Source: Psammoneis japonica (taxonomy: Eukaryota). Taken from it: 64,000 bases of DNA. The DNA lies in the NCBI GenBank assembly GCA_008632985.1, contig QPGO01000305.1, positions 1 to 64,000 on the forward strand. Reading direction: 5' to 3'. Positions within the stretch are counted from its first letter, which is position 1. The number at the start of each line of letters is the position of its first letter. The notes beneath the pieces were generated by a model. It worked only from the letters and a program-made list of their open reading frames with translations. It made no database searches and had not been told where the DNA came from. The position numbers were made by a program, and so were the translations under genes. Positions 1 through 64,000 of the stretch are shown here, in pieces.

Positions 1-804
1 GGAATTAGACGACGGACGAGTTGGGACCCGATTTGGTGGACAGGTGTTTGCAGTTGATTGGCATTTGTCGTTGGGCGATCGAGTTGGGCCGTGTCGACAT
101 CTTGCATGAAGTTTCCATTCTCTCTCAGTGTCAAGCCAACCCAAGGAAAGGGCACCTCGAAGCGTTGCACCATGTGTTCGCGCATGAAGAAGCATTTGAA
201 TGTCGGTCGCATTGGTTTTGACCCGAAGATGCCTGTGATTGACGAATCTGTTTTCAATTCCACTGCGGACTGGACGGAGTTTTACGGGGACGTTGAGGAG
301 GAGTTGCCGCCACGGATGCCCAAGCCCCGTGGCAACCCGGCAAACACATCTGCATTTGTTGACGCCAACCATGCGGGAAACGTTGTTGCTCGCAGATCAC
401 ACAGCGGGATTTTGACATTCGTGAACAATGCTCCGATCATTTGGTTTAGCAAGCGGCAGAACACAGTGGAGTCGGCGACGTTTGGCAGCGAATTGGTTGC
501 GATGCGCATTTGCAAGGAGTTGATTGTTGCTTTGCGTTACAAACTTCGCATGTTTGGAGCACCGATTGAAGGCCCTGCCAATGCATTTTGCGACAACCGC
601 GGCGTGGTGAAGAACGTCAGTGTTCCGGAATCTGTGTTGCACAAGAAGCATGATGCTGTCAACTGTCATTTGGTTCGTGAAGCAGTTGCGGCTGGGGTCA
701 TTCGCGTCAGGAAGGAGGACACGGACATGAATTTGGCAGATTTGTTTGCGAAGGTGACGACGGGAGAGCGGCATTGGAAACTTTGCTCTTGCATCTTTTG
801 GCAG
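1..804 (+). pseudogene. Ty1/Copia (CoDi-like, family A) pol 3' end: RT C-terminus plus RNase H, frameshifted and TpA-mutated
   Basis: Translation shows LQLIGICRWAIELGRVDI, FVDANHAGNVVARRSHSG, WFSKRQNTVESATFGSE, LRYKLRMFG, FCDNRGVV and NLADLFAK. Frameshift near 185. The probable original stop reads CAG at 802-804. Confidence 0.95.
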
Positions 805-910
805 AGCCCCGACACCAAGGCCAGACACCTGCAGCTTGCGCCCACGTGTTTCGGCCTCCCAAGCCAGCATTGCTGGTGGTCTGAATTTGGGTTTTGTGTT
901 TGCCTCTCTA

Positions 911-1125
911 TGAGAGGATGTTCTGGTTTGACGAATCGGCGTTGCACTTGCCGTTTCGCGGGGACCAAGTAAATCTGGGTGGAGCGGTCAGTCCCTGGTC
1001 CGGGGCTGATGCGCACGATCTGGTGGTTTGTTCTTTCCCACAATCTCACACGATCTAATCGACACAGGGTTCTCTTTGGTTTGTCACTGCTGCTCTTGGG
1101 CTCAAGGTGCTGTCATTGCCCCATG
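911..1125 (+). mobile_element. Polypurine tract plus start of Copia 3' LTR (truncated)
   Basis: TGAGAGGA (911-918) is followed by TG at 919. The same arrangement occurs at 12260-12251 (-). Shared motifs GACGAATCGG, ATCTAATC and CTCAAGGTG with the LTRs of the 12-19 kb element. Right end approximate. Confidence 0.7.
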
Positions 1126-1146
1126 CGGCTGCATCGGCATTCATTC

Positions 1147-1990
1147 GGCAATCGCTTGATCCGTTTGTTCAGCTCTCTGAAATCATCAACAAAGCGTGCC
1201 GTTAATCTTTCTTCGGCATGACAAATGATGGAGCTGCCCATTGGGATCGGTTGACGCATTTGAGAACACCGACACGTGCCAGGCGTTCTACTTCTTTACG
1301 CAGCGCAGCTTTGCACGCACGAGGCACTTCACACGGACGAGCGTGGCATGGTTCCACACCCTCCTTGAGTTGGACATGGCAGGGTTCTCCCTTCCATTCT
1401 CCTGATGTCCCATCAAACAAGGACTCATGGCGTTTCAACAGTGCCAAAAGGTCGTTTTGTTGAACTGCAGAAAGTCCCATTGCCCCTCGCGTCATGTCCT
1501 CGAGGCAGGCCGGCGCGTGCTCAGCGTCCAAAATGCGCGAAATCCGGTCGGTTTCCGAAGACAAGGCTTCTGGATCTTGAAGATAGAAGGAGGTTTCCAC
1601 CGCAGCATCTGCGTGCCTCATTGGCACTTCTCCATTGACNATGGCCACTCTGTCATCTGTTTGGAGAAGACAATGTCAATGCCTTGTGTCTCCAGAATGT
1701 CACGTCCAACAATCACATCGCACTTGCCCTGCTTTCTGTTGTGTGCGTGGACGGCATGCTCAAGTTCTGCAGCTTCGGACAACTCTGGCAACCGAAATTA
1801 ACGGTGCAGTCGTCAGACGTGCCAGACGAGCCTGCCACCGTAGCCCAGTTTGTCTCAGCCGTTGAATGGCTTCGCAGACGTTTGCAGTGTCGACTGTCGA
1901 GTGGAGCACTGCTGGCGCCACTGTCTGGCAGTGTCTTGATGGTTTGAGTCTTGCCCTTGCCATGTTCAGCATTCACAGCTGCAAACAGAT
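1147..1990 (-). pseudogene. Ty3/Gypsy pol fragment: aspartic protease plus RT N-terminus
   Basis: TLPDSGASS (L-DSGA protease motif), then LKEGVEPCHARPCEVP..LRKEVERL..GVL..SQWAAPSFVMPKKD, then after a frameshift ARFVDDFRELNKRIKR. Truncated near 1147. Confidence 0.9.
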
Positions 1991-2119
1991 TGGAGCAAGA
2001 TGAGTCTTTTTAACTCGTTTGCGGGATTGGCCTGCAACACGTGTACGATGGCAATTCAGTTGTTCATTCACACATTCATCCAATGCATTGAAACTGCCTG
2101 CATCGTGTCGGCCCCCTTC

Positions 2120-3194
2120 TCAGGCATCCGAGTCTTCGGAACCACTTAAGTTGAGGTCGCGGAAGTGATCAAGCTCCTCCTCGCGGGCCTTGCGCTTTTT
2201 CTGAGCGTTGGCAAAGTGCTCCTCGACCTTCGATCCGATGAGAGCATTAACATCTTCCTCATTCCGAGGTTTTGTGTTGGGCTTGCCGCCTCCGTTGTTG
2301 GAATGTCCAGTCTTGACACGTTTCACGTGGTGCTTGAGCTGACGGCAATCTTCCGCATCATGTCCACAGTAGTCCCGTGTGGCATGCACGACTTCTGGGT
2401 GTTCCGCTGGGTGTGATCAACGACTCAGGATTGTCCATTCTACGTCCCCGCTTGCGTGGAACCTCAGTGTGTTGGTCCTGGTTACCTTCGGTGAGCTCGA
2501 CCTGCTCGATGCGCTCGCAGAACTGTGCAAATTCGGCGACAGCATGCGCCAACGGGTCAAAATTCTGTAGCGTCATGAACTTCTGCCATGCGTTCGGCAC
2601 ACCGCACTCGAACATGTCGCACAGTTCGTCATTGGGTGATGGTGCCGGTGTTTCTCCATCCTCCGTCACGGGTGGAAACTGAGAGATGTGGCCGTTAATT
2701 TCAACAGCCCTCGCGACGCAGTCACGAGTGGAAACCTCTGCGGGCTTGCGCATGAAGCGCCGCAGACAACGCTTCTGCAATGGCACCGCCCCATGTGGGA
2801 AGATGCTTTCCTTTAGCTTCGCGACGCATGCTGTGCACGCAGCGTTGGTTTGGGATGCCTGCTTGTCAGCGGCATTGTCAAATGACATCAGAGCATCGCC
2901 CTGCAGTGGGTCACGCATGAGGGCAAATTTCACTGGCCCGGTCGTGATGTTTTGTCCTTCGTGCACGCGATCCACGTTGCACAGAAAGATTGGGAGTGTC
3001 TCGCATGTAGCCGTAGAAAGGTGCGGGATGCCCATCTCATGCGTTGGACTGTCCGGATCAGCAGGGTTGTTACGCAGCTTGAACGTCTGGCACTTGCCCT
3101 GCTGCAGCTCTTTCTTCTCCGGCCGTGCGAACGGAATCGGCGGCTCAATCCGCTTCTTCATGGTCGTTTTGAGATTTGTCGGTCCCACCAACAT
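2120..3194 (-). pseudogene. Gypsy gag, frameshifted
   Basis: PPIPF..FKLRNNPADPDSPTHE..LQGDAL..QKRCLRRFMRKP..GVPNAWQ..FCERIE, then a Cys/His knuckle-like CMPHG/CGHDAEDC. Lies upstream of the Gypsy PR-RT on the same strand. Confidence 0.8.
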
Positions 3195-3989
3195 TTCGTA
3201 GTTTCGTTTCTGTAGATTTCGTCACCTCGCACAACATGCGGGAGCAATGTTGCTGTGCCCTGTGCGTGCACAAGGCGCTGAAAAAGAAGATGTGTTGCGA
3301 CTTTGTCGTTGTGAAAATTGTGAGCTAGTTTAGAGCAGAGAAAATGGGATCGTGCGAATGGGGAATCTTGCCAAATCCCTGTTCGTTCGCATTTGGATCA
3401 CATCAAATCGATCGTGCGTTCGCATTGTGGATCGTGCGAATCACGCCATGCACAAGTGATGTCATCGTGTGGAATCACGCTGCCATCGTGGGCCAGACGA
3501 CGGGCCAGTGTGCTTCATGTGCGGATGCTCTCTTAGCATCCTTCTGGAATTGCCTGAGATCTAGAGCCACGCCCTCCTGTGGTCGTGCTTCCCAGGTGCG
3601 TGTCAACAACACTGCGTTGCCACGTGCAAGAGGCTTGTGCACGGTCTCGCCGTGTTGTCCAGTGGCGAGGCATGCTGCACTCGCCCTCACCATGAAGACC
3701 TTGGCATTGAAGTCTTCTCTGCAGACAGGCCCAAGTCCCGCTCTGGGCACTCAACTGTCAGCTTGTGCTCTGCACAAAACCCTTGGACACTGCTTGGCTC
3801 CAATTGGTGCCCAGAGGACTCAGCTGAAGAAAATCTTGCACAAGATGGCACAATGCACTGAATTCTGTTGAGAGCATCCAGGTTCCGACCTCAGAGACAA
3901 CCGCATTTTTCAACTTGGCAAAACGCCGTTGTCCGCGCCATTTTCATCGGGCAGGTTCTTGTTGTTCTGCAGCTCTGTCGTGACCAGCA

Positions 3990-4820
3990 AAATGGCCAAG
4001 GGCACAAAATCAAAAAGGACAAAAAATGTCTGTTGAGGGCGCCAAATCACAAAGGGCACAAACCAGGCAGGGGCACAAAATTGCTGAAGTCACAAAATGA
4101 CTGAGGGCGCAAAATGGCGGCTGAGGGCACAAAGCTGCCAAGGGCAAAAAATCAGAAAGGGTCCAAAATGGCAAAGGGCACAAAACCACAATGGCCAAAA
4201 ATTGCTGAAGGCGCAAAATCATGAGGGGCGCCAAATGCGGCTGAGGGCCCAAAACCAAAAAAGGCACAAAATGGACAAGGGCACACAGCCACAAAGTGCG
4301 CAAAATGGCAAGGGCACAAAACCACAAAAAGCACAAAATGCTCAAGGGCACAAAAAAAGGAAAGGGCGCAAAACAGCCAAGGGCACAAAAAGGTCAAGGG
4401 CACAAAGTCAAGAATTGCGCAACATGGCTGAGGGCCCAAAACCAAAAAAGGCACAAAATGGCCAAGGGCACAAAGTCACAAAGGGTGCAAAATGGCGAGG
4501 GCACAAAACCACAAAAAGCACAAAATGCTCAAGGGCACAAAAAAAGGAAAGGGCACAAAACAGCCGAGGGCACAAAAAGGTCAAGGGCACAAAGTCAAGA
4601 ATTGCGCAACATGGCTGAGGGCCCAAAACCAAAAAAGGCACAAAATGGCCAAGGGCACAAAGTCACAAAGGGCACAAAATGGCCAAGGGCACAAAGCCAC
4701 GAGATGGGGCAAAGTGCTCGAGGGCACAAAAAAAGGAAGGGCTCAAAACAGCCAAGGGCACAAAAAGGTCAAGGGTGCAAAGTCAAGAATTGCGCGACAT
4801 GACTGGGGGCACAAAGCCTC
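3990..4820 (+). repeat. Degenerate AGGGCACAAA(A) minisatellite with ~187-bp higher-order period
   Basis: Dozens of GGGCACAAA/GGGCGCAAA/GGGTGCAAA cores. The block AATTGCGCAACATGGCTGAGGGCCCAAAACC recurs at ~4413 and ~4600. Also present at 25540-26050 and 26665-27510. Confidence 0.9.
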
Positions 4821-4947
4821 AAAGGTGCCCCCAGCGCCAAACACTTGTGCCACAAATCTTGTTTGATCAGTGCCCTGCCAGTGGGCTGTGTCTCTTCAGT
4901 GCCCCCCTGCAACATGTGGCGAGATTGTTCTCGATTTAAAGACCACC

Positions 4948-5026
4948 GAAAATGCGAAAATGCGAAAATGCGAAAATGCGAAAATGCGAAAATGCGAAAA
5001 TGCGAAAATGCGAAAATGTGAAAATG
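4948..5026 (+). repeat. (GAAAATGC)n octamer microsatellite
   Basis: About 10 tandem units. A diverged copy (GAAAATGC/GAAAATGG) lies at 27638-27749. Confidence 0.95.
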
Positions 5027-7729
5027 ATGTGACGCACCAAACTCCATTGAGAGTGTCCAGATTCCGACCTCAGAGACAATCGCATTTTTCCATTTGGCGA
5101 AACGCCATTGTCCGTGCTGTCTTGCGTGTTGCTTTGAGCCACAGAGCCAGAAAACACTCCCAAAAAATTGCCCTGCAGGGCAAACAAAAGAGCGGCGTAG
5201 AAAGAGAAACTGCACGCAAATTGAACGGCTGCAAACATGTGAAGCCTCGGCAAAACACACAGCACAAATGGCAGTGCATGAGGTCGGTTGCGATGCAACA
5301 GAAGCGACATTGTCAATGCGAACCTTCAGCAAGAATTTTTGCCATGATCTGCCCATGCGGGCCTTGACGTTCTTGAGCTTGTCTCGCAGAAGATGATGTG
5401 ACAGCGCCGAGCTCCATTGAGAGCATCCAGGTTCCGACCTCAGAGATGACCGCATTTTTCAGTTTGGCAAAATGCCGTTGTCCGCGCCACTTTGCGCGCC
5501 ACTTTGAGTGGCGAGCCAGAGAACACTCCAAAAAACTGCTCTGCAGGGCAAAGCACACTGAGTCTGCATGGATTTGGGTTGTTCCAGGCCACGTGGAAAG
5601 CCCAGTTTGGTTTCACCGTGCAGCTTCTCAAAGTTCCCCGGCATCACCACCTTTTGCCCTGTTTTTCCGCGGGAAGGGTGAGCTCCCGGGGAGCCGCCAC
5701 GAATTTCCGTTCGTCGCGTGTGTGCTTGACACGCGAACAAAAAACAACACATTGGCAATTCCCCGTGCTTCCCTTCTCGCACATTTCCGCGCATTCAGTG
5801 CACCGGCATGTGCGGAGCCACACACCAGACGCGCAACAATCAACCGTCGACCAACGGCTGCAGCCAAAAATGGGCAACACGCCATGGAGTGTTCGCGTCC
5901 CATCCACGACGGCTCTTGTCAAACAAAAATGACACCAGCCAATCCAGTGAGTGAGATTGCGATCGACAGTGCAAAACAAAAATGAGCAGAAGTGTGGCAG
6001 ATGATGTTGAGCAGAAAACCAGTGCACTGATCGTTGCACTCATTTTTCTTTCCTGCGGTCACAAATGTGAGCCATGCGGCGTTTGTGGCAAAGTTCAAGG
6101 CAAAAGTGGATCGACAGTGCAAAACAAAAATGAGCAGAAGTGTGGCAGATGATGTTGAGCAGAAAACCAGTGCACTGATCGCTGCACTCATTTTTCTTTC
6201 CTGCGGTCACAAATGTGAGCCATGCAGCGTTTGCGGCAAAGTTCAAGGCAAAAGTGGAGCCACACATGGCTGACAAAAATGTGGCGGATTGAGTGGTCAT
6301 GGTTTTTGTTTCAACTGACACATCTCATGTGCAGAATGAAGCGGGTCATTGGGAATCACTCCGTTGTCGTGCAGCCACAAATGCAAACCATGAGGCGTCT
6401 GGAGCGAAGGCTGAGGCAAAAGCAGAGCCTCACAAGGTCAGTGAAAATGTGGCGGATTGATCGACAATGTTCGTTCTTCCCTTTGACCTGTCTCATGCAC
6501 AGAATGCAGTGCATCATTTTTTCCTTCTTGTGTCGTGTGGCCACAAATGCAAACCACAACGGCTCCAGAGCAAAGGCCAAGGCAAAAACAGAGCCACATG
6601 TGAGCAGTGTCAACATGTGTGATTTGATGGTGAAGCTCATTCTTCCCTTGCTCTGCCACAAGGGGGCGCTTTGTGTCGATTTGTCGATGCACCCGTCATG
6701 GTCGTGCATCGTTTTTTCTGTGCGCCGGTCGCCACGAGGATGAAAGCACATCCGCCTGTCCACAATTGCCACACATCACCGCACTCCATTCGTTTTTTGT
6801 TCCCCTCCCCTGAGCCCTTTTGGTTGTTCCTTCCCGCCAAATTGCCCTCATTTCACGGGAATTCCCCAAAAGGGCAAGGCAGCTCCCCCTTGCCTTTGCC
6901 ATTTTGGGGAATCCCCAAAAGGGCAAAACCAAACCAAGGTGGAAAGTGAACGGGCCAAAAACTCCGGCGGACCCACTCAAACACATTCAACAACTGACTG
7001 ACAACAGATCGGTTGGCTGGTTTCCCAAAGCGCCACTTGTGTTGTGCCCTTCCCCAGCTGCTCTCCAGCTGGCGCCGTGGAATGCAGTCGCTCAATTTAG
7101 ATTGTGTCTGCAACGTCATTTGCAACAAATGTGGCTGCCGCTTTTCACACATTGTCCGCCAAACAGGTTTTGGCCCCAGCTCATGTGTCTCAGCGCAACC
7201 CGCCACGTGGCTTTCCTCATCCCCCAACCCGCTGCCCACCTCCTCCACTTTCCTGCCACGCTCTGCCACAATCTTCTTGCAAAAAGCCTCCCTCTTGCGT
7301 TTCCTGGGTGCACTCCCTCCCGCATCTCCATTCTTGGAGTTCCCTGTCGTGAAGTGCTCCAGGCATCTCATGCACTTTCATGCAAACAAGCCACATGTTC
7401 CCAGGTTGCAAGCTGCCCCACAGCCAAAAGAAGCAATCTTTGCCTTTGGAGTCACCATGATGCGCTGGTCTGCCAAATCAAACTCAGCATCGCCGTGGAC
7501 AGTGGGGGAGAAATGTTGTCAAAACTGCGCGATGATGTGTCCGAGCTCTTGAGAGCTCACCCAGCTCAAGACGTCATGGCTCCAAGTCGCCGTGTTTGTC
7601 TTGAACTCTTCCTGATGCTGTGTCTGTGACTTGGCTTCGTCGCTGAATTGCCGTGGCCACCGCACTTTAGAGATGACATTCTAGACAAGAAAAAGTGTCT
7701 CTGGGGTGCCTCATGACAACAGAGACCCC

Positions 7730-8725
7730 ACAGAACAAAAGAACAGCGCAGAAAGAGAAATTGCACGTAAATTGAACAGCTGCAAACACATGAAGCCTCG
7801 ACAAAACACACAGCACGAGGCTGGTTGTGAAGCAACAGAAGCAACATTGTCAATGCGAACCTTCAGCAAGAATTTTCGCCACAATCTGCCCATGTGAGCC
7901 TGGGCGCTCTTGAGCTCATCTTGCACAAGATGGCACAACGAACCGAACTCTGTTGAGAGCATCCAGGTTCCGACCTCAGAGACAATCGCATTTTTCAACT
8001 TGGCAAAACGCCATTGTCCATGCCGTTTTGTGTGCCATTTTGAGCCGCGAGCCAGAGAACACTCCCAAAAACTGTTCTGCAGGGCAAAGCGTGCTGAGCC
8101 CACACAGATTTGGGTTGCACCAGGCCACGTAGAAAGCGAGCGGGCCAAAAACTCCAGCGCGCCCACTCAAACACATTCGACAACTGACTGACAACAGATC
8201 GGTTGTCTGGCTTCCCAAAGCGCCACTTGTGTTGTGCCCTTCCCCGGTTGCTCTCCAGCTGGCACCGTGGAGCGCAGTCGCTCAATTTGGATTGTGCCTG
8301 CAACATCATTTGCAACAAATGTGACTGCCACTTTTCACACATTCTCTGCCAAACAGGTGTTGGCTCCAGCTCATGTGTCTGGGTCCAACCCCCCATGTGG
8401 CATTCCTCATCCCCCAACCCACTGCCCCCCTCCCCCGCTTTCCTGTCACGCTCTGCCACAGTCTTCCTGCAAAAATCCACCCTCTTGCATTTCCTGGGTG
8501 CACTCCCTTCCGCATCTCCATTCTTGGAGTTCCCTGCCATGAAGTGCTTCAGGCATCTCGCGCACTTTCTCTCCTTTGCCCCACGTTCTTCATCGGGCAG
8601 GTTCTTGTTGTTCTGCAGCTCTGTCGTGACCAGCAAAATGGCCAAGGGCACAAAATCAAAAAGGACAAAAAATGTCTGTTGAGGGCGCCAAATCACAAAG
8701 AGCACAAACCAGGCAGGGGCACAAA
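7730..8725 (+). repeat. Rearranged partial re-copy of pieces of the 3.7-7.5 kb unit
   Basis: Segments match ~5180-5600, ~6945-7370 and ~3943-4080. Confidence 0.8.
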
Positions 8726-9159
8726 CAACGCACGTCATCTCTCCTCAATGACCTGTGCTCTCCCTGACAAGAACTTTCTCCCCAAGCATTTGCTTGCCGC
8801 TCGACAGAAAGCAGTGCGGCTCACATTGTCAAATGTGGGTGCAGCTGAAACACAAAACAACTCATCTTGTGTGGCCCACAAGCTCTTGGCAGTGGAGGAT
8901 TTTGACTGCCAGACATCAAACAAGGAGTTGCTCAGTTGCGGGTGCTGTCCAAGCATTCCAGAGGTGTCGCACATCTTCATCTGGGAGAGGATCAACCCAA
9001 CAAATTGCTGCACATTGCAGTCTCATGAATCCAACTGAACTTGGGGACAGGCGTGAGCTTCTTGTGGGATGCAGATGCTGTCCTCCTGCACATGGAATCG
9101 CGTTGGTTTGCTTCCGTCAGTGCATTCTTGCGCAGAATTCAAGGCAAACTCATGTTGTC

Positions 9160-10897
9160 TCAAGAAAAACAAACGTGTCGTTTCAAAAAAAAAGTCACCC
9201 CAAGGAAAACAAACGTGTCATTTCGAGGAAAGCCAACGTGCTGTTTCAAGGAAAACAAACATGTCGTTAAAAAAAAAAAAAACATGTCGTTTCAAAGAAA
9301 AAAACATGTCTTTTCAAGGAAAACAAACATGTCATTTCAAGGAAAACAAACGTGTCTTTTCAAGGAAAACAAACATGTCTTTTCAAGGAAAGCAAACACG
9401 TCGTTTCAAGGAAACAAACATTCCACCTCTTGGAGAGCATCTCGGGTGTGACAGTTGATGCACGACTCAAGGTCGACAGTGCATGCACCCGTCTTCACTC
9501 AGCACAATCCTGGTGGACATCCAGAGTGTGCGCTGTTGGGGTCAAACTTGCAAGGGGTGTCGTGGACAGTCGGCTCACTTGCTCGCAGTTGGTTGGGGCA
9601 CAGCAGGGTGTCAGTCATTGTGTCTCTGAAAAAAAAAGCCTGGTGGACTGGCAGCAGGTGTGGCTGTCCACTGGTTTGATTGACCCACATGGCAGCAGCC
9701 ACGCAAATGGGGACATTCCTCATTGGTGCACACTCTTCAGAGCAAGGATGCACTGCAACAGCGAGGCCAACATCAGAGGACAAAATTGGACCCAGCAGCA
9801 CATGCATCAGTGTGTGAGTCCAAGTCATTGGTTGCCTCACCATGTGGTTGTCCAGCAAATGACAAAGAGACGTGTGTGTTCTTTGGGAGTCACCTGGATG
9901 AATGCACAGTGCCAGCAGGTGCAGCAACAGTCGGCTCCATGTCTTTTCATGGAAAACAAACGTGTCGTTTCAAGGAAAACAAACGTGTCGTTTCAAGGAA
10001 AACAAACATGTGAAACAAACGTGTTGTTTCAAGGAAAACAAACATGTCTTTTCAAGGAAAACAAACATGTTGTTTCAAGGAAAACAAACATGTCTTTTTA
10101 ACACCGCAAAACAAACATGTTGTTTCAACAAAAACAAACATGTTTTTTCAAGAAAAACAAACATGTTTTTTCAAGAAAAACAAACATGTGTTTTTTAAGA
10201 AAAACAAACAAGTTTTTTTAAGAAAAACAAACTTGTCTTTACAAGGAAAACCAACATGTCGTTTCAAGGAAAACAAACGTGTTGTTTCAACAAAAACAAA
10301 CATGTTGTTTCAAGGAAAACAAACATGTCTTTTCAAGGAAAACATGTCATTTCAAGGAAAACCAACATGTTGTTTCAAGGAAAACAAATGTGTTGTTTTA
10401 AGGAAAACAAGCATGTTGTTTCAAAGAAAACAAACTTGTCGTTTCAAGGAAAACAAACACGTCATTTCAAGAAAACAAACATGTCGTTTCAACGAAAACA
10501 AACATGTTTTTTCAAGAAAAACAAACATGTGTTTTTTAAGAAAAACAAACAAGTTTTTTTAAGAAAAACAAACATGTCTTCACAAGGAAAACAAACATGT
10601 CGTTTCAAGGAAAACAAATGTGTTGTTTCAACAAAAACAAACATGTTGTTTCAAGGAAAACAAACATGTCTTTTCAAGGAAAACAAACATGTCCTTTCAA
10701 GGAAAACAAACATGTCGTTTCAAAAAAAAACAAACATGTCTTTTCAAGGAAAACAAACATGTCATTTCAAGGAAAACAAACATGTCGTTTCAACCAAAAC
10801 AAACATGTGAAACAAACATGTGGTTTCAAGGAAAACAAGCATGTCTTTTCAAGGAAAACAAACATGTTGTTTCAAGGAAAACAAACATGTCTTTTTA
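9160..10897 (+). repeat. 23-bp satellite arrays (9160-9420 and 9940-10897) flanking a Copia fragment
   Basis: Tandem TTTCAAGGAAAACAAACATGTCN. Three monomers translate as the 23-aa pseudo-repeat FQGKQTCLFKENKHVFSRKTNMS. Confidence 0.97.
9421..9940 (-). mobile_element. Copia family B fragments (protease region joined to integrase start)
   Basis: Reverse-complement match to ~48425-48835 and ~49245-49350 of the family B element. Confidence 0.85.
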
Positions 10898-11011
10898 ACA
10901 CCGCATCCACCGATTCACCAGGCAAAATTGGCAAAAGTCGGGTGTGGCAAAAAGGGTGCATTTGGTCAAAATTGATCATTGAGTGCAAATGGTGGTGTCT
11001 TTGGGGTCCCT

Positions 11012-11320
11012 TCAGTGAGCCGAACATGCACATTTCTCATTTGACCATCACAGGTCCATCTTGTGGGGGGTGCCAAAACGTCGTGCTTTGACGCGTCTCG
11101 AGGATCAATCGTCACATGATGTCTGCAGTTGTTGAGGTTGTGTGAAATTGAAAATTCACACATTGAAGCACGACATTTTGACACCCCCCACAAGACGGAC
11201 CTGCAGTTGTTGAGGTTGTGTGAAATTGAAAATTCGCACATTGAAGCACGACATTTTGACACCCCCCACAAGATGGACCTGTGATGGTCAAATGAGAAAT
11301 GTGCATGTTCGGCTCACTGA
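11012..11320. mobile_element. ~310-bp fold-back/MITE-like element with ~77-bp inverted termini
   Basis: TCAGTGAGCCGAACATGCACATTTCTCATTTGACCATCACAGGTCCATCTTGTGGGGG.. at 11012 is mirrored and ends at 11320. Internal ~79-bp tandem duplication. No clear TSD. Confidence 0.7.
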
Positions 11321-11655
11321 GCCACGCAAGCATCAGCATTGTGGCTCTTGGCATTCTCCACCAGAATCTTTGCACGCTGCTGGCATGCTTTGAAATCTGC
11401 TGGCTTCGTCAGATTTCCATCCACTGCGCTCTCACCAGTCTCCATCCCAGTGTCGAAAACACCCTTGAGAAAGTCAGAAACCTTCTTGGTCTCAGCCACT
11501 GGCTCGCGGAGCTCAGACAAGTCATTGCAAGCCTTCTGATGGCATTGCGTGCACTGGTCAAAAGCAAAATGACCCCATCTGGTGCACTTTGCGGCGGCAA
11601 TCTGTGCACGGGCACGGTTCTTGTGGGTGGTGGCAGCAGCCGATCCTTCCACCTG
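11321..11655 (-). mobile_element. Copia family B gag fragment
   Basis: FAFDQCTQCHQKACNDLSELREPVAETKKVSDFLKG matches ~47930-48125. Confidence 0.85.
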
Positions 11656-11659
11656 CCCA

Positions 11660-12047
11660 CGTGTCTTTTCAAGGAAAACAAACATGTCTTTTCATGGAAA
11701 ACAAACATGTTTTTTCAAAGAAAACAAACATGTCGAACAAACATCTCATTTTTGAGAAAAACAAACATGTCATTTCAAGAAAAACAGACATGTCTTTTCA
11801 AGGAAAACAAACATGTCATTTCAAAGAAAACAAACATGTCTTTTCAAGGAAAACAAACATGTCTTTTCAAGGAAAACAAACATGTCATTTCAAGGAAAAC
11901 AAACATGTTGTCTTGACAAAAACAAACATGTTGTTTCAAGGAAAGAAAACGTGCAAGTTCTTTCAAGGAAAACAAACATGTCGTTTCAAGGAAAACAAAC
12001 ATGTCTTTTCAAGGAAAACAAACATGTCCTTTCAAGGAAAACAAACC
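11660..12047 (+). repeat. 23-bp satellite array
   Basis: Tandem monomers abutting the truncated 3' LTR. Confidence 0.95.
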
Positions 12048-12252
12048 GAACAAATCTTGATGCAATGAAAGGACAAGCACGACACCTTGAGTCCAAATGG
12101 AAAGTGGCGACACTGTCAATGCGAACCCAAACCTGATTAGATTGTGAGCGTGTCGCTGCAGCACCACTCGATCCATGTGTCTCAACCAACCACCAATTGC
12201 AACATGGCCCTCCATCCAGATTTGCAGCACCGATTCGTCTGAACATGTGACA
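12048..12252 (-). repeat. 3' LTR (truncated)
   Basis: Starts with TG right after the PPT TGAGAGGA and matches 19101-19278. Confidence 0.9.
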
Positions 12253-12367
12253 TCCTCTCACAGAGAGGCAAACCACAAGAACCCAAATTAAACCACCAGA
12301 CACACTGGCTTGGGAGGCGACGATGCATGGGCGCAAGCCACAGGCACCTGGCCTTGGTGTCGGGACA

Positions 12368-14110
12368 TTGCCAAAAAATGCACAAGCAAAGCTTCCATCA
12401 CCGCTCTCCTGCAACCACCTTTGCAAGTGGATCAGCCAAGTTTGTTTCCGTGTCCTCCTTGCCAACACAAACAATTCCCGCTGCGACCGCTTCTCACACA
12501 ACATGGTGGTTGATGGCATTGTGCTTCTTGTGCAAAACCGACTCAGGTGCACTTGCATTCTTTGCAACACCGCGATCATCACAAAAGATGCTTGCTGGTC
12601 CTTCAAGGGGAACCCCAAACATGCGAAGCTTGCAACGCAAGGCAACAATCAATTCCTTGCAAGTCCGCATGCAGCCAATTCACTTCCAAACATTGCTGAT
12701 TCCACCGCATTCTGCTGCTTGCTGAACCACACCACTGGCGCGTCATTGACGAATGTCAGAATCCCGCCATGCGACCTGCGAGTGACAACATTCCCTGCAT
12801 GGTTGGCGTCAACAAATGCACGGATGTTTGCCAGATCACCACGAGGCTTCGGTGCCCGTGGCGGCAGTTCCTCCTCGACATTCCCATAAAACTTGGTCCA
12901 GTCTGCATTCGAATTGAAAACAGATTCATCAATCACTGGTTCCTTTGGATCAAATCCGATGCGTCTGACGTTCTGGTGTTTCTTCACATGCGCAAATGCA
13001 CGGTGCAATGCCTCAAGATGTCCTTTCCTCGGATTGGCTTGACATTGAGGCAGGATTGAAACCTCATGCAAGACATCGATGTGACCCAACTCGATCGCCC
13101 AACGACAAATCCCTGTCAGCTGCAAATGCCTGTCCACCAAGCGGGGCCTAACTCGTCCATCACGTCCAGTTCCGGTTTGCATTTTGGGGGCAGTGGATCC
13201 TTTGCACTGTTCTTCAGAACCTCTCGTTGCCATCTTTATCCAACAGGCCTTCCACAGTCTCAATTGCCAATTTGACACATGACCTCGGTGAACTCGCCCA
13301 GATTGTGCACCCATCCTGAGTCTGAACCTTCTCAACATCAGCTCCAAGACAAACTTCTGGCTCTCCTTCGCTGCCGGGCTTCACGGTGTGGTGTTCACCT
13401 GCTGCAGCAACAATGGACTTCCCTTGATGGGAAATGATTGGCACATCATCGACATGAACCAAAAGCATTTCATGACACTCGTGCCCATCCTCACAAGTCA
13501 CCGCACGCAAGCAGACATCATCTGGGTCCGCTCTCGTTGATTTGAAGCCTGAGTCACGTAAGACCGATGACAGTGCAGACCTCCAAGAGTGTCCCGACCT
13601 CTTCAAGCCACACAATGCCCGAGCAACAACAAGTGCCTTTCCTTCACACTCGCCGCATTCCTTTCCGCCTTCAAACCACATCTTTTCTGTGCACGGTGCA
13701 TTGAGACAAGCATTCTCCAGATCAATTGCCGCAATGTCGACACCATTCAAGGCTGCTGACAAGAATCCAAGTCGCACACTTTCTCTGGAAACCACGCCAG
13801 AGCAAGTGATCGATGCCGGGGCCTCTGTCGTGTGTCCGCCAGCTACAAACCTTGCCTTTCTGGTGAAATCCATTTCAATGTTGAACACCATGTGGCACCT
13901 GATCTCCTGACAACCACGCAAAGTTGTGCTCTTGCCTTCCCGGATGACTTGAGGGGTTTCAGCTTGTGCTCGCGCCATGCCACCTTCACCTTTGCCATCT
14001 CCTCATTGATTGCACGAGCCCAACAATCTGTCCCCGTTTCCTGATCAATCCGCAAAGCATCCTCCGTGGACTTGGGTGATCAGATCCCAAACTTGTGAGT
14101 CGTGCGCCAG
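12368..14110 (-). pseudogene. Copia reverse transcriptase plus RNase H
   Basis: FTRKARFVAGGH, VVSRESVR, DLENACLNAPC, ARALCGLKRSG, LLVHVDD (13445-13456), FVDANHAGNVVTRRSH. Multiple frameshifts. Probable ex-stop CAA at 12368-12370. Confidence 0.95.
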
Positions 14111-16170
14111 TGCTTCTTCTTGACCTTGGATGCAATGCGATTCCGTTTGCGTGGGACATGTGTGGCCCACCAAGCAAAAGCAGGTTCCTCCGTCAACCTG
14201 TTTGCAACAGCATGCTCAGCAACTTCAATGGGGTTAGAGTCCTTTGGATCTTTGAGTTTGACCCAAGATGAGCTGCCATCCTTCCATCCAACCAATGACT
14301 TCCATCCTTTTGTTGTGATCGTCTTCTTCTCCTTCCCGTCAGCGGTTTGTGCGGTGCCATCAGCAATCGACACCGCATCGTCACTCCTCTCGTGGTCCTG
14401 CATCTCGTGCAAGATGGTGCGCTGGTTGCCCTCGCTGTCGACCTGAGCAAACATGTTCTCGGCAATGACATTGGCTGCACGCTCATCTGTGGTTCCGTCG
14501 GCACACTCCACTTCGCATTCGCGAGTGTCAAACAATGGGTTTTGATGCCAAGTCCCAATTGGACGCCCATCCTGTCCTCTTGCACGTTTCGTTACAACAC
14601 CACGTCGCTCGCTGTCGGTTCTGATGTCAAACACAAGTTCCATTCCCAGGTGTTGATCGATTGCCTGCTCGTCATCGTCGTCTGGTGCTCGCCGGGTGAC
14701 AGCATGTTGCCATGTTCCTCATCCTCTGGCGTGATGCCGCCCTCATGTTCCACACCGAGGTTGCCGTCAATTGCAAGATGTCCAACACGAATGCGGGTGC
14801 AGCTTCATCGCCCTTTAAGACAAAGTCAGTGTCGTCCAATCGCTTCTCCAGCTGCTCATTAAAGTTGTCGACCTCAACGCGAACATCCGGTTGCACCACA
14901 TCAGCCTGTGTCACGTGCTTGACCGATGTTTTGGAGACAATCTTCCCACTTTCCGCAATGATCCAACAGCACATGTCCGAGCCAACTTTGTGTGAGACAC
15001 CAAGCCACCGTCCAAGCCTTCGAGGATCGTCAGTTGCACTCAGCTTGTTGGGCCTGTCCCACCACCACACCACATCGTAGAAACCAAAATCCAAATGCTT
15101 GCCTGTCGATGCATTCCAGACGCAGGTGGGAATCCGTGTGACATTGGGCCCGCAGACTTCTGCGTGCGAACTCCGCAGTGAAATTGTGCAGCAATTAAAA
15201 TGTCAATGATCGCCAACAGAAAATGAGGCAATTTTGCGAACGCACAAACTCGCACATGATTGAAGTGCATCATTTTTTACTCAGCCAGTTGCATTCTTCA
15301 GACATTGAAGAATGCAACTGGCACACTGTTGTTTCTGCATGTTTGTTGTACAAAACGTCTGGGGCTTCACAAAACAGCGAGTCTGGACAATGTTTTTTAA
15401 ATGTCACATGTGGAAATCTGCGTGCGAAACATGCAACGGATGACAAAAATCATTGTTGTCACACGTCAGCACTGCGAGCTCCCACCCAGGGCTGGAACGC
15501 GTCTGTCTCTGGTGTCTGCCCAGTGACCTCTTCATGTCCAGTCCTCTTGTCCCTGCCTCTGGCCATGCGCGACACTAATTCCGACTTGCAAACAAGACCA
15601 AAATCCCATGACCGCTTTGGCACCTTCTTCTTCGTCATCCGCAGCCGCCAACGTTTGGCTGAGAAACCAATTTTGCACTCCGCTGCCTGGTTCTGGCTCT
15701 TCCAACCCTGCTCTGATGTTCTCAATTGCACTCTCACACGTCGTGCGTGTCTCACAAATTCGGCGCTCCTTCCAGTGAACTCTCCTGCCCCGCCCGACAT
15801 GGGACATTCTGGTGCACCCACGTCGTCTGTGAATTCAACAAGAGACAAACCTGCCTCCGACCTGGCAGTCATCGGCACAACCTTCACGAATTTGCCCTGA
15901 GCACAGACATTGGCACACGTGTCACTGAGCAAAGACTTCACCTTGGACATCAAAGTGTCCACAAACCATGTTCCTTTCAGACGCTTCCGATGCAAGTCAA
16001 GATGATCCACCCTCACTCTTCGTGACATCGGCTGGGTCGCCGTTCACACGCCATGCTGAGTTGTTGCATTGAGAGCATCTTTTGCCGTTTCTAAACCGAC
16101 ACTCCATTTTCGGGCCAGCTCTTCAGCGTCAACCTTCGAGTGCCGATCCTTGCTGTGTAAATCTTTGACT
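14111..16170 (-). pseudogene. Copia integrase and INT-RT linker, interrupted by a MITE
   Basis: ELARKWSVGLETAK..TTQHGV, WFVDTL, QNQAAE, EEVTGQTPE|LDFGFYDVVWWWD, LGRWLGVSHKVGSDMC, TTKGWK.LVGWKDGSSSW. Confidence 0.9.
15108..15503. mobile_element. ~396-bp TIR MITE inserted in Copia integrase
   Basis: Termini GATGCATTCCAG../..CTGGAACGCGTC. TSD TGTC at 15104-15107 and 15504-15507. Removing it restores the frame TPETGKHLDFGFYD. Confidence 0.9.
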
Positions 16171-16399
16171 GCCCTCTGCCTCTTGTCCACGTCATCGCGA
16201 CATGTGCAAGCCACGTTCACTGACCTGATGAGCCTGTGGCAAAACGATTGAAGTTGATGGATGGGAGACACAGACGACAGTTGCATTTCGACCTCGCCCC
16301 AGCGTGCTGCTTGGGACTTTGCCTTCTCGCTCCTCAATTCCGAGACCTGTTCTTGTCGCATGCCAGAGGTCAATGATCGAATGGCGAGCATCTCCGCCT

Positions 16400-16900
16400 G
16401 CTCTCTAGTGCGCTCTGGCAAGCCCATGTCCATCTGTGCTGGATCCCATGCATCACCTGTCAACAGCATGACCAGCAAGTTCTGTGCTTCCCAATCCGTC
16501 AGAACACGAGACTTGAAAGACACAATTGTCCCCGTGGTGTTGAAAGGGATGAAAGCTTCGTCAGCTTCAGTGCCAAATCCGTTTCGGGTGTCGCAAGGGT
16601 TGTCGTGTGCGGGTGTGTTGTGTGCATGGAGTTGGTTGGGATTCAAAAGTGAGTGTTCCATGTCGGTCCCAAACCAGAGCATTTGATCACCAACCAGCAA
16701 ATGTTCACGAGTCGTTTCCGGATCTGTCCATGCGGTGCAACAATGTGCCACAGGAATCTGTTTGATCGGCTCACAAGAGTCCAGAAATGGATGTACCTCG
16801 CACACTTCATTTGTCATCTCCATGAGCTTCCAGTTCACTTCAGCGCAACAAGTGTCCGCATGAGCATCACATTCATTTCGAGCGACAAACCCAGGCATCG
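16400..16900 (-). pseudogene. Copia aspartic protease region
   Basis: ARNECDAHADTCCAEVNW..LWFG..HSLLNPNQL, the CoDi-type D-x-HADT motif. Confidence 0.85.
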
Positions 16901-17099
16901 TCAAATTTGTCATCTGTGCAGAACTCGTCGATCGGATCACACGTTTTGATGTCACGGCAATGTGCCTCTTTGTTGCCTTTCCTTTGAAACGAGACATTGG
17001 GTGGGGTTCAGTCAACAGCAAGAAGAGTGGCACAAGCAAAAACGACAAGTGTGCCAAATGCGCCAACACTCCAGCAGCTGTTGCCACCCCAAGGAGTCA

Positions 17100-18638
17100 G
17101 GTGGAACCATTGCAGGCTCCCCAACCGAAGGTGCGTCCATTGCATCCACCGCGATCCCGGTCAGCGCCGCGACCACGCCCGCTGCTCCTTTGCTCCTGAT
17201 CCTGTTGTTGGGTTTGGCCTTGGCCATCTTGACAGACTTGGGCTTCAGCCACATGCCTGCCACCCCCATTGCGTCCTTGTCGACCTGCGGGAGACCCACG
17301 GCCACCACCGCGTCCATGACCCATTCGTTCGCAAGCTTGGAACACGCAGCTCATGCCTCCATTGTGCTGTGACTTTTCCCATTCTTGAGCGCTAAAGCTC
17401 CTTGTGGGGTCGGATGCATCGACTCCATTGATCATCGTAGTGTGGTCGCCACCTCTGCCTTCACGGCCACCACCACGTCCGCGTCCACCCCCACGTCCAA
17501 ATCTTCCTCCACGACGCGACCTCGATAAAAACCGCGGCCACCGCCGCCACCACGGCTCATTTCAGAAATCTTGCGCTTCGAGCAATGCCGGGCTTCCAAC
17601 TGAGCACCTGCATGCAAACGAGAGACTTCGGATGAGAAATGAGCACATGCCCCCGCGAAGTCATGAGGGTGCTGACTGCTGATGACAGCCGTTGCTGCAA
17701 TGAGACGAGTGTCATCCGTTCGGATCCCTTTCAGAAGAATGTCAACTTTCTGTCATTCAGATTTGCGGTCATCTGGTGATTTGTTCAAAGCAGTGAAAGC
17801 ACTGGCAAGTTTCTCATTGAACTTTTCGAATGGGAGCGATCCTTCCTTTTTATGAAACAAGGTTTCAACAGTTGCCGCCGCCAGATGGATGCGCTTGCTC
17901 AACTCGCCCTGTCCATTGCAATGGTCAACCCATGCATTGAATGCTCCATGTCCATCTTCTGTCGCGCCAAACGGTTCGATCCATGCCCATCCTGCCATGT
18001 CGACCAAGTGTTCCTTCAACACACGGCAAACGCTGCGGTTGTCCTCGTCACATGCGGCGCCATTCAATGGCATCTGGTGCGTGCGCTGTTGTTGAGCATC
18101 CGTGAATGCAGCCGGAGCTGGCATTGTCCTTACGACATGGCAAAGGGGTTCTTTCAACACGCCAAATTTCTGTGCCAAGAGATTCAGGAAAGCATCTTTG
18201 CACACATCGAAGTCATCGGGCTCAAACTTTACGAGACCGCTTGCCAACACGTCCGAATCCGTGCGCTCCTTTTCAACACGCCTGCCATTCCGGGCCGCAG
18301 CCACAGCTGCCACATTGAAGTCTGCCGCAACCAATGGCTGATTCCATTTGAGCAAATCCTGGCACCACCATGCATCACCTGTGAGTTCTTGATCTGAATG
18401 GTCCCAAGAGCCACACGTCCGTCGGCCACCGTGCGACAAGATGCCCTCTGCGCCATGTCTTCCACATCGTGGTCACTCTCCATCACTGTGATGTTTTCCA
18501 AAGTCGCAACCCTTTGTGGAAGACCAACCTCGCCCTTGCGTTCTGGTCAGCAACACCACAAACTTGCAAAACTGCATCAATGTCAGCTGCCGCGGCCAAC
18601 GCCGCAAGTGCTGCTGCTGGTGCTGCCGCTGCTGCCAT
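17100..18638 (-). pseudogene. Copia gag
   Basis: Start MAAAAAPAAA (ATG at 18638). FLNLLAQKFGVLKEPL, DNRSVCRVLK, HCNGQGELSKR, then an RGG-rich segment. Confidence 0.8.
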
Positions 18639-19100
18639 CCTGCAACAGAGAAAGGGCACAAAGGTCCTGCACCGGGAACATGTGGCTGTGAGTCTGCATG
18701 GTCATGATGGCTGCACTTTCTCTGTGTTGTGATGACAGGGTTCAAAAAGCCACCTGACGTCAGGGTGATCAGTCCTGTGTCGTTCATGTCAACCGACATT
18801 GTTGAGCACATGCTCGGGCATGTCGCCCAATGCCGCAGTCCCTTCACACCCGCTGCGTGTGTGAGGACAGTGACCATCTTTGCGAGCATTGCCGTTGCAA
18901 GCTGTTTTTGTGGACATCACAACAAGCAACACGAGATGCATCATCGTGCGCATCAACCCGAATTCTGACGCATCACGTGCAGTTCAGCGCCGTTTCTGCA
19001 GCTGCACATTCCATGCAAACAACACAACAAACAATCGTCCATGACAAGTTGCACTCGAAACCATTTTGCTCTGTCTTTTTCGTCTTGGCTCTGACAAAGT

Positions 19101-19278
19101 GAACAAATCTCGATGCAATGAAAGGACAAGAACGACACCTTGAGTCCAAATGGAAAGTGGCAACACTGTCAATGCGAGCCCAAACCTGATTAGATTGTGA
19201 GAGTGTTGCTGCAGCACCACTCGATCCATGTGTCTCAACCAATCACCAATTGCAACATGGCCCTCCATCCAGATTTGC
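19101..19278 (-). repeat. 5' LTR segment matching the 3' LTR (probably extends toward ~18900)
   Basis: Direct repeat of 12048-12225. Confidence 0.85.
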
Positions 19279-19282
19279 TCGA

Positions 19283-21035
19283 AGCATGTTGTTTCAAAAA
19301 AAAACAAACATGTCTTTTCAAGGAAAACAAACATGTCGTTTCAAGAAAAACAAACATGTTGTTTCAAGGAAAACAAACATGTCGTTTCAAGGAAAACAAA
19401 CATGTTTTTTCAAGGAAAACAAACACGTCGTTTCAAGAAAAACAAACACATCATTTCAAGGAAAACAAACGTGTTGTTTCCAGGAAAACAAACATGTGTT
19501 TTTAAAGAAAACAAACATGTCTTTTCAAGGAAAACAAAGGTGTCATTTCAAGGAAAACAAACATGTCCTTTTGAGGAAAACAAACAGCGCTCACTCATTT
19601 TGAAGAAAAACAAACATGTTGTTTCCAGGAAAACAAACATGTGTTTTCAAGGAAAACAAACATGTCTTTTCAAGGAAAACAAAGGTGTCTTTTCAAGGAA
19701 AACAAACATGTCCTTTTGAGGAAAACAAACAGCGTTCACTCATTTTGAGGAAAAACAAACATGTCTTTTCAAGAAAAACAAACATGTCTTTTCAAAGAAA
19801 ACAAACATGTCTTTTCAAAGAAAACAAACATGTCTTTTCAAAGAAAACAAACATGTCGTTTCAAGGAAAACAAACATGTCTTTTCATGGAAAACAAATGT
19901 GTCGTTTCAAGGAAAACAAACATGTCTTTTCATGGAAAACAAATGTGTTGTTTCAAGGAAAACAAACATTTCTTTTCAAGGAAAACAAACATGTCTTTTC
20001 AAAGAAAACAAACATGTCTTTTCAAGGAAAACAAAAATGTCTTTTCAAGGAAAACAAACATGTTGTTTCAAGGAAAACAAACATGTCGTTTCAAGGAAAA
20101 CAAACATGTCGTTTCAAGGAAAACAAACATGTCATTTCAAAGAAAACAAACATGTCTTTTCAAGTGAAACAAACGTGTTGTTTCAAAGAAAACAAACATG
20201 TCTTTTCAAGGAAGGAAAACAAACATGTTGTTTCAAGGAAAACAAGTGCGTCTTTTTGACAAAAACAAACATGTCTTTTCAAGAAAAACAAACAACTCGG
20301 AGCACGCCAACAAAGCCTTGATGACAGTTGGCCGTTTTGGCACTCAACTCAGGCAAGCCGTGGAAAAACAAACAGCATTCACTCATTTTGAAGAAAAACA
20401 AACATGTTGTTTCCAGGAAAACAAACATGTCTTTTCAAGGAAAACAAACATGTCTTTTCAAGGAAAACAAAGGTGTCTTTTCAAGGAAAACAAACATGTC
20501 CTTTTGAGGAAAACAAACAGCGTTCACTCATTTTGAAGAAAAACAAACATGTCTTTTCAAGAAAAACAAACATGTCTTTTCAAAGAAAACAAACATGTCT
20601 TTTCAAAGAAAACAAACATGTCATTTCAAGGAAAACAAACATGTCTTTTCATGGAAAACAAATGTGTTGTTTCAAGGAAAACAAACATGTCTTTTCATGG
20701 AAAACAAATGTGTTGTTTCAAGGAAAACAAACATGTCTTTTCAAGGAAAACAAACATGTCTTTTCAAGGAAAACAAACATGTTGTTTCAAGGAAAACAAA
20801 CATGTCGTTTCAAGGAAAACAAACATGTCTTTTCAAGGAAAACAAACATTTCATTTCAAAGAAAACAAACAAGTCTTTTCAAGGAAAACAAACATGTCTT
20901 TTCAAGTGAAACAAACGTGTTGTTTCAAAGAAAACAAACATGTCTTTTCAAGGAAGGAAAACAAACATGTTGTTTCAAGGAAAACAAGTGCGTCTTTTTG
21001 ACAAAAACAAACATGTCTTTTCAAGAAAAACAAAC
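19283..21035 (+). repeat. 23-bp satellite array with internal ~740-bp duplication
   Basis: Tandem monomers. The block ending ..AACTCGGAGCACGCCAACAAAGCC occurs at ~20295 and ~21037. Confidence 0.95.
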
Positions 21036-23110
21036 AACTCGGAGCACGCCAACAAAGCCTTGATGACAGTTGGCCGTTTTGGCACTCAACTCAGGCAAGC
21101 CGTTCAGCTCAGGCCTGTGCCGCGGTCTCAAGGGGGTTGGCGCCTTTGTCGGAAGACGCCTTTCAGCTTTCTTGAGCTCCAGCTCAACATCAGTCAATTC
21201 CCACTTGACAAAAGGTCAGAGGACATGGCCCAGCGTGCCTTGCTTTCCAAGTCAGACAACTGGCACTTTCTGATCTGGGCGCCCAATTGCTCCTCCAGCT
21301 CGCAGACACTTCTGTCCTTGAGCGTGCACCCAGAGCTCATGCAACCCATGATCTTGACGTTGCTGACCCCTGCCTGGGTCGTCACTCGGAGGGTGTTCTT
21401 GGCGGCTGTCAGGCCAATGTCCCACCTCTTGGAGAGCATCTTGGGCGTGACAGTCGATGCACAACTCAAGGTTGACAGTGCATGCACCTGTCTCTGCTCA
21501 GCACAATCCAGGTGGACGCACAGATTGTGCCGGTCATGTGGCCCGTCTCCCCCAATGTGGTTGTGAGAGACACTCACCTGAGCAACCAAGCAGCGGTGCA
21601 GAGAATCGTCATCATTTGCATCCACAATGATGCTCTCATTTTGATGGGACGTCTGACACAAATGAGTTGAAGTGACACACCTGTTCGCACTCATCATTGA
21701 TGCATTCCAGGTCTGGGTGGGACCTTGCACTGCTGAGCTGTGACATTGACAGTTTTTTGAATCACGTCGCATGTCGTGCACACAGATTTCTGTGTGATTT
21801 TGGCGAAATTTTGCATCATTTTATGGCGCAAATGTCAGGCGATCCATTCAGCAACTTTCAATGTTTTTTTCTTCTGCGCCATTCTTGAGTGTCTTAAGAA
21901 TGGCGCAGGGCAGGTGTGTCATCCAAAACTTCGAGTGCGAACAGAGACACATGCACTGCAAACTTGGCCGTTTGTTTTGTGTCGAAGACAAATGTGTCCA
22001 TTGACCAGAGTACGAACTGCAGAGCTCGCACGCAGAATTCCACGGGGCAAATGTCACAAAAAGTCCCACCTGGGGCTGGAACCCGTCCATTGTCAACTGT
22101 CCATCAGACTTTGCTGGTCCTTTGTGCACACTGGCACATGCATGCTCTTCCTCCTTTTGTGCCGCGGCATCAGCAGAAGGTTCCCATCCAAGGGGTGATG
22201 TGAGCTCCAGCCGGGGGAGGTTCTCCAGATGTCCTCCTGAGTTGGCTCATGTGAGTCAAAGACCACAGCAACACCTTGCGCGTGCAAAGGCATCCTGATT
22301 TTCGAGTCAGGGAAAACAACAGAGTGCGCTGTTGGGACGAAACTGGCGAGGGGTGTTGTGGACAGTCAGCTTGCTCGCTCGCAGTTGTTTGGGGCACAGC
22401 AGGGTGTCAGTCATTCTGTCCCTGAAAAACACAGCCTCATGGACTGGCAGCAGGTGTGGCTGTCCATTGGTTGGATCAACCCACATGGCAGCAGCCGCAC
22501 AAATGAGAGCGCTCCTCATTGGCGCACACTCTTGGAGCAAGGATGCACTGCGACAGCGCAGTCAACATCAGAGCACATGACAAATTTGGGCCCAACAGTG
22601 CGCGCATCAGCGTGCGAGTCCAAGCCATTGGTTGCTTCACCATGTGGATGTCCAGCAGATGACAAAGAGACACACGTGTTCTTTAGGAATCACCTGGATA
22701 AATGCACAGTGCCAGCAGGTGCAGCAACAGTTGGCTCCATGCCCTTTGGTGCTGGCACAACTGTTCGTTCCTCCTTCTGAGGTTTCTCGTGGGCGCTGCA
22801 CCCAAACTGCATGCCTGTGTTGGCAGCAGGTGGCTCATCTGACTCTTTGGAGTCCTTTTGTTCATCAGCAGGTTAAGGCTCAGCAACAGCCGCCCTTTTC
22901 ACAGCGTGAGTGTCGGCATTGACCGACTCAGCCTCCAAGGATGCAGCTGCTGCTTTGCATTTTTTCCCAGCTTTCTTGGCCTCATGGAGCTTCTCAATTT
23001 GCTTTTGCTCAGGACCGTCAGGAGCCCTCCACTCTTCAATGGGGCAACGGCATGCCCGGATCCTGGGCTTGTCCTTTTCAGGTTGGTGCTTGCCACCAGA
23101 GTTTCCATGC
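21036..23110 (-). mobile_element. Internally deleted Copia family B copy (gag end, PR, INT start, RT piece)
   Basis: 21360-23040 mirrors ~48135-49410. 21036-21355 encodes RT: LGAQIRKCQL..WAMSSD..ELELKKAERRLPTKAPTPL..RPELNGLPELSAKTANCHQGFVGVLR. Confidence 0.88.
21699..22087. mobile_element. ~389-bp TIR MITE
   Basis: Termini GATGCATTCCAG../..CTGGAACCCGTC. TSD CATT at 21695-21698 and 22088-22091. The empty site is visible near 49070-49080. Confidence 0.9.
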
Positions 23111-23117
23111 CGGTTGT

Positions 23118-24070
23118 TGCAAGGAAAACAAACGTGTCATTTTAAGGAAAACAGACATGTCTTTTCAAGGAAAACAAACGTGTTGTTTCAAGGAAAACAA
23201 ACACGCCGTTTCAAGGAAAACAAACATGTCTTTTCAAGGAAAACAAACACTTCATTTCAAGGAAAACAAACATGTTGTTTCAAGAAAAACAAACGTGTCT
23301 TTTCAAGGAAAACAAACATGTCATTTAAAGGAAAACAAACATGTCGTTTAAAAAAAAAAGTTTGAAAACAAACATGTTGTTTCCAAGAAAACAAACATGT
23401 GTTTTTAAGGAAAAAAACATGTCTTGAAAACAAACATGTCTTTTCAAGGAAAACAAAGGAGTCTTTTCAAGGAAAACAAACATGTCCTTTTGAGGAAAAC
23501 AAACAGCATTCACTCATTTTCAAGAAAAACAAACATGTCTTTTCAAGAAAAACAAACATGTCTTTTCAAGGAAAACAAACATGTCTTTTCAAAGAGAACA
23601 AACATGTTGTTTCAAGGAAAGAAAACATGCAAGTTCTTTCAAGGAAAACAAACATGTCGTTTCAAGGAAAACAAACAAGTGTTTCAACCAAAACAAACAC
23701 GTCGTTTCAAGGAAAGCCAACGCATCATTTCAAGGAAAACAAACATGTTGTTTCAATGAAGACAAACATGTTGTTTCAAGAAAACCAAACATGTTTTTTT
23801 TGAGAAAAACAAACATGTCTTTTCAAGGAAAACAAACATGTCATTTTTCAGAAAACAGACATGTCTTTTCAAGGAAAACAAACATGTCGTTTCAAGGAAA
23901 ACAAACGTGTCTTTTAAGGAAAACAAACACTTCATTTCAACGAAAACAAACACGTTGTTTTGACAAAAACAAGCGCGTTGTTTGACAAAAAAAAAGCGTT
24001 GTTTCAAGGAAAACAAACATGTTCTTTCAAGGAAAACAAGCATGTAAAACAAACATGCAAAAAAGAAAAC
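23118..24070 (+). repeat. 23-bp satellite array
   Basis: Tandem monomers. Confidence 0.95.
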
Positions 24071-24194
24071 AGAGAGCATCTGTTGGCAGCACTGCCAGCG
24101 AACCATGTTGTTCACAAACACACGCCTCTGGCACAAAGAGCACATTTCCACAATGCTGTGTTGCTGAGATTGGTGCCATGTTGTGCTTGCAGCC

Positions 24195-24690
24195 TGATCT
24201 TCCCAACAAATGTGCTGAGGATGGCTTTGCTCTTGGAATTTGGTTGGACAGCCAGTGGCCACAAAACACAAGCTCAGCAAGCTCGACATTGAAAAAGAAG
24301 AAAAACTTGAGGAGGCTGGCGCCAAGTGGCTCTTGTGGGAAAATCAATGGGGCACAATGCCCTCTCTTCTCAAGCAATTCACGAAATGGGATGGGACATT
24401 GCCAACGATGGCCTAATGGTCAGCGACCAACGGAGGGGACTTGAGCTAACAGGAATTGCTGGAGAAGGCCAGAGCCAAGTGGGGCATTCTGGCTGATCAT
24501 TGGGAGACTGTGTTTTCTCTTCTCAAACAGCTTGTGGTGTGCGGGGGGAAGCTGCAAAGTGCCCCATTGTTACGCTGAAAATGGAGAGAGACTTGGACAT
24601 TGGCTGGACACGCAAAAGCAAGCATGGAAGGCTGGAAGACTGAAGAACAGCCATGCAAGCCGGCTGCCAGATCTTGGCATGTTTTCGTCC
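24195..24690 (+). pseudogene. Tandem helicase-associated (HA, PF03457-like) domain gene remnant
   Basis: Across frameshifts: PNKCAEDGFALGIWLDSQ..KLDIEKEEKLEEAGAKW..NQWGTMPSLLKQF..; DHWETVFSLLKQ..GSCKVPHCYAENGERLGHWLDTQKQAWKAGRL..RLPDLG. Fits the W..M..LL.....G.C.VP..Y....LG.W...Q......L.....L..LG pattern. Confidence 0.75.
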
Positions 24691-24920
24691 AACAGCGGTC
24701 TCTGCTGCAAGCTGCAGCGCGCAGAAGCAGAAGAGACAAAGAGAGTGTTCCGAAAGATTGACGCTTTCAAGGAGAAAGCAGACTCAAGCATCAAGACTGT
24801 TCAAGCGCCAGCTGGTCCTCAAGACAATCTGAAGACACTCAGACATTGGATGGCAGCAGATGCTCCAGAGGATGCAGCAGCAGCACTTTGGACACGGAGT
24901 CAAAATCATTTTGGACAGGC

Positions 24921-27180
24921 CAAAGGTGCACCTCCTGCTGTCCCTCCCCTGTCCGTGGACTTGGGGCATGAGGGGAACACTGTCGGGGAGCATGACGCCA
25001 GCCAGTTGAACCTTGCTGCCTCGTTGCTTGTCTGGCACCTCCATCAACACACACCTCCAGCTGTGAGCAGCTCTTTGTCTTCTGCCACTTTGTTGTCTAA
25101 ATTGAAGACATGGCCCAACAATCAACTCTGGTGTGATTTGCTGGGCGCAGCTGGGCATGAGCTTGAGCTGCCAAAGTGTTCTTTCCATGCCGTTGAGTGG
25201 GATTTCACTGAGTGCAAAGAGCCATGCACTCGCCCTCACCATGAAGACCTTGGCATTGAAGTCTTCTCTGTAGACAGGCCCAAGTCCTGCTCTGGCACTC
25301 AACTGTCAGCTTGTGCTCTGCACAAAACCCTTGGATGCTGCTTGGCTCCAATTGGTGCCCAGAGGACTCAGCTGAAGAAAATCTTGCACAAGATGGCACA
25401 ACGCACCGAATTCTGTTGAGAGCATCCAGGTTCCGACCTCAGAGACAACCGCATTTTTCAACTTGGCAAAACGCCGTTGTCCGTGCCATTTTCATCGGGC
25501 AGGTTCTTGTTGTTCTGCAGCTCTGTCGTGGCCAGCAAAATGGCCAAGGGCACAAAATCAAAAAGGACAAAAAATGTCTGTTGAGGGCGCCAAATCACAA
25601 AGGGCACAAACCAGGCAGGGGCACAAAATTGCTGAGGTCACAAAATGACTGAGGGCGCAAAATGGTGGCTGAGGGCACAAAGCTGCCAAGGGCAAAAAAT
25701 CAGAAAGGGTCCAAAATGGCAAAGGGCACAAAACCACAATGGCCAAAAATTGCTGAAGGCACAAAATCATGAGGGGCACCAAATGCGGCTGAGGGCCCAA
25801 CACCAACAAAAGCACAAAATGGACAAGGGCACAAAGTCACAAAGGGTGCAAAATGGCAAGGGCACAAAACCACAAAAAGCACAAAATGCCCAAGGGCACA
25901 AAAAAAGGAAAGGGCACAAAACAGCCAAGGGCACAAAAAGGTCAAGGGTGCAAAGTCAAGAATTGCGCAACATGGCTGAGGGCCCAAAACCAAAAAAGGC
26001 ACAAAGTCCAAGGGCACAAAGTCACAAAGGGCACAAAGTCACAAAGGGCAAAGGTGCACCTCCTGCTCTCCTCCCCTGTCCGTGGACTTGGGGCATGAGG
26101 GGAACACTGTCGGGGAGCATGACACCAGCCAATTGAACCTTGCTGCCTCGTTGCTTGTCTGGCACCTCCATCAATGCACACCTCCAGCTGTGAGCAGCTC
26201 TTTGTCTTCCGCCACTTTGTTGTCTAAATTGAAGACATGGCCCAACAATCAACTCTGGCGTGATTTGCTGGGCGCAGCTGGGCATGAGCTTGAGCTGCCA
26301 AAGTGTTCTTTCCATGCCGTTGAGTGGGATTTCACTGAGTGCAGAGAGCCATGCACTCGCCCTCACCATGAAGACTTGGCATTGAAGTCTTCTCTGCAGA
26401 CAGGCCCAAGTCCCACTCTGGCACTCAACTGTCAGCTTGTGCTCTGCACAAAACCCTCGGATGCTGCTTGGCTCCAATTGGTGCCCAGACGACTCAGCTG
26501 AAGAAAATCTTGCACAAGATGGCACAACGCACCAAATTCTGTTGAGAGCATCCAGGTTCCGACCTCAGAGACAACCGCATTTTTCAACTTGGCAAAACGC
26601 CATTGTCCACGCCATTTTCATCGGGCAGGTTCTTGTTGTTCTGCAGCTCTGTCGTGACCAGCAAAATGGCCAAGGGCACAAAATCAAAAAGGACAAAAAA
26701 TGTCTGTTGAGGGCACCAAATCACAAAGGGCACAAGCCAGGCAGGGGCACAAAATTGCTGAGGTCACAAAATGACTGAGGGTGCAAAATGGTGGCTGAGG
26801 GCACAAAGCTGCCAAGGGCAAAAAATCAGAAAGGGTCCAAAATGGCAAAGGGCACAAAACCACAATGGCCAAAAATTGCTGAAGGCACAAATCATGAGGG
26901 GCACCAAATGCGGCTGAGGGCCCAAAGCCAAAAAAGGCACAAAATGGACAAGGGCACAAAGTCACAAAGGGCGCAAAATGGCAAGGCACAAAACCACAAA
27001 AAGCACAAAATGCCCAAGGGCACAAAAAAAGGAAAGGGCACAAAACAGCCAAGGGCACAAAAAGGTCAAGGGCGCAAAGTCAAGAATTGCGCAACATGGC
27101 TGAGGGCCCAAAACCAAAAAAGGCACAAAATGGCCAAGGGCACAAAGTCACAAAGGGCACAAAGTCACAAAGGGTGCAAA
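24921..27180 (+). repeat. ~1.13-kb tandem duplication
   Basis: CAAAGGTGCACCTCCTGCT.. starts at 24921 and again at 26049. Confidence 0.9.
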
Positions 27181-30061
27181 GTGGCAAGGGCACAAAACCG
27201 CAAAAAGCACAAAATGCTCAAGGGCACAAAAAAAGGAAAGGGCACAAAACAGCCAAGGGCACAAAAAGGTCAAGGGCACAAAGTCAAGAATTGCGCAACA
27301 TGGCTGAGGGCCCAAAGCCAAAAAAGGCACAAAATGGCCAAGGGCACAAAGCCACAAAGGGCGCAAAATGGCCAAGGGCACAAAACCACGAGATGGGGCA
27401 AAGTGCTCAAGGGCACAAAAAAAGGAAAGGGCGCAAAACAGCCAAGGGCACAAAAAGGTCAAGGGCGCAAAGTCAAGAATTGCGCAACATGGCTGGGGGC
27501 ACAAAGCCTCAAAGGTGCCCCCAGCGCCAAACACTTGCGCCACAAATCTTGTTTGATCAGCGCCCTGCCAGTGGGCTGTGTCCCCTCAGTGCCCCCCTGC
27601 AATGTGTGGCGAGATTGTTCTCGATTTGAAGACCACCGAAAATGCGAAAATGCGAAAATGCAAAAATGGGAAAATGGGAAAATGGGAAAATTGGGAAAAT
27701 GGGAAAATGCGAAAATGCGAAAATGCAAAAATGCAAAAATGCGAAAATGATGTGACGCACCAAACTCCATTGAGAGTGCCCAGATTCCGACCTCAGAGAC
27801 AACCGCATTTTTCCATTTGGCGAAATGCCATTGTCCATGCTGTTTTGCGTGTTGCTTTGAGCCGCAGAGCCAGAAAACACTCCCAAAAAATTGCCCTGCA
27901 GGGCAAACAAAAGAGCAGTGTAGAAAGAGAAACTGCGCGCAAATTGAACGGCTGCAAACATGTGAAGCCTCAGCAAAACACACAGCACGAATGGCAGCGC
28001 ATGAGGTCGGCTGTGATGCAACAGAAGCGACGTTGTCAGCGCGAACATTCAGCAAGAATTTTTGCCATGATCTGCCCATGCGGGCCTTGACGTTCTCGAG
28101 CTTGTCTCGCAGAAGATGATGTGACAGCACCGAGCTCCATTGAGAGCATCCAGGTTCCAACCTCAGAGATGACCGCATTTTTCAGTTTGGCAAAACGCCA
28201 TTGTCTGCGCCACTTTGCATGTCATTTTGAGCCGCGAGCCAGAGAACACTCCAAAAACTGCTCTGCAGGGCAAAGCACACTGAGTCTGCATGGATTTGGG
28301 TTGTTCCAGGCCACGTGGAAAGCCCAGTTTGGTTTCACCGCACAGCTTCTCAAAGTTCCCTGGGATCACCACCTTTTGCCCTGTTTTTCCACGGGAAGGG
28401 TGAGCTCCCGGGGAGCCGCCGCGAATTTCCGTTCGTTGCGTGTGTGCTTGACACGCGAACAAAAAACAACACATTGGCAATTCCCCGTGCTTCCCTTCTC
28501 GCACATTTCCGTGTGTTCAGTGCACCGGCGTGTGCGGAGCCACACACCCAACAATCAACCATCGACTGACGACTGCAGCCAAAAATGGGCAACACGCCAT
28601 GGAGCGTTCGCATCCCATCCACGACGGCTCTTGTCAAACAAAAATGACACCAGCCAATCCAGTGAGTGAGATTGCGATTGACAGTGCAAAACAAAAATGA
28701 GCAGAAGTGTGGCAGATGATGTTGAGCAGAAAACCAGCGCATTGACCGCTGCACTCATTTTTCTTTCCTGCGGTCACAAATGTGAGCCATGCAGCATTTG
28801 CGGCAAAGTTCAAGGCAAAAGTGGAGCCGCACATGGCTGACAAAAATGTGGCAGATTGAATGGTCATGGTTTTTGTTTCAACTGACACATCTCACGTGCA
28901 GAATGAAGCGGGTCGTTTGGAATCACTCCGTTGTCGTGCAACCACAAATGCAAACCATGAGGCGTCTGGAGTGAAGGCTGAGGCAAAAGCAGAGCCTCAC
29001 AAGGTCAGCGAAAATGTGGCAGATTGATCGACAATGTTCGTTCTTCCATTTGACCTGTCTCATGCACAGAATGCAGTGCATCATTTTTTCCTTCTTGTGT
29101 CGTGTGGCCACAAATGCAAACCACAACGGCTCCAGAGCAAAGGCCAAGGCAAAAACAGAGCCACATGTGAGCAGTGTCAATGTGTGTGATTTGATGGTGA
29201 AGCTCATTCTTCCCTTGCTCTGCCACAAGGGGGCGCTTTGTGTCGATTTGTCGATGCACCCGTCATGGTCGTGCATCGTTTTTTCTGTGGGCCGGTCGCC
29301 ACGAGGATGAAAGCACATCCGCCTGTCCACAATTGCTGCACATCACCGCACTCCATTCGTTTTTTGTTCCCCTCCCCTGAGCCCTTTTGGTCGTTCCTTC
29401 CCGCCAAATTGTCCTCATTTCACGGGAATTCCCCAAAAGGGCAAGGCAGTTCCCCCTTGCCTTTGCCATTTTGAGGAATCCCCAAAAGGGCAAAACCAAA
29501 CCAAGGTGGAAAGTGAATGGGCCAAAAACTCCAGCGGACCCACTCAAACACATTCAACAACTGACTGACAACAGATCGGTTGACTGGTTCCCCAAAGCAC
29601 CGCTTGTGTTGTGCCCTTCCCCAGCTGCTCTCCAGCTGGCGCCGTGGAGTGCAGTCGCTCAATTTAGATTGTCTGCAATGTCATTTGCAACAAACGTGGC
29701 TGCCGCTTTTTCACACATTGTCCGCCAAACAGGTTTTGGCCCCAGCTCATGTGTCTCAGCTCAACCCGCCACATGGCTTTCCTCACCCCCCAACCCACTG
29801 CCCCCCTCCTCCACTTTCCTGCCACGCTCTGCCACAATCTTCTTGCAAAAATCCTCCCTCTTGCGTTTCCTGGGTGCACTCCCTCCTGCATCTCCGTTCT
29901 TGGAGTTCCCTGTCGTGAAGTGCTCCAGGCATCTCGCACACTTTCATGCAAACAAGCCACATGTTCCCAGGTTGCAAACTGCCCCACAGCCAAAAGAAGC
30001 AATCTTTGCCTTTGGAGTCACCATGATGCGCTGGTCTGCCAAATCAAACTCAGCATCGCCA
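26353..30061 (+). repeat. ~3.7-kb composite repeat unit, copy 2
   Basis: Colinear with 3676-7497, lacking one internal ~150-bp repeat. Confidence 0.9.
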
Positions 30062-30064
30062 TGC

Positions 30065-30337
30065 AACACCGGCGCCGGCCAATTTCAGGCTGTCTTTTGG
30101 TCTTGGACGGACCACAGAGATCCCGTTTTGGATCCTCATTGTTGAAAATGACAGTTGTTCTTCGACCAAATCTGGCAATGCGCCTCTGTCCTTTGCCAAG
30201 CATTCTTGTCGTTTGTTGCATGTTGCCGTCAGTTTGGCTTCCGCCTTCCTCTGTTGAGATGATTTCCAAGAATCAACATCGTGCCCGTGAACCAACTTGT
30301 TGTGCTCTTCCCAAAGTCACCACCAGCACCTCCACCA
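30065..30337 (-). pseudogene. Probable non-LTR retrotransposon ORF2 C-terminal fragment (second copy 50661-50958)
   Basis: In the second copy: WWELWEEHNKLVHGH..KLTATCNKRQECLAKDRGALL..EEQL..VQNWI. Resembles the LW..RN...HG tail of diatom LINE ORF2s. Recognised from memory only. Confidence 0.45.
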
Positions 30338-31872
30338 TGTTTGTTTTCCTTGAAACGACATGTTTGTTTTCCTTGAAACCACATGTTTGTTTTCCTTGAA
30401 AACACATGTTTGTTTTCCTTGAAACAACATGTTTGTTTTCATTGAAAAGACATGTTTGATTTCCTTGAAACGACATGTTTGTTTTCCTTGAAACCACATG
30501 TTTGTTTTCCTTAAAAAGACACATTTGTTTTCCCTGAAACAACGTGTTTGTTTTCCTTGAAATGGCATGTTTGTTTTCCTTGAAGTGACATGTTTGTTTT
30601 CCTTGAAAACACACATTTGTTTTCCTTGAAACAACATGATTGTTTTCCTTGAAATGGCACGTTTGTTTTCTTTGAAACGACGTGTTCATTTTCCTTGAAA
30701 CGACATGTTTGTTTTCCTTGAAAAGACATGTTTGTTTTCCTTGAAACAACATGTTTGTTTTCCTTGAAAAGACACATTTGTTTTCCTTGAAACAACATGT
30801 TTGTTTTCCTTGAAATGGCATGTTTGTTTTCCTTGGCATGTTTGTTTTCTTTGAAACGACGTGTTCATTTTCCTTGAAACGACATGTTTGTTTTCATTGA
30901 AAAGACATGTTTGATTTCCTTGAAAAGACATGTTTGTTTTCTCTGAAAAGACATGTTTGTTTTCCTTGAAACGACACGTTTGTTTTCCTTGAAACAACAC
31001 GCTTGTTTTCCTTGAAATGACACGTTTGTTTTCCCTGAAACGACATGTTTGTTTTCCTTGAAACCACATGTTCGTTTTCCTTGAAAAAACATGTTTGTTT
31101 TCCTTGAAAAGACATGTTTGTTTTCCTTGAAACGACATGTTTGGTTTCCCTGAAACGACATGTTTGGTTTCTTTGAAACCACATGTTTGTTTTTCTTGAA
31201 AACGCATGTTTGAATTCCTTGAAATGACATGTTTGTTTTCCTTGAAACGACATGTTTGTTTTCCTTGAAAAGACATGTTTGTTTTCCTTGAAATGACATG
31301 TTTGTTTTCCCTGAAACGACATGTCTGTTTTCCTTGAAATGGCATGTTTGTTTTCCTTGAAAACACATGTTTGTTTTCCTTGAAACGACATGTTTGTTTT
31401 CCTTGAAAAGACATGTTTGTTTTCCTTGAAACCACATGTTTGTTTTCCTTTAAAAGACATGTTTGTTTTCCTTGAAACGACATGTTTGTTTTCCTTGAAA
31501 CGACATGTTTGTTTTCCTTGAAAAGACACATTTGTTTTCCTTGAAACGACACATTTGTTTTCACTGAAAACACGTGTTTGTTTTCCTTGAAACGACATGT
31601 TTGTTTTCAAGACATGTTTGTTTTCCTTGAAAAAACATGTTTGTTTTCCTTGAAACGACATGTTTGTTTTCATTGAAAAGACATGTTTGTTTTCCTTGAA
31701 AAGACACATTTGTTTTCCTTGAAACGACACGTTTGTTTTCCTTGAAAAGACATGTTTGTTTTCCTTGAAAAGACATGTTTGTTTTCCTTGAAATGACACG
31801 TTTGTTTTCCTTAAAACCACATGTTTGTTTTTCTTGAAATGACATGTTTGTTTTCTCTGAAAAGACATGTTT
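30337..31872 (-). repeat. 23-bp satellite array (reverse orientation)
   Basis: Tandem GACATGTTTGTTTTCCTTGAAA. Confidence 0.97.
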
Positions 31873-33255
31873 GGCAAAAAACGGATTTGGAAAAAGTCAA
31901 TTGCGCCAAATGCACAAATTTCCAAATGACGGGAATCGAACCCGCGCGGAGCACCTGGAGCTGGAACAGGCCTGCTGTGAAAAGATCAAGATGTCGTCTC
32001 CAGCACCGCTGGCAAAGAAGAGAAAGAAAAATGAGACTGTTGAGCCAATGAGCCCGAGACTTCAGGCAGTGTTGAAGAGAGCGGGCACGCAGGCAGCGCG
32101 TGGTGCGCTGAAGCCAGAAGTGGAGAAGGTGGCTGGAAATGATCTCTTTCCACAGGTGAAGTTTCTCAGTCCATCAGAGTTGGCAAGCAACAGGAGCGTC
32201 TCAATGTTTGTCAAGAAACAGATTGCTGGTGGCAACATGGACACTTCAAATTGGTCAGGAACTTGAGAGGAATGGGCAAAAAAGGCGGCAAAAAGGCAAG
32301 TTGACAATCTCAGAAACACGGTGTGCTCGGCTGTTGGGGCGGAGGCAATGGCCCGTAAGTTGGGTGACCAATGTGTGTGACTCAAGAGTTGCGCGCATCT
32401 CACAAGAAGATGACGGTGATGCTTTGTCTGTGCAGGCGTTGTCACCAAGGAAGAGGGAAAGGAAAAAGAAAAGAAACTCAAGGCGGCAGTCAAGAGGAAA
32501 AAGCAAGGCAGGAAAAAGTCAAGCCGTGACAAGAATGAAAAGAAAGACATCCCAATTGTGCCGACATGGGATCTGCTTGGCCCAGACACTGTCGCCAGCA
32601 GCAAACGAAGGAACAAGCAGGCATGCAAGTGGTTCTGTGATCACACCCCTGTTTGCAAAAATTGACAAACCAAGGATTGTGCGGCAGTGCAATCATGGAT
32701 TGGCACATGGCAACAAGGTGGAGGCAGAAACGGCGATGTGGGCACAGTGAAAAATGGCACACATGATTCTCAACAACTTGTCGCGACATTGGCGCAGCAA
32801 ACTTGCAACCAGAGGTTGGCCTGTCACAGTGCAACAACAATTTTTTGCAACATTTTGACAAATTGTCATCATGCAAATCCACACATTTTCAACATTTCGT
32901 GCACTCTGATGCGTGTGTTGTGCACAGCATCATCACACAGCATTTGTCCAACTCTCCCTCTCATCGCAGGATGGGTTGTCGCCATGTGGCGCATCTGCAC
33001 AGTGGACTTGCAAATTTGACCATGCACTCCCTCTGTCAGGCAGGATGGGTTGGTGCCATGTGGCGCATCCGGCCAAGGGAGGAGTGGGTTCGAAGCCCAG
33101 CCATCCACCCCGGATGGGGTTGGAAAGGGGCAGGCCGAGAAAGAAAAGGAGGCTTCAATTTGAGGCCAATTTGAGCCAGCAACCTCAGGAAGCGCAGCAC
33201 ACATTCAGGCATGCATTGTGCACAGCATCGTCGCACAGCATTTGTCCAACTGAAC
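31873..33255 (+). repeat. ~1.4-kb repeated module M, copy 1
   Basis: Other copies at 34830-36222 (-), 40160-41385 (+), 41675-42015 (+, part), 43178-43420 (-, part), 51790-53025 (+), 55437-56830 (-), 57585-59490 (-, with duplicated 3' part) and 63615-64000 (+, part). Confidence 0.95.
31991..32665 (+). pseudogene. Two-exon gene remnant of unknown function within module M
   Basis: MSSPAPLAKKRKK..DLFPQVKFLS..W..W..LRNTV. Intron 32355-32435 (GTAAGT..TGTGCAG) contains an in-frame TGA. Exon 2 reads RVVTKEEGKEKEKKLK..RRNKQACKWFCDH. This copy has a premature TGA at 32264 that reads TGG in other copies. Confidence 0.65.
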
Positions 33256-33402
33256 ATGCCTTTTCAAGGAAAACAAACATGTTTTCCTTGAAAAGACACA
33301 CTTGTTTTCCTTGAAAAGACATGTTTGTTTTCCTTGAAACCACACGTTTGTTTTCCTTGAAACCACATGTTTGTTTTCCTTGAAAAGACACGTTTGTTTT
33401 CC

Positions 33403-33764
33403 NNNNNNNNNNNNNNNNNNNNNNNNNNNNNNNNNNNNNNNNNNNNNNNNNNNNNNNNNNNNNNNNNNNNNNNNNNNNNNNNNNNNNNNNNNNNNNNNNN
33501 NNNNNNNNNNNNNNNNNNNNNNNNNNNNNNNNNNNNNNNNNNNNNNNNNNNNNNNNNNNNNNNNNNNNNNNNNNNNNNNNNNNNNNNNNNNNNNNNNNNN
33601 NNNNNNNNNNNNNNNNNNNNNNNNNNNNNNNNNNNNNNNNNNNNNNNNNNNNNNNNNNNNNNNNNNNNNNNNNNNNNNNNNNNNNNNNNNNNNNNNNNNN
33701 NNNNNNNNNNNNNNNNNNNNNNNNNNNNNNNNNNNNNNNNNNNNNNNNNNNNNNNNNNNNNNNN
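33403..33764. other. Assembly gap (N run) inside satellite
   Basis: Run of n. Confidence 1.
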
Positions 33765-34830
33765 TTTCAAGGAAAACAAACATGTTGTTTCATGGAAAAC
33801 AAATGTGTCATTTCAAGGAAAACAAACATGTCTTTTCAAGGAAAACAAACACGTGGTTTCAAGGAAAACAAACATGTGTTTTCAAGGAAAACAAAGGTGT
33901 CTTTTCAAGGAAAGCAAACATGTCATTTCAAGGAAAACAAACATGTCGTTTCAAGGAAAACAAACATGTGTTTTCAAGAAAAACAAACATGTGGTTTCAA
34001 GGAAAACAAACATGTCGTTTCACGGAAAACAAGCATGTCTTTTCAAGGAAAACGAACATGTCTTTTCAAGAAAAACAAACGTGTCCTTTCAAGGAAAACA
34101 AACGTGTCGTTTCAAGGAAAACAAACGTGCCATTTCAAGGAAAACAAACATGTTGTTTCAAGGAAAACAAACATGTCTTTTCAAGAAAAACAAACATGTT
34201 GTTTCAAAGAAAACAAACATGTCTTTTCAAGGAAAACAAACATGTGGTTTCAAGGAAAACAAACATGTGGTTTCAAGGAAAACAAACATGTCTTTTCAAG
34301 GAAAACAGACATGTCTTTTCAAGGAAAACAAATGTGTGTTTCCAAGGAAAACAAGACGGGTTCCAGTCCCAGGTGGGACTCCGTGTGACATTGGGCCCGC
34401 AGAATTCTACGTGCAAGCTCCGCAGCAAATTTGTGCTGCAATGAAAATGTGAATGATCGCCAACAGAAAAAGAGGCAATTTTACGAACGCATCTCCTCCT
34501 TCGCACTTGCAGCACATCATTGACAGTTTGCCCGGGCATGTTCTTCAGGGAAAACAAACATGTCGTTTCACGGAAAACAAACATGTCTTTTCAAGAAAAA
34601 CAAACATGTCTTTTCAAGGAAAACAAACGTGTCTTTTCAAGGAAAACAAACGTGTCATTTCAGGGAAAACAAACATGTGGTTTCAAGGAAAACAAACATG
34701 TCTTTTCAAGGAAAACAAACATGTCTTTTCAAGAAAAACAAACATGTTGTTTCAAAGAAAACAAACATGTCTTTTCAAGGAAAACAAACGTGTCATTTCA
34801 AGGAAAACAAACATGTCTTTTCAAGGAAAA
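33765..34830 (+). repeat. 23-bp satellite with half-MITE (34355-34545)
   Basis: Monomers interrupted by GACGGGTTCCAGTCCCAGGTGGGA... The same structure occurs at 54645-55437. Confidence 0.9.
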
Positions 34831-36222
34831 CTGCCATGTTCAGTTGGACAAATGCTGTGCAACGATGCTGTTCACAACACATGCCTGAATGTGTGCTGCG
34901 CTTCCTGAGGTTGCTGGCTCGAATTGGCCTCAAATCCAAGCCTCCTTTTCTTTCTCGGCCTGCCCCTTTCCAACCCCATCCGGGGTGGGCGGCTGGGCTT
35001 CGAACCCACTCCTCCCTTGGCCGGATGTGCCACATGGCACCAACCCATCCTGCCTGACAGAGTGAGTGCATGGTCAAATTCGCAAGTCCGCTGTGCAGAT
35101 GTGCCACATGGCGACAACCCATCCTGCAATGAGAGGGAGAGTTGGACAAACGCTGTGCGATGATGCTGTGCACAACACACGCATCAGAGTGCACGAAATG
35201 TTAAAAATGTGTGGATTTGCACGATGACAATTTGTCAAAATGTTGCAAAAAAATTGTTGTTGCACAATGACAGGCCAACCTCTGGTTGCAAGTTTGCTGC
35301 GCCAATGTCGTGACAACTTGTTGAGAATCATGTGTGCCATTTTTCGCTGTGTCCACATCGCCGTTTCTGCCTCCACCTTGTTGCCATGTGCCAATCCATG
35401 ATTGCATTGCCGCACAATCCTTGGTTTGTCAATTTTTGCAAACAGGGGTGTGATCACAGAACCACTTGCACGCCTGCTTGTTCCTTCGTTTGCTGCCGGC
35501 GACAGTGTCTGGGCCAAGCATGATCCCATGTCGGCACAATTGGGATGTCTTTCTTTTCATTCTTGTCGCGGCTTGACTTTTTCCTGCCTTGCTTTTTCCT
35601 CTTGACTGCCGCCTTGAGTTTCTTTTCTTTTTCCTTTCCCTCTTCCTTGGCGACAACGCCTGCACAGACAAAGCATCACCGTCATCTTCTTGTGAGATGC
35701 GCGCAACTCTTGAGTCACACACATTGGTCACCCAACTTACGGGCCATTGCCTCCGCCCCAACAGCCGAGCACACCGTGTTTCTGAGATTGTCAACTTGCC
35801 TTTTTGCCGCCTTTTTTGCCCATTCCTCTCAAGTTCCTGACCAATTTGAAGTGTCCATGTTGCCACCAGCAATCTGTTTCTTGACAAACATTGAGACGCT
35901 CCCGTTGCTTGCCAGTTCTGACGGACTGAGAAACTTCACCTGTGGAAAGAGATCATTTCCAGCCACCTTCTCCACTTCTGGTTTCAGCGCACCATGCGCT
36001 GCCTGCGTGCCCATTCTCTTCAACACTGCCTGAAGTCTTGGGCTCATTGGCTCAACAGTCTCATTTTTCTTTCTCTTCTTTGCCAGCGGTGCTGGAGACG
36101 ACATCTTGATCTTTTCACAGCAGGCCTGTTCCAGCTCCAGGTGCTCCGCGCGGGCTCGATTCCCGTCATTTGGAAATTTGTGCATTTGGCGCAATTGACT
36201 TTTTCCAAATCCGTTTTTTGCC
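34830..36222 (-). repeat. Module M, inverted copy
   Basis: Reverse complement of 31873-33255. Confidence 0.95.
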
Positions 36223-39200
36223 AAACATGTCTTTTCAGAGAAAACAAACATGTCATTTCAAGAAAAACAAACATGTGGTTTTAAGGAAAACAAACGTGTC
36301 ATTTCAAGGAAAACAAACATGTCTTTTCAAGGAAAACAAACATGTCTTTTCAAGGAAAACAAACGTGTCGTTTCAAGGGAAAAAAATGTCTTTTCAAGGA
36401 AAACAAATGCGGCGTTTCAAGGAAAACAAACATGTGGTTTCAATGAAAACAACCGTGTCTTTTCTGGGAAAACAAGTGTGTCGTTTCAAGGAAAACAAAC
36501 ACGTCTTTTCAAGGAAAACAAACATTTCGTTTCAAGGAAAACAAACATGTCTTTTCAAAAAAAAACAAACGTGTCGTTTCAAGGAAAACAAACATGTCTT
36601 TTCAAGGAAAACAAACGTGTCATTTCAAAGAAAACAAACATGTGGTTTCAAGGAAAACAAACATGTCTTTTCAAGGAAAACAAACATGTCTTTTAAAGGA
36701 AGACAAATGTGTCATTTCAAGAAAAACAATCGCGTCGTTTCAAGGAAAACAAACATGTCCTTTCAGGGAAAACAAACATGTCTTTTCAATGAAAACAAAC
36801 ATGTCGTTTCAAGGAAAACAAACATGTCTTGAAAACAAACATGTCTTTTCAAGGAAAACAAACATGTCGTTTCAAGGGGGGGAAAAAATGTCTTTTCAAG
36901 GACAACAAACATGTCGTTTCAAGGAAAACAAACATGTGTTTTCAAGGAAAACATCAGATTGGACATTGGATGTTTGCCGCTCGAGACAGCACAGAGCCAA
37001 CAGAGACAAAATTTGCCAGGGGCCCCACTCAAGATGGCGCCTGCCACTCAAGACTGGATGTTGAGCACTCGAGACACTGCAGCTCACCACTTGAGACGAT
37101 GACAGACGCGCTCCAGGTCCAGGTGGGACCTCGCACTGCTGAACTGTGACATCGACAGTTTTTTGAATCACGTCGCATGTTGCGCACGTAGATTTCTGCG
37201 CGATTTTTTTGACATTTTTTGTCATTTTGCGGTGCATTCATTGAGCGATCCGTCCAACAACTTTTGACATTTTTTGTTGCAGCGCGATTCTACAATGTCT
37301 TGAGAGTTGCGCAGGGCAGGTGCACCTGTAAAAACGTCGAGTGGCAAGAGGCACAATTGCACCACAAGCTTGGCAGCTCATTTGATGCTGAAGACAAACA
37401 CACCCATTGGTCAAATTCTTGCACTGCGGAGCTCGCACGTAGAATTCTGTGGGCCCAATGTCAACACGGAGTCCCATCCAGGACTGGAACCCATCGTTTT
37501 CAAGTGAAACAAATGTGTGGTTTCAAGGAAAACAAATGTGCAAACAAACATGTGGTTTCAAGGAAAACAAACATGTCAACGGGTTCCAGCCCCAGGTGGG
37601 ACTTTTTGTGACATTTGCCCCGTGGAATTCTGCGAGCTCTGCAGTTCGCACTCTGGTTGATGGACACATTTGTCTTCAACATGAAAAAAACGGCCAAGTT
37701 TGTGGCACATCTGTCCATGCAGGTGCTCAAAGTTTTAGACAACGTGCCTGCCCTGTGCCATTCTCAAGACACTCGAGAATGGCGCAGAAGAAAAAAATGT
37801 CAAAAGTTGGTCAATGCATGGCCTGACAATTGCGCTGTAAAATCAAACAAATGTGCGTGCGCAACATGCGACGCGATTCAAAAAACTGTCAATGTCACAG
37901 TTCAGCAGTGCGAGGTCCCACCTGGACCTGGAACGCATCTGTCGTTTCAAGGAAAACAAACATGTCTTTTGACGGAAACCAAACATGTCGTTTCAAGGAA
38001 AACAAACATGTCTTTTCAAGGAAAACAAACGTGTTGTTTCAAGGAAAACAAGCACGTCTTTTCAAGGAAAACAAACATGTCGTTTCAAGGAAAACAAACA
38101 CGTGGTTTCAAAAAAAACAAACATGTCTTTTCAAGGAGAGAGAATGGCGTAGAAGAAAAAAATGTCAAAAGTTGATCAATGCATGGCCTGACAATTGCAC
38201 TGTAAAATCACACAAAATTTCACCACAGTCACGCAGAAATGTGCGTGCGTGACACACGACGCGATTCAAAAAACTGTCGATGTCACAGTTCAGCAGTGCG
38301 AGGTCCCACCTAGACCTGGAATGCGTCTGTCATTTCAAGGAAAACAAATGTGTGTTTTCAAGGAAAACAAACATGTCGTTTCAAGGAAAACAAACACGCC
38401 ATTTCAAGGAAAACAAACATGTTGTTTCAAGGAAAACAAATGTGTCTTTTCAAGGAAAACAAACATGTGGTTTCAAGGAAAACAAACATGTCATTTCAAG
38501 GAAATCAAACATGCCTTTTCAATGAAAACAAACATGTCGTTTCAAGAAAAACAAATGTGTGGCTTTTCAAGGAAAACAAACATTTCGTTTCAAAGAAAAC
38601 AAACATGTCTTTTCAATGAAAACAAACATGTCATTTCAAGGAAAACAAATGTGTCATTTCAAGGAAAACAAACATGTCGTTTCAAGGAAAACAAACATGG
38701 TGTTTCAAGGAAAACAAACATGCCATTTCAAGGAAAACAAACATGTTGTTTCAAGGAAAACAAATGTGTCTTTTCAAGGAAAACAAACGTGTCGTTTCAA
38801 GGAAAACAAACATGTTGTTTCAAGGAAAACAAACATGTCATTTCAAAGAAAACAAACATGTCTTTTCAAGAAAAACAAACATGTCTTTTCAAGGAAAACA
38901 AACATTTCGTTTCAAAGAAAACAAACACGTCTTTTTAATGAAAACAAACATGTGTTTCAAGGAAAACAAACGTGTCATTTTAATGAAAACAAACATGTGG
39001 TTTCAAGGAAAACAAACATGTGGTTTCAAAGAAGACAAACATGTCTTTTCAAGGAAAACAAACATGTCGTTTCAAGGAAAATGAACACGTCGTTTCAAAG
39101 AAAACAAACATGCCATTTCAAGGAAAACAATCATGTTGTTTCAAGGAAAACAATTGTGTGTTTTCAAGGAAAACAAACATGTCGTTTCAAGGAAAACAAA

Positions 39201-39890
39201 CGTGCCATTTCAAGGAAAACAAACATGTTGTTTCAAGGAAAACAAACATGTCTTTTTAAGGAAAACAAACATGTCGTTTCGAGGAAAACAAACGTGTCGT
39301 TTCAAGGAAAACAAACATGTTGTTTCAAGGAAAACAAATGTGTCTTTTCAAGGAAAACAAACATGTTGTTTCAAGGAAATCAAACATGTCTTTTCAATGA
39401 AAACAAACATGTCATTTCAAGGAAAACAAACATGTGTTTTCAAGAAAAACAAACATGTGTTTTCAAGGAAAACAAACATGTGGTTTCAAGGAAAACAAAC
39501 ATGTGGTTTCAAGGAAAACAAACATGTCGTTTCAAGGAAAACAAACATGTTGTTTCAAGGAAAACAAACATGTCATTTCAAGGAAAACAAACATGTCATT
39601 TCAAGGAAAACAAACGTGTGGTTTCAAGGAAAACAAACTTGTCATTTCAAGGAAATCAAACATGTCTTTTCAATGAAAACAAACATTGTTTTTCTTGAAA
39701 TGGCACGTTTGTTTTCCTTGAAACGACATGTTTGTTTTCCTTGAAAAGACATGTTTGTTTTCCTTGAAACCACATGTTTGTTTTCCTTAAAATGACGCAT
39801 TTGTTTTCCTTGAAACGACATGTTTGTTTTCATCTGTTTTCCTTGAATTGACATTTTTTTTGAAATGACACGTTTGTCTTTCTTAAAACA
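36222..39890 (+). repeat. 23-bp satellite arrays with embedded MITEs; orientation flips at ~39685
   Basis: Arrays at 36222-36952, 37940-38138 and 38329-39685 (+), and 39686-39890 (-). Confidence 0.93.
37105..37939. mobile_element. Pair of opposed TIR MITEs (37105-37495 and 37578-37939)
   Basis: Same TIRs as 15108 and 21699. The second copy sits in satellite with TSD TGTC (37574-37577, 37940-37943). Partial copy at 38140-38328. Confidence 0.88.
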
Positions 39891-40159
39891 ACATGAGTTT
39901 GCCTTGAATTCTGCGCAAGAACGCACTGACGGAAGCAAACCAACACAATTCCATGTGCAGGAGAACAGCATCTGCACCCCACAAGAAGCTCACGCCTGTC
40001 CCCAAGTTCAGTTAGATCCATGAGACTGCAATGTGCAGCAATTTGTGGGGTTGATCCTCTCCCAGATGAAAATGTGCGACACCTCTGGAATGCTTGAGCA
40101 GCACTCGCAATTGAGCAACTCCTTTTTTGATGTCTGGTGGTCAAAACCTGCCACCGCCA

Positions 40160-41385
40160 ATCCAGCACCACTGGCAAAGAAGAGAAAGAAAAATGAGACT
40201 GTTGAGCCAATGAGCCTGAGACTTCAGGCAGTGTTGAAGAGAATGGGCACGCAGGCAGCGCATGGTGCGCTGAAACCAGAAGTGGAGAAGGTGGATGGAA
40301 ATGATCTCTTTTCACAGGTGAAGTTTCTCAGCCCATCAGAATTGGCAAGCAATGGGAGCATCTCAATGTTTGTCAAGAAACAGATTGCCGGTGGCAACAT
40401 GGACACTTCAAATTGGTCAGGAACTTGGGAGGAATGGGCAAAAGAGGCGGCAAAAAGGCAAGTTGACAATCTCAGAAACACGGTGTGTTCAGCTGTTGGG
40501 GCGGAGGCAATGGCCCGCAAGTTGGGTGACCAATGTGTGTGACTTGAGAGTTGCGCGCATCTCGCCAGAAGATGACAGAGATGCTTTGTCTGTGCAGGCG
40601 TTGTCACCAAGGAAGAGGGAAAGGAAAAAGAAAAGAAACTCAAGGCGGCAGTCAAGAGGAAAAAGCAAGGCAGGAAAAAGTCAAACCGAGGATTGTGCAG
40701 CAATGCAGTCATGGATTGGCACATGGCAACAAGGTGGAGGCAGAAATGGCGATGTGGGCACAGTGAAAAATGGCGCACATGATTTTCAACAAGTTGTCAC
40801 GACATTGGCGCAGCAAACTTGCAACCAGAGGTTGGCCTGTCATTGTGCGACAACAATTTTTTGCAACATTTTGACAAATTGCCATCATGCAAATCCACAC
40901 ATTTTTGACGTTTCGTGCACTCTGATGCGTGTGTTGTGCACAGCATCATTGCACAGCATTTGTCCAACTCTCCCTCTCATCGCAGGATGGGTTGTTGCCA
41001 TGTGGTGCATCTGCACAGCGGACTTGCGAATTTGACCATGCACTCCCTCTGTCAGGCAGGATGGGTTGGTGCCATGTGGCGCATCCGGCCATGGGAGGAG
41101 TGGGTTCGAAGCCCAGCCGCCCACCCCGGATGGGGCTGGAAAGGGGCAGGCCGAGAAAGAAAAGGAGGCTTGGATTTGAGGCCGATTCAAGCCAGCGACC
41201 TCAGGAAGCGCAAAGACTCACAACCACTCAGAACGCTGCACACTGCCCTGGTGAGTGCAGGAGGTTCTCAACAACCCAACAGGCAAAGACATTGCCACTC
41301 GGCTGGCTGTTGAGTCCCTTCTCCGCACACACATTCAGGCATGTGTTGTGCACAGCATTGTCACACAGCATTTGTCCAACTGAAA
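40160..41385 (+). repeat. Module M copy fused to an inverted piece of 8900-9170
   Basis: 39890-40150 mirrors ~8900-9170. The same junction occurs at 51565-51790. Confidence 0.9.
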
Positions 41386-43165
41386 ACACATGTTTGTTTT
41401 CCTTGAAATGACGTGTTTGTTTTCCTTGAAACGACGTGTTTGTTTTCCTTGAAAAGACACACTTGTTTTCCTTGAAATGACACGTTTGTTTTCACTGAAA
41501 ACACGTGTTTGTTTTCCTTGAAACGACGTGTTTGCTTTCAAGACATGTTTGTTTTCATTGAAAAAACATGTTTGTTTTCCTTGAAATGACGTGTTTGTTT
41601 TCATTGAAAAGACATGTTTGTTTTCCTTGAAAAGACACACCCACACATTTGTTTTCCTTGAAACGACACGTTTGTTGCACAGCATCGTCACACAGCATTT
41701 GTCCAACTCTCCCTCTCATCGCAGGATGGGTTGTTGCCATGTGGCACATCTGCACAGCGGACTTGCAAATTTGACCATGCACTCCCTCTGTCAGGCAGGA
41801 TGGGTTGGTGCCATGTGGCGCATCCGGCCAAGGGAGGAGTGGGTTCGAAGCCCAGCCGCCCACCCCGGATGGGGTTGGAAAGGGGCAGGCCAAGAAAGAA
41901 AAGGAGGCTTCGATTTGAGGCCAATTCAAGCCAGCAACCTCAGGAAGCACAGCACACATTCAGGCATGTGTTGTGAACAGCATCGTCGCACAGCATTTGT
42001 CCAACTGAACATGACAGTTTTCCTTGAAAAGACATGTTTGTTTTCCTTGAAACCACATGTTTGTTTTCCTTGAAACCACATGTTTGTTTTCCTTGAAATG
42101 ACACATTTGTTTTCCTTGAAAAGACATGTTTGTTTTCTTTGAAACAACATGTTTGTTTTTCTTGATGAGACATGTTTGTTTTCCTTGAAAAGACATGTTT
42201 GTTTTCCTTGAAACCACATGTTTGTTTTCCCTGAAATGACACGTTTGTTTTCCTTGAAAAGACACATTTGTTTTCCTTGAAACGACATGTTTGTTTTCCC
42301 TGAAATGACATGTTTGGTTTCTTTGAAACCACATGTTTGTTTTTCTTGAAAACACATGTTTGTTTTCCTTGAAACGACATGTTTTTTTTCGTTGAAAAGA
42401 AATGTTTGTTTTCCTTAGAAACACACATTTGTTTTCCTTGAAAAGACATGTTTGTTTTCCTTGAGACAACATGTTTGTTTTCCTTGAAAAGACATGTTTG
42501 TTTTCCTTGAAATGACATGTTTGTTTTCCCTGAAACGACATGTTTGTTTTCCTTGAAACCACATGTTTGTTTTCCTTGAAAACACATGTTTGTTTTCCTT
42601 GAAACGACATGTTTGTTTTCCTTGAAAAGACATGTTTGTTTTCCTTGAAACCACATGTTTGTTTTCCTTGAAACCACATGTTTGTTTTCCTTGAAAAGAC
42701 ATGTTTGTTTTCTTTGAAACAACATGTTTGTTTTTCTTGAAAAGACATGTTTGTTTTTCTTGAAAAAACATGTTTGTTTTCTGTGAAACCACATGTTTGT
42801 TTTCCCTGAAACGACATGTTTTTTTTCCTTGAAAGGACACGTTTGTTTTTCTTGAAAAGACATGTTCGTTTTCCTTGAAAAGACATGCTTGTTTTCCGTG
42901 AAACGACATGTTTGTTTTCCTTGAAACCACATGTTTGTTTTTCTTGAAAACACATGTTTGTTTTCCTTGAAACAACATGTTTGTTTTCCTTGAAATGACA
43001 TGTTTGCTTTCCTTGAAAAGACACCTTTGTTTTCCTTGAAACCACATGTTTGTTTTCCTTGAAACCACATGTTTGTTTTCCTTGAAAAGACATGCTTGTT
43101 TTCCTTGAAATGACACGTTTGTTTGCCATGAAACAAACATGTTTGTTTTCCTTGAAACCACGTGT
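41385..43165 (-). repeat. 23-bp satellite arrays (reverse) with partial module M at 41675-42015
   Basis: Tandem monomers. Confidence 0.93.
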
Positions 43166-43689
43166 TTTTTTTTTTTCTGGTTTCAGCGCACCATGCGCTG
43201 CCTGCATGCCCATTCTCTTCAACACTGCCTGAAGTCTCAGGCTCATTGGCTCAACAGTCTCATTTTTCTTTCTCTTCTTTGCCGGTGGTGCTGGAGACGA
43301 CATCTTGATCTTTTCACAGCAGGCCTGTTCCAGCTCCAGGTGCTCCGCGCGGGTTCGATTCCCATCATTTGGAAATTTGTGCATTTGGCGCAATTGACTT
43401 TTTCCAAATCCGTTTTTTGGCAAATGAAAGGGCGAGTGTGCACTTTGCATGCATTTTCGGGTGTGCACTCACCTTTCGATTTTCGAAACGATCAAAATTG
43501 AAGGAGTCAATTGCGCCAAACTGCGCAGAAAATCGGCCTCTCGCGTGATGAAAAGCAGAGCACCTGGAGCTGGAACAGGCCAGCAACAAGGAGAGGAGCA
43601 TTGCTGTTCGACAGTGCAGCCGTCATTTGGGTCATGTTGAGACAGCCAGCCAGTCCATTTTTCTCCACAACATTGAACAAATTGTTGTC

Positions 43690-43985
43690 AGCAACCACGC
43701 TGCTGCAGTGCATCCTTGCTCCAAAGAGTGCACGCCAATGAGGAATGTCCCCATTTGCGTGGCTGCTGCCATGTGGGTTGATCCAGCCAATGGACAGCCA
43801 CGCCCACTGCCAGCCCACAAGGCTGTGTTTTTCAGGGAAAGAATGACTGACACCCTGCTGTGCCCCAGCCAACTGTGAGCAAGTGAGCTGACTGTCCACG
43901 ACACCCCTTGCCAGTTTGACCCCAACAGCGCGCACTCTGTTGTTTTCCCTGACTTGAAAATCAGGGTGCTTTTGCGTGCGCAAGG
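43690..43985 (+). mobile_element. Copia family B protease-region fragment (also 59760-60055)
   Basis: PMRNVPICVAAAMWVDPANGQP.LL..HEAVFF..MTDTLLCPSQL matches 48600-48885. Confidence 0.85.
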
Positions 43986-44047
43986 TGAGTTGAGTGCCAG
44001 AGCGGGACTTGGGCCTGTCAGCAGAGAAGACTTCAATGTCAAGGTCA

Positions 44048-46497
44048 AACAAACATGTCTTGAAAACAAACATGTCGTTTCAAGGAAAACAAACATGTCG
44101 CTTCAAGGGAAAAAATGTCTTTTCAAGGAAAACAAATGCGGCGTTTCAAGGAAAACAAACATGTGGTTTCAATGAAAACAACCACGTCTTTTCTGGGAAA
44201 ACAAGTGTGTCGTTTCAAGGAAAACAAACATGTCTTTTCAAGGAAAACAAACGTTTCGTTTCAAGGAAAACAAACATGTCTTTTCAAGGAAAACAAACGT
44301 GTCGTTTCAAGGAAAACAAACATGTCTTTTCAACGAAAACAAACGTGTCATTTCAAAGAAAACAAACATGTGGTTTCAAGGAAAACAAACATGTCTTTTC
44401 AAGGAGAACAAACATGTCTTTTCAAGGAAAACAAATGTGTCATTTCAAGAAAAACAATTGCGTCATTTCAAGGAAAACAAACACGTCTTTTCAGGGAAAA
44501 CAAACACGTCTTTTCAATGAAAACAAACATGTCGTTTCAAGGAAAACAAACATGTCTTGAAAACAAACATGTCTTTTCAAGGAAAACAAACATGCCATTT
44601 CAAGGAAAACAAACATGTCGTTTCAATGGGGAAAAAAAATGTCTTTTCAAGGACAACAAACGTGTCGTTTCAAGGAAAACAAACATGTGTTTTCAAGGAA
44701 AATGTCAGATTGGACATTGGACGTTTGCCACTCGAGACAGCACAGAGCCAACAGAGACAAAATTTGCCAGGGGCCCCACTCAAGATGGCGCCTGCCGCTC
44801 AAGACTGGATGTTTGGCACTCGAGACACTGCAGCTCACCACTTGAGACGATGACAGACGCGCCCCAGGTCCAGGTGGGACCTCGCACTGCTGAGCTGTGA
44901 CATCGACAGTTTTTTGAATCACGTCGCATGTTGCGCGTGCAGATTTCTGCGTGATTTTTTTGACATTTTTTGTCATTTTACGGTGCATTCATTGAGCGAT
45001 CCGTCCAACAACTTTTGACATTTTTTGTTGCAGTGCGATTCTACAATGTCTTGAGAGTCGCACAGGGCAGGCGCACCTGCAAAAACATCAAGTGGCAAGA
45101 GGCACAATTGCACCACAAACTTGGCAGCTCATTTGATGTTGAAGACAAACACACCCATTGGTCAAATTCTCGCACTGCGGAGCTCGCACGCAGAATTCTG
45201 TGGGCCCAATGTCACACGGAGTCCCATCCAGGACTGGAGCCCATTGTTTTCAAGTGAAACAAATGTGTGGTTTCAAGGAAAACAAACATGCAAACAAACA
45301 TGTGGCTTCAAGGAAAACAAACATGTCAATGGGTTCCAGCCCCAGGTGGGACTTTTTGTGACATTTGCCCCATGGAATTCTGTGAGCTCTGCAGTTTGCA
45401 CTCTGGTTGATGGACACATTTGTCTTCAACATGAAAAAAACGGCCAAGTTTGTGGCACATCTGTCCATGCAGGTGCTCGAAGTTTTGGACAACATGCCTG
45501 CCCTGCGCCATTCTCAAGACACTCGAGAATGGCGCAGAAAAAAAAAAGGCAAAAGTTGGTCAATGCATGGCCTGACAATTGCACTGCAAAATCACACAAA
45601 ATTTCGCCACAATCACACAGAAATGTGCGTGCGCGACATGCGACGCGATTCAAAAAACTGTCAATGTCGCAGCTCAGCAGTGCAAGGTCCCACCTGGACC
45701 TGGAACGCGTCTGTCGTTTCAAGGAAAACAAATGTGTGTTTTCAAGGAAAACAAACATGTCGTTTCAAGGAAAACAAACACGTCTTTTCAAGGAAAACAA
45801 ACATGTTGTTTCAAGGAAAACAAACACGTCGTTTCAAGGAAAACAAACATGTTGAAAACAAACACCTCGTTTCAAAGAAAACAAACATGTCTTTTTTAAT
45901 GAAAACAAACATGTCGTTTCAAGGAAAACAAATGTGTCTTTTCAAGGAAAACAAACATGTGGTTTCAAGGAAAACAAACATGTCGTTTCAAGGAAATCAA
46001 ACGTGTCTTTTCAATGAAAACAAATGTGTCATTTCAAGGAAAACAAACCCTGTGTTTTCAAGGAAAACAAACATGTGGTTTCAAGGAAAACAAACATGCT
46101 GTTTCAAGGAAAACAAGCGTGTCTTTTTAAGGAAAACAAACGTGTCGTTTCAAGGAAAACAAACGTGTCATTTCAAGGAAAACAAACATGTGGTTTCAAG
46201 GAAAACAAACTTGTCGTTTCAAGGAAAACAAACATGTCTTTTCAATGAAAACAAACATGTGTTTTCAAGGAAAACAAACATGTGGTTTCAGGGAAAACAA
46301 ACATGTCTTTTCAAGGAAACCAAACATGTCTTGAAAACAAACATGTCTTTTCAAGGAAAACAAACATGTCGTTTCAAGGAAAACAAACATGTCATTTCAA
46401 GGAAAACAAATGTGTCTTTTCAAGGAAAACAAACACGTCTTTTCATTGAAAACAAACATGTTGTTTCAAGGAAAACAAACATGTCGTTTTGAACAAA
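44048..46497 (+). repeat. 23-bp satellite with MITE pair (44856-45245, 45328-45711)
   Basis: Same block as 36400-37990 and 60118-61790. Confidence 0.92.
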
Positions 46498-46499
46498 TG

Positions 46500-49400
46500 C
46501 TGGTGTGCTGTCACAAACACAGGCAGTTTGTGTGCTGTTGGCGATTGGTTCACTGTTGCTTGATCAGCGGCCCCAATGGCGCAACATCTCACAATTCTAG
46601 AACCTGCTGATGCTGCTCAACACTCTGTCTTGTCTTGCACCCAATTCCAGCCATCATGGTGGCATTTGGTCACTTTGTCAGAGCCAGCGCGCTGTGATGT
46701 TCATCGCCTGGAACGGGCATTGCAAACGGTGTGACGGCATCGTTGCGATCAATTGATTTTTGTGGCAAGCGCCATGTTGGTCCCATGGTTGCTCGCGCAA
46801 TTGCTGAGTCCTTTGTGTGTGTCAACATTCATGGACATGAACAACATGCTCTTGGAGACCAGAGCTGTGATCCGTCAGACATGACGTCATCACACGAAAT
46901 GTTTGATCATGTGGATGGAACATGTGGCTGAGACACGCAAACATTCGTGATGAAGACAACACAATGATTTGTGCACTGTCTGTCATTTGACCACACACAT
47001 CTCATCAATCAAAGTGCATCATCAAATTGTTTGGACGCTGCACATGTGGATGCATGTCTGTTGGACATTGTCGCTTGGGGGCAACACTGCCTGCTCATGG
47101 GTTCGCCAAGCAGAAACCGCCAAATCGGCATGAGAGCCATGCATTTTTCTCACTTTCCTCCACTCACACAAGTGGATGCTCACGCATCGAAATGCGAACA
47201 ACTGCTGATGCGCCATGGCCGCTGCTGCAGCCTTTGCCGCCTGTCTTGCGCGTTGTGGGCACAGTGCACAGACGCGCACCCACATGGCCCGTCAAGGCTT
47301 CACTGCTGTCGAGGACCTGGAGCAGGTCCCTTTGACTGAAATTGCCGACATGACGAAGGGCACCATGAAAAGCGTGGGTGCCGCTGCCAGCCCTCAAGTC
47401 CACTTTCCACACCTGGCGAATCGAAAGCTCAAGGCACTGCACGCATGGATTGACTGCCGCAGAGCCCGGAACCAACAGCCGACCGCTGCTCTCTTCGCTG
47501 GCGACGTTGTTGGAACATGGGCGGCACGTCTGATGGAACTGGAGCAATTCAAGTCCGCCGACTCGGACGACGAATTGGCTGCCAAAACGGCCGTGGAGCT
47601 CAAGAACCCACACAACTGGCCCACCTTCCAAGAGTTGCTGGAGACCGAACTGCGCCACCACCGCAGCACCGTCGCCGAAGTTCCCCTCATCTGTCCAGCT
47701 GGGGAACATGAGGAAGTCACCGCCGAGATGTTGGCTGCCACCTGCGCTGCCATTGACGAGGACCTCATTGCTGCCACCCGCCTTGCGGGCGCTCAGCATG
47801 CGCAGGACAGGCAATGACTGCATGATCTCCTGAAGAAGCCAGTGATGGGGGGCCCGGATGGGCTTTTGTCAAACCTTCCAATCGCAGCCGCGATGGTCGC
47901 ACTGCTTTCTTTGCACTTGAGAGGCAGGCGGAAGGATCAGCTGCGCCACCACCCAAAAGAGCCGTGCTCATGCACAGATTGCTGCCGCGAAGTGCACCGG
48001 ATGGGGTCGATTTGCATTTGACCAGCACATTCAGCATCATCAAAAGGCTCACAACGACTTGTCTGAGCTTGATGAACTGGTGGCCGAGACCAAGAAGGTC
48101 TCTGACTTTCTGAAGGGCATCTCCGACCGGAGTGCTCTTGACGGTCCCGAGCGAGAGCAAGTCCAAAAGCTCCGCGACGCCAAGAAGGCCAAAAAGAAAT
48201 GCAAAGCTGCTGCTGTGTCCTTGGAAGCTGAGTCGGTCGATGCCGAAACTCGCGCTGCAAAGAAAGCGGCTGTTGCCGAGCCTGCTGCTCAACCTGCTGA
48301 TGCACCGAAAGACTCCGACGAGCCTGTGAACCTGCCGCCAATGCAGGCACCCAGTTTGGATGCAGCGCACATGAGAAACCTCAGAATGAGGAATGAACAG
48401 TTGCGCCAGCACTGAAAGGCACAGAGCCAAATGTCGCTAAACCTGCTGGCACTGTTTGTTTGTCTGGGTGATTCTCAAAGGATGTGCGTGTCTCTTTGTC
48501 ATCTGCTGGAAATTCAGATGACAAAGCCACCACTGATTTAGACTCGCACGCTGACACGTGTGCTGTTGGGTCCAATTTTGTGATGTGCTCTGACATCGAC
48601 AGAACTGTCGTGGTGCACCCCCACTCCGAAGAGCACGCGCCAATGGAAAACACTCCTGTTTGCATGGCTGCTGCCGTGTGGGTTGATCCAACTGATGGAC
48701 AACCGTGCTTGCTGCCAGTCCACGAGGCCATGTTTTTTGGGGACAAGATGACCAACACCCTTCTGTGCCCCAACCAACTGCAAGCAAATGGGCTGATTGT
48801 CCACGACACCCCTTGCCAGTTTGATCCGACTGGCGCGCACTCCATTGCTTTCCCTGACTTGAAGATCAGGGTGCCACTGCGAACAAGAGGCGTTGCTTCT
48901 GTCTTTGATTCACACGAGCCAACAAATGAGGATCTGGAGAACCTCCCCTGGCTGGAACTCACATCACCCCCGAGATGGGAGCCTTCTGCTGATGCCATGG
49001 CGCAAAAGGAGGAAGCGCGTGCATGTGCCAGTGTGCGCCAAGGATCAGCAAAGTCGGGCAGATGGTCGACGACAATGAATGTGACCAGGTGTGTTGCTTC
49101 CATTCATTCACACCAAATGTCCTGTCATGACGAGAGCGTCATTGTGGACACTGATGATGACAATTCACTGCATTGTCACATGGTTGCTCAGGTGAATGTC
49201 TCCCACAACAACACCAAGGGAGACGGGCCACACGACCGGCATGACCTGGATGTCCACCTGGATTGTGCCGAGCGGAAACGGGTGCATGCACTGTCGACCT
49301 TGAGTCGTGCATCAACTGTCACGCCCGAGACACTCTCTAAAAGGTGGAACATTGGCCTGACGGCTGCTGAGAACACCATCAGAGTGATGACCCAGGCAGG

Positions 49401-49975
49401 GGTCCGCAATGTCTGCACACCATCCGAACGGAAAGTCCGGAAGAAAGCCCCTTGGCTCAAGTTCCCTGCTGTCAAGGGACGACTCTACTCCGGCCAGATG
49501 TCTTCAAAGGTCAAATTGACACATGGCAAGATGGGAGGAAGCGCACTTGCCAACGGAAGAGGGTGTGACAGGTTCCATCCTTGGAAGAGGAAACAGGACC
49601 ACCCAGATGCCGTCATGTCATTTGTGCATGACGTTGGCACACCGCAGGTCCTTGTGTCGGATGGCGCACCGAAATGGCGGAAGGCCAGACCAAGGAGATC
49701 TGCAAGGAATGCAGGATGCACCAGGAGGTGTCCACTCCATGCAGCCCCTGGCAGAACCTGGCCGAGGCATCCATTCGTGAGTTGAAGAAAAGAGTCCGTG
49801 TGACTCTGCGCTGGACTGGCGCTCACAGACGACTTTGGTCCCACAGTGCCAAATGGACATGTGACATCCGACGCATGATTGCAGCCAGTGTGTCAGACAT
49901 GGGAGGACGAGTCCCAGAAGAGGAGGTGACGGGTTCAACACCCGACATCTCTTCCCTCTCTCTCTTTGATTGGTG
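46500..49975 (+). mobile_element. 5' half of a degenerate Ty1/Copia (family B): leader, gag, protease, integrase
   Basis: gag from ATG 47215 (MAAAAAFAACLARCG..), VAETKKVSDFLKGI, PR TDLDSHADTCAVGSNF (~48530), INT VTPETLSKRWNIGL..PQVLVSDGA..SPWQNLAEASIRELK..EEVTGSTPDIS..FDW. Cut by satellite at 49975. Confidence 0.93.
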
Positions 49976-51565
49976 AAAACAAACATGTCTTTTCAAGGAA
50001 AACAAACACGTCGTTTCAAGGGGAAAAAAATGTCTTTTCAAGGAAAACAAACATGTCGTTTCAAGGAAAACAAACATGTGTTCTCAAGGAAAACAAACAT
50101 GTCTTTTCAATGAAAACAAACATGTCATTTCAAGGAAAACAAACATGTCATTTCAAAGAAAACAAACACGTTGTTTCAGGGAAAACAAGCGTGTCATTTC
50201 AAGGAAAACAAACGTGTCTTTTCAAGGAAAACAAACACCCCACCTCAAACCAAGCAAAAGCAGGCATTGTGCAGTGCCGCCAAAACTTGCAGACAGGCTC
50301 AAGTCCCGCTCTGGCACTCAGCTCTCAGCTTGTGCTCCGCACAAAACCCTCAGACAATGCTTGGCTCCAATTGGCGCCCAGAGGACTCAGTTGAAGAAAC
50401 TCTGACACAAGAGCAACAGCTCTTTTCCTTTGATCTTGTTGACATGATCATGTGGAGCCATGGAGATGCTGCCGTGCACGTCATCTCTCCTTGATGACCT
50501 GTGTTCTCCCTGGCTGGACCTTTCTCACCAAACAGTTGCTCGCCGCTGAGCAGAGAGCAGCGCAGGTCACATTGTCAAATGTGGGCGCAGCTGAAACACA
50601 AATTGGCTCATCTTGTGTGGCCCGCAAGGCTTGAGACCAAAAAAAAACCAAACCCCAATTTTAAGTGCCGTTGCACCTTTGCCCAGCAACACCGGCGCCG
50701 GCCAAATTCAGGCTGTCTTTCAGTCTTGGACGGACCACAGAGATCCAGTTTTGGACCCTCGTTGTTGAAAATGACAGTTGTTCTTCGACCAAATCTAGCA
50801 ATGCGCCTCTGTCCTTTGCCAAGCATTCTTGTCGTTTGTTGCATGTCGCCGTCAGTTTGGCTTCCGCCTTCCTCTGTTGAGATGATTTCCAAGAATCAAC
50901 ATGGTGCCCGTGAACCAACTTGTTGTGCTCTTCCCAAAGTTCCCACCAGCACCTCCACCATGTTTGTTTTCCTTGAAACGACATGTTTGTTTTCCTTGAA
51001 ACCACATGTTTTTGTTTTCCTTGAAACAACATGTTTGTTTTCATTGAAAAGACATGTTTGATTTCCTTGAAACGACATGTTTGTTTTCCTTGAAACCACA
51101 TGTTTGTTTTCCTTGAAAAGACACATTTTTTTTTCCTTGAAACAACATGTTTGTTTTCCTTGAAATGGCATGTTTGTTTTCCTTGAAGTGACATGTTTGT
51201 TTTCCTTGAAAACACACATTTGTTTTCCTTGAAACAACATGATTGTTTTCCTTGAAATGGCACGTTTGTTTTCTTTGAAACGACGTGTTCATTTTCCTTG
51301 AAACGACATGTTTGTTTTCATTGAAAAGACATGTTTGTTTTCTTTGAAACGAAGTGTTTGTTTTCCTTGAAAAGACATGTTTGTTTTCCTTGAAAAGACA
51401 TGTTTGTTTTCCTTGAAACCACATGTTTGTTTTCCTGGAAACCACATGTTTGTTTTCCTTAAAATGACGCGTTTGTTTTCTTTGAAACAACATGTTTGTT
51501 TTCATTTGTTTTCCTTGAATTGACATTTTTTTTGAAATGACACATTTGTCTTTCTTAAAACAACA
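49975..51565. repeat. Satellite arrays (49975-50236 +, 50958-51565 -) around mixed repeat fragments
   Basis: Tandem monomers. Intervening pieces match ~3720-3845, ~8730-8880 and 30065-30337. Confidence 0.88.
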
Positions 51566-51789
51566 TGAGTTTGCCTTGAATTCTGTGCAAGAACGCACTG
51601 ACGGAAGCAAACCAACACAATTCCATGTGCAGGAGAACAGCATCTGCACCCCACAAGAAGCTCGCGCCTGTCCCCAAGTTCAGTTGGATCCATGAGACTG
51701 CAGTGTGCAGCAATTTGTGGGGTTGATCCTCTCCCCCGCAATTGAGCAACTCCTTTTTTGATGTCTGGCGGTCAAAACCTGCCACCGCC

Positions 51790-53025
51790 AATCCAGCACC
51801 ACCGGCAAAGAAGAGAAAGAAAAATGAGGCTGTTGAGCCAATGAGCCTGAGACTTCAGGCAGTGTTGAAGAGAATGGGCACGCAGGCAGTGCATGGTGCG
51901 CTGAAACCAGAAGTGGAGAAGGTGGCTGGAAATGACCTCTTTTTCACAGGTGAAGTTTCTCAGTCCATCAGAATTGGCAAGCAATGGGAGCGTCTCAATG
52001 TTTGTCAAGAAACAGATTGCTGGTGGCAACATGGACACTTCAAATTGGTCAGGAACTTGGGAGGAATGGGCAAAAGAGGCGGCAAAAAGGCAAGTTGACA
52101 ATCTCAGAAACACGGTGTGTTCGGCTGTTGGGGCGGAGGCATTGGCCCGCAAGTTGGGCGACCAATGTGTGTGACTCGAGAGTTGCGCGCATCTCGCAAG
52201 AAGATGACGGTGATGCTTTGTCTGTGCAGGCATTGTCGCCAACAAAGAGAGAAAGGAAAAAGAAAAGAAACTCAAGGTGGCAGTCAAGAGGAAAAAGCAA
52301 GGCAGGAAAAAGTCAAGCCGTGACAAGAACGAAAAGAAAGACATCCCGATTGTGCCGACATGGGATCCGCTTGGCCCAGACACCATCGCTGGCAGCAAAC
52401 GAAGGAACAAGCAGGCACGCAAGTGGTTCTGTGATCACACCCCTGTTTGCAAAAATTGACAAACCAAGGATTGTGCGGCAGTGCAATCATGGATTGGCAC
52501 ATGGCAACAAGGTGGAGGCAGAAATGGCGATGTGGGCACAGTGAAAAATGGCGCACATGATTCTCAACAAGTTGTCGCGACATTGGCGCAGCAAACTTGC
52601 AACCAGAGGTTGGCCTGTCATTGTGCGACAACAATTTTTTGCAACATTTTGACAAATTGCCATCATGCAAATCCACACATTTTTAACGTTTCGTGCACTC
52701 TGATGCGTGTGTTGTGCACAGCATCATCGCACAGCATTTGTCCAACTCTCCCTCTCATCACAGGATGGGTTGTCACCATGTGGTGCATCTGCACAGCGGA
52801 CTTGCAAATTTGACCATGCACTCCCTCTGTCAGGCAGGATGGGTTGGTGCCATGTGGCGCATCCGGCCAAGGGAGGAGTGGGTTCGAAGCCCAGCCGCCC
52901 ACCCCGGATGGGGTTGGAAAGGGGCAGGCCGAGAAAGAAAAGGAGGCTTGGATTTGAGGCCGATTCGAGCCAGCGACCTCAGGAAGCGCAAAGACTCACA
53001 ACCACTCAGAACGCTGCACACTGTC
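51790..53025 (+). repeat. Module M copy
   Basis: Colinear with 32000-33195. Confidence 0.93.
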
Positions 53026-53029
53026 CTTT

Positions 53030-55437
53030 CAACATGTTTGTTTTCTTTGAAACGACACACTTGTTTTCCTTGAAACAACATGTTTGTTTTCCTTGAAACG
53101 ACATGTTTGTTTTTCTTGAAAAGACACATTTGTTTTCCTTGAAACGACATGTTTGTTTTCTCTGAAATGGCATGTTTGTTTTCCTTGAAACGACATGTTT
53201 GTTTTCCTTGAAACCACATGTTTGTTTTCATTGAAATGACACATTTGTTTTCCTTGAAACGACATGTTTGTTTTCATTGAAAAGACATGTTTGTTTTCTT
53301 TGAAATGAAATGTTTGTTTTCATTGAAAAGACACGTTTGTTTTCCTTGAAACAACACATTTGTTTTCCTTGAAACAACATGTTTGTTTTCCTTGAAATGA
53401 CACGTTTGTTTTCCTTGAAACGACATGTTTGTTTTTCTTCAAACGACATGTTTGTTTTCCTTGAAACCACATGTTCGTTTTCCTTGAAACAACACGTTTG
53501 TTTTCCTTGAAAAGACATGTTTGTTTTCCTTGAAACGACATGTTTGTTTTTCTTTAAACGACATGTTTGTTTTCCTTGAAACCACATGTTCATTTTCCTT
53601 GAAATGACACATTTGTTTTCCTTGAAAAGACATGTTTGTTTTCTTTGAAACGACATGTTTGTTTTTTTTTGAAATGACATGTTTTTTTTTCCTTGAAAAG
53701 ACATGTTTGTTTTCTCTGAAACCACATGTTTGTTTTCCCTGAAACGACACATTTGTTTTCCTTGAAAAGACATGTTTGTTTTCCTTGAAAAAACATGTTT
53801 GTTTTCCTCGAAAAGACATGTTTGTTTTCCTTGAAACGACATGTTTGTTTTCCCTGAAACGACATGTTTGGTTTCTTTGAAACCACATGTTTGTTTTTCT
53901 TGAAAACACATGTTTGATTTCCTTGAAATGACATGTTTGTTTTCCTTGAAACGACATGTTTGTTTTCCTTGAAAAGACATGTTTGTTTTCCTTGAAAAGA
54001 CATGTTTGTTTTCCGTGAAACGACATGTCTGATTTCCTTGAAACCACATGTTTGTTTTCCTTGAAAACACATGTTTGTTTTCCTTGAAACGACATGTTTG
54101 TTTTCCTTGAAATGACACGTTTGTTTTCCCTGAAACGACATGTTTGTTTTCCTTGAAAACACATGTTTGTTTTCCTTGAAACCACATGTTTGTTTTCTTT
54201 GAAACAACATGTTTGTTTGTGTTCCTTGAAAAGACATGTTTGTTTTCCTTGAAATGACATGTTTGTTTTCTTTAAAAAGAAGTGTTTGTTTTCTTTGAAA
54301 AGACATGTTTGTTTTCCTTGAAACCACATGTTTGTTTTTCTTGAAATGACACATTTGTTTTCCTTGAAGAGACATGTTTGTTTTCTTTGAAATGACATGT
54401 TTGTTTTTCTTGAAAATGCACGTTTGTTTTCCTTGAAAAGACATGATTGTTTTCCCTGAAACCACATGTTTGTTTTCCCTGAAATGACAAATTTGTTTTC
54501 CTTGAAAAGACATGTTTGTTTTCTTTGAAAAAACATGTTTGTTTTCCTTGAAAAGACATGTTTTTTTTTCTTGAAAAGGACATGTTTGTTTTCCCTGAAA
54601 CAACATGTTTGTTTTCCTTGAAACCACGTGTTTGTTTTCTTTGAAAACAAACTTGAAAACAAACATGTCGTTTCAAGGAAAACAAACATGTCGTTTCATG
54701 GAAAACAAACGTGTTGTTTCAAGGAAAACAAACATGTCATTTCAAGGAAAACAAACACGTGATTTCAAGGAAAACAAACGTGTGTTTTCAAGGAAAACAA
54801 AGGTGTCTTTTCAAGGAAAGCAAACATGTCATTTCAAGAAAAACAATCATGTCGTTTCAAGGAAAACAAACATGTGTTTTCAAGAAAAACAAACATGTGG
54901 TTTCAAGGAAAACAAACATGTCGTTTCATGGAAAACAAGCATGTCATTTCAAGGAAAACAAACATGTCTTTTCAAGGAAAACAAACATGTTGTCTCAAGG
55001 AAAACAAACATGTCTTTTCAAGGAAAACAAATGTGTGTTTCCAAGGAAAACAAGACGGGTTCCAGTCCCAGGTGGGACTCCGTGTGACATTGGGCCCGCA
55101 GAATTCTGCGTGCAAGCTCCGCAGCAAATTTGTGCTGCAATGAAAATGTGAATGATCGCCAACAGAAAAAGAGGCAATTTTACGAACGCATCTCCTCCTT
55201 CGCACTTGCAGCACATCATTGACAGTTTGCCCGGGCATGTTCTTCAGGGAAAACAAACATGTCGTTTCACGGAAAACAAACACGTCTTTTCAAGAAAAAC
55301 AAACACGTCTTTTCAAGGAAAACAAATGTGTCTTTTCAAGGAAAACAAACCTGTCATTTCAGGGAAAACAAACATGTGGTTTCAAGGAAAACAAACATGT
55401 CTTTTCAAGGAAAACAAACATGTCTTTTCAAGGAAAA
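53030..55437. repeat. 23-bp satellite, reverse to ~54640 then forward; half-MITE at 55055-55245
   Basis: Orientation switch at ..GTTTGTTTTCTTTGAAAACAAAC.. Confidence 0.93.
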
Positions 55438-58400
55438 CTGCCATGTTCAGTTGGACAAATGCTGTGCAACGATGCTGTTCACAACACATGCCTGAATGTG
55501 TGCTGCGCTTCCTGAGGTTGCTGGCTTGAATTGGCCTCAAATCCAAGCCTCCTTTTCTTTCTCGGCCTGCCCCTTTCCAACCCCATCTGGGGTGGGAAAC
55601 TGGGCTTCGAACCCACTCCTCCCTTGGCCGGATGTGCCACATGGCACCAACCCATCCTGCCTGACAGAGTGAGTGCATGGTCAAATTCGCAAGTCCACTG
55701 TGCAGATGCGCCACATGGCAACAACCCATCCTGCAATGAGAGGGAGAGTTGGACAAATGCTGTGCGATGATGCTGTGCACAACACACGCATCAGAGTGCA
55801 CGAAATGTTAAAAATGTGTGGATTTGCATGATGACAATTTGTCAAAATGTTGCAAAAAAATTGTTGTTGCACAATGACAGGCCAACCTCTGGTTGCAAAT
55901 TTGCTGCGCCAATGTCGCGACAACTTGTTGAGAATCATGTGCGCCATTTTTCACTGTGTCCACATCGCCATTTCTGCCTCCACCTTGTTGCCATGTGCCA
56001 ATCCATGATTGCATTGCCACACAATCCTTGGTTTGTCAATTTTTGCAAACAGGGGTGTGATCACAGAACCACTTGCGTGCCTGCTTGTTCCTTCGTTTGC
56101 TGCCGGCGACAGTGTCTGGGCCAAGCGGATCCCATGTCGGCACAATCGGGATGTCTTTCTTTTCATTCTTGTCGCGGCTTGACTTTTTCCTGCCTTGCTT
56201 TTTCCTCTTGACTGCCGCCTTGAGTTTCTTTTCTTTTTCCTTTCCCTCTTCCTTGGCGACAACGCCTGCACAGACAAAGCATCACCGTCATGTTCTTTTG
56301 AGATGCGCGCAACTCTCGAGTCACACACATTGGTCACCCAACTTACGGGCCATTGCCTCCGCCCCAACAGCCGAGCACACCGTGTTTCTGAGATTGTCAA
56401 CTTGCCTTTTTGCCGCCTTTTTTGCCCATTCCTCTCAAGTTCCTGACCAATTTGAAGTGTCCATGTTGCCACCAGCAATCTGTTTCTTGACAAACATTGA
56501 GATGCTCCCGTTGCTTGCCAATTCTGATGGACTGAGAAACTTCACCTGTGGAAAGAGATCATTTCCAGCCACCTTCTCCACTTCTGGTTTCAGCGCACCA
56601 TGCACTGCCTGCGTGCCCGTTCTCTTCAACACTGCCTGAAGTCTTGGGCTCATTGGCTCAACAGCCTCATTTTTCTTTCTCTTCTTTGCCAGCGGTGCTG
56701 GAGACGACATCTTGATCTTTTCACAGCAGGCCTGTTCCAGCTCCAGGTGCTCCGCGCGGGCTCGATTCCCGTCATTTGGAAATTTGTGCATTTGGCGCAA
56801 TTGACTTTTTCCAAATCCATTTTTTGCCAAACATGTCTTTTCAGAGAAAACAAACGTGTCATTTCAAGAAAAACAAACATGTGGTTTTAAGGAAAACAAA
56901 CGTGTCATTTCAAGGAAAACAAACATGTCTTTTCAAGGAAAACAAGCACGTCTTTTCAAGGAAAACAAACGTGTCGTTTCAAGGAAAACGAACATGTCTT
57001 TTCAATGAAAACAAACATGTCGTTTCAAGGAAAACAAACATGTTTTTTCAAGGAAAACAAACATGTCTTGAAAACAAACATGTCGTTTCAAGGAAAACAA
57101 ACACGTGTTTTCAGTGAAAACAAACGTGTCGTTTCAAGGAAAACAAATGTGTCTTTTCAAGGAAAACAAACATGTCGTTTCAAGGAAAACAAACATGTCG
57201 TTTCAAGGAAAACAAACATGTGTTTTCAAGGAAAACAAGCACATGGTTTCAAGGAAAACAAACGCGCAGTTTCATGGAAAACAAACGTGTTGTTTCAAGG
57301 AAAACAAACGTGTCTTTTCAAGGAAAACAAACATGTCGTTTCAAGGAAAACAAACGTGTCATTTCAAGGAAAACAAACATGTGGTTTCAAGGAAAACAAA
57401 CATGTCGTTTCATGGAAAACAAACATGTCGTTTCGATCAAAACAAACGTGTCATTTCAAGGAAAACAAACGTGTTGTTTCAAGGAAAACAAACATGTCGT
57501 TTCAAGGAAAACAAACATGTCTTTTCAGAGAAAACAAACATGTCTTTTCAAGGAAAACTTGTTTGTTTTCCTTGAAAGGACATGTTCAGTTGGACAAATG
57601 CTGTGTGACGATGCTGTGCACAACACATGCCTGAATGTGTGTGCGGAGAAGGGGCTCAACAGCTGGCCGAGTGGCAACTTCTTTGCCTCTTGGGTTGTTG
57701 AGAACCTCCTGCACTCGCCAGGACAGTGTGCAGTGTTCTGAGTGGTTGTGAGTCTTTGCGCTTCCTGAGGTCACTGGCTTGAATCGGCCTCAAATCCAAG
57801 CCTGCTTTTCTTTCTCGGCCTGCCCCTTTCCAACCCCATCCAGGGTGGGCGGCTGGGCTTCGAGCCCACTCCTCCCTTGGCCGGATGCGCCACATGGCGC
57901 TGGCCCATCCTGCCCAACATGGGGAGTGCATTGCCAAATTCGTGAGTCCTCTGTGCGGATGCGCCACATGGTGACAACCCATCCTGCGACGAGAGGGAGA
58001 GTTGGACAAATGCTGTGTGACGATGCTGTGCACAACACACGCCCAAATGTGTGTGCGGAGAAGGGACTCAACAGCCAGCCGAGTGGCAACTTCTTTGCCT
58101 GTTGGGTTGTTGAGAACCTCCTGCACTCACCAGGGCAGTGTGCAGCGTTCTGAGTGGTTGTGAGTCTTTGCGCTTCCTGAGGTTGCTGGCTCGAATCGGC
58201 CTCAAATCCAAGCCTCCTTTTCTTTCTCGGCCTGCCCCTTTCCAACCCCATCCGGGGTGGGCGGCTGGGCTTCGAACCCACTCCTCCCTTGGCCGGATGC
58301 GCCACATGGCACCAACCCATCCTGCCTGACAGAGGGAGTGCATGGTCAAATTCGCAAGTCCGCTGTGCAGATGCACCACATGGCGACAACCCATCCTGCG

Positions 58401-59490
58401 ATGAGAGGGAGTGTTGGACAAATGCTGTGCGATGATGCTGTGCACAACACATGCATCAGAGTGCACGAAACGTTAAAAATGTGTGGATTTGCATGATGGC
58501 AGTTTGTCAAAATGTTGCAAAAAATTGTTGTCGCACAATGACAGGCCAACCTCTGGTTGCAAGTTTGCTGCGCCAATGTCGCGACAACTTGTTGAGAATC
58601 ATGTGTGCCATTTTTCGCTGTGCCCACATCGCCATTTCTGCCTCCACCTTGTTGCCATGTGCCAATCCATGATTGCACTGCCACACAATCCTTGGTTTGT
58701 CAATTTTTGCAAACAGGGGTGTGATCACAGAACCACTTGCGTGCCTGCTTGTTCCTTCGTTTGCTGCCAGCGACAGTGTCTGGGCCAAGCGGATCCCATG
58801 TCGGCACAATCGGGATGTCTTTCTTTTCGTTCTTGTCACGGCTTGACTTTTTCCTGCCTTGCTTTTTCCTCTTGACTGCCGCCTTGAGTTTCTTTTCTTT
58901 TTCCTTTCCCTCTTCCTTGGCGACAATGCCTGCACAGACAAAGCATCACCGTCATCTTCTTTTGAGATGCACGCAACTCTCGAGTCACACACATTGGTCA
59001 CCCAGCTTGCGGGCCATTGCCTCCACCCCAACAGCCGAGCACACCGTGTTTCTGATGTTGTCAACTTGCCTTTTTGCCACCTCTTTTGCCCATTCCTCCC
59101 AAGTTCCTGACCAATTTGAAGTGTCCATGTTGCCACCAGCAATCTGTTTCTTGACAAACATTGAGACGCTCCCATTGCTTGCCAATTCTGATGGACTGAG
59201 AAACTTCACCTGTGAAAAGAGATCATTTCCAGCCACCTTCTCCACTTCTGGTTTCAGCGCACCATGCGCTGCCTGCGTGCCCATTCTCTTCAACACTGCC
59301 TGAAGTCAAAGGCTCATTGGCTCAACAGTCTCATTTTTCTTTCTCTTCTTTGCCGGTGGTGCTGGAGACGACATCTTGATCTTTTCACAGCAGGCCTGTT
59401 CCAGCTCCAGGTGCTCCGCGCGGGTTCGATTCCCATCATTTGGAAATTTGTGCATTTGGCGCAATTGACTTTTTCCAAATCCGTTTGTTG
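55437..59490 (-). repeat. Two inverted module M copies separated by satellite (56830-57585)
   Basis: Reverse complements of module M. The 3' part is tandemly duplicated at 57585-58430. Confidence 0.92.
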
Positions 59491-60117
59491 CCTGATCAAA
59501 GGGTGAGTGTGCACTTTACATGCATTTTTGGGTGCACACTCGCCTTTCGATTTTCGAAACGATCAAAATTGAAGGAGTCAATTGTGCTGAACTGCGCAGA
59601 AAATCGGCCTCTTGCGTGATGAAAAGCAGAGCACCTGGAGCTGGAACAGGCCAGCAACAATGAGAGGAGCACTGCTGTTCGACAGTGCAGCCGTCATTTG
59701 GGTCGTGTTGACACAGCCAGCCACTCCATTTTTCTCCACAACATTGAACAAATTGTTGTCAGCAACCACGCTGCTGCAGTGCATCCTTGCTCTGAAGAGT
59801 GCGCGCCAATGAGGAATGTCCCCATTTGCGTGGCTGCTGCCATGTGGGTTGATCCAGCCAATGGACAGCCATGCCCACTGCCAGCCCATGAGGCTGTGTT
59901 TTTCAGGGAAAGAATGACTGACACCCTGCTGTGCCCCAGCCAACTGTGAGCAAGTGAGCTGACTGTCCACGACACCCCTCGCCAGTTTGACCCCAACAGC
60001 GCGCACTCTGTTGTTTTCCCTGACATAAAAATCAGGGTGCTTTTGCGTGCGCAAGGTGAGTTGAGTGCCAGAGCGGGACTTGGGCCTGTCTGCAGAGAAG
60101 ACTTCAATGTCAAGGTC

Positions 60118-63100
60118 AAACAAACATGTCTTGAAAACAAACATGTCTTTTCAAGGAAAACAAACATGTCATTTCAAGGAAAACAAACATGTCGCTTCAA
60201 GGGAAAAAAATGTCTTTTCAAGGAAAACAAATGCGGCGTTTCAAGGAAAACAAACATGTGGTTTCAATGAAAACAACCGTGTCTTTTCTGGGAAAACAAG
60301 TGTGTCGTTTCAAGGAAAACAAACACGTCTTTTCAAGGAAAACAAACACTTCGTTTCAAGGAAAACAAACATGTCTTTTCAAAAAAAACAAACGTGTCGT
60401 TTCAAGGAAAACAAACATGTCTTTTCAAGGAAAACAAACGTGTCATTTCAAAGAAAACAAACATGTGGTTTCAAGGAAAACAAAGATGTCTTTTCAAGGA
60501 AAACAAGCATGTCTTTTCAAGGAAAACAAATGTGTCATTTCAAGAAAAACAATCGCGTCGTTTCAAGGAAAACAAACATGTCCTTTCAGGGAAAACAAAC
60601 ATGTCTTTTCAATGAAAACAAACATGTCATTTCAAGGAAAACAAACATGTCTTGAAAACAAACATGTCTTTTCAAGGAAAACAAACATGTCGTTTCAAGG
60701 GGGAAAAAAATGTCTTTTCAAGGACAACAAACATGTTGTTTCAAGGAAAACAAACATGTGTTTTCAAGGAAAACGTTGGATTGGACATTGGATGTTTGCC
60801 GCTTGAGACAGCACAGAGCCAACAGAGACAAAATTTGCCAGGGGCCCTGCTCAAGATGGCGCCTGCCACTTAAGACTGGATGTTGAGCACTCGAGACACT
60901 GCAGTTCACCACTTGAGACGATGACAGACGCGTTCCAGGTCCAGGTGGGACCTCGCACTGCTGAACTGTGACATTGACAGTTTTTTGAATCACGTCGCAT
61001 GTTGCGCACGTAGATTTCTGCGTGATTTTTTTGACACATTTTGTCATTTTATGGTGCATTCATTGAGCGATCCGTCCAACAACTTTTGACATTTTTTGTT
61101 GCAGCGCGATTCTACAATGTCTTGAGAGTCGCGCAGGGCAGGTGCACCTGCAAAAACGTCGAGTGGCAAGAGGCACAATTGCACCACAAACTTGGCAGCT
61201 CATTTGATGTTGAAGACAAACACACCCATTGGTCAAATTCTTGCACTGCGGAGCTCGCACATGGAATTCTGTGGGCCCAATGTCACACGGAGTCCCATCC
61301 AGGACTGGAACCCATCGTTTTCAAGTGAGACAAATGTGTGGTTTCAAGGAAAACAAACACGCAAACAAACAAACATGTCAACGGGTTCCAGCCCCAGGTG
61401 GGACTTTTTGTGACATTTGCCCCGTGGAATTCTGCGAGCTCTGCAGCTCGCACTCTGGTTGATGGACACATTTGTCTTCAACATGAAAAAAACGGCCAAG
61501 TTTGTGGCACATCTGTCCATGCAGGTGCTCAAAGTTTTGGACAATGTGCCTGCCCTGCGCCATTCTCAAGACACTTGAGAATGGCGCAGAAGAAAAAAAT
61601 GTCAAAAGTTGGTCAATGCATGGCCTGACAATTGCACTGTAAAATCACACAAAATTTCACCACAATCACCCAGAAATGTGTGTGCGCAACATACGACGCG
61701 ATTCAAAAAACTGTCAATGTCACATTTCAGCAGTGCAAGGTCCCACCTGGACCTGGAGCGCGTCTGTCATTTCAAGGAAAACAAACATGTCTTTTGATGG
61801 AAAACAAACATGTCTTTTGATGGAAAACAAACATGTTGTTTCAAGGAAAACAAACGTGTTGTTTCAAGGAAAACAAACACGTCTTTTCAAGGAAAACAAA
61901 CATGTCGTTTCAAGGAAAACAAACGTGTGGTTTCAAAAAAAAACAAACATGTCTTTTCAAGGAGAGAGAATGGCGTAGAAGAAAAAAATGTCAAAAGTTG
62001 ATCAATGCATGGCCTGACAATTGCACTGTAAAATCACACAAAATTTCACCACAGTCATGCAGAAATGTGCGTGCGCGACACACGATGCGATTCAAAAAGC
62101 TGTCGATGTCACAGTTCAGCAGTGCGAGGTCCCACCTAGACCTGGGATGCATCTGTCGTTTCAAGGAAAACAAATGTGTGTTTTCAAGGAAAACAAACAT
62201 GTCGTTTCAAGGAAAACAAACACGCTTTTCCAAATCCGTTTTTTGCCAAACATGTCTTTTCAGAGAAAACAAACGTGTCATTTCAAGAAAAACAAACATG
62301 TGGTTTTAAGGAAAACAAATGTGTCATTTCAAGGAAAACAAACATGTCTTTTCAAGGAAAACAAACGTGTCGTTTCAAGGAAAACAAATGTGTCTTTTCA
62401 AGGAAAACAAACATGTCTTTTCAATGAAAACAAACACGTCATTTCAAGGAAAACAAACATGTTTTTTCAAGGAAAACAAACATGTCTTGAAAACAAACAT
62501 GTCGTTTCAAGGAAAACAAACACGTGTTTTCAGTGAAAACAAACATGTCGTTTCAAGGAAAACAAACATGTCATTTCAAGGAAAACAAACATGTCGTTTC
62601 AAGGAAAACAAACATGTGTTTTCAAGGAAAACAAACATGTGGTTTCAAGGAAAACAAACATGTCATTTCAAGGAAAACAAACATGTGTTTTCAAGGAAAA
62701 CAAACATGTGGTTTCAAGGAAAACAGACATGTGGTTTCAAGGAAAACAGACATGTCGTTTCAGGGAAAACAAACATGTCATTTCAAGGAAAACAAACATG
62801 TCTTTTCAAGGAAAACAAACATGTCATTTCAAGGAAATCAAACATGCGTTTTCAAGAAAAACAAACATGTGGTTTCAAAGAAACCAAACATGTCGTTTCA
62901 GGGAAACCAAACATGTCGTTTCAAGGAAAACAAACATGTCTTTTCAAGGAAAACAAACATGTTTTTTCACAGAAAACAAACATGTCTTTTCAAGGAAAAC
63001 AAATGTGTCGTTTCAGGGAAAACAAACATGTGGTTTCAGAGAAAACAAACATGTCTTTTCAAGGAAAACAAACATGTCGTTTCAAAAAAAAACAAACATG

Positions 63101-63615
63101 TCGTTTCAAAGAAAATGAACATGTCTTTTCAAGGAAAACAAACGTGTCATTTCAAAGAAAACGAACATGTGGTTTCAAGGAAAACAAACATGTCGTTTAA
63201 AGAAAAACAAACATGTCATTTCAAGGAAAACAAACATGTCTTTTCAAGAAAAACAAACGTGTCGTTTCAAGGAAAATGAACATGTGGTTTCAAGGAAAAC
63301 AAACATGTCGTTTGAAGAAAAACAAACATGTCGTTTCAAGGAAAACAAACGTGTCATTTCAAGGAAAACAAACCTGTTGTTTCAAGGAAAACAAACATGT
63401 GGTTTCAAGGAAATCAAACATGTCTTTTTAATGAAAACAAACATGTCGTTTCAAGGAAAACAAACGTGTCATTTTAATGAAAACAAACATGTGGTTTCAA
63501 GGAAATCAATGTTTGTTTTCCTTGAAACGACACGTTTGTTTTCCTTGAAACAACAGGTTTGTTTTCTTTGAAACGACATGTTGTTTTTTTTTGAAACGAC
63601 ATGTTTGTTTTTCTT
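60118..63615 (+). repeat. 23-bp satellite with MITE pair (60927-61316, 61380-61764) and partial MITE (61965-62153); flips at ~63508
   Basis: Same block as 36400-38460. Confidence 0.92.
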
Positions 63616-64000
63616 GCGCCAAATGCACAAATTTCCAAATGATGGGAATCGAACCCGCGCGGAGCACCTGGAGCTGGAACAGGCCTGCTGTGAAAAGATC
63701 AAGATGTCGTCTCCAGCACCACCGGCAAAGAAGAGAAAGAAAAATGAGGCTGTTGAGCCAATGAGCCTGAGACTTCAGGCAGTGTTGAAGAGAACGGGCA
63801 TGCAGGCAGCGCATGGTGCGCTGAAACCAGAAGTGGAGAAGGTGGCTGGAAATGATCTCTTTCCACAGGTTAAGTTTCTCAGTCCGTCAGAATTGGCAAG
63901 CAACGGGAGCGTCTCAATGTTTGTCAAGAAACAGATTGCTGGTGGCAACACGGACACTTCAAATTGGTCAGGAACCTGAGAGGAATGGGCAAAAAAGGCG
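63615..64000 (+). repeat. Module M copy running off the window
   Basis: Matches 31903-32290. Confidence 0.93.

Follow-up and report, generated by a model that had tools for sequence, protein, structure and literature searches.

A 64-kb repeat block nearly devoid of TpA and a candidate TpA-targeted transition process resembling that of Bigelowiella natans

What could remove almost every TA step from a long block of repeated DNA? The question is raised by the window analysed here, that is, the whole stretch of 64,000 nucleotides, for which an earlier note, made from the letters alone, had reported a near-absence of TpA and proposed a repeat-targeted, adenine-directed mutator.

1..64000, unstranded: continuous TpA-depleted, CpA/TpG-enriched block, consisting entirely of repeats (dinucleotide counts)

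The near-absence was borne out. Base composition predicts 4,591 TpA, whereas 160 are present (O/E 0.035), so that about 96% of the TA steps have been lost, and 200 mononucleotide shuffles gave a mean of 4,595 (sd 50, minimum 4,478). Depletion was found in every part of the window, with O/E values of 0.01-0.18 in 32 of 32 2-kb bins and at most 0.20 in 64 of 64 1-kb bins, 51 of the latter also having a pooled CpA+TpG value of at least 1.52. The hand count of five TA in 1-960 was exact and that in 46500-49975, given as about four, came to five; the statement that every sequence class is affected goes too far, since the window holds repeats only. CA (O/E 1.55) and TG (1.61) are in excess and CG is reduced (0.67), the CA+TG surplus of 4,516 roughly offsetting the shortfalls of 4,431 for TA and 1,129 for CG. 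The TpA frequency is 0.0025; among stop words TAA occurs 82 times, TAG 43 and TGA 1,234. Surviving TA is rarely found in the context ATA, and no AC:GT microsatellites that might be ghosts of (TA)n were found in the window. TpA depletion is near saturation over both satellite DNA and retrotransposons.

The direction of change can be followed in two Copia copies:

1..946, + strand: Copia copy 1, 3' part of pol (RNase H region), 76% identical to copy 2, less saturated, with two Tyr kept and five TA left
12041..19278, - strand: Copia copy 2, degenerate LTR retrotransposon within the 23-bp satellite, with flanking direct repeats of 185 nt (95% identity), an RVT_2 match and broken frames
12041..12225, - strand: LTR of copy 2, 3' in element orientation (direct repeat)
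19094..19278, - strand: LTR of copy 2, 5' in element orientation (direct repeat)
13217..14002, - strand: reverse-transcriptase frame of copy 2 (Pfam RVT_2, E 5e-10), aligned with 12 relatives

The reverse-transcriptase frame of copy 2 has no Tyr in 262 residues, whereas Tyr makes up a median of 3.7% in relatives of the element, and none of the 240 relatives listed was Tyr-free in the manner of a hypermutated copy. Specifically, the alignment with 12 relatives showed that 111 of 146 conserved columns are retained and that all nine conserved Tyr codons have changed, six to Cys, three to His and none to Arg; the catalytic YVDD, for example, reads HVDD (13445-13456, - strand). Setting CA or TG back to TA restores the conserved residue in 17 of the 35 changed columns, the substitution spectrum that the note had anticipated. 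Its other motif changes could mostly be located as well: ALCGLK (13601-13618), NACLNA (13697-13714) and TCSG (13796-13807), where, as at HVDD, relatives have Y; FGAP, NAFCDN and VVARR at 382-597 on the + strand, where relatives have FGVP, NVFCDN and VVTRR; and FAK in the aligned row of copy 1, where relatives have TK. The strings NCHQ (21060-21071, - strand) and LPDSGA (1914-1931, - strand) exist but match no protein family there. In Pfam scans of 18, 84 and 82 open frames of the window, only RVT_2 and a helicase-associated (HA) family reached the cut-offs, with no Gypsy, integrase or viral domains among the scanned frames, so that of the note's Copia/Gypsy assignment the Copia part is confirmed and the Gypsy part is not. 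No candidate gene for the enzyme was recognised among these frames, as the note had said.

Comparison of copy 1 with copy 2 gave 25 CA/TG doublets in 944 aligned columns. These make up 25 of 65 adjacent double mismatches, the next commonest type being seen six times; their directions are balanced (13 vs 12), and double CpG decay, estimated from the CG, CA and TG counts, would account for only about six of them. Separate Copia lineages are discordant at roughly one in two of the sites inferred to have been TA; the LTRs of copy 1 and copy 2 are too divergent for comparison at the level of sites. The direction, TA>TG and TA>CA, is proven. The alignments also show a random choice of strand, with both strands affected about equally, and a single-hit rule, by which a site is no longer a target after one change; they likewise show that former TA sites were resolved independently in the two lineages. 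The strand symmetry and near-saturation described in the note are thereby retained. Its third product, CG, is not confirmed as a common outcome, and no double hit (TA>CG) was present at the nine Tyr sites of copy 2.

We consider it likely that a targeted TpA transition process of the kind described in B. natans, probably adenine deamination, acted on silent repeats and that TA-free copies multiplied afterwards. The window would then be silent repeat DNA, made up of a 23-bp satellite, two decayed Copia elements, a short high-copy element and segmental duplications, in which TA would be turned into TG or CA by A-to-G change on either strand at random, a single hit removing the site from the target set. 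The likeliest chemistry would be adenine-to-inosine deamination of the DNA itself, catalysed by a TadA/ADAT2-like enzyme that is guided to foreign or silenced chromatin; most of the loss would precede the latest duplications, and ordinary CpG decay would run alongside. We infer the enzyme, its targeting and a defence function from this pattern.

TA is its own reverse complement, and A and T chemistries are therefore inseparable in sequence, so the word adenine-directed in the note claimed too much. The same targeted process could be thymine-directed, in which case a TET/JBP-type dioxygenase, for example, would oxidise or hypermodify thymine to a base such as 5-hydroxymethyl- or 5-formyl-uracil, which would mispair with G and give T>C on either strand. 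All sequence results would fit equally, since A>G at TpA on one strand is T>C at TpA on the other; 5-formyluracil does pair with G, and 5-hydroxymethyluracil of dinoflagellates reportedly favours TpA and TpC. To our knowledge, however, no thymine modification has been linked to a signature of TpA loss, and the only experimental paper proposes a deaminase, itself unproven (10.64898/2026.01.13.699255). We regard a thymine-directed process as unlikely.

That paper reports hypermutation in B. natans of A/T to G/C at TpA only, arising de novo in integrated viruses (Mettrop et al., bioRxiv 10.64898/2026.01.13.699255). In that work A>G or T>C accounted for 230 of 231 mutations across two viral regions, and every GC-biased change lay at TpA; the events are chromosomal and target integrated NCLDV and virophage DNA, the main target being single-copy; the de novo rate in mutation-accumulation lines is about 1000 times background; RT and DDE domains are over-represented in a low-TpA group of coding sequences with a mean TpA frequency of 0.0018; and an ADAT2-like candidate enzyme is proposed. 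The note's remark that it knew of no named system of this kind was thus overtaken. A scar criterion modelled on the preprint (Rho(TpA) at most 0.43 plus Rho(CpA+TpG) at least 1.52 in at least three consecutive 1-kb windows) gave TpA depletion in 64 of 64 windows and both properties in 51 of 64, with seven runs of 5-11 windows, our pooled Rho formula possibly differing slightly from the original. The two cases agree in changing TA only to TG and CA on both strands, in losing TpA with gain of CpA+TpG, and in having transposon-type genes among the depleted sequences, at the similar frequencies of 0.0025 here and 0.0018 there. They differ in degree (O/E 0.035 over 64 kb here, 0.45 in the NCLDV region there), in targets (satellite and Copia (RVT_2) here, viral inserts there) and in that live mutations were seen there, whereas the window is known from sequence alone and its loss mostly predates the latest copying. 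By this analogy the process in the window is probably of the same kind as the B. natans hypermutation.

A natural chromosomal A-to-G activity at a two-letter motif would be a eukaryotic genome defence of a new class, with the engineered adenine base editors as its artificial counterparts. The signature has, as far as our search goes, been described in one preprint only (10.64898/2026.01.13.699255), and we found no paper joining diatom, TpA and transposable elements. To the B. natans case the window adds near-saturation, random strand choice without double hits at nine Tyr sites, the rarity of ATA, and old loss. It shows the end state, in which blocks of satellite and retrotransposon can encode neither tyrosine nor two of the three stop codons, and any candidate enzyme would have to satisfy its constraints: a site is hit only once, the strand is picked at random, and TA survives poorly within ATA but better within TTAA.

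Other known systems were compared. Fungal RIP likewise kills repeated or foreign DNA by dinucleotide-specific hypermutation, leaving its mark on base composition, but it turns CpA into TpA, creating the TA that is destroyed here, and is triggered by duplication, whereas young duplicates in the window share outcomes; it was ruled out by the TpA O/E of 0.035 and by C>T at CpA in only 4 of 2256 cases. APOBEC3, acting on retroviral cDNA, and ADAR, acting on double-stranded RNA with a preference for a 5' U, are similar as deaminases that hypermutate mobile or viral nucleic acid. The former gives strand-biased G>A and the latter has RNA as its substrate, whereas here both DNA strands are affected, satellite included; APOBEC3-type cDNA editing was ruled out by A>G and T>C on both strands and by the affected satellite. 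CpG decay through deamination of 5-methylcytosine is present as a second, ordinary process but can neither remove TA nor account for the Tyr-to-Cys and Tyr-to-His codon changes. The note's statement that neither CpG decay nor RIP could produce these changes was correct.

The satellite and the other tandem repeats, located with Tandem Repeats Finder, are as follows:

19301..21036, unstranded: 23-bp satellite array (about 24 such arrays make up 18.4 kb in all)
30336-31873, 38328-39831, 42017-43172, 53032-55053 and 62154-63616, unstranded: other large 23-bp satellite arrays
3988..4815, also 25536-26050 and 26662-27508, unstranded: A-rich 17-bp and 187-bp tandem repeat

The satellite arrays together have a TpA O/E of 0.018; of the 37 TA that remain in them, 32 lie in the context TTAA. 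CA predominates at monomer positions 16-17, beside some CG and TG (650 units); because arrays homogenise, this mixture does not polarise and was not used as evidence. A metagenome scan with the satellite unit gave only two single chance matches, in TA-normal, GC-rich contigs. A few low-complexity 'antifreeze' Pfam matches originate in the satellite.

When the loss occurred can be judged from duplicated segments, found by self-BLAST:

36309..39788 and 60133-63615, unstranded: segmental duplicate pair, 91% identity
3676-6110 and 26352-28825: further duplicate pair
43175-45895 and 59246-61957: further duplicate pair
34636-36952 and 55243-57558: further duplicate pair
31119-33402 and 36953-34687: inverted duplicate pair

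In young paralogues only 53 CA/TG doublets were counted over 17,731 columns; between the LTRs of copy 2 there are seven single differences and no such doublet, and the outcomes at TA sites are common to young paralogues and to both LTRs. Most TpA loss is therefore older than the latest duplications and than both LTRs of copy 2. It follows that most of the loss was not a response to duplication; in-place mutation of these copies is excluded for most sites, and the history requires an extra step, the spread of TA-free copies. Repeat targeting, as put forward in the note, is not supported by these shared outcomes, nor by the single-copy main target that the B. natans preprint reports (10.64898/2026.01.13.699255).

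Concordant LTRs together with lineages that differ at about half of their former TA sites are what one would expect from editing ahead of LTR duplication, as would happen if retrotransposon RNA or cDNA were hyper-edited by an ADAR- or ADAT-like enzyme and insertions arrived TA-free. Such editing would not, however, deplete the satellite and non-retro repeats equally, nor give the balanced strands seen in both the Tyr codons and the doublets, nor produce private TA>TG changes in a resident copy, and the B. natans events are chromosomal (10.64898/2026.01.13.699255). We consider editing before integration quite improbable. The targeted chromosomal process may still be active at a low level: among singletons polarised in two in-window repeat families, A>G was found at 4 of 26 TpA, 39 of 2278 CpA, 20 of 2960 ApA and 7 of 1490 GpA, signs of continuing activity, the surplus at CpA possibly being mis-polarised CpG decay. 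In the same singletons C>T occurred at 38 of 635 CpG, and the TA-creating change at CpA (4/2256) was in deficit relative to 5/1047 at CpC and 11/1094 at CpT.

A public run, X1, is short-read-like, its platform being unrecorded and its origin possibly related to the assembly source. It contains 42% of sampled 31-letter words from the Copia stretch 12050-19300; 607 of the 4,014 X1 contigs aligned to the stretch are at least 99% alike, the depths of those listed being 33-72. One further feature became apparent:

15067..15503, unstranded: short high-copy element inside copy 2, with five TA kept (X1 contigs skip 15067-15503)

Summed X1 depth is 73,000-104,000 over 14954-15437 and about 2,000 on the rest of the stretch. 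At 14246 and 18383 the window has TG and all X1 contigs have TA, the private TA>TG changes mentioned above; one insert occurs within X1 in both TA and CA versions (depths 70 and 72); and loose ends adjoining copies of the short element carry TA. That single-copy genes may keep their TA is suggested by these few loose ends and one TA-bearing insert variant.

A depletion this extreme and uniform might suggest a sequencing or assembly artefact, with a modified base at TpA systematically miscalled, the more so as X1 is perhaps not independent of the assembly. X1, however, holds exact words of the window at high depth together with copies that keep TA, which makes a base-calling artefact unlikely; moreover, paralogues and LTRs have inherited the same fixed outcomes, old lineages show different ones, and ordinary CpG decay is superimposed. 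An artefact is very improbable. To an untargeted, genome-wide compositional habit or selection against TA we give hardly any credence: no TA-normal sequence lies anywhere in the window, but a TA-less genome could not encode the Tyr that relatives contain, X1 has TA beside copies of the short element, and selection cannot account for a destroyed YVDD.

Copy 1 has 2,410 protein relatives at E<=1e-5, with identity up to 76%; the one named Copia relative, from the diatom Ditylum brightwellii, is 63% identical, a hint that the host may be a diatom. The window itself contains no host gene. A host outside the chlorarachniophytes, if true, would make the TpA system widespread. It is conceivable, though on balance doubtful, that the host is another marine protist, perhaps a diatom, and the mutator a genome-defence system widespread in eukaryotes instead of a chlorarachniophyte peculiarity, and that in addition retroelements were hit before or at integration or TA-free, mutator-proof elements spread. 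A scan of viral contigs with the Copia alignment gave 29 pattern matches, none confirmed, and no public RNA runs were listed as containing the Copia stretch. The remaining features are:

24445..25416, + strand: open frame, 46 residues of which match the HA domain (Pfam PF03457, E 7e-8)
33403..33764, unstranded: assembly gap of 362 N
1640, unstranded: single N

A search of proteins 178-567 residues long gave no homologue of the HA frame at E<=1e-3, and the frame is probably a decayed gene fragment.

The dinucleotide TpA occurs 160 times in the 64-kb window, against 4,591 expected from base composition (observed/expected ratio, O/E, 0.035), whereas 200 shuffled windows gave a mean of 4,595 (sd 50, minimum 4,478). 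The depletion described in the earlier note is confirmed, with O/E values of 0.01-0.18 over all 2-kb bins and at most 0.20 over all 1-kb bins, and a motif search together with the TA positions showed that its counts and its coordinates for the motifs HVDD, ALCGLK, NACLNA, TCSG, FGAP, NAFCDN and VVARR were right. CpA (O/E 1.55) and TpG (1.61) are over-represented and CpG (0.67) is under-represented, the surplus of CA plus TG (+4,516) being comparable to the deficit of TA (-4,431) plus that of CG (-1,129). Among stop words, TGA occurs 1,234 times, compared with 82 for TAA and 43 for TAG; because the latter two are so scarce, long six-phase open frames are uninformative here. The depletion is weakest at 1000-4000, 3' of the end of Copia copy 1 (O/E 0.12-0.20 per bin), where no protein family was recognisable.

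We found that the entire window consists of repeats, with the following features:

1-946, plus strand: Copia copy 1, 3' part of pol; the window starts inside the element; 76% identity to copy 2
12041-19278, minus strand: Copia copy 2, within satellite; 185-nt LTRs; pol broken, matching RVT_2
15067-15503: 435-bp insertion in Copia copy 2, corresponding to a very high-copy short element
24445-25416, plus strand: open frame with a significant 46-residue match to the helicase-associated domain (PF03457)
About 24 arrays, some 18.4 kb in total: 23-bp satellite
Three occurrences: 17-bp/187-bp A-rich repeat
Direct and inverted: large segmental duplications, 91-96% identity

No homologue of similar length was detectable for the frame at 24445-25416, which is probably a decayed gene fragment within the repeat block. 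A scan of 184 frames revealed no further family above its cut-off, and no Gypsy element could be confirmed among them. In X1, a public short-read-like run, the short element at 15067-15503 reaches a summed depth of 73,000-104,000, compared with about 2,000 elsewhere in the segment 12050-19300; several contigs skip exactly this interval. The insertion retains five TA, more than the surrounding sequence.

The direction of change was deduced from the reverse transcriptase (RT) frame of copy 2, which was aligned to 12 relatives with 49-63% identity, taken from 120 listed of 209 found. Of 146 conserved columns (the same residue in at least 80% of the 12 relatives), copy 2 keeps 111. All nine conserved tyrosines are replaced: six have become Cys (TGY) and three His (CAY), with no Arg among them, which shows that the process is TA>TG or TA>CA, on either strand, with one strike per site. 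This part of the earlier interpretation, a TA>TG/CA change on both strands, is therefore supported. Resetting overlapping CA, TG or CG to TA regained the conserved residue in 17 of the 35 changed columns. The frame has no Tyr among 262 residues and 8.8% Cys plus His, compared with medians of 3.7% and 4.2%, respectively, across 240 listed relatives. Copy 1 similarly has FGAP, NAFCDN, VVARR and NCH where relatives have FGVP, NVFCDN, VVTRR and NYH, but it is less advanced, with two Tyr remaining, each in TTAC. At E<=1e-5, 2,410 relatives of this Copia family were detected (maximum identity 76%), a single one of which bears an organism name, that of the diatom Ditylum brightwellii (63% identity).

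Comparison of the two Copia copies over 944 aligned columns revealed 25 doublets, i.e., adjacent double mismatches with CA in one copy and TG in the other, out of 65 adjacent double mismatches of all types, the next type numbering six. The two directions were balanced (13 to 12), and two-sided CpG decay was estimated from the CG/CA/TG table to yield about six of the 25; the remainder implies that about 50 positions (5.3%) were once TA sites, resolved at random in each lineage. In contrast, eight paralogue pairs within the window contained only 53 doublets in 17,731 dinucleotide columns, where independent resolution at that site density would predict an estimated 470 or so. The LTRs of copy 2 (12041-12225 and 19094-19278) differ by seven single changes in about 178 bases, three of them CpG to TpG/CpA, with no CA/TG doublet between them. 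Most TA loss is therefore older than the most recent duplications and than the reverse transcription from which the LTRs arose, and copy 2 was already TA-free at LTR formation despite its destroyed RT motif. Duplication was thus not the trigger of most of the loss, and the repeat targeting that had been proposed is not supported. Editing before integration would account for the concordance of the LTRs, but it leaves the satellite, the strand balance and the private chromosomal changes unexplained, and we regard it as improbable.

Relatives of copy 2 were further analysed in X1 (141 Mb of Logan contigs; platform not on record, and possibly not independent of the assembly), in which 42% of the 31-letter words sampled from 12050-19300 were present; two other runs found as the same sample, X2 and X3, contained next to none of them. 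The 4,014 X1 contigs on this segment fell into identity classes of at least 99% (607), 95-99% (1,008), 90-95% (1,460) and below 90% (939), and those listed had depths of 33-72. Among the 40 best-supported of 788 differences, the window had TG or CA against CG of other copies 14 times, TG against TA three times (with all contigs in agreement at 14246 and 18383) and CA against TA once, and two of these rows, taken with the changes at the neighbouring bases, made up complete CA/TG doublets (12345-6 and 13387-8). One insert was present in two versions (depths 70 and 72) with TA versus CA at two sites, and TA-bearing loose ends adjoined copies of the short element. The outcomes are fixed, inherited and copy-specific, and TA-bearing copies stand beside TA-free relatives in the same run, which makes both a sequencing or base-calling artefact and a genome-wide habit of avoiding TA very improbable.

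The process may not have ceased. Within the window, singletons of two repeat families (34636-36952/55243-57558/31119-33402/51792-53350 and 43175-45895/59246-61957/35440-38131) were polarised by majority rule, assuming star-like copy histories. With the small numbers available, A>G occurred at 4 of 26 TpA, 39 of 2278 CpA, 20 of 2960 ApA and 7 of 1490 GpA; C>T at CpG (38/635) represents ordinary CpG decay. TA-creating C>T changes were scarce at CpA (4/2256, versus 5/1047 at CpC and 11/1094 at CpT), so that newly arisen TA appears to be removed again. The A>G rate at CpA was 2.5-3.6 times that at ApA or GpA; CpA may be hit by the mutator as a secondary, less favoured target, or CpG decay may have been polarised wrongly. 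One His conserved in relatives has become Arg in copy 2 (CAT to CGT).

The 160 residual TA are most commonly in TTAA (56), with only five in TAT and six in ATA. Outside the satellite, the position two bases upstream of the adenine is A in 11 of 246 strand contexts (background 21%) and T in 107 of 246 (background 32%), a survivor bias that may reflect which flanks the mutator prefers. Within the satellite, TTAA accounts for 32 of 37 TA, and many of these resemble newly arisen C>T changes in the conserved core TTCAA.

Taken as a whole, the window is probably the product of a chromatin-targeted mutator that would strike TpA, to saturation on these repeats, the TA-free copies then having multiplied. 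The enzyme would most likely be an adenine deaminase acting on DNA. The tRNA adenosine deaminases target A34, which is always preceded by U33, and such an enzyme therefore fits the T-A motif. A thymine-directed route would give the same sequence outcome, but we consider it unlikely.

Conversion of (TA)n into CA/TG-type repeats by the mutator was unsupported, since AC, GT, AT, AG and CG runs of at least five units and mixed runs of at least eight are missing from the window. AC:GT microsatellites are described as unusually common in Bigelowiella natans and another rhizarian (PMC13746701).

The earlier note knew of no system of this kind. A literature search found one relevant paper (bioRxiv 10.64898/2026.01.13.699255), in which the kind has recently been described. 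In 15 B. natans mutation-accumulation lines, 231 of 302 nuclear mutations lay in integrated giant-virus and virophage regions; 230 of the 231 were A>G or T>C, the GC-biased changes were stated to be all at TpA, and the events, at about 6e-7 per site per generation, occurred in some lines only. An ADAT2-like protein was put forward there as a candidate enzyme. The 324 low-TpA coding sequences of B. natans are enriched in RT, endonuclease-RT and DDE domains, beside which the accessible text names no Copia-type RT. Together with the diatom relative of the Copia family, this hints at a host other than B. natans for the window, in which no host gene is present; we consider such a host slightly more probable than not. 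Their mean TpA frequency is 0.0018, compared with 0.0025 in the window, which is a new and extreme case of a kind that entered the literature in 2026. In the B. natans genome, TpA-depleted 1-kb windows form 124 clusters; by the thresholds of that paper, 51 of the 64 1-kb windows analysed here qualify, forming seven clusters.

Follow-up and report, generated by a model that had tools for sequence, protein, structure and literature searches.

Known mutational genome defences act by cytosine deamination; examples are fungal RIP and animal APOBEC. A literature search found a defence that erases TA documented in only one source, a 2026 preprint. Mettrop et al. describe how giant-virus and virophage DNA integrated in the marine alga Bigelowiella natans undergoes TpA>TpG/CpA hypermutation (bioRxiv 10.64898/2026.01.13.699255). 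In this preprint, B. natans lines acquired 302 de novo mutations, of which 231 lie in two integrated viral regions. A>G or T>C changes make up all but one of these (230 of 231), each of the 230 being located on TpA. Reverse-transcriptase and DDE domains are over-represented among the TpA-depleted coding sequences of the same study.

We analyzed a stretch of 64,000 nucleotides, the window, in which TA is nearly absent. The following regions are referred to below:

1..64000, no strand: nearly TA-free, repeat-rich domain; 160 TA dinucleotides are left where base composition predicts about 4,560.
1..3600, no strand: domain edge with less complete TA depletion (TA odds ratio 0.12-0.18, CG 0.9).
19301..21036, no strand: one array of a 23-bp satellite, among about 23 arrays in the window.

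The preliminary description of this DNA had focused on two codons and understated the scale of the TA loss, which involves the whole 64 kb. The dinucleotide odds ratios over this length are 0.04 for TA, 1.61 for TG, 1.55 for CA and 0.67 for CG. The loss of TpA is thus coupled to a gain of TpG and CpA, both at about 1.6 times expectation. The TA odds ratio is at most 0.18 in all 2-kb bins, and the edge holds 32 of the 160 TA sites. The satellite arrays cover 18,066 bases of the window altogether and contain 37 TA. The unrecognisable sequence surrounding the Copia elements described below is as TA-free as the satellite. The flanks of the residual TA sites are symmetric (5' A 6 and 3' T 5; 5' T 93 and 3' A 82). 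The residual sites suggest an extended preference for TAT/ATA and a relative resistance of TTAA.

This signature matches the TpA hypermutation of B. natans and constitutes a new instance of it, seen at saturation. TpA is the target in both, and the product is TpG or CpA depending on the strand. In both, the long-term footprint is TpA loss with CpA and TpG gain, and foreign or selfish DNA is affected. The depletion is deeper in the window, with an odds ratio of 0.04 over 64 kb compared to 0.45 in the NCLDV region of B. natans (cluster threshold <=0.43). The affected DNA here includes LTR retrotransposons and a satellite, whereas the words 'retrotransposon', 'LTR' and 'satellite' are absent from the main text of the preprint. 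The window widens the target range beyond viral inserts. Flank preference and LTR timing evidence are found here only; 'trinucleotide' and 'flanking' are likewise absent from that main text.

Other systems share fewer properties with the window. RIP in ascomycete fungi is also a DNA-level, strand-symmetric process. Its dinucleotide-specific transitions kill repeated or selfish DNA and leave a dinucleotide footprint. However, RIP is described as turning CpA/TpG into TpA and producing AT-rich, TpA-rich DNA, whereas the window loses TpA, gains CpA/TpG and rises in GC. Fungal RIP was rejected as a candidate, TpA at 0.04 and a GC content of about 0.5 in the Copia copies representing the reverse direction. 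APOBEC3, acting on retroviral cDNA, and ADAR, acting on repeat RNA, restrict retroelements in animals by deamination and produce clustered transitions in integrated copies. Their changes are confined to a single strand (sense G>A or A>G), whereas in the window the two directions are equally frequent and non-retroelement DNA is affected too. Methylation and deamination of CpG also gives TG and CA, and is a second, weaker process in the window. Its target is CG rather than TA, and it can remove neither Tyr codons nor TA.

Two Copia elements in the window were compared codon by codon:

12..801, + strand: Copia copy 1, C-terminal RNase H part of Pol (tblastn; residues 1122-1385 of the relative P0003).
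947..1171, + strand: 3' LTR of copy 1, approximate, from alignments; strongly diverged from the copy 2 LTR.
12041..19278, - strand: Copia copy 2, a complete LTR element inserted in the 23-bp satellite.
12041..12225, - strand: 3' LTR of copy 2, a 185-bp direct repeat; TG+CA 40 (24 expected), TA 1 (11.4 expected).
12371..16901, - strand: Pol coding region of copy 2, collinear with residues 14-1385 of P0003, a 1385-aa Copia polyprotein.
15104..15506, no strand: nested 400-bp MITE-like insertion, splitting copy 2 Pol between residues 475 and 477.
19094..19278, - strand: 5' LTR of copy 2, a 185-bp direct repeat.

Both copies are Ty1/copia elements. Pol is collinear in both, and copy 2 contains direct LTRs and RVT_2 at 13217-14002 on the - strand (PF07727, E 5e-10, 39.8 bits with a cut-off of 31.6). 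Copy 1 is truncated by the window start and has one frameshift near 184; its odds ratios are 0.07 for TA and 1.08 for CG. Copy 2 is dead: it has stops and frameshifts and has lost Tyr codons. Its LTRs are 95-96% identical, and the outer side of each abuts satellite. No clear target-site duplication was seen at the LTR ends of copy 2. On the sense strand, the stretch after its 5' LTR may resemble an initiator-tRNA-type primer binding site. The LTRs of both copies retain the end ...TTGTTCA and the CTAATC motif. The closest named relatives are proteins of the diatoms Fragilaria crotonensis, Thalassiosira oceanica and Ditylum brightwellii. Like these, the copies have a collinear Pol with RVT_2, and they share 58-66% residue identity with metagenomic and diatom relatives. 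The relatives are intact, and their TA content is normal; the window copies, by contrast, are dead and TA-free. At 36 related Copia loci from metagenomes, used as a control, the TA odds ratio is 0.51-0.78, compared to 0.07 here, so TA poverty is no trait of this Copia clade. An HA-domain ORF in the window and the Copia relatives hint at a diatom-like genome.

The MITE-like insertion has 24-nt arms that are 75% complementary. In contigs of a separate sequencing run, X1, perhaps of the same sample, the joints at this insertion skip 400-407 bases. Its summed X1 depth is about 7e4-1e5, compared to about 2e3 for Copia, and 4,014 X1 contig pieces lie on copy 2 at 80% identity or more. A few loose ends of X1 contigs adjoining the MITE-like element have ordinary TA, and the remainder of the genome may accordingly be TA-normal.

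Codons were compared one by one between copies 1 and 2, the sole overlapping pair in the window, and the family state was taken from an alignment of 45 full-length Copia relatives. The two sites that had been singled out are:

45..47, + strand: TGT in copy 1; the column is 73% Tyr and 27% Phe in relatives.
13126..13128, - strand: CAT in copy 2, orthologous to 45-47.
664..666, + strand: TGT in copy 1; the column is 93% Tyr and 7% Phe in relatives.
12506..12508, - strand: CAC in copy 2, orthologous to 664-666.

The opposite codons in the two copies read exactly as had been claimed, and the relatives bear out Tyr as the consensus at both sites. Cys, His or Arg is found at either column in none of the 45 relatives. 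The pattern extends along both elements. At 23 well-conserved Tyr columns, copy 2 has 9 TGY, 10 CAY, 2 TAY, 1 CGT and 1 frame artefact. It keeps 68 of 73 conserved His, Trp, Phe, Cys and Gln residues, compared to 2 of 23 Tyr (Fisher P = 2e-14). At all columns that are mostly Tyr in relatives, copy 2 has 13 Cys, 11 His, 2 Tyr and 1 Arg (CGT). The Tyr columns of copy 1 have 3 TGT and 2 CAY, with 2 TAC kept. Since Tyr is encoded by TAY only, conversion of TA turns nearly all Copia Tyr codons into Cys or His. Judged from family consensus residues, the TG/CA sites were originally TA. Reverting TG and CA to TA restores the consensus at 16 and 24 sites, respectively, whereas reversion to CG restores it at 12 and 3 (40 sites compared to 15).

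One more element is related to Copia:

48472..50021, + strand: fragment of a second, distant Copia-like element, 27-29% identical to P0003.

This fragment has 2,732 relatives (best E 1e-85). It offers only 4 conserved Tyr columns, with the codons CAC, CAT, TAC and TTT.

The outcomes are evenly divided between the strands. Relative to the sense strand, copy 2 has 13 TA>TG (Tyr-to-Cys) and 11 TA>CA (Tyr-to-His) changes (binomial P = 0.84), and copy 1 has 3 and 2. Their order along copy 2 is random, with 12 runs compared to 12.9 expected. Differences between X1 contigs and copy 2 are similarly balanced (A>G 150 and T>C 157; C>T 185 and G>A 204). Between copies 1 and 2, TG-versus-CA conflicts occur at 21 of 785 aligned dinucleotide columns; no other double difference is seen more than 4 times. 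Copies 1 and 2 were hit independently after their lineages split. The earlier proposal, that an ancestral TA was hit independently in each copy and on opposite strands, is thus upheld by the even split and by relatives that have Tyr rather than Arg. The proposed check of strand symmetry, made here on copies 1 and 2 only, revealed no sense-strand bias.

The LTRs of copy 2 provide information on timing. Each contains 40-41 TG+CA compared to 24 expected, and 1 TA compared to 11-12 expected. If the process had acted on the chromosome only after insertion, about half of the converted LTR sites should be in conflict. No TG/CA conflict is present among the 8-9 differences of the pair. The probability of this under independent post-insertion hits is about 0.008-0.001, given about 7-10 TA-derived sites. 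LTR concordance argues that part of the TA loss predates the insertion of copy 2 and the duplication of its LTRs, unless the LTRs were homogenised. The earlier claim of double-stranded DNA mutation after insertion therefore stands only in part. Mutation at the DNA level is supported by the TA-free satellite and surroundings and by the preprint. 'After insertion' is not secured for copy 2, because its LTRs, unless homogenised, were already TA-poor when duplicated. Such an LTR-based clock separates pre-insertion from post-insertion damage.

Recent changes were followed in young duplicates (88-97% identical). CA/TG is their top double difference (33, with the next at 6), and their single differences include 75 CG/TG and 102 CG/CA. 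Part of the 33 conflicts may come from CpG decay. A recent mutation spectrum was obtained from one repeat:

34832..36222, + strand: 1.3-kb repeat with 5 copies at 95-98% identity.

Private C>T changes at CpA, which would create TA, occur at 1 of 275 sites, compared to 8 of 320 at CpC and CpT (Poisson P = 0.008, Fisher P = 0.04). This deficit and the CA/TG differences hint that TA removal is continuing in young duplicates.

Several other processes could produce TG and CA at the same position. Decay of methylated CpG would turn CGY Arg codons into TGY Cys or CAY His. It is a real process in the window, as indicated by the CG odds ratio, by 29 plus 10 single differences of CG versus TG/CA between copies 1 and 2, and by 12 of the best-supported 40 of 788 places, which have TG/CA in the window and CG in other contigs. 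As the source of the Tyr codon pairs it is extremely unlikely. Arg occurs at the two columns in none of the 45 relatives, which have Tyr or Phe only, and conserved Arg columns of copy 2 are still CGN in 23 of 46 cases. Double decay of shared CpG predicts about 6.6 conflicts, compared to the 21 seen (Poisson P = 6e-6), and CpG decay has no power to remove TA. We give equally little credence to the idea that sense transcripts underwent A-to-I editing of the ADAR type and that reverse transcription then fixed the changes. ADARs are known to prefer a 5' U/T neighbour, as mentioned in the Discussion of the preprint (bioRxiv 10.64898/2026.01.13.699255), and the targets in the window are retroelements; both points are consistent with the data. 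However, such editing yields TA>TG only, and copies 1 and 2 have TA>CA in nearly equal numbers; non-retroelement DNA is equally depleted. The even split excludes editing restricted to sense-strand element RNA, as the preliminary description had argued. ADAR-type sense editing as sole cause is refuted by strand symmetry.

A sequencing artefact, in which a modified base at TA is misread as TG or CA, is very unlikely. At a palindromic modified site, miscalls that depend on the strand could give either product. However, 41% of the 31-mers sampled from 9001-19000 also occur in X1, which yields 608 pieces with at least 99% identity, although it may derive from the same sample. Some Tyr codons and the 160 TA sites read normally, and the stops, frameshifts and ordinary CpG decay of the copies fit truly old dead elements. 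Mixed miscalls would also make CG, which is depleted rather than enriched. A better candidate, but still an improbable one, is a TA/UA deaminase acting during retrotransposition. It would edit genomic RNA (sense TA>TG) and minus-strand cDNA (sense TA>CA) before LTR completion, so that every new insertion would be dead from the outset, with concordant LTRs and a random pattern of its own. The LTRs of copy 2 are indeed concordant although TA-poor and TG/CA-rich, and the patterns of copies 1 and 2 are independent. The rarity of CG outcomes (1 of 25 altered Tyr codons) is predicted by sequential editing of RNA and then cDNA. Such editing leaves unexplained the equal TA loss in the satellite and in all other window sequence, and the apparent ongoing TA removal in young duplicates. 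The sole documented case of the signature arose in integrated non-retroelement DNA, in B. natans. Nor do the LTRs call for this process, since active lineages may shed neutral TA over many residence periods.

We consider it likely that a host process acting on chromosomal double-stranded DNA converts TA to TG or CA across the region. The same changes are reported to arise de novo in chromosomal DNA of B. natans, which supports a DNA-level process here. In this model, the region would be exposed to the process, and each TA would become TG or CA through one transition, with either strand equally probable. A converted site is no longer a target, so the CG outcome would be rare. The process would be near completion across satellite and transposon DNA spanning at least 64 kb. 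The putative chemistry is deamination of adenine in 5'-TA-3', read as G, or thymine modification with mispairing; these are indistinguishable because TA is palindromic. A TA-erasing defence would use a chemistry other than cytosine deamination. Exact strand symmetry, one hit per site and the flank preference offer testable handles.

If the window organism is not B. natans, a TpA-directed DNA mutator could be a widespread eukaryotic defence that drives heterochromatic domains TA-free. We suggest this tentatively, as a possibility that is rather doubtful. If true, retroelements would co-evolve with the mutator, and active lineages would shed every dispensable TA. Their LTRs would be TA-free already at insertion, with only the TAY Tyr codons kept, and these codons would be the point where each silenced copy dies. 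The preference among leftover sites, TAT being lost first and TTAA last, would be the footprint of the enzyme and would fit an ADAT/TadA-like deaminase. The natural tRNA target of such deaminases is A34 after U33.

The window displays the saturation end-state, tens of kilobases without TA and thus without TAA/TAG stops or Tyr codons. TA-poor regions yield long spurious ORFs in all six frames, which calls for caution by annotators. The 64 kb contain 145 ORFs of at least 150 aa.

The TA dinucleotide is nearly absent from the window. It occurs at 160 sites, whereas about 4,560 are expected from base composition (0.04 of expectation). The window odds ratios of TG, CA and CG are 1.61, 1.55 and 0.67, and that of TA is 0.18 or lower in every 2-kb bin. 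As a control, we used 36 metagenomic loci coding for Copia relatives of the same clade. Their TA odds ratios are 0.51-0.78 (median 0.645), with TG and CA near 1.0-1.4; the TA odds ratio of both Copia copies in the window is 0.07. Since TAA and TAG are gone, 145 stop-free frames of at least 150 aa are found over all six frames, and gene finders would call spurious ORFs in such TA-free DNA. Positions 1-3600 are depleted less, with TA odds ratios of 0.12-0.18, higher CpG retention (0.9) and 32 of the 160 TA.

The window contains two decayed Copia copies, together with other mobile elements. Collinearity was established with P0003, a Copia polyprotein relative of 1385 residues.

12-801, + strand: copy 1, the 3' part of a Copia polyprotein gene, collinear with P0003; the window starts inside the gene
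16901-12371, - strand: copy 2 Pol, nearly complete, collinear with P0003, with an RVT_2 match
12041-12225 and 19094-19278, - strand: copy 2 LTRs, direct repeats of 185 bp with a mutual identity of 95-96%
15104-15506: MITE-like element of 400 bp nested in copy 2 Pol; its terminal arms of 24 nt are 75% complementary, and it contains a perfect hairpin of 17 nt
48472-50021, + strand: second, distant Copia-like fragment with a 437-aa stop-free frame and 2,732 relatives (best E 1e-85)

Copy 2 is complete, with satellite adjoining the outer side of each LTR. The closest named relatives of the Copia copies are diatom proteins from Fragilaria crotonensis, Thalassiosira oceanica and Ditylum brightwellii. 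The majority of all relatives are unnamed metagenomic proteins at 58-66% identity, and protein homologue searches for further copies of the family gave no match above 66%. The 437-aa frame of the second fragment has no Pfam match. Its four conserved Tyr columns read CAC, CAT, TAC and TTT, too few for a symmetry test.

The preliminary description reported two Tyr columns that read TGT in copy 1 (45-47 and 664-666), and CAT (13128-13126) and CAC (12508-12506) in copy 2. These codons are as described. The ancestral TAY proposed for both columns is backed by a profile computed from an alignment of 45 full-length relatives. The first column is 73% Tyr and 27% Phe, the second 93% Tyr and 7% Phe, and none of the 45 relatives has Cys, His or Arg at either. 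We defined a strict set of conserved Tyr columns, in which at least 70% of relatives have Tyr. Copy 2 has 23 such columns.

Codons of copy 2 at the strict set of Tyr columns
TGY: 9/23 columns
CAY: 10/23 columns
TAY: 2/23 columns
CGT: 1/23 columns
Frame artefact: 1/23 columns (TGC in the nucleotide alignment)

The loss is specific to Tyr. At conserved columns, copy 2 retains His at 16/18, Trp at 20/21, Phe at 20/21, Cys at 4/5 and Gln at 8/8, or 68/73 together, versus 2/23 for Tyr (Fisher P = 2e-14). With a 50% Tyr threshold, the 35 columns of copy 2 read 13 Cys, 11 His, 2 Tyr, 1 Arg, 3 Val, 2 Phe, 2 Trp and 1 artefact. Copy 1 has 3 Cys, 2 His and 2 retained Tyr, and one further column is Trp in both copies. 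In a reversion test, each in-frame TG or CA was turned back and scored for return of the family consensus residue. Reversion of copy 2 to TA regains the consensus at 16 TG and 24 CA sites, which include Val>Ala, Leu>Ser/Pro and Ile>Thr/Met changes. Reversion to CG does so at 12 TG and 3 CA sites, indicating that CpG decay is present as a minor process. The target is thus TA, and the products are TG and CA. Each site received one hit: CGT is found at 1 of 25 altered Tyr codons, and CG is depleted overall.

The two strands are treated alike. The Cys:His split in copy 2, 13:11, does not depart from 1:1 (P = 0.84). Outcomes follow one another at random along copy 2 (12 runs versus 12.9 expected), which rules out strand-coordinated clusters of hits; the neighboring codons 13477 and 13474 are converted in opposite directions. 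We term an aligned site with TG in one sequence and CA in the other a conflict. Copies 1 and 2 have 21 conflicts (12 + 9) over 785 aligned coding dinucleotide columns, and the next most frequent double difference occurs 4 times. Double decay of CpG, estimated from shared and singly decayed CpG sites (22, 29 and 10), is expected to produce 6.6 conflicts (P = 6e-6). Five Tyr columns are mutated in both copies, with 3 agreements and 2 conflicts, the outcome given by independent hits of random direction. Flanks do not determine the direction, as identical flanks have opposite outcomes at both columns of the preliminary description. The conflicts and the even split uphold the core of its interpretation, independent TA hits on either strand.

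Most of the window lies outside the Copia elements.

9151-63509, both orientations: about 23 satellite arrays with the 23-bp unit CATGTCGTTTCAAGGAAAACAAA and variants that differ at its CG (e.g. 19301-21036, 30336-31873 and 53032-55053)
3676-6483 / 26352-29216 and 36288-39812 / 60118-63616: multi-kilobase segmental duplications, 89-90% identical
3988-4815 and 26662-27508: tandem arrays of a GGGCACAAAA-like 17-bp motif in 187-204-bp higher-order units
24445-25416, + strand: ORF with an HA (helicase-associated) domain (PF03457, E 7e-8), the sole non-Copia Pfam match among 79 ORFs

The satellite arrays total 18,066 bases with 37 TA, and the region may be centromeric or other heterochromatin. Copy 2 sits inside this satellite. 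The remainder consists of duplicated blocks, the second Copia-like fragment and sequence without a recognizable family. In two Pfam scans, of 14 and 79 ORFs, RVT_2 and the one HA domain are the only families recognized in the window. Satellite, retroelement and unclassified DNA are all affected alike. Together with the equal treatment of both strands, this supports the proposal that DNA was mutated, rather than sense RNA edited. The strand asymmetry that defines ADAR/APOBEC editing is not seen in the window, and its signature is the reverse of that of fungal RIP.

The surviving TA point to a flank preference. We counted the base 5' of T in surviving TA outside the satellite, with both strands counted symmetrically.

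Base 5' of T in surviving TA outside the satellite
3601-64000: T 83, C 48, G 42, A 9
1-3600: T 24, C 21, G 17, A 2

TG and CA have nearly even flanks, so the skew among survivors suggests that ATA/TAT is removed most efficiently. Such a preference of the process, read from the survivors, would be consistent with TTAA being the commonest survivor (56/160 TA) and with the four surviving Tyr codons, preceded by T in three cases and by C in one. Survivors in the satellite are partly plainly new C>T changes. One TA is common to both copy 2 LTRs (12138 and 19191) and the copy 1 LTR (1056), always in a CTAATC motif, and may be a constrained or resistant site.

Young duplicates were analyzed for ongoing action. 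Six non-redundant pairs, 88-97% identical, are separated by 381 transitions and 114 transversions. The top double difference is CA/TG (33), followed by one with 6. Single differences CG/TG (75) and CG/CA (102) are abundant, so part of the 33 conflicts may be CpG-derived. Several 1.3-kb units in the window are 95-98% identical. These units and the segmental duplications indicate that already TA-free DNA was recopied within the region. A 1.3-kb repeat with five copies has 62 private substitutions. Private C>T changes number 19 at CpG (112 sites), 8 at CpC plus CpT (320 sites) and 1 at CpA (275 sites). Those that would create TA, at CpA, fall about seven-fold short of expectation (Poisson P = 0.008, Fisher P = 0.04). 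At low power, this suggests continuing removal of new TA.

The preliminary description placed the mutations after insertion. This is contradicted for the copy 2 LTRs and may or may not hold elsewhere. Each LTR has 40-41 TG+CA (24 expected), 1 TA (11-12 expected from composition) and 4-7 CG (about 10 expected), which suggests about 7-10 TA-derived sites per LTR. The pair has 8-9 differences, all of them CpG decays, single transitions or transversions, with no TG/CA conflict, and both LTRs retain the same single TA. If they had lost TA independently after insertion, the chance of zero conflict would be about 0.008-0.001. Therefore, the LTRs either had lost TA before they were duplicated or were homogenized. 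The copy 1 LTR is too diverged to serve as an outgroup, with 2 informative columns.

Three scenarios fit these data. Active lineages may have shed all dispensable TA by repeated low-dose exposure, with constrained TA, chiefly Tyr codons, left for destruction after silencing. Alternatively, a dead, mutated template may have been copied in trans, or both the RNA and the minus-strand cDNA may have been edited before integration. Two of the three surviving coding TA in copy 1 are Tyr codons. This leans towards gradual loss in active lineages; however, both are in the resistant T-TA context.

Further family copies are found in X1, a DNA sequencing run. X1 is the sole DNA run listed (share 0.41 of the sampled 31-mers of 9001-19000); no RNA run is listed, which has no bearing on expression. 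The Copia family is abundant in it, with 4,014 contig pieces at least 80% identical to copy 2 (608 at 99% or above, 1,007 at 95-99%, 1,460 at 90-95% and 939 below 90%). Where other contigs depart from copy 2, the changes are transitions spread symmetrically over the strands (A>G 150, T>C 157, C>T 185, G>A 204); each transversion is seen 10-14 times. Among the 40 listed of 788 variant places, 2 are conflict sites. A further 12, with TG/CA in copy 2 and CG in the others, are CpG decays private to copy 2. At 2 places the others have TA against TG in copy 2, and at 1 they have CA against TA in copy 2.

These features would be explained by a chromosomal, DNA-level process aimed at silenced or selfish DNA. 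Candidate chemistries are adenine deamination at 5'-TA-3' and thymine modification with mispairing. Because TA is a palindromic dinucleotide, both would give the same footprint, flank dependence included. A literature search for the TA to TG/CA signature found only a bioRxiv preprint on Bigelowiella natans (10.64898/2026.01.13.699255). According to its accessible text, 231 of 302 nuclear point mutations in mutation-accumulation lines are in integrated giant-virus and virophage regions. A>G or T>C changes account for 230 of these 231, and all 230 convert TpA to TpG or CpA. The rate is about 6e-7 per site per generation, and a subset of lines is affected. TpA-depleted CDS are enriched in reverse-transcriptase and DDE domains, TpA-poor 1-kb windows form 124 clusters, and the enzyme proposed by the authors is an ADAT2-like adenosine deaminase. 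The accessible main text (10.64898/2026.01.13.699255) does not use the words retrotransposon, LTR, satellite, trinucleotide and flanking. As far as that text describes it, the B. natans hypermutation shares target, products, symmetry and class of DNA with the window, whereas its depletion is much shallower (TpA 0.45 in the viral region versus 0.04 over 64 kb). The window is a further instance of a kind described once; new in it are the saturation, additional classes of target, a flank preference and a timing test based on LTRs. The Copia relatives and the HA-domain ORF hint weakly at a diatom-like genome. An origin in B. natans would make the window an extreme case among the reported clusters, and any other origin would place the process in a second lineage.

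Additional observations concern individual regions. No AC/GT microsatellites, as possible converted (TA)n, are found in the window; the accessible part of PMC13746701 deals with AC:GT repeats only. A word-indexed search with the HA-domain ORF found no homologue at E 0.001 or better. The + strand of the GGGCACAAAA-like arrays has a strong excess of A (AT skew 0.37). The segment 1172-3600, which follows the copy 1 LTR, is partially TA-depleted (odds ratio 0.12-0.18, CpG 0.9). No family was recognized in it, and it may be younger DNA or mark where the mutated domain ends. The MITE-like element is skipped by other X1 contigs. Its summed depth in X1, about 7e4-1e5 versus about 2e3 for Copia, indicates a very high-copy family. 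The copy in the window retains 4 TA.

Follow-up and report, generated by a model that had tools for sequence, protein, structure and literature searches.

Two TpA-to-CpG codon changes in a TpA-erased copia retrotransposon are probably sequential single hits

Introduction

A degenerate Ty1/copia-type retrotransposon (Table 1) carries two arginine codons, CGT and CGC, at positions where its relatives mostly encode tyrosine (TAY). Both lie in the window, by which we mean the whole analysed stretch of 64,000 nucleotides, and in this stretch the dinucleotide TpA is almost absent. If TA was erased by a process that recognizes TpA, how could some sites proceed to CG, given that a single hit leaves no TpA behind? 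The original prediction for this DNA proposed that either both strands are hit together or a secondary activity acts on CpA. The analysis reported here rather points to both arginine codons being, probably, the outcome of two separate changes that followed each other at one TpA, one per strand, each being A-to-G on the strand hit and T-to-C on its complement.

Table 1. Coordinates of the window and of the features discussed in the text
Feature	Position	Strand	Basis and remarks
TpA-erased repeat region	1..64000	.	dinucleotide counts of the whole window
Degenerate Ty1/copia-type LTR retrotransposon	12041..19278	-	tblastn with 47 full-length relatives; broken frames
LTR (3' in element orientation)	12041..12225	-	185-nt direct repeat
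LTR (5' in element orientation)	19094..19278	-	185-nt direct repeat
Open pol fragment, 212 aa, containing both Arg codons	14080..14718	-	Ty1/copia-type; corresponds to the conserved ...ANVIAENMFAQVD... part of copia polyproteins of the diatom type
CGT (Arg codon), Tyr in relatives	14481..14479	-	sequence, within ...TDERAANVIAEN...; flanks G-CG-T
CGC (Arg codon), Tyr or Phe in relatives	14421..14419	-	sequence, within ...EGNQRTIL...; flanks G-CG-C
Control event, conserved His codon CAT>CGT	13000..13002	-	sole CA/TG>CG among 100 ancestral His/Gln/Cys/Trp/Met codons
Family A reference copy, 1.4-kb repeat	31857..33258	+	polarises recent mutations; 9 full or partial copies, ~93-98% alike

Loss of TpA in the window and its copia element

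The window consists of repeats only. It contains 160 TA (observed/expected ratio, O/E, 0.04), 6663 CA (O/E 1.55), 5775 TG (O/E 1.61) and 2262 CG (O/E 0.67), and the TA ratio is at or below 0.20 in all 64 one-kb bins. These dinucleotide ratios display the TpA depletion with gain of CpA and TpG that characterizes the TpA-restricted AT-to-GC hypermutation of Bigelowiella natans (see below). Since erasure of TA leaves TGA as the only stop codon, long spurious open frames abound, and 145 open frames of at least 150 aa are found in the 64 kb. A public run (X1) contains TA-bearing versions of a 35-nt stretch of the element, together with TA-rich loose ends. Judged by depth, X1 includes about 30 copy-equivalents of this copia family at a likeness of at least 80%.

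The copia element sits inside a 23-bp satellite, which continues on either side. It aligns to relatives of 1250-1500 aa from protease through RNase H and contains an RVT_2 domain (PF07727, 13214-14002, E 5e-10); this domain, the copia order of the polyprotein and the flanking LTRs place it among the Ty1/copia-type (diatom CoDi-like) LTR retrotransposons. The two LTRs, 7053 bp apart, are 95% identical and differ at 9 places, 4 of them CG versus TG or CA. No discordance of CA versus TG is present between them in 185 nt, which is unexpected if the TA hits postdate insertion and which the sequential model alone leaves unexplained.

Within the element, 30 of the 35 conserved Tyr codons now read Cys, His or Arg; the 35 comprise 15 TGY, 13 CAY, 4 TAY, 2 CGY and 1 TGG. 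As in B. natans, TpG and CpA are thus the products at ancestral TpA, on either strand. The strands are hit about equally, which suggests that the process most likely acts on double-stranded genomic DNA. Codons for Ile, Val and Leu display 22 single hits NTA>NCA and 3 changes of Ile to ATG. Outcomes of Cys and His do not cluster significantly by strand along the element (10 runs versus ~12 expected, run test by hand), and their dependence on the 5' neighbour is a trend only (9 His to 7 Cys versus 4 His to 8 Cys, p=0.28). Of the 4 Tyr sites that are hit both in the main element and in a fragment at 12-801, 2 carry opposite products in the two copies (compared by hand), hence the flank rule described below does not fix the outcome. 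Other copies in run X1 read TG for the window's CA at 12345-6 and CA for its TG at 13387-8 (among 40 of 833 variable places listed); both sites have R_Y flanks. Of these 40 places, none falls on 14419-21 or 14479-81, and runs X2 and X3 contributed no matching pieces.

Frequency of double hits

If the two adenines of a TpA were hit independently, 7.5 double hits would be expected at the Tyr codons. Observed are 2, i.e. 3.7-fold fewer (one-sided Fisher p=1.8e-4), which indicates that the first hit largely protects the site and that its product is no longer a good target, as TpA restriction of the B. natans type implies. This agrees with the premise of the original prediction that one hit leaves no TpA. 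The comparison it proposed, of Tyr to Arg with Tyr to Cys or His against independent hits, turns out the other way, as double hits are fewer than expected and not above background. A further Tyr>CGC candidate at 181-183 (+) was dropped, as it is covered by 15 alignments only and its frame overlaps a better-supported codon.

The doubles were compared with CG formation at matched codons and repeats. Among His, Gln, Cys, Trp and Met codons, CA or TG became CG in 1 of 100, and the doubles (2/30) are 7-fold more frequent (p=0.13). By this strictest codon control, a modest real excess may be present, at a count of only 2 events. The frequency is close to that of all A>G changes outside TpA at codon position 2 (13/274, p=0.65). 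CAY>CGY at conserved His codons is seen in 1 of 25, compared with 2 doubles per 15 (p=0.54). In the repeat families A and B, CAY>CGY amounts to 12/147 (CAT 5/75, CAC 7/72), indistinguishable from 2/30 (p=1.0). Three orthologous satellite arrays, used in place of satellite monomer frequencies, which cannot be polarised because amplification spreads variants, display CAT>CGT at 18/61 versus 19/441 at other adenines outside TpA. CG is therefore not significantly in excess over ancestral CA or TG in matched context, and the special double hit fails on a ground that the original prediction itself had named for refutation, a frequency no higher than background.

Based on this dataset, we propose the following sequence of events. 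A fast TpA-directed mutation with a preference for T-A-Y would have erased TA region-wide; as its chemistry, we infer adenine deamination. The remaining adenine, now in C-A-Y, would then be open to a much slower A-to-G change, at the few-percent rate found at ancestral CAY sites in the window. New CpGs would join a pool that is subject to rapid C-to-T loss, in the manner of methylated CpG. For the slow step, an off-target action of the TpA-directed enzyme and ordinary spontaneous transitions appear about equally likely.

Sequence context and origin of the slow step

Context was tested only where a family offered 5 or more copies in each column. Outside TpA, A>G changes are found at 30/353 adenines followed by a pyrimidine and at 8/461 followed by a purine (p=6e-6). 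The same holds within RpA only, a class immune to mis-polarised CpG decay (18/206 with a 3' pyrimidine versus 1/283 with a 3' purine, p=1.3e-6). A preceding C matters little, with 19/325 at CpA versus 19/489 at RpA (p=0.23). Taken together, the determinant is the 3' pyrimidine and not a 5' C. In the satellite, CAA is correspondingly cold (A>G 1/59; CG at only 6 and 4 of 739 monomers). The secondary CpA activity of the original prediction thus survives in part: a slower A>G that makes CpG from CA exists, but it is not specific to CpA, as a preceding C brings no significant gain in rate over a preceding purine. In the three-copy families C-H, CpA seems to be in excess (82/884 versus 58/1282), but this was rejected as evidence, because fast CpG decay on an inner branch is there read backwards as CA>CG; the excess is absent with at least 5 copies per column. 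Polarisation by singletons can misassign direction, badly so in three-copy families, and these were left out of the context tests.

The TAs that survive also show a flank bias. Of 160, 91 are Y-TA-R, 64 are mixed and 5 are R-TA-Y (p=3e-22). The 4 Tyr codons that escaped a hit are all preceded by a pyrimidine (4/17 versus 0/19, p=0.04), and the two Arg codons by G. An R-TA-Y site places each of its adenines in the favoured context. As the two focal codons would both derive from G-TA-Y sites, double hits are expected at just such places. CG is also commoner in R-CG-Y (702) than in Y-CG-R (367).

The strongest rival concerns the second step, which might be ordinary spontaneous A>G in a dead element under neutral decay, unrelated to the TpA mutator. 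We give this variant the lesser share within the sequential reading. Its frequency equals that at ancestral CAY sites, and the element is old, with broken frames, ~5% LTR divergence and about 13 of 65 conserved Arg CGN codons now changed to TGN or CAN (hand tally). In the mutation-accumulation lines of the B. natans preprint, as far as its available text goes, the GC-biased mutations in hypermutable regions are all at TpA. The slow step may owe nothing to the mutator, and the preference for A-Y could be the ordinary A>G of this organism. However, outside TpA and CpG the spectrum in the window is AT>GC-biased (A>G 26/646 versus non-CpG C>T 8/566, p=0.008), in the direction of the mutator and opposite to the usual bias stated in the available text of that preprint. 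Moreover, the preference for a 3' pyrimidine mirrors the flank bias of the surviving TAs, which suggests one enzyme.

CpG gain and loss in duplicates and satellite

According to the original prediction, the variants seen in duplicated segments and in monomers of the satellite are CA, TG and CG, with TA hardly ever among them. This is borne out. At satellite positions 11-12, the 739 monomers read CA 570, CG 90, TG 60 and TA 0, and at positions 13-14 TG 665 and CG 51. Among 62 variable Y-R dinucleotide columns of family A, 2 contain TA, and these two show CA and TG products and no CG. The tie that the original prediction drew between this variation and TA does not follow, as TA ancestry is not needed: CG predominates in 28 of the 62 columns, shares first place in 9, is a minority state in 21 and does not occur in 4. 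Of the CG-holding columns in family A, 20 of 78 are invariant. The nine three-state columns are most simply read as CG that would be decaying on both strands.

Return of CG to TG and CA, also predicted, is readily observed. Family A singletons display C>T at 20/108 CpG sites versus 8/566 other C (p=3e-11), ~13-fold faster, as in decay of methylated CpG; C>T outside CpG is the rarest transition class of the family. The loss may reflect methylation. Families A and B together display 19 apparent CpG gains versus 25 losses. As judged from these alignments, the variation of CA, TG and CG among duplicates appears to reflect fast loss of CpG together with a slower gain.

Ancestry of the two arginine codons

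A second rival holds that the two sites never were Tyr, the ancestor of the family having had His, Arg or Phe, with at most one ordinary change. We regard this as unlikely. Among 120 database relatives (tblastn), the residues at 14479-14481 (-) are Y 112, F 3, V 2, H 1, I 1, L 1 and R 0, and an ancestral Tyr at this site appears well supported; its flanks point to an ancestral G-TA-T. At 14419-14421 (-), the residues are Y 76, F 33, H 5, M 3, L 2 and R 1, with Tyr or Phe as the rule. Here, an ancestral Tyr is only moderately supported, and the ancestral sequence would probably be G-TA-C. The predicted pair of Tyr-to-Arg codons is thus present. As for Arg in intact relatives, which had been named as grounds for refutation, a single one at 14419 bears on the claim, and at 14479 there is none. 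The rival gains from 14419, where CAC>CGC would be a single step from His, and from the distance to the nearest relative; against it stand the near-uniform Tyr at 14479 and 28 other conserved Tyr codons of the same element that read Cys or His, so that loss of Tyr via TA hits is the norm.

All ancestral states rest on relatives at most ~64% identical. The best relative of the pol fragment reaches ~64% identity in the protein database, and none above this value was found there in either length class; hence, no family-level ancestor is at hand for the element. Named relatives are Nitzschia inconspicua, Fragilaria crotonensis and Cylindrotheca fusiformis. A second copy spanning the focal codons is absent within the 64-kb window, and degenerate DNA patterns of the surroundings of the focal motif gave 0 matches in metagenome contigs and 0 in viral contigs. 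One metagenome contig (L001) that matched a shorter pattern is unrelated (TA O/E 0.62, BLAST against the window negative).

Concerted hits and artefacts

A third rival is a concerted double hit, in which a single encounter deaminates both adenines of the R-TA-Y palindrome, and both changes become fixed in one lineage, e.g. by repair copying the edited strand. Both Arg codons belong to the G-TA-Y class in which both strands are favoured, and they lie 60 bp apart as neighbours in the order of Tyr sites, an adjacency with a chance probability of ~0.08 (hand calculation) that would be in line with a single local event. Numerically, 2/30 at the Tyr codons is also above the 1/100 codon control. However, it significantly exceeds none of the controls, double hits fall short of independence as described, and clean doubles (NCG) at Ile, Val and Leu codons number 0 beside 22 NCA. 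The TA-holding columns of family A likewise have no CG, and by the logic of replication, deamination of two strands in one round would yield one TG and one CA daughter rather than CG. We consider a concerted hit improbable, slightly more so than an ancestor without Tyr.

Errors of sequencing or assembly, e.g. mis-called modified bases, are a very improbable source of the TA loss and odd codons: the public run contains only 0.45 of the sampled words of the stretch, but contigs built independently from it, possibly from the same sample, cover 30/30 element bins with 498 of 3344 pieces at least 99% alike, the changes behave as heritable states that are common to or differ between copies, LTRs and satellite monomers, and Tyr changes to Cys or His in a frame-consistent manner throughout the 7-kb element.

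Relation to known systems

Within the literature searched, a 2026 preprint on B. natans is the sole matching process found in print. Going by its available text, integrated viral DNA of B. natans undergoes TpA-restricted hypermutation (Mettrop et al., bioRxiv 10.64898/2026.01.13.699255). De novo mutations are described there as only A>G or T>C at TpA, giving TpG or CpA by strand, and the long-term signature as TpA depletion with gain of CpA and TpG, with domains of transposable-element type enriched in TpA-poor coding sequences; an ADAT2-like adenine deaminase is proposed (bioRxiv 10.64898/2026.01.13.699255). The main text of the preprint contains neither the word CpG nor the phrase 'both strands' (bioRxiv 10.64898/2026.01.13.699255). 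The window resembles this account in its TpA loss with gain of CpA and TpG and in A>G products on either strand. It differs in several respects. B. natans is a chlorarachniophyte, whereas the element has its closest named relatives in pennate diatoms. Depletion is stronger here, with TA O/E 0.04 over 64 kb versus 0.45 in the NCLDV region of B. natans. Unlike in that account, as far as available, erasure covers satellites and LTR retrotransposons, with a T-A-Y flank preference and a slower, CpG-making A>G at N-A-Y.

Repeat-induced point mutation (RIP) of fungi likewise inactivates repeats by transitions in dinucleotide context and skews dinucleotide ratios. As described in published abstracts, RIP changes C to T, mostly within CpA, and increases TpA. 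The direction in the window is the reverse, with TpA destroyed and CpA and TpG made; in view of the near absence of TpA and the rarity of non-CpG C>T, RIP was rejected. RNA editing of ADAR type prefers U/T before the edited A, according to the available text of the same preprint (bioRxiv 10.64898/2026.01.13.699255), and shares with the window A>G with T before the edited A. When fixed by retrotransposition, such editing would mark one strand of a retroelement only, whereas the window is hit on both. With 15 TGY versus 13 CAY, and with the satellite (of non-transcribed type) and non-coding repeats equally free of TA, this explanation was rejected as well.

CG methylation of transposons in Phaeodactylum is maintained by DNMT5a, according to the available text of Hoguin et al. 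(2023, PMC9998398). The fast C>T at CpG and the CG O/E of the window are alike to methyl-CpG decay in such DNMT5-methylated diatom transposons. Unlike in classic methyl-CpG decay, the CpG pool is apparently refilled by A>G at CAY, as the counts of gains and losses suggest.

Conclusions

In the best reading of these data, creation of CpG is a minor by-product of TpA mutation. Had the double hit been borne out, the enzyme would have to edit the two strands of a palindrome simultaneously; the data favour a simple and strict one-hit rule, with slow change of whatever is left. For a candidate enzyme, they require a specificity with rates T-A-Y >> C-A-Y > N-A-R. For annotators of TA-erased DNA, caution about spurious open frames seems warranted, and Tyr may read as Cys, His or Arg.

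The literature searched yielded no paper that deals with erasure of TpA in diatoms. The window displays the signature of TpA hypermutation near saturation in satellites and retrotransposons of a genome with diatom-like mobile elements, which suggests a greater age of the TpA-directed process or a wider distribution among SAR algae. As a tentative hypothesis, a repeat-directed T-A-Y DNA adenine mutator may operate in this diatom-lineage genome, with weak off-target activity at N-A-Y that writes CpGs into silenced repeats, where they would be methylated and decay to TG and CA. If true, a two-enzyme cycle, from TA to CA or TG and then back and forth with CG, would set the composition of satellites and transposons and deprive their DNA of two of the three stop codons.

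TpA erasure and the copia-type element

TpA is nearly erased from the window, with 160 occurrences (O/E 0.04) beside O/E values of 1.55 for CA, 1.61 for TG, 0.67 for CG and 0.68 for AT. In every 1-kb bin TA O/E is at most 0.20, and the highest residual values (0.11–0.20) are found in the first 4 kb. Because of this erasure, the stop triplets TAA (82) and TAG (43) have almost disappeared, versus 1234 TGA; most of the 145 stop-free frames of at least 150 aa are spurious, among them "proteins" encoded by the satellite (for example ...GKQTCLFKENKHVFSRKTNMSFQ... repeats). One matching process was found in the literature searched, in Bigelowiella natans (Mettrop et al., bioRxiv 10.64898/2026.01.13.699255). 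According to this preprint, every A>G/T>C change that mutation-accumulation lines gained in two integrated viral regions fell on TpA, transposon domains are enriched among TpA-poor coding sequences, and ADAT2 is proposed for the process; the terms CpG, "both strands" and diatom are absent from its main text. A literature search for a comparable TpA process in diatoms found none.

Both Arg codons under study lie in a degenerate Ty1/copia-type retrotransposon (see table), with Pfam RVT_2 in the adjacent fragment and the 23-bp satellite on either side of the element. Alignments of its 47 full-length relatives (1250–1500 aa) run from about 17006 to 12371 and are spread over several frames. Named relatives are the pennate diatoms Nitzschia inconspicua, Fragilaria crotonensis and Cylindrotheca fusiformis, and none above about 64% identity to the fragment was found in the protein database. 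Of 120 relatives, 112 have Tyr at the 14479 site (F 3, V 2, H 1, I 1, L 1, Arg 0) and 76 have it at the 14419 site (Phe 33, His 5, Met 3, Leu 2, Arg 1). On these counts, an ancestral Tyr that is now Arg, as originally predicted for both codons, is a strong reading at 14479 and a fair one at 14419.

A stretch of ~435 bp inside the element (15067–15503) is skipped in contigs of other copies from a public sequencing run (X1, possibly the source sample), which contains 0.45 of the element's sampled words. The summed word depth of this stretch in X1 is 110,000, versus ~2,000 elsewhere in the element (50–100 times deeper). The stretch is a high-copy repeat whose insertion splits the integrase region. 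The copia piece at 12–801 has 76% DNA identity to 13173–12223 and retains 2 of 6 conserved Tyr codons.

Features of the window
Feature	Position	Strand	Remarks
Arg codon CGT	14481..14479	-	reads within ...TDERAANVIAENMFAQVDSEGNQRTIL...
Arg codon CGC	14421..14419	-	reads within ...TDERAANVIAENMFAQVDSEGNQRTIL...
Open fragment of copia element	14080-14718	-	212 aa; contains both Arg codons
Direct repeats (LTR pair)	12041-12225 and 19094-19278		185 nt, 95% alike; bound copia element
Further copia-type fragments	12-801 (+), 48526-50021 (+), 9538-9850 (-), 21365-22519 (-), 43708-43923, 59779-59994		same or other families
23-bp satellite arrays (examples)	9951-10898, 19299-21024, 30350-31856, 38339-39882, 53047-55044, 62165-63613
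Repeat family A	31857-33258, 34835-36238, 55442-56844, 58169-59492, 51792-53027, 40161-41249		1.4 kb, non-coding, ~93-98% alike; plus fragments
Other duplicated block pairs	3676-7497 with 25225-30063; 43175-45925 with 59246-61963
A-rich minisatellite	3988-4815, 25584-26050, 26662-27508		unit like CAAAATGGCCAAGGGCA
Assembly gap	33403-33764		362 N, inside satellite array
Single N	1640

Frequency of double hits

The original prediction held that TA>CG requires both strands to be hit together, or a secondary activity at CpA. Ancestral residues were taken from the 47 relatives where at least 20 were aligned and at least 60% agreed, excluding overlapping-frame duplicates. The 35 conserved Tyr codons thus defined now read TGY (15), CAY (13), TAY (4), CGY (2) and TGG (1). 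The comparison of Tyr-to-Arg frequency with independent hits, which had been proposed as a check, gives 2 double hits versus 7.5 expected (Fisher one-sided p=1.8e-4). Doubles are therefore fewer than independence of T and A predicts, and the first hit largely protects the site, as a TpA-specific process predicts.

The two doubles seen do not significantly exceed background. At ancestral codons holding CA or TG, change to CG was seen in 1 of 100 (His 1/25, Gln 0/22, Cys 0/11, Trp 0/33, Met 0/9), the sole event being CAT>CGT at 13000. Second-position adenines outside TpA, in codons for Lys, Asn, Asp, Glu, His and Gln, turned to G in 13/274. The Tyr doubles (2/30) differ significantly from neither control (p=0.13 and p=0.65). 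The closest match as a control is CAY in repeat families A and B, where columns with at least 5 copies were scored for changes carried by a single copy: CAT>CGT 5/75 and CAC>CGC 7/72, together 12/147, over which the Tyr doubles show no excess (p=1.0). The doubles are therefore as frequent as A>G at CAY sites of the region predicts. Under the refuting condition set in advance, a frequency no higher than background, a concerted double hit is not borne out. Ile/Val/Leu positions hold 22 NCA codons, each one T>C hit away from NTA, and no clean NCG; two ACG codons there would require one more change. CpG does arise from TA, but on a minor scale: were the 2/30 hit Tyr codons typical, only a few percent of lost TAs would have become CpG.

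CpG turnover among duplicates

The 23-bp satellite covers ~18 kb of the window in ~25 arrays, with 739 monomers without indels. Family A copies alternate with these arrays, and the region is therefore made of large duplicated blocks. The A-rich minisatellite has nested periods of 17, 34, 68, 119–120 and 187–204 bp and a strand AT skew of ~0.37.

As had been noticed, duplicates and monomers vary among CA, TG and CG and almost never TA: satellite positions 11–12 read CA 570, CG 90, TG 60 and TA 0, positions 13–14 read TG 665 and CG 51, and TA occurs in only 2 of the 62 family A dinucleotide columns that vary within CA/TG/CG/TA. The satellite's only ApT, inside CATG, is the hot spot of variation (A>G 157/739, T>C 61/739 monomers). 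Positions 16–17 are hypervariable, transversions included (CT 220, CG 168, CA 113, TG 81, GG 80).

Private changes in family A comprise C>T at 20/108 CpG sites versus 8/566 other C (p=3e-11). CG is invariant in 20 of 78 columns holding it, beside 129 invariant CA and 110 invariant TG columns. Among the variable columns CG leads in 28, ties in 9, is outnumbered in 21 and is missing from 4; for the nine columns with three states, the simplest account is decay of CG on both strands. Such fast loss would fit, by analogy, CG methylation by DNMT5a, shown for Phaeodactylum transposons in PMC9998398. Families A and B show 19 apparent gains (A>G at CpA) and 25 losses, which are similar numbers. CpG thus resembles a pool in turnover, created slowly at many CAY sites and lost quickly at a small number of CpG sites. 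The proposed cycle of CpG creation and decay thus stands in outline; TA ancestry is not required for most of the CA/TG/CG variation.

Timing of the TA hits

The two LTRs show 9 differences in 185 nt: 4 at CpG-type sites, the rest being transitions of other kinds and transversions. At 38 shared CA/TG positions (21 CA, 17 TG) no CA-versus-TG discordance was found, and the single TA kept in both has the context T-TA-G. Several discordances would be expected had the hits followed insertion, which suggests that they predate it or that the LTRs were homogenised. The copy may have arrived already mutated, the LTRs may have been homogenised, or outcomes dictated by flanking bases may conceal independent hits. 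The last of these three readings cannot suffice by itself: in a hand comparison of two copia copies of the window, 2 of the 4 shared Tyr sites that were mutated in both had opposite products.

Over the element, the contigs of X1 give 3344 pieces with a likeness of at least 80%. Compared with the window they vary at 833 places, of which 712 are transitions (A>G 150, T>C 168, C>T 197, G>A 197) and 121 are transversions. Among the places listed, the window has CA at 12345–6 where nearly all other contigs have TG, and TG at 13387–8 where they have CA; these are opposite products of one TA at each site, both with R_Y flanks (R, purine; Y, pyrimidine). One 35-nt stretch exists in X1 with and without TA, and less-mutated copies therefore exist.

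Context of the mutator

Of the suggested secondary CpA activity, a weaker second A>G step, at the ordinary local rate, is upheld; dependence on CpA is not. A preceding C does not speed up A>G in families A and B (CpA 19/325 versus RpA 19/489, p=0.23); the rate depends strongly on the 3' base instead, with 30/353 before pyrimidine versus 8/461 before purine (p=6e-6). Within RpA, where misread CpG decay cannot interfere, the difference is ~25-fold (18/206 versus 1/283, p=1.3e-6). Among private changes in three orthologous satellite arrays, CAT>CGT is seen most often (18/61 sites), with 1/59 at CAA and 19/441 at all other non-TpA adenines.

Flanks of the 160 surviving TAs are Y-TA-R in 91, mixed in 64 and R-TA-Y in 5 (p=3e-22), or 57, 63 and 5 without the satellite, and the unhit Tyr codons all have a 5' pyrimidine (4/17 versus 0/19, p=0.04). 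In the primary process, too, the mutator thus seems to prefer an adenine with a 3' pyrimidine. Outside the satellite, the products expected from the favoured strand (R-CA-R plus Y-TG-Y, 2739) outnumber R-TG-R plus Y-CA-Y (1821), a ratio taken without an unmutated reference, and window CpG is more often R-CG-Y (702) than Y-CG-R (367). Both Arg codons derive from G-TA-Y, the class with both adenines in the favoured context.

Outside TpA and CpG, family A transitions are AT>GC-biased (A>G 26/646 versus C>T 8/566, p=0.008), the same direction as the mutator. We infer that the slow step may be the same A>G mutator acting off target. TadA/ADAT deaminases naturally act on A34 of tRNA, which follows the invariant U33; the bacterial context is U-A-C. 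This context would suit the T-A-Y motif and the ADAT2 proposal made for B. natans.
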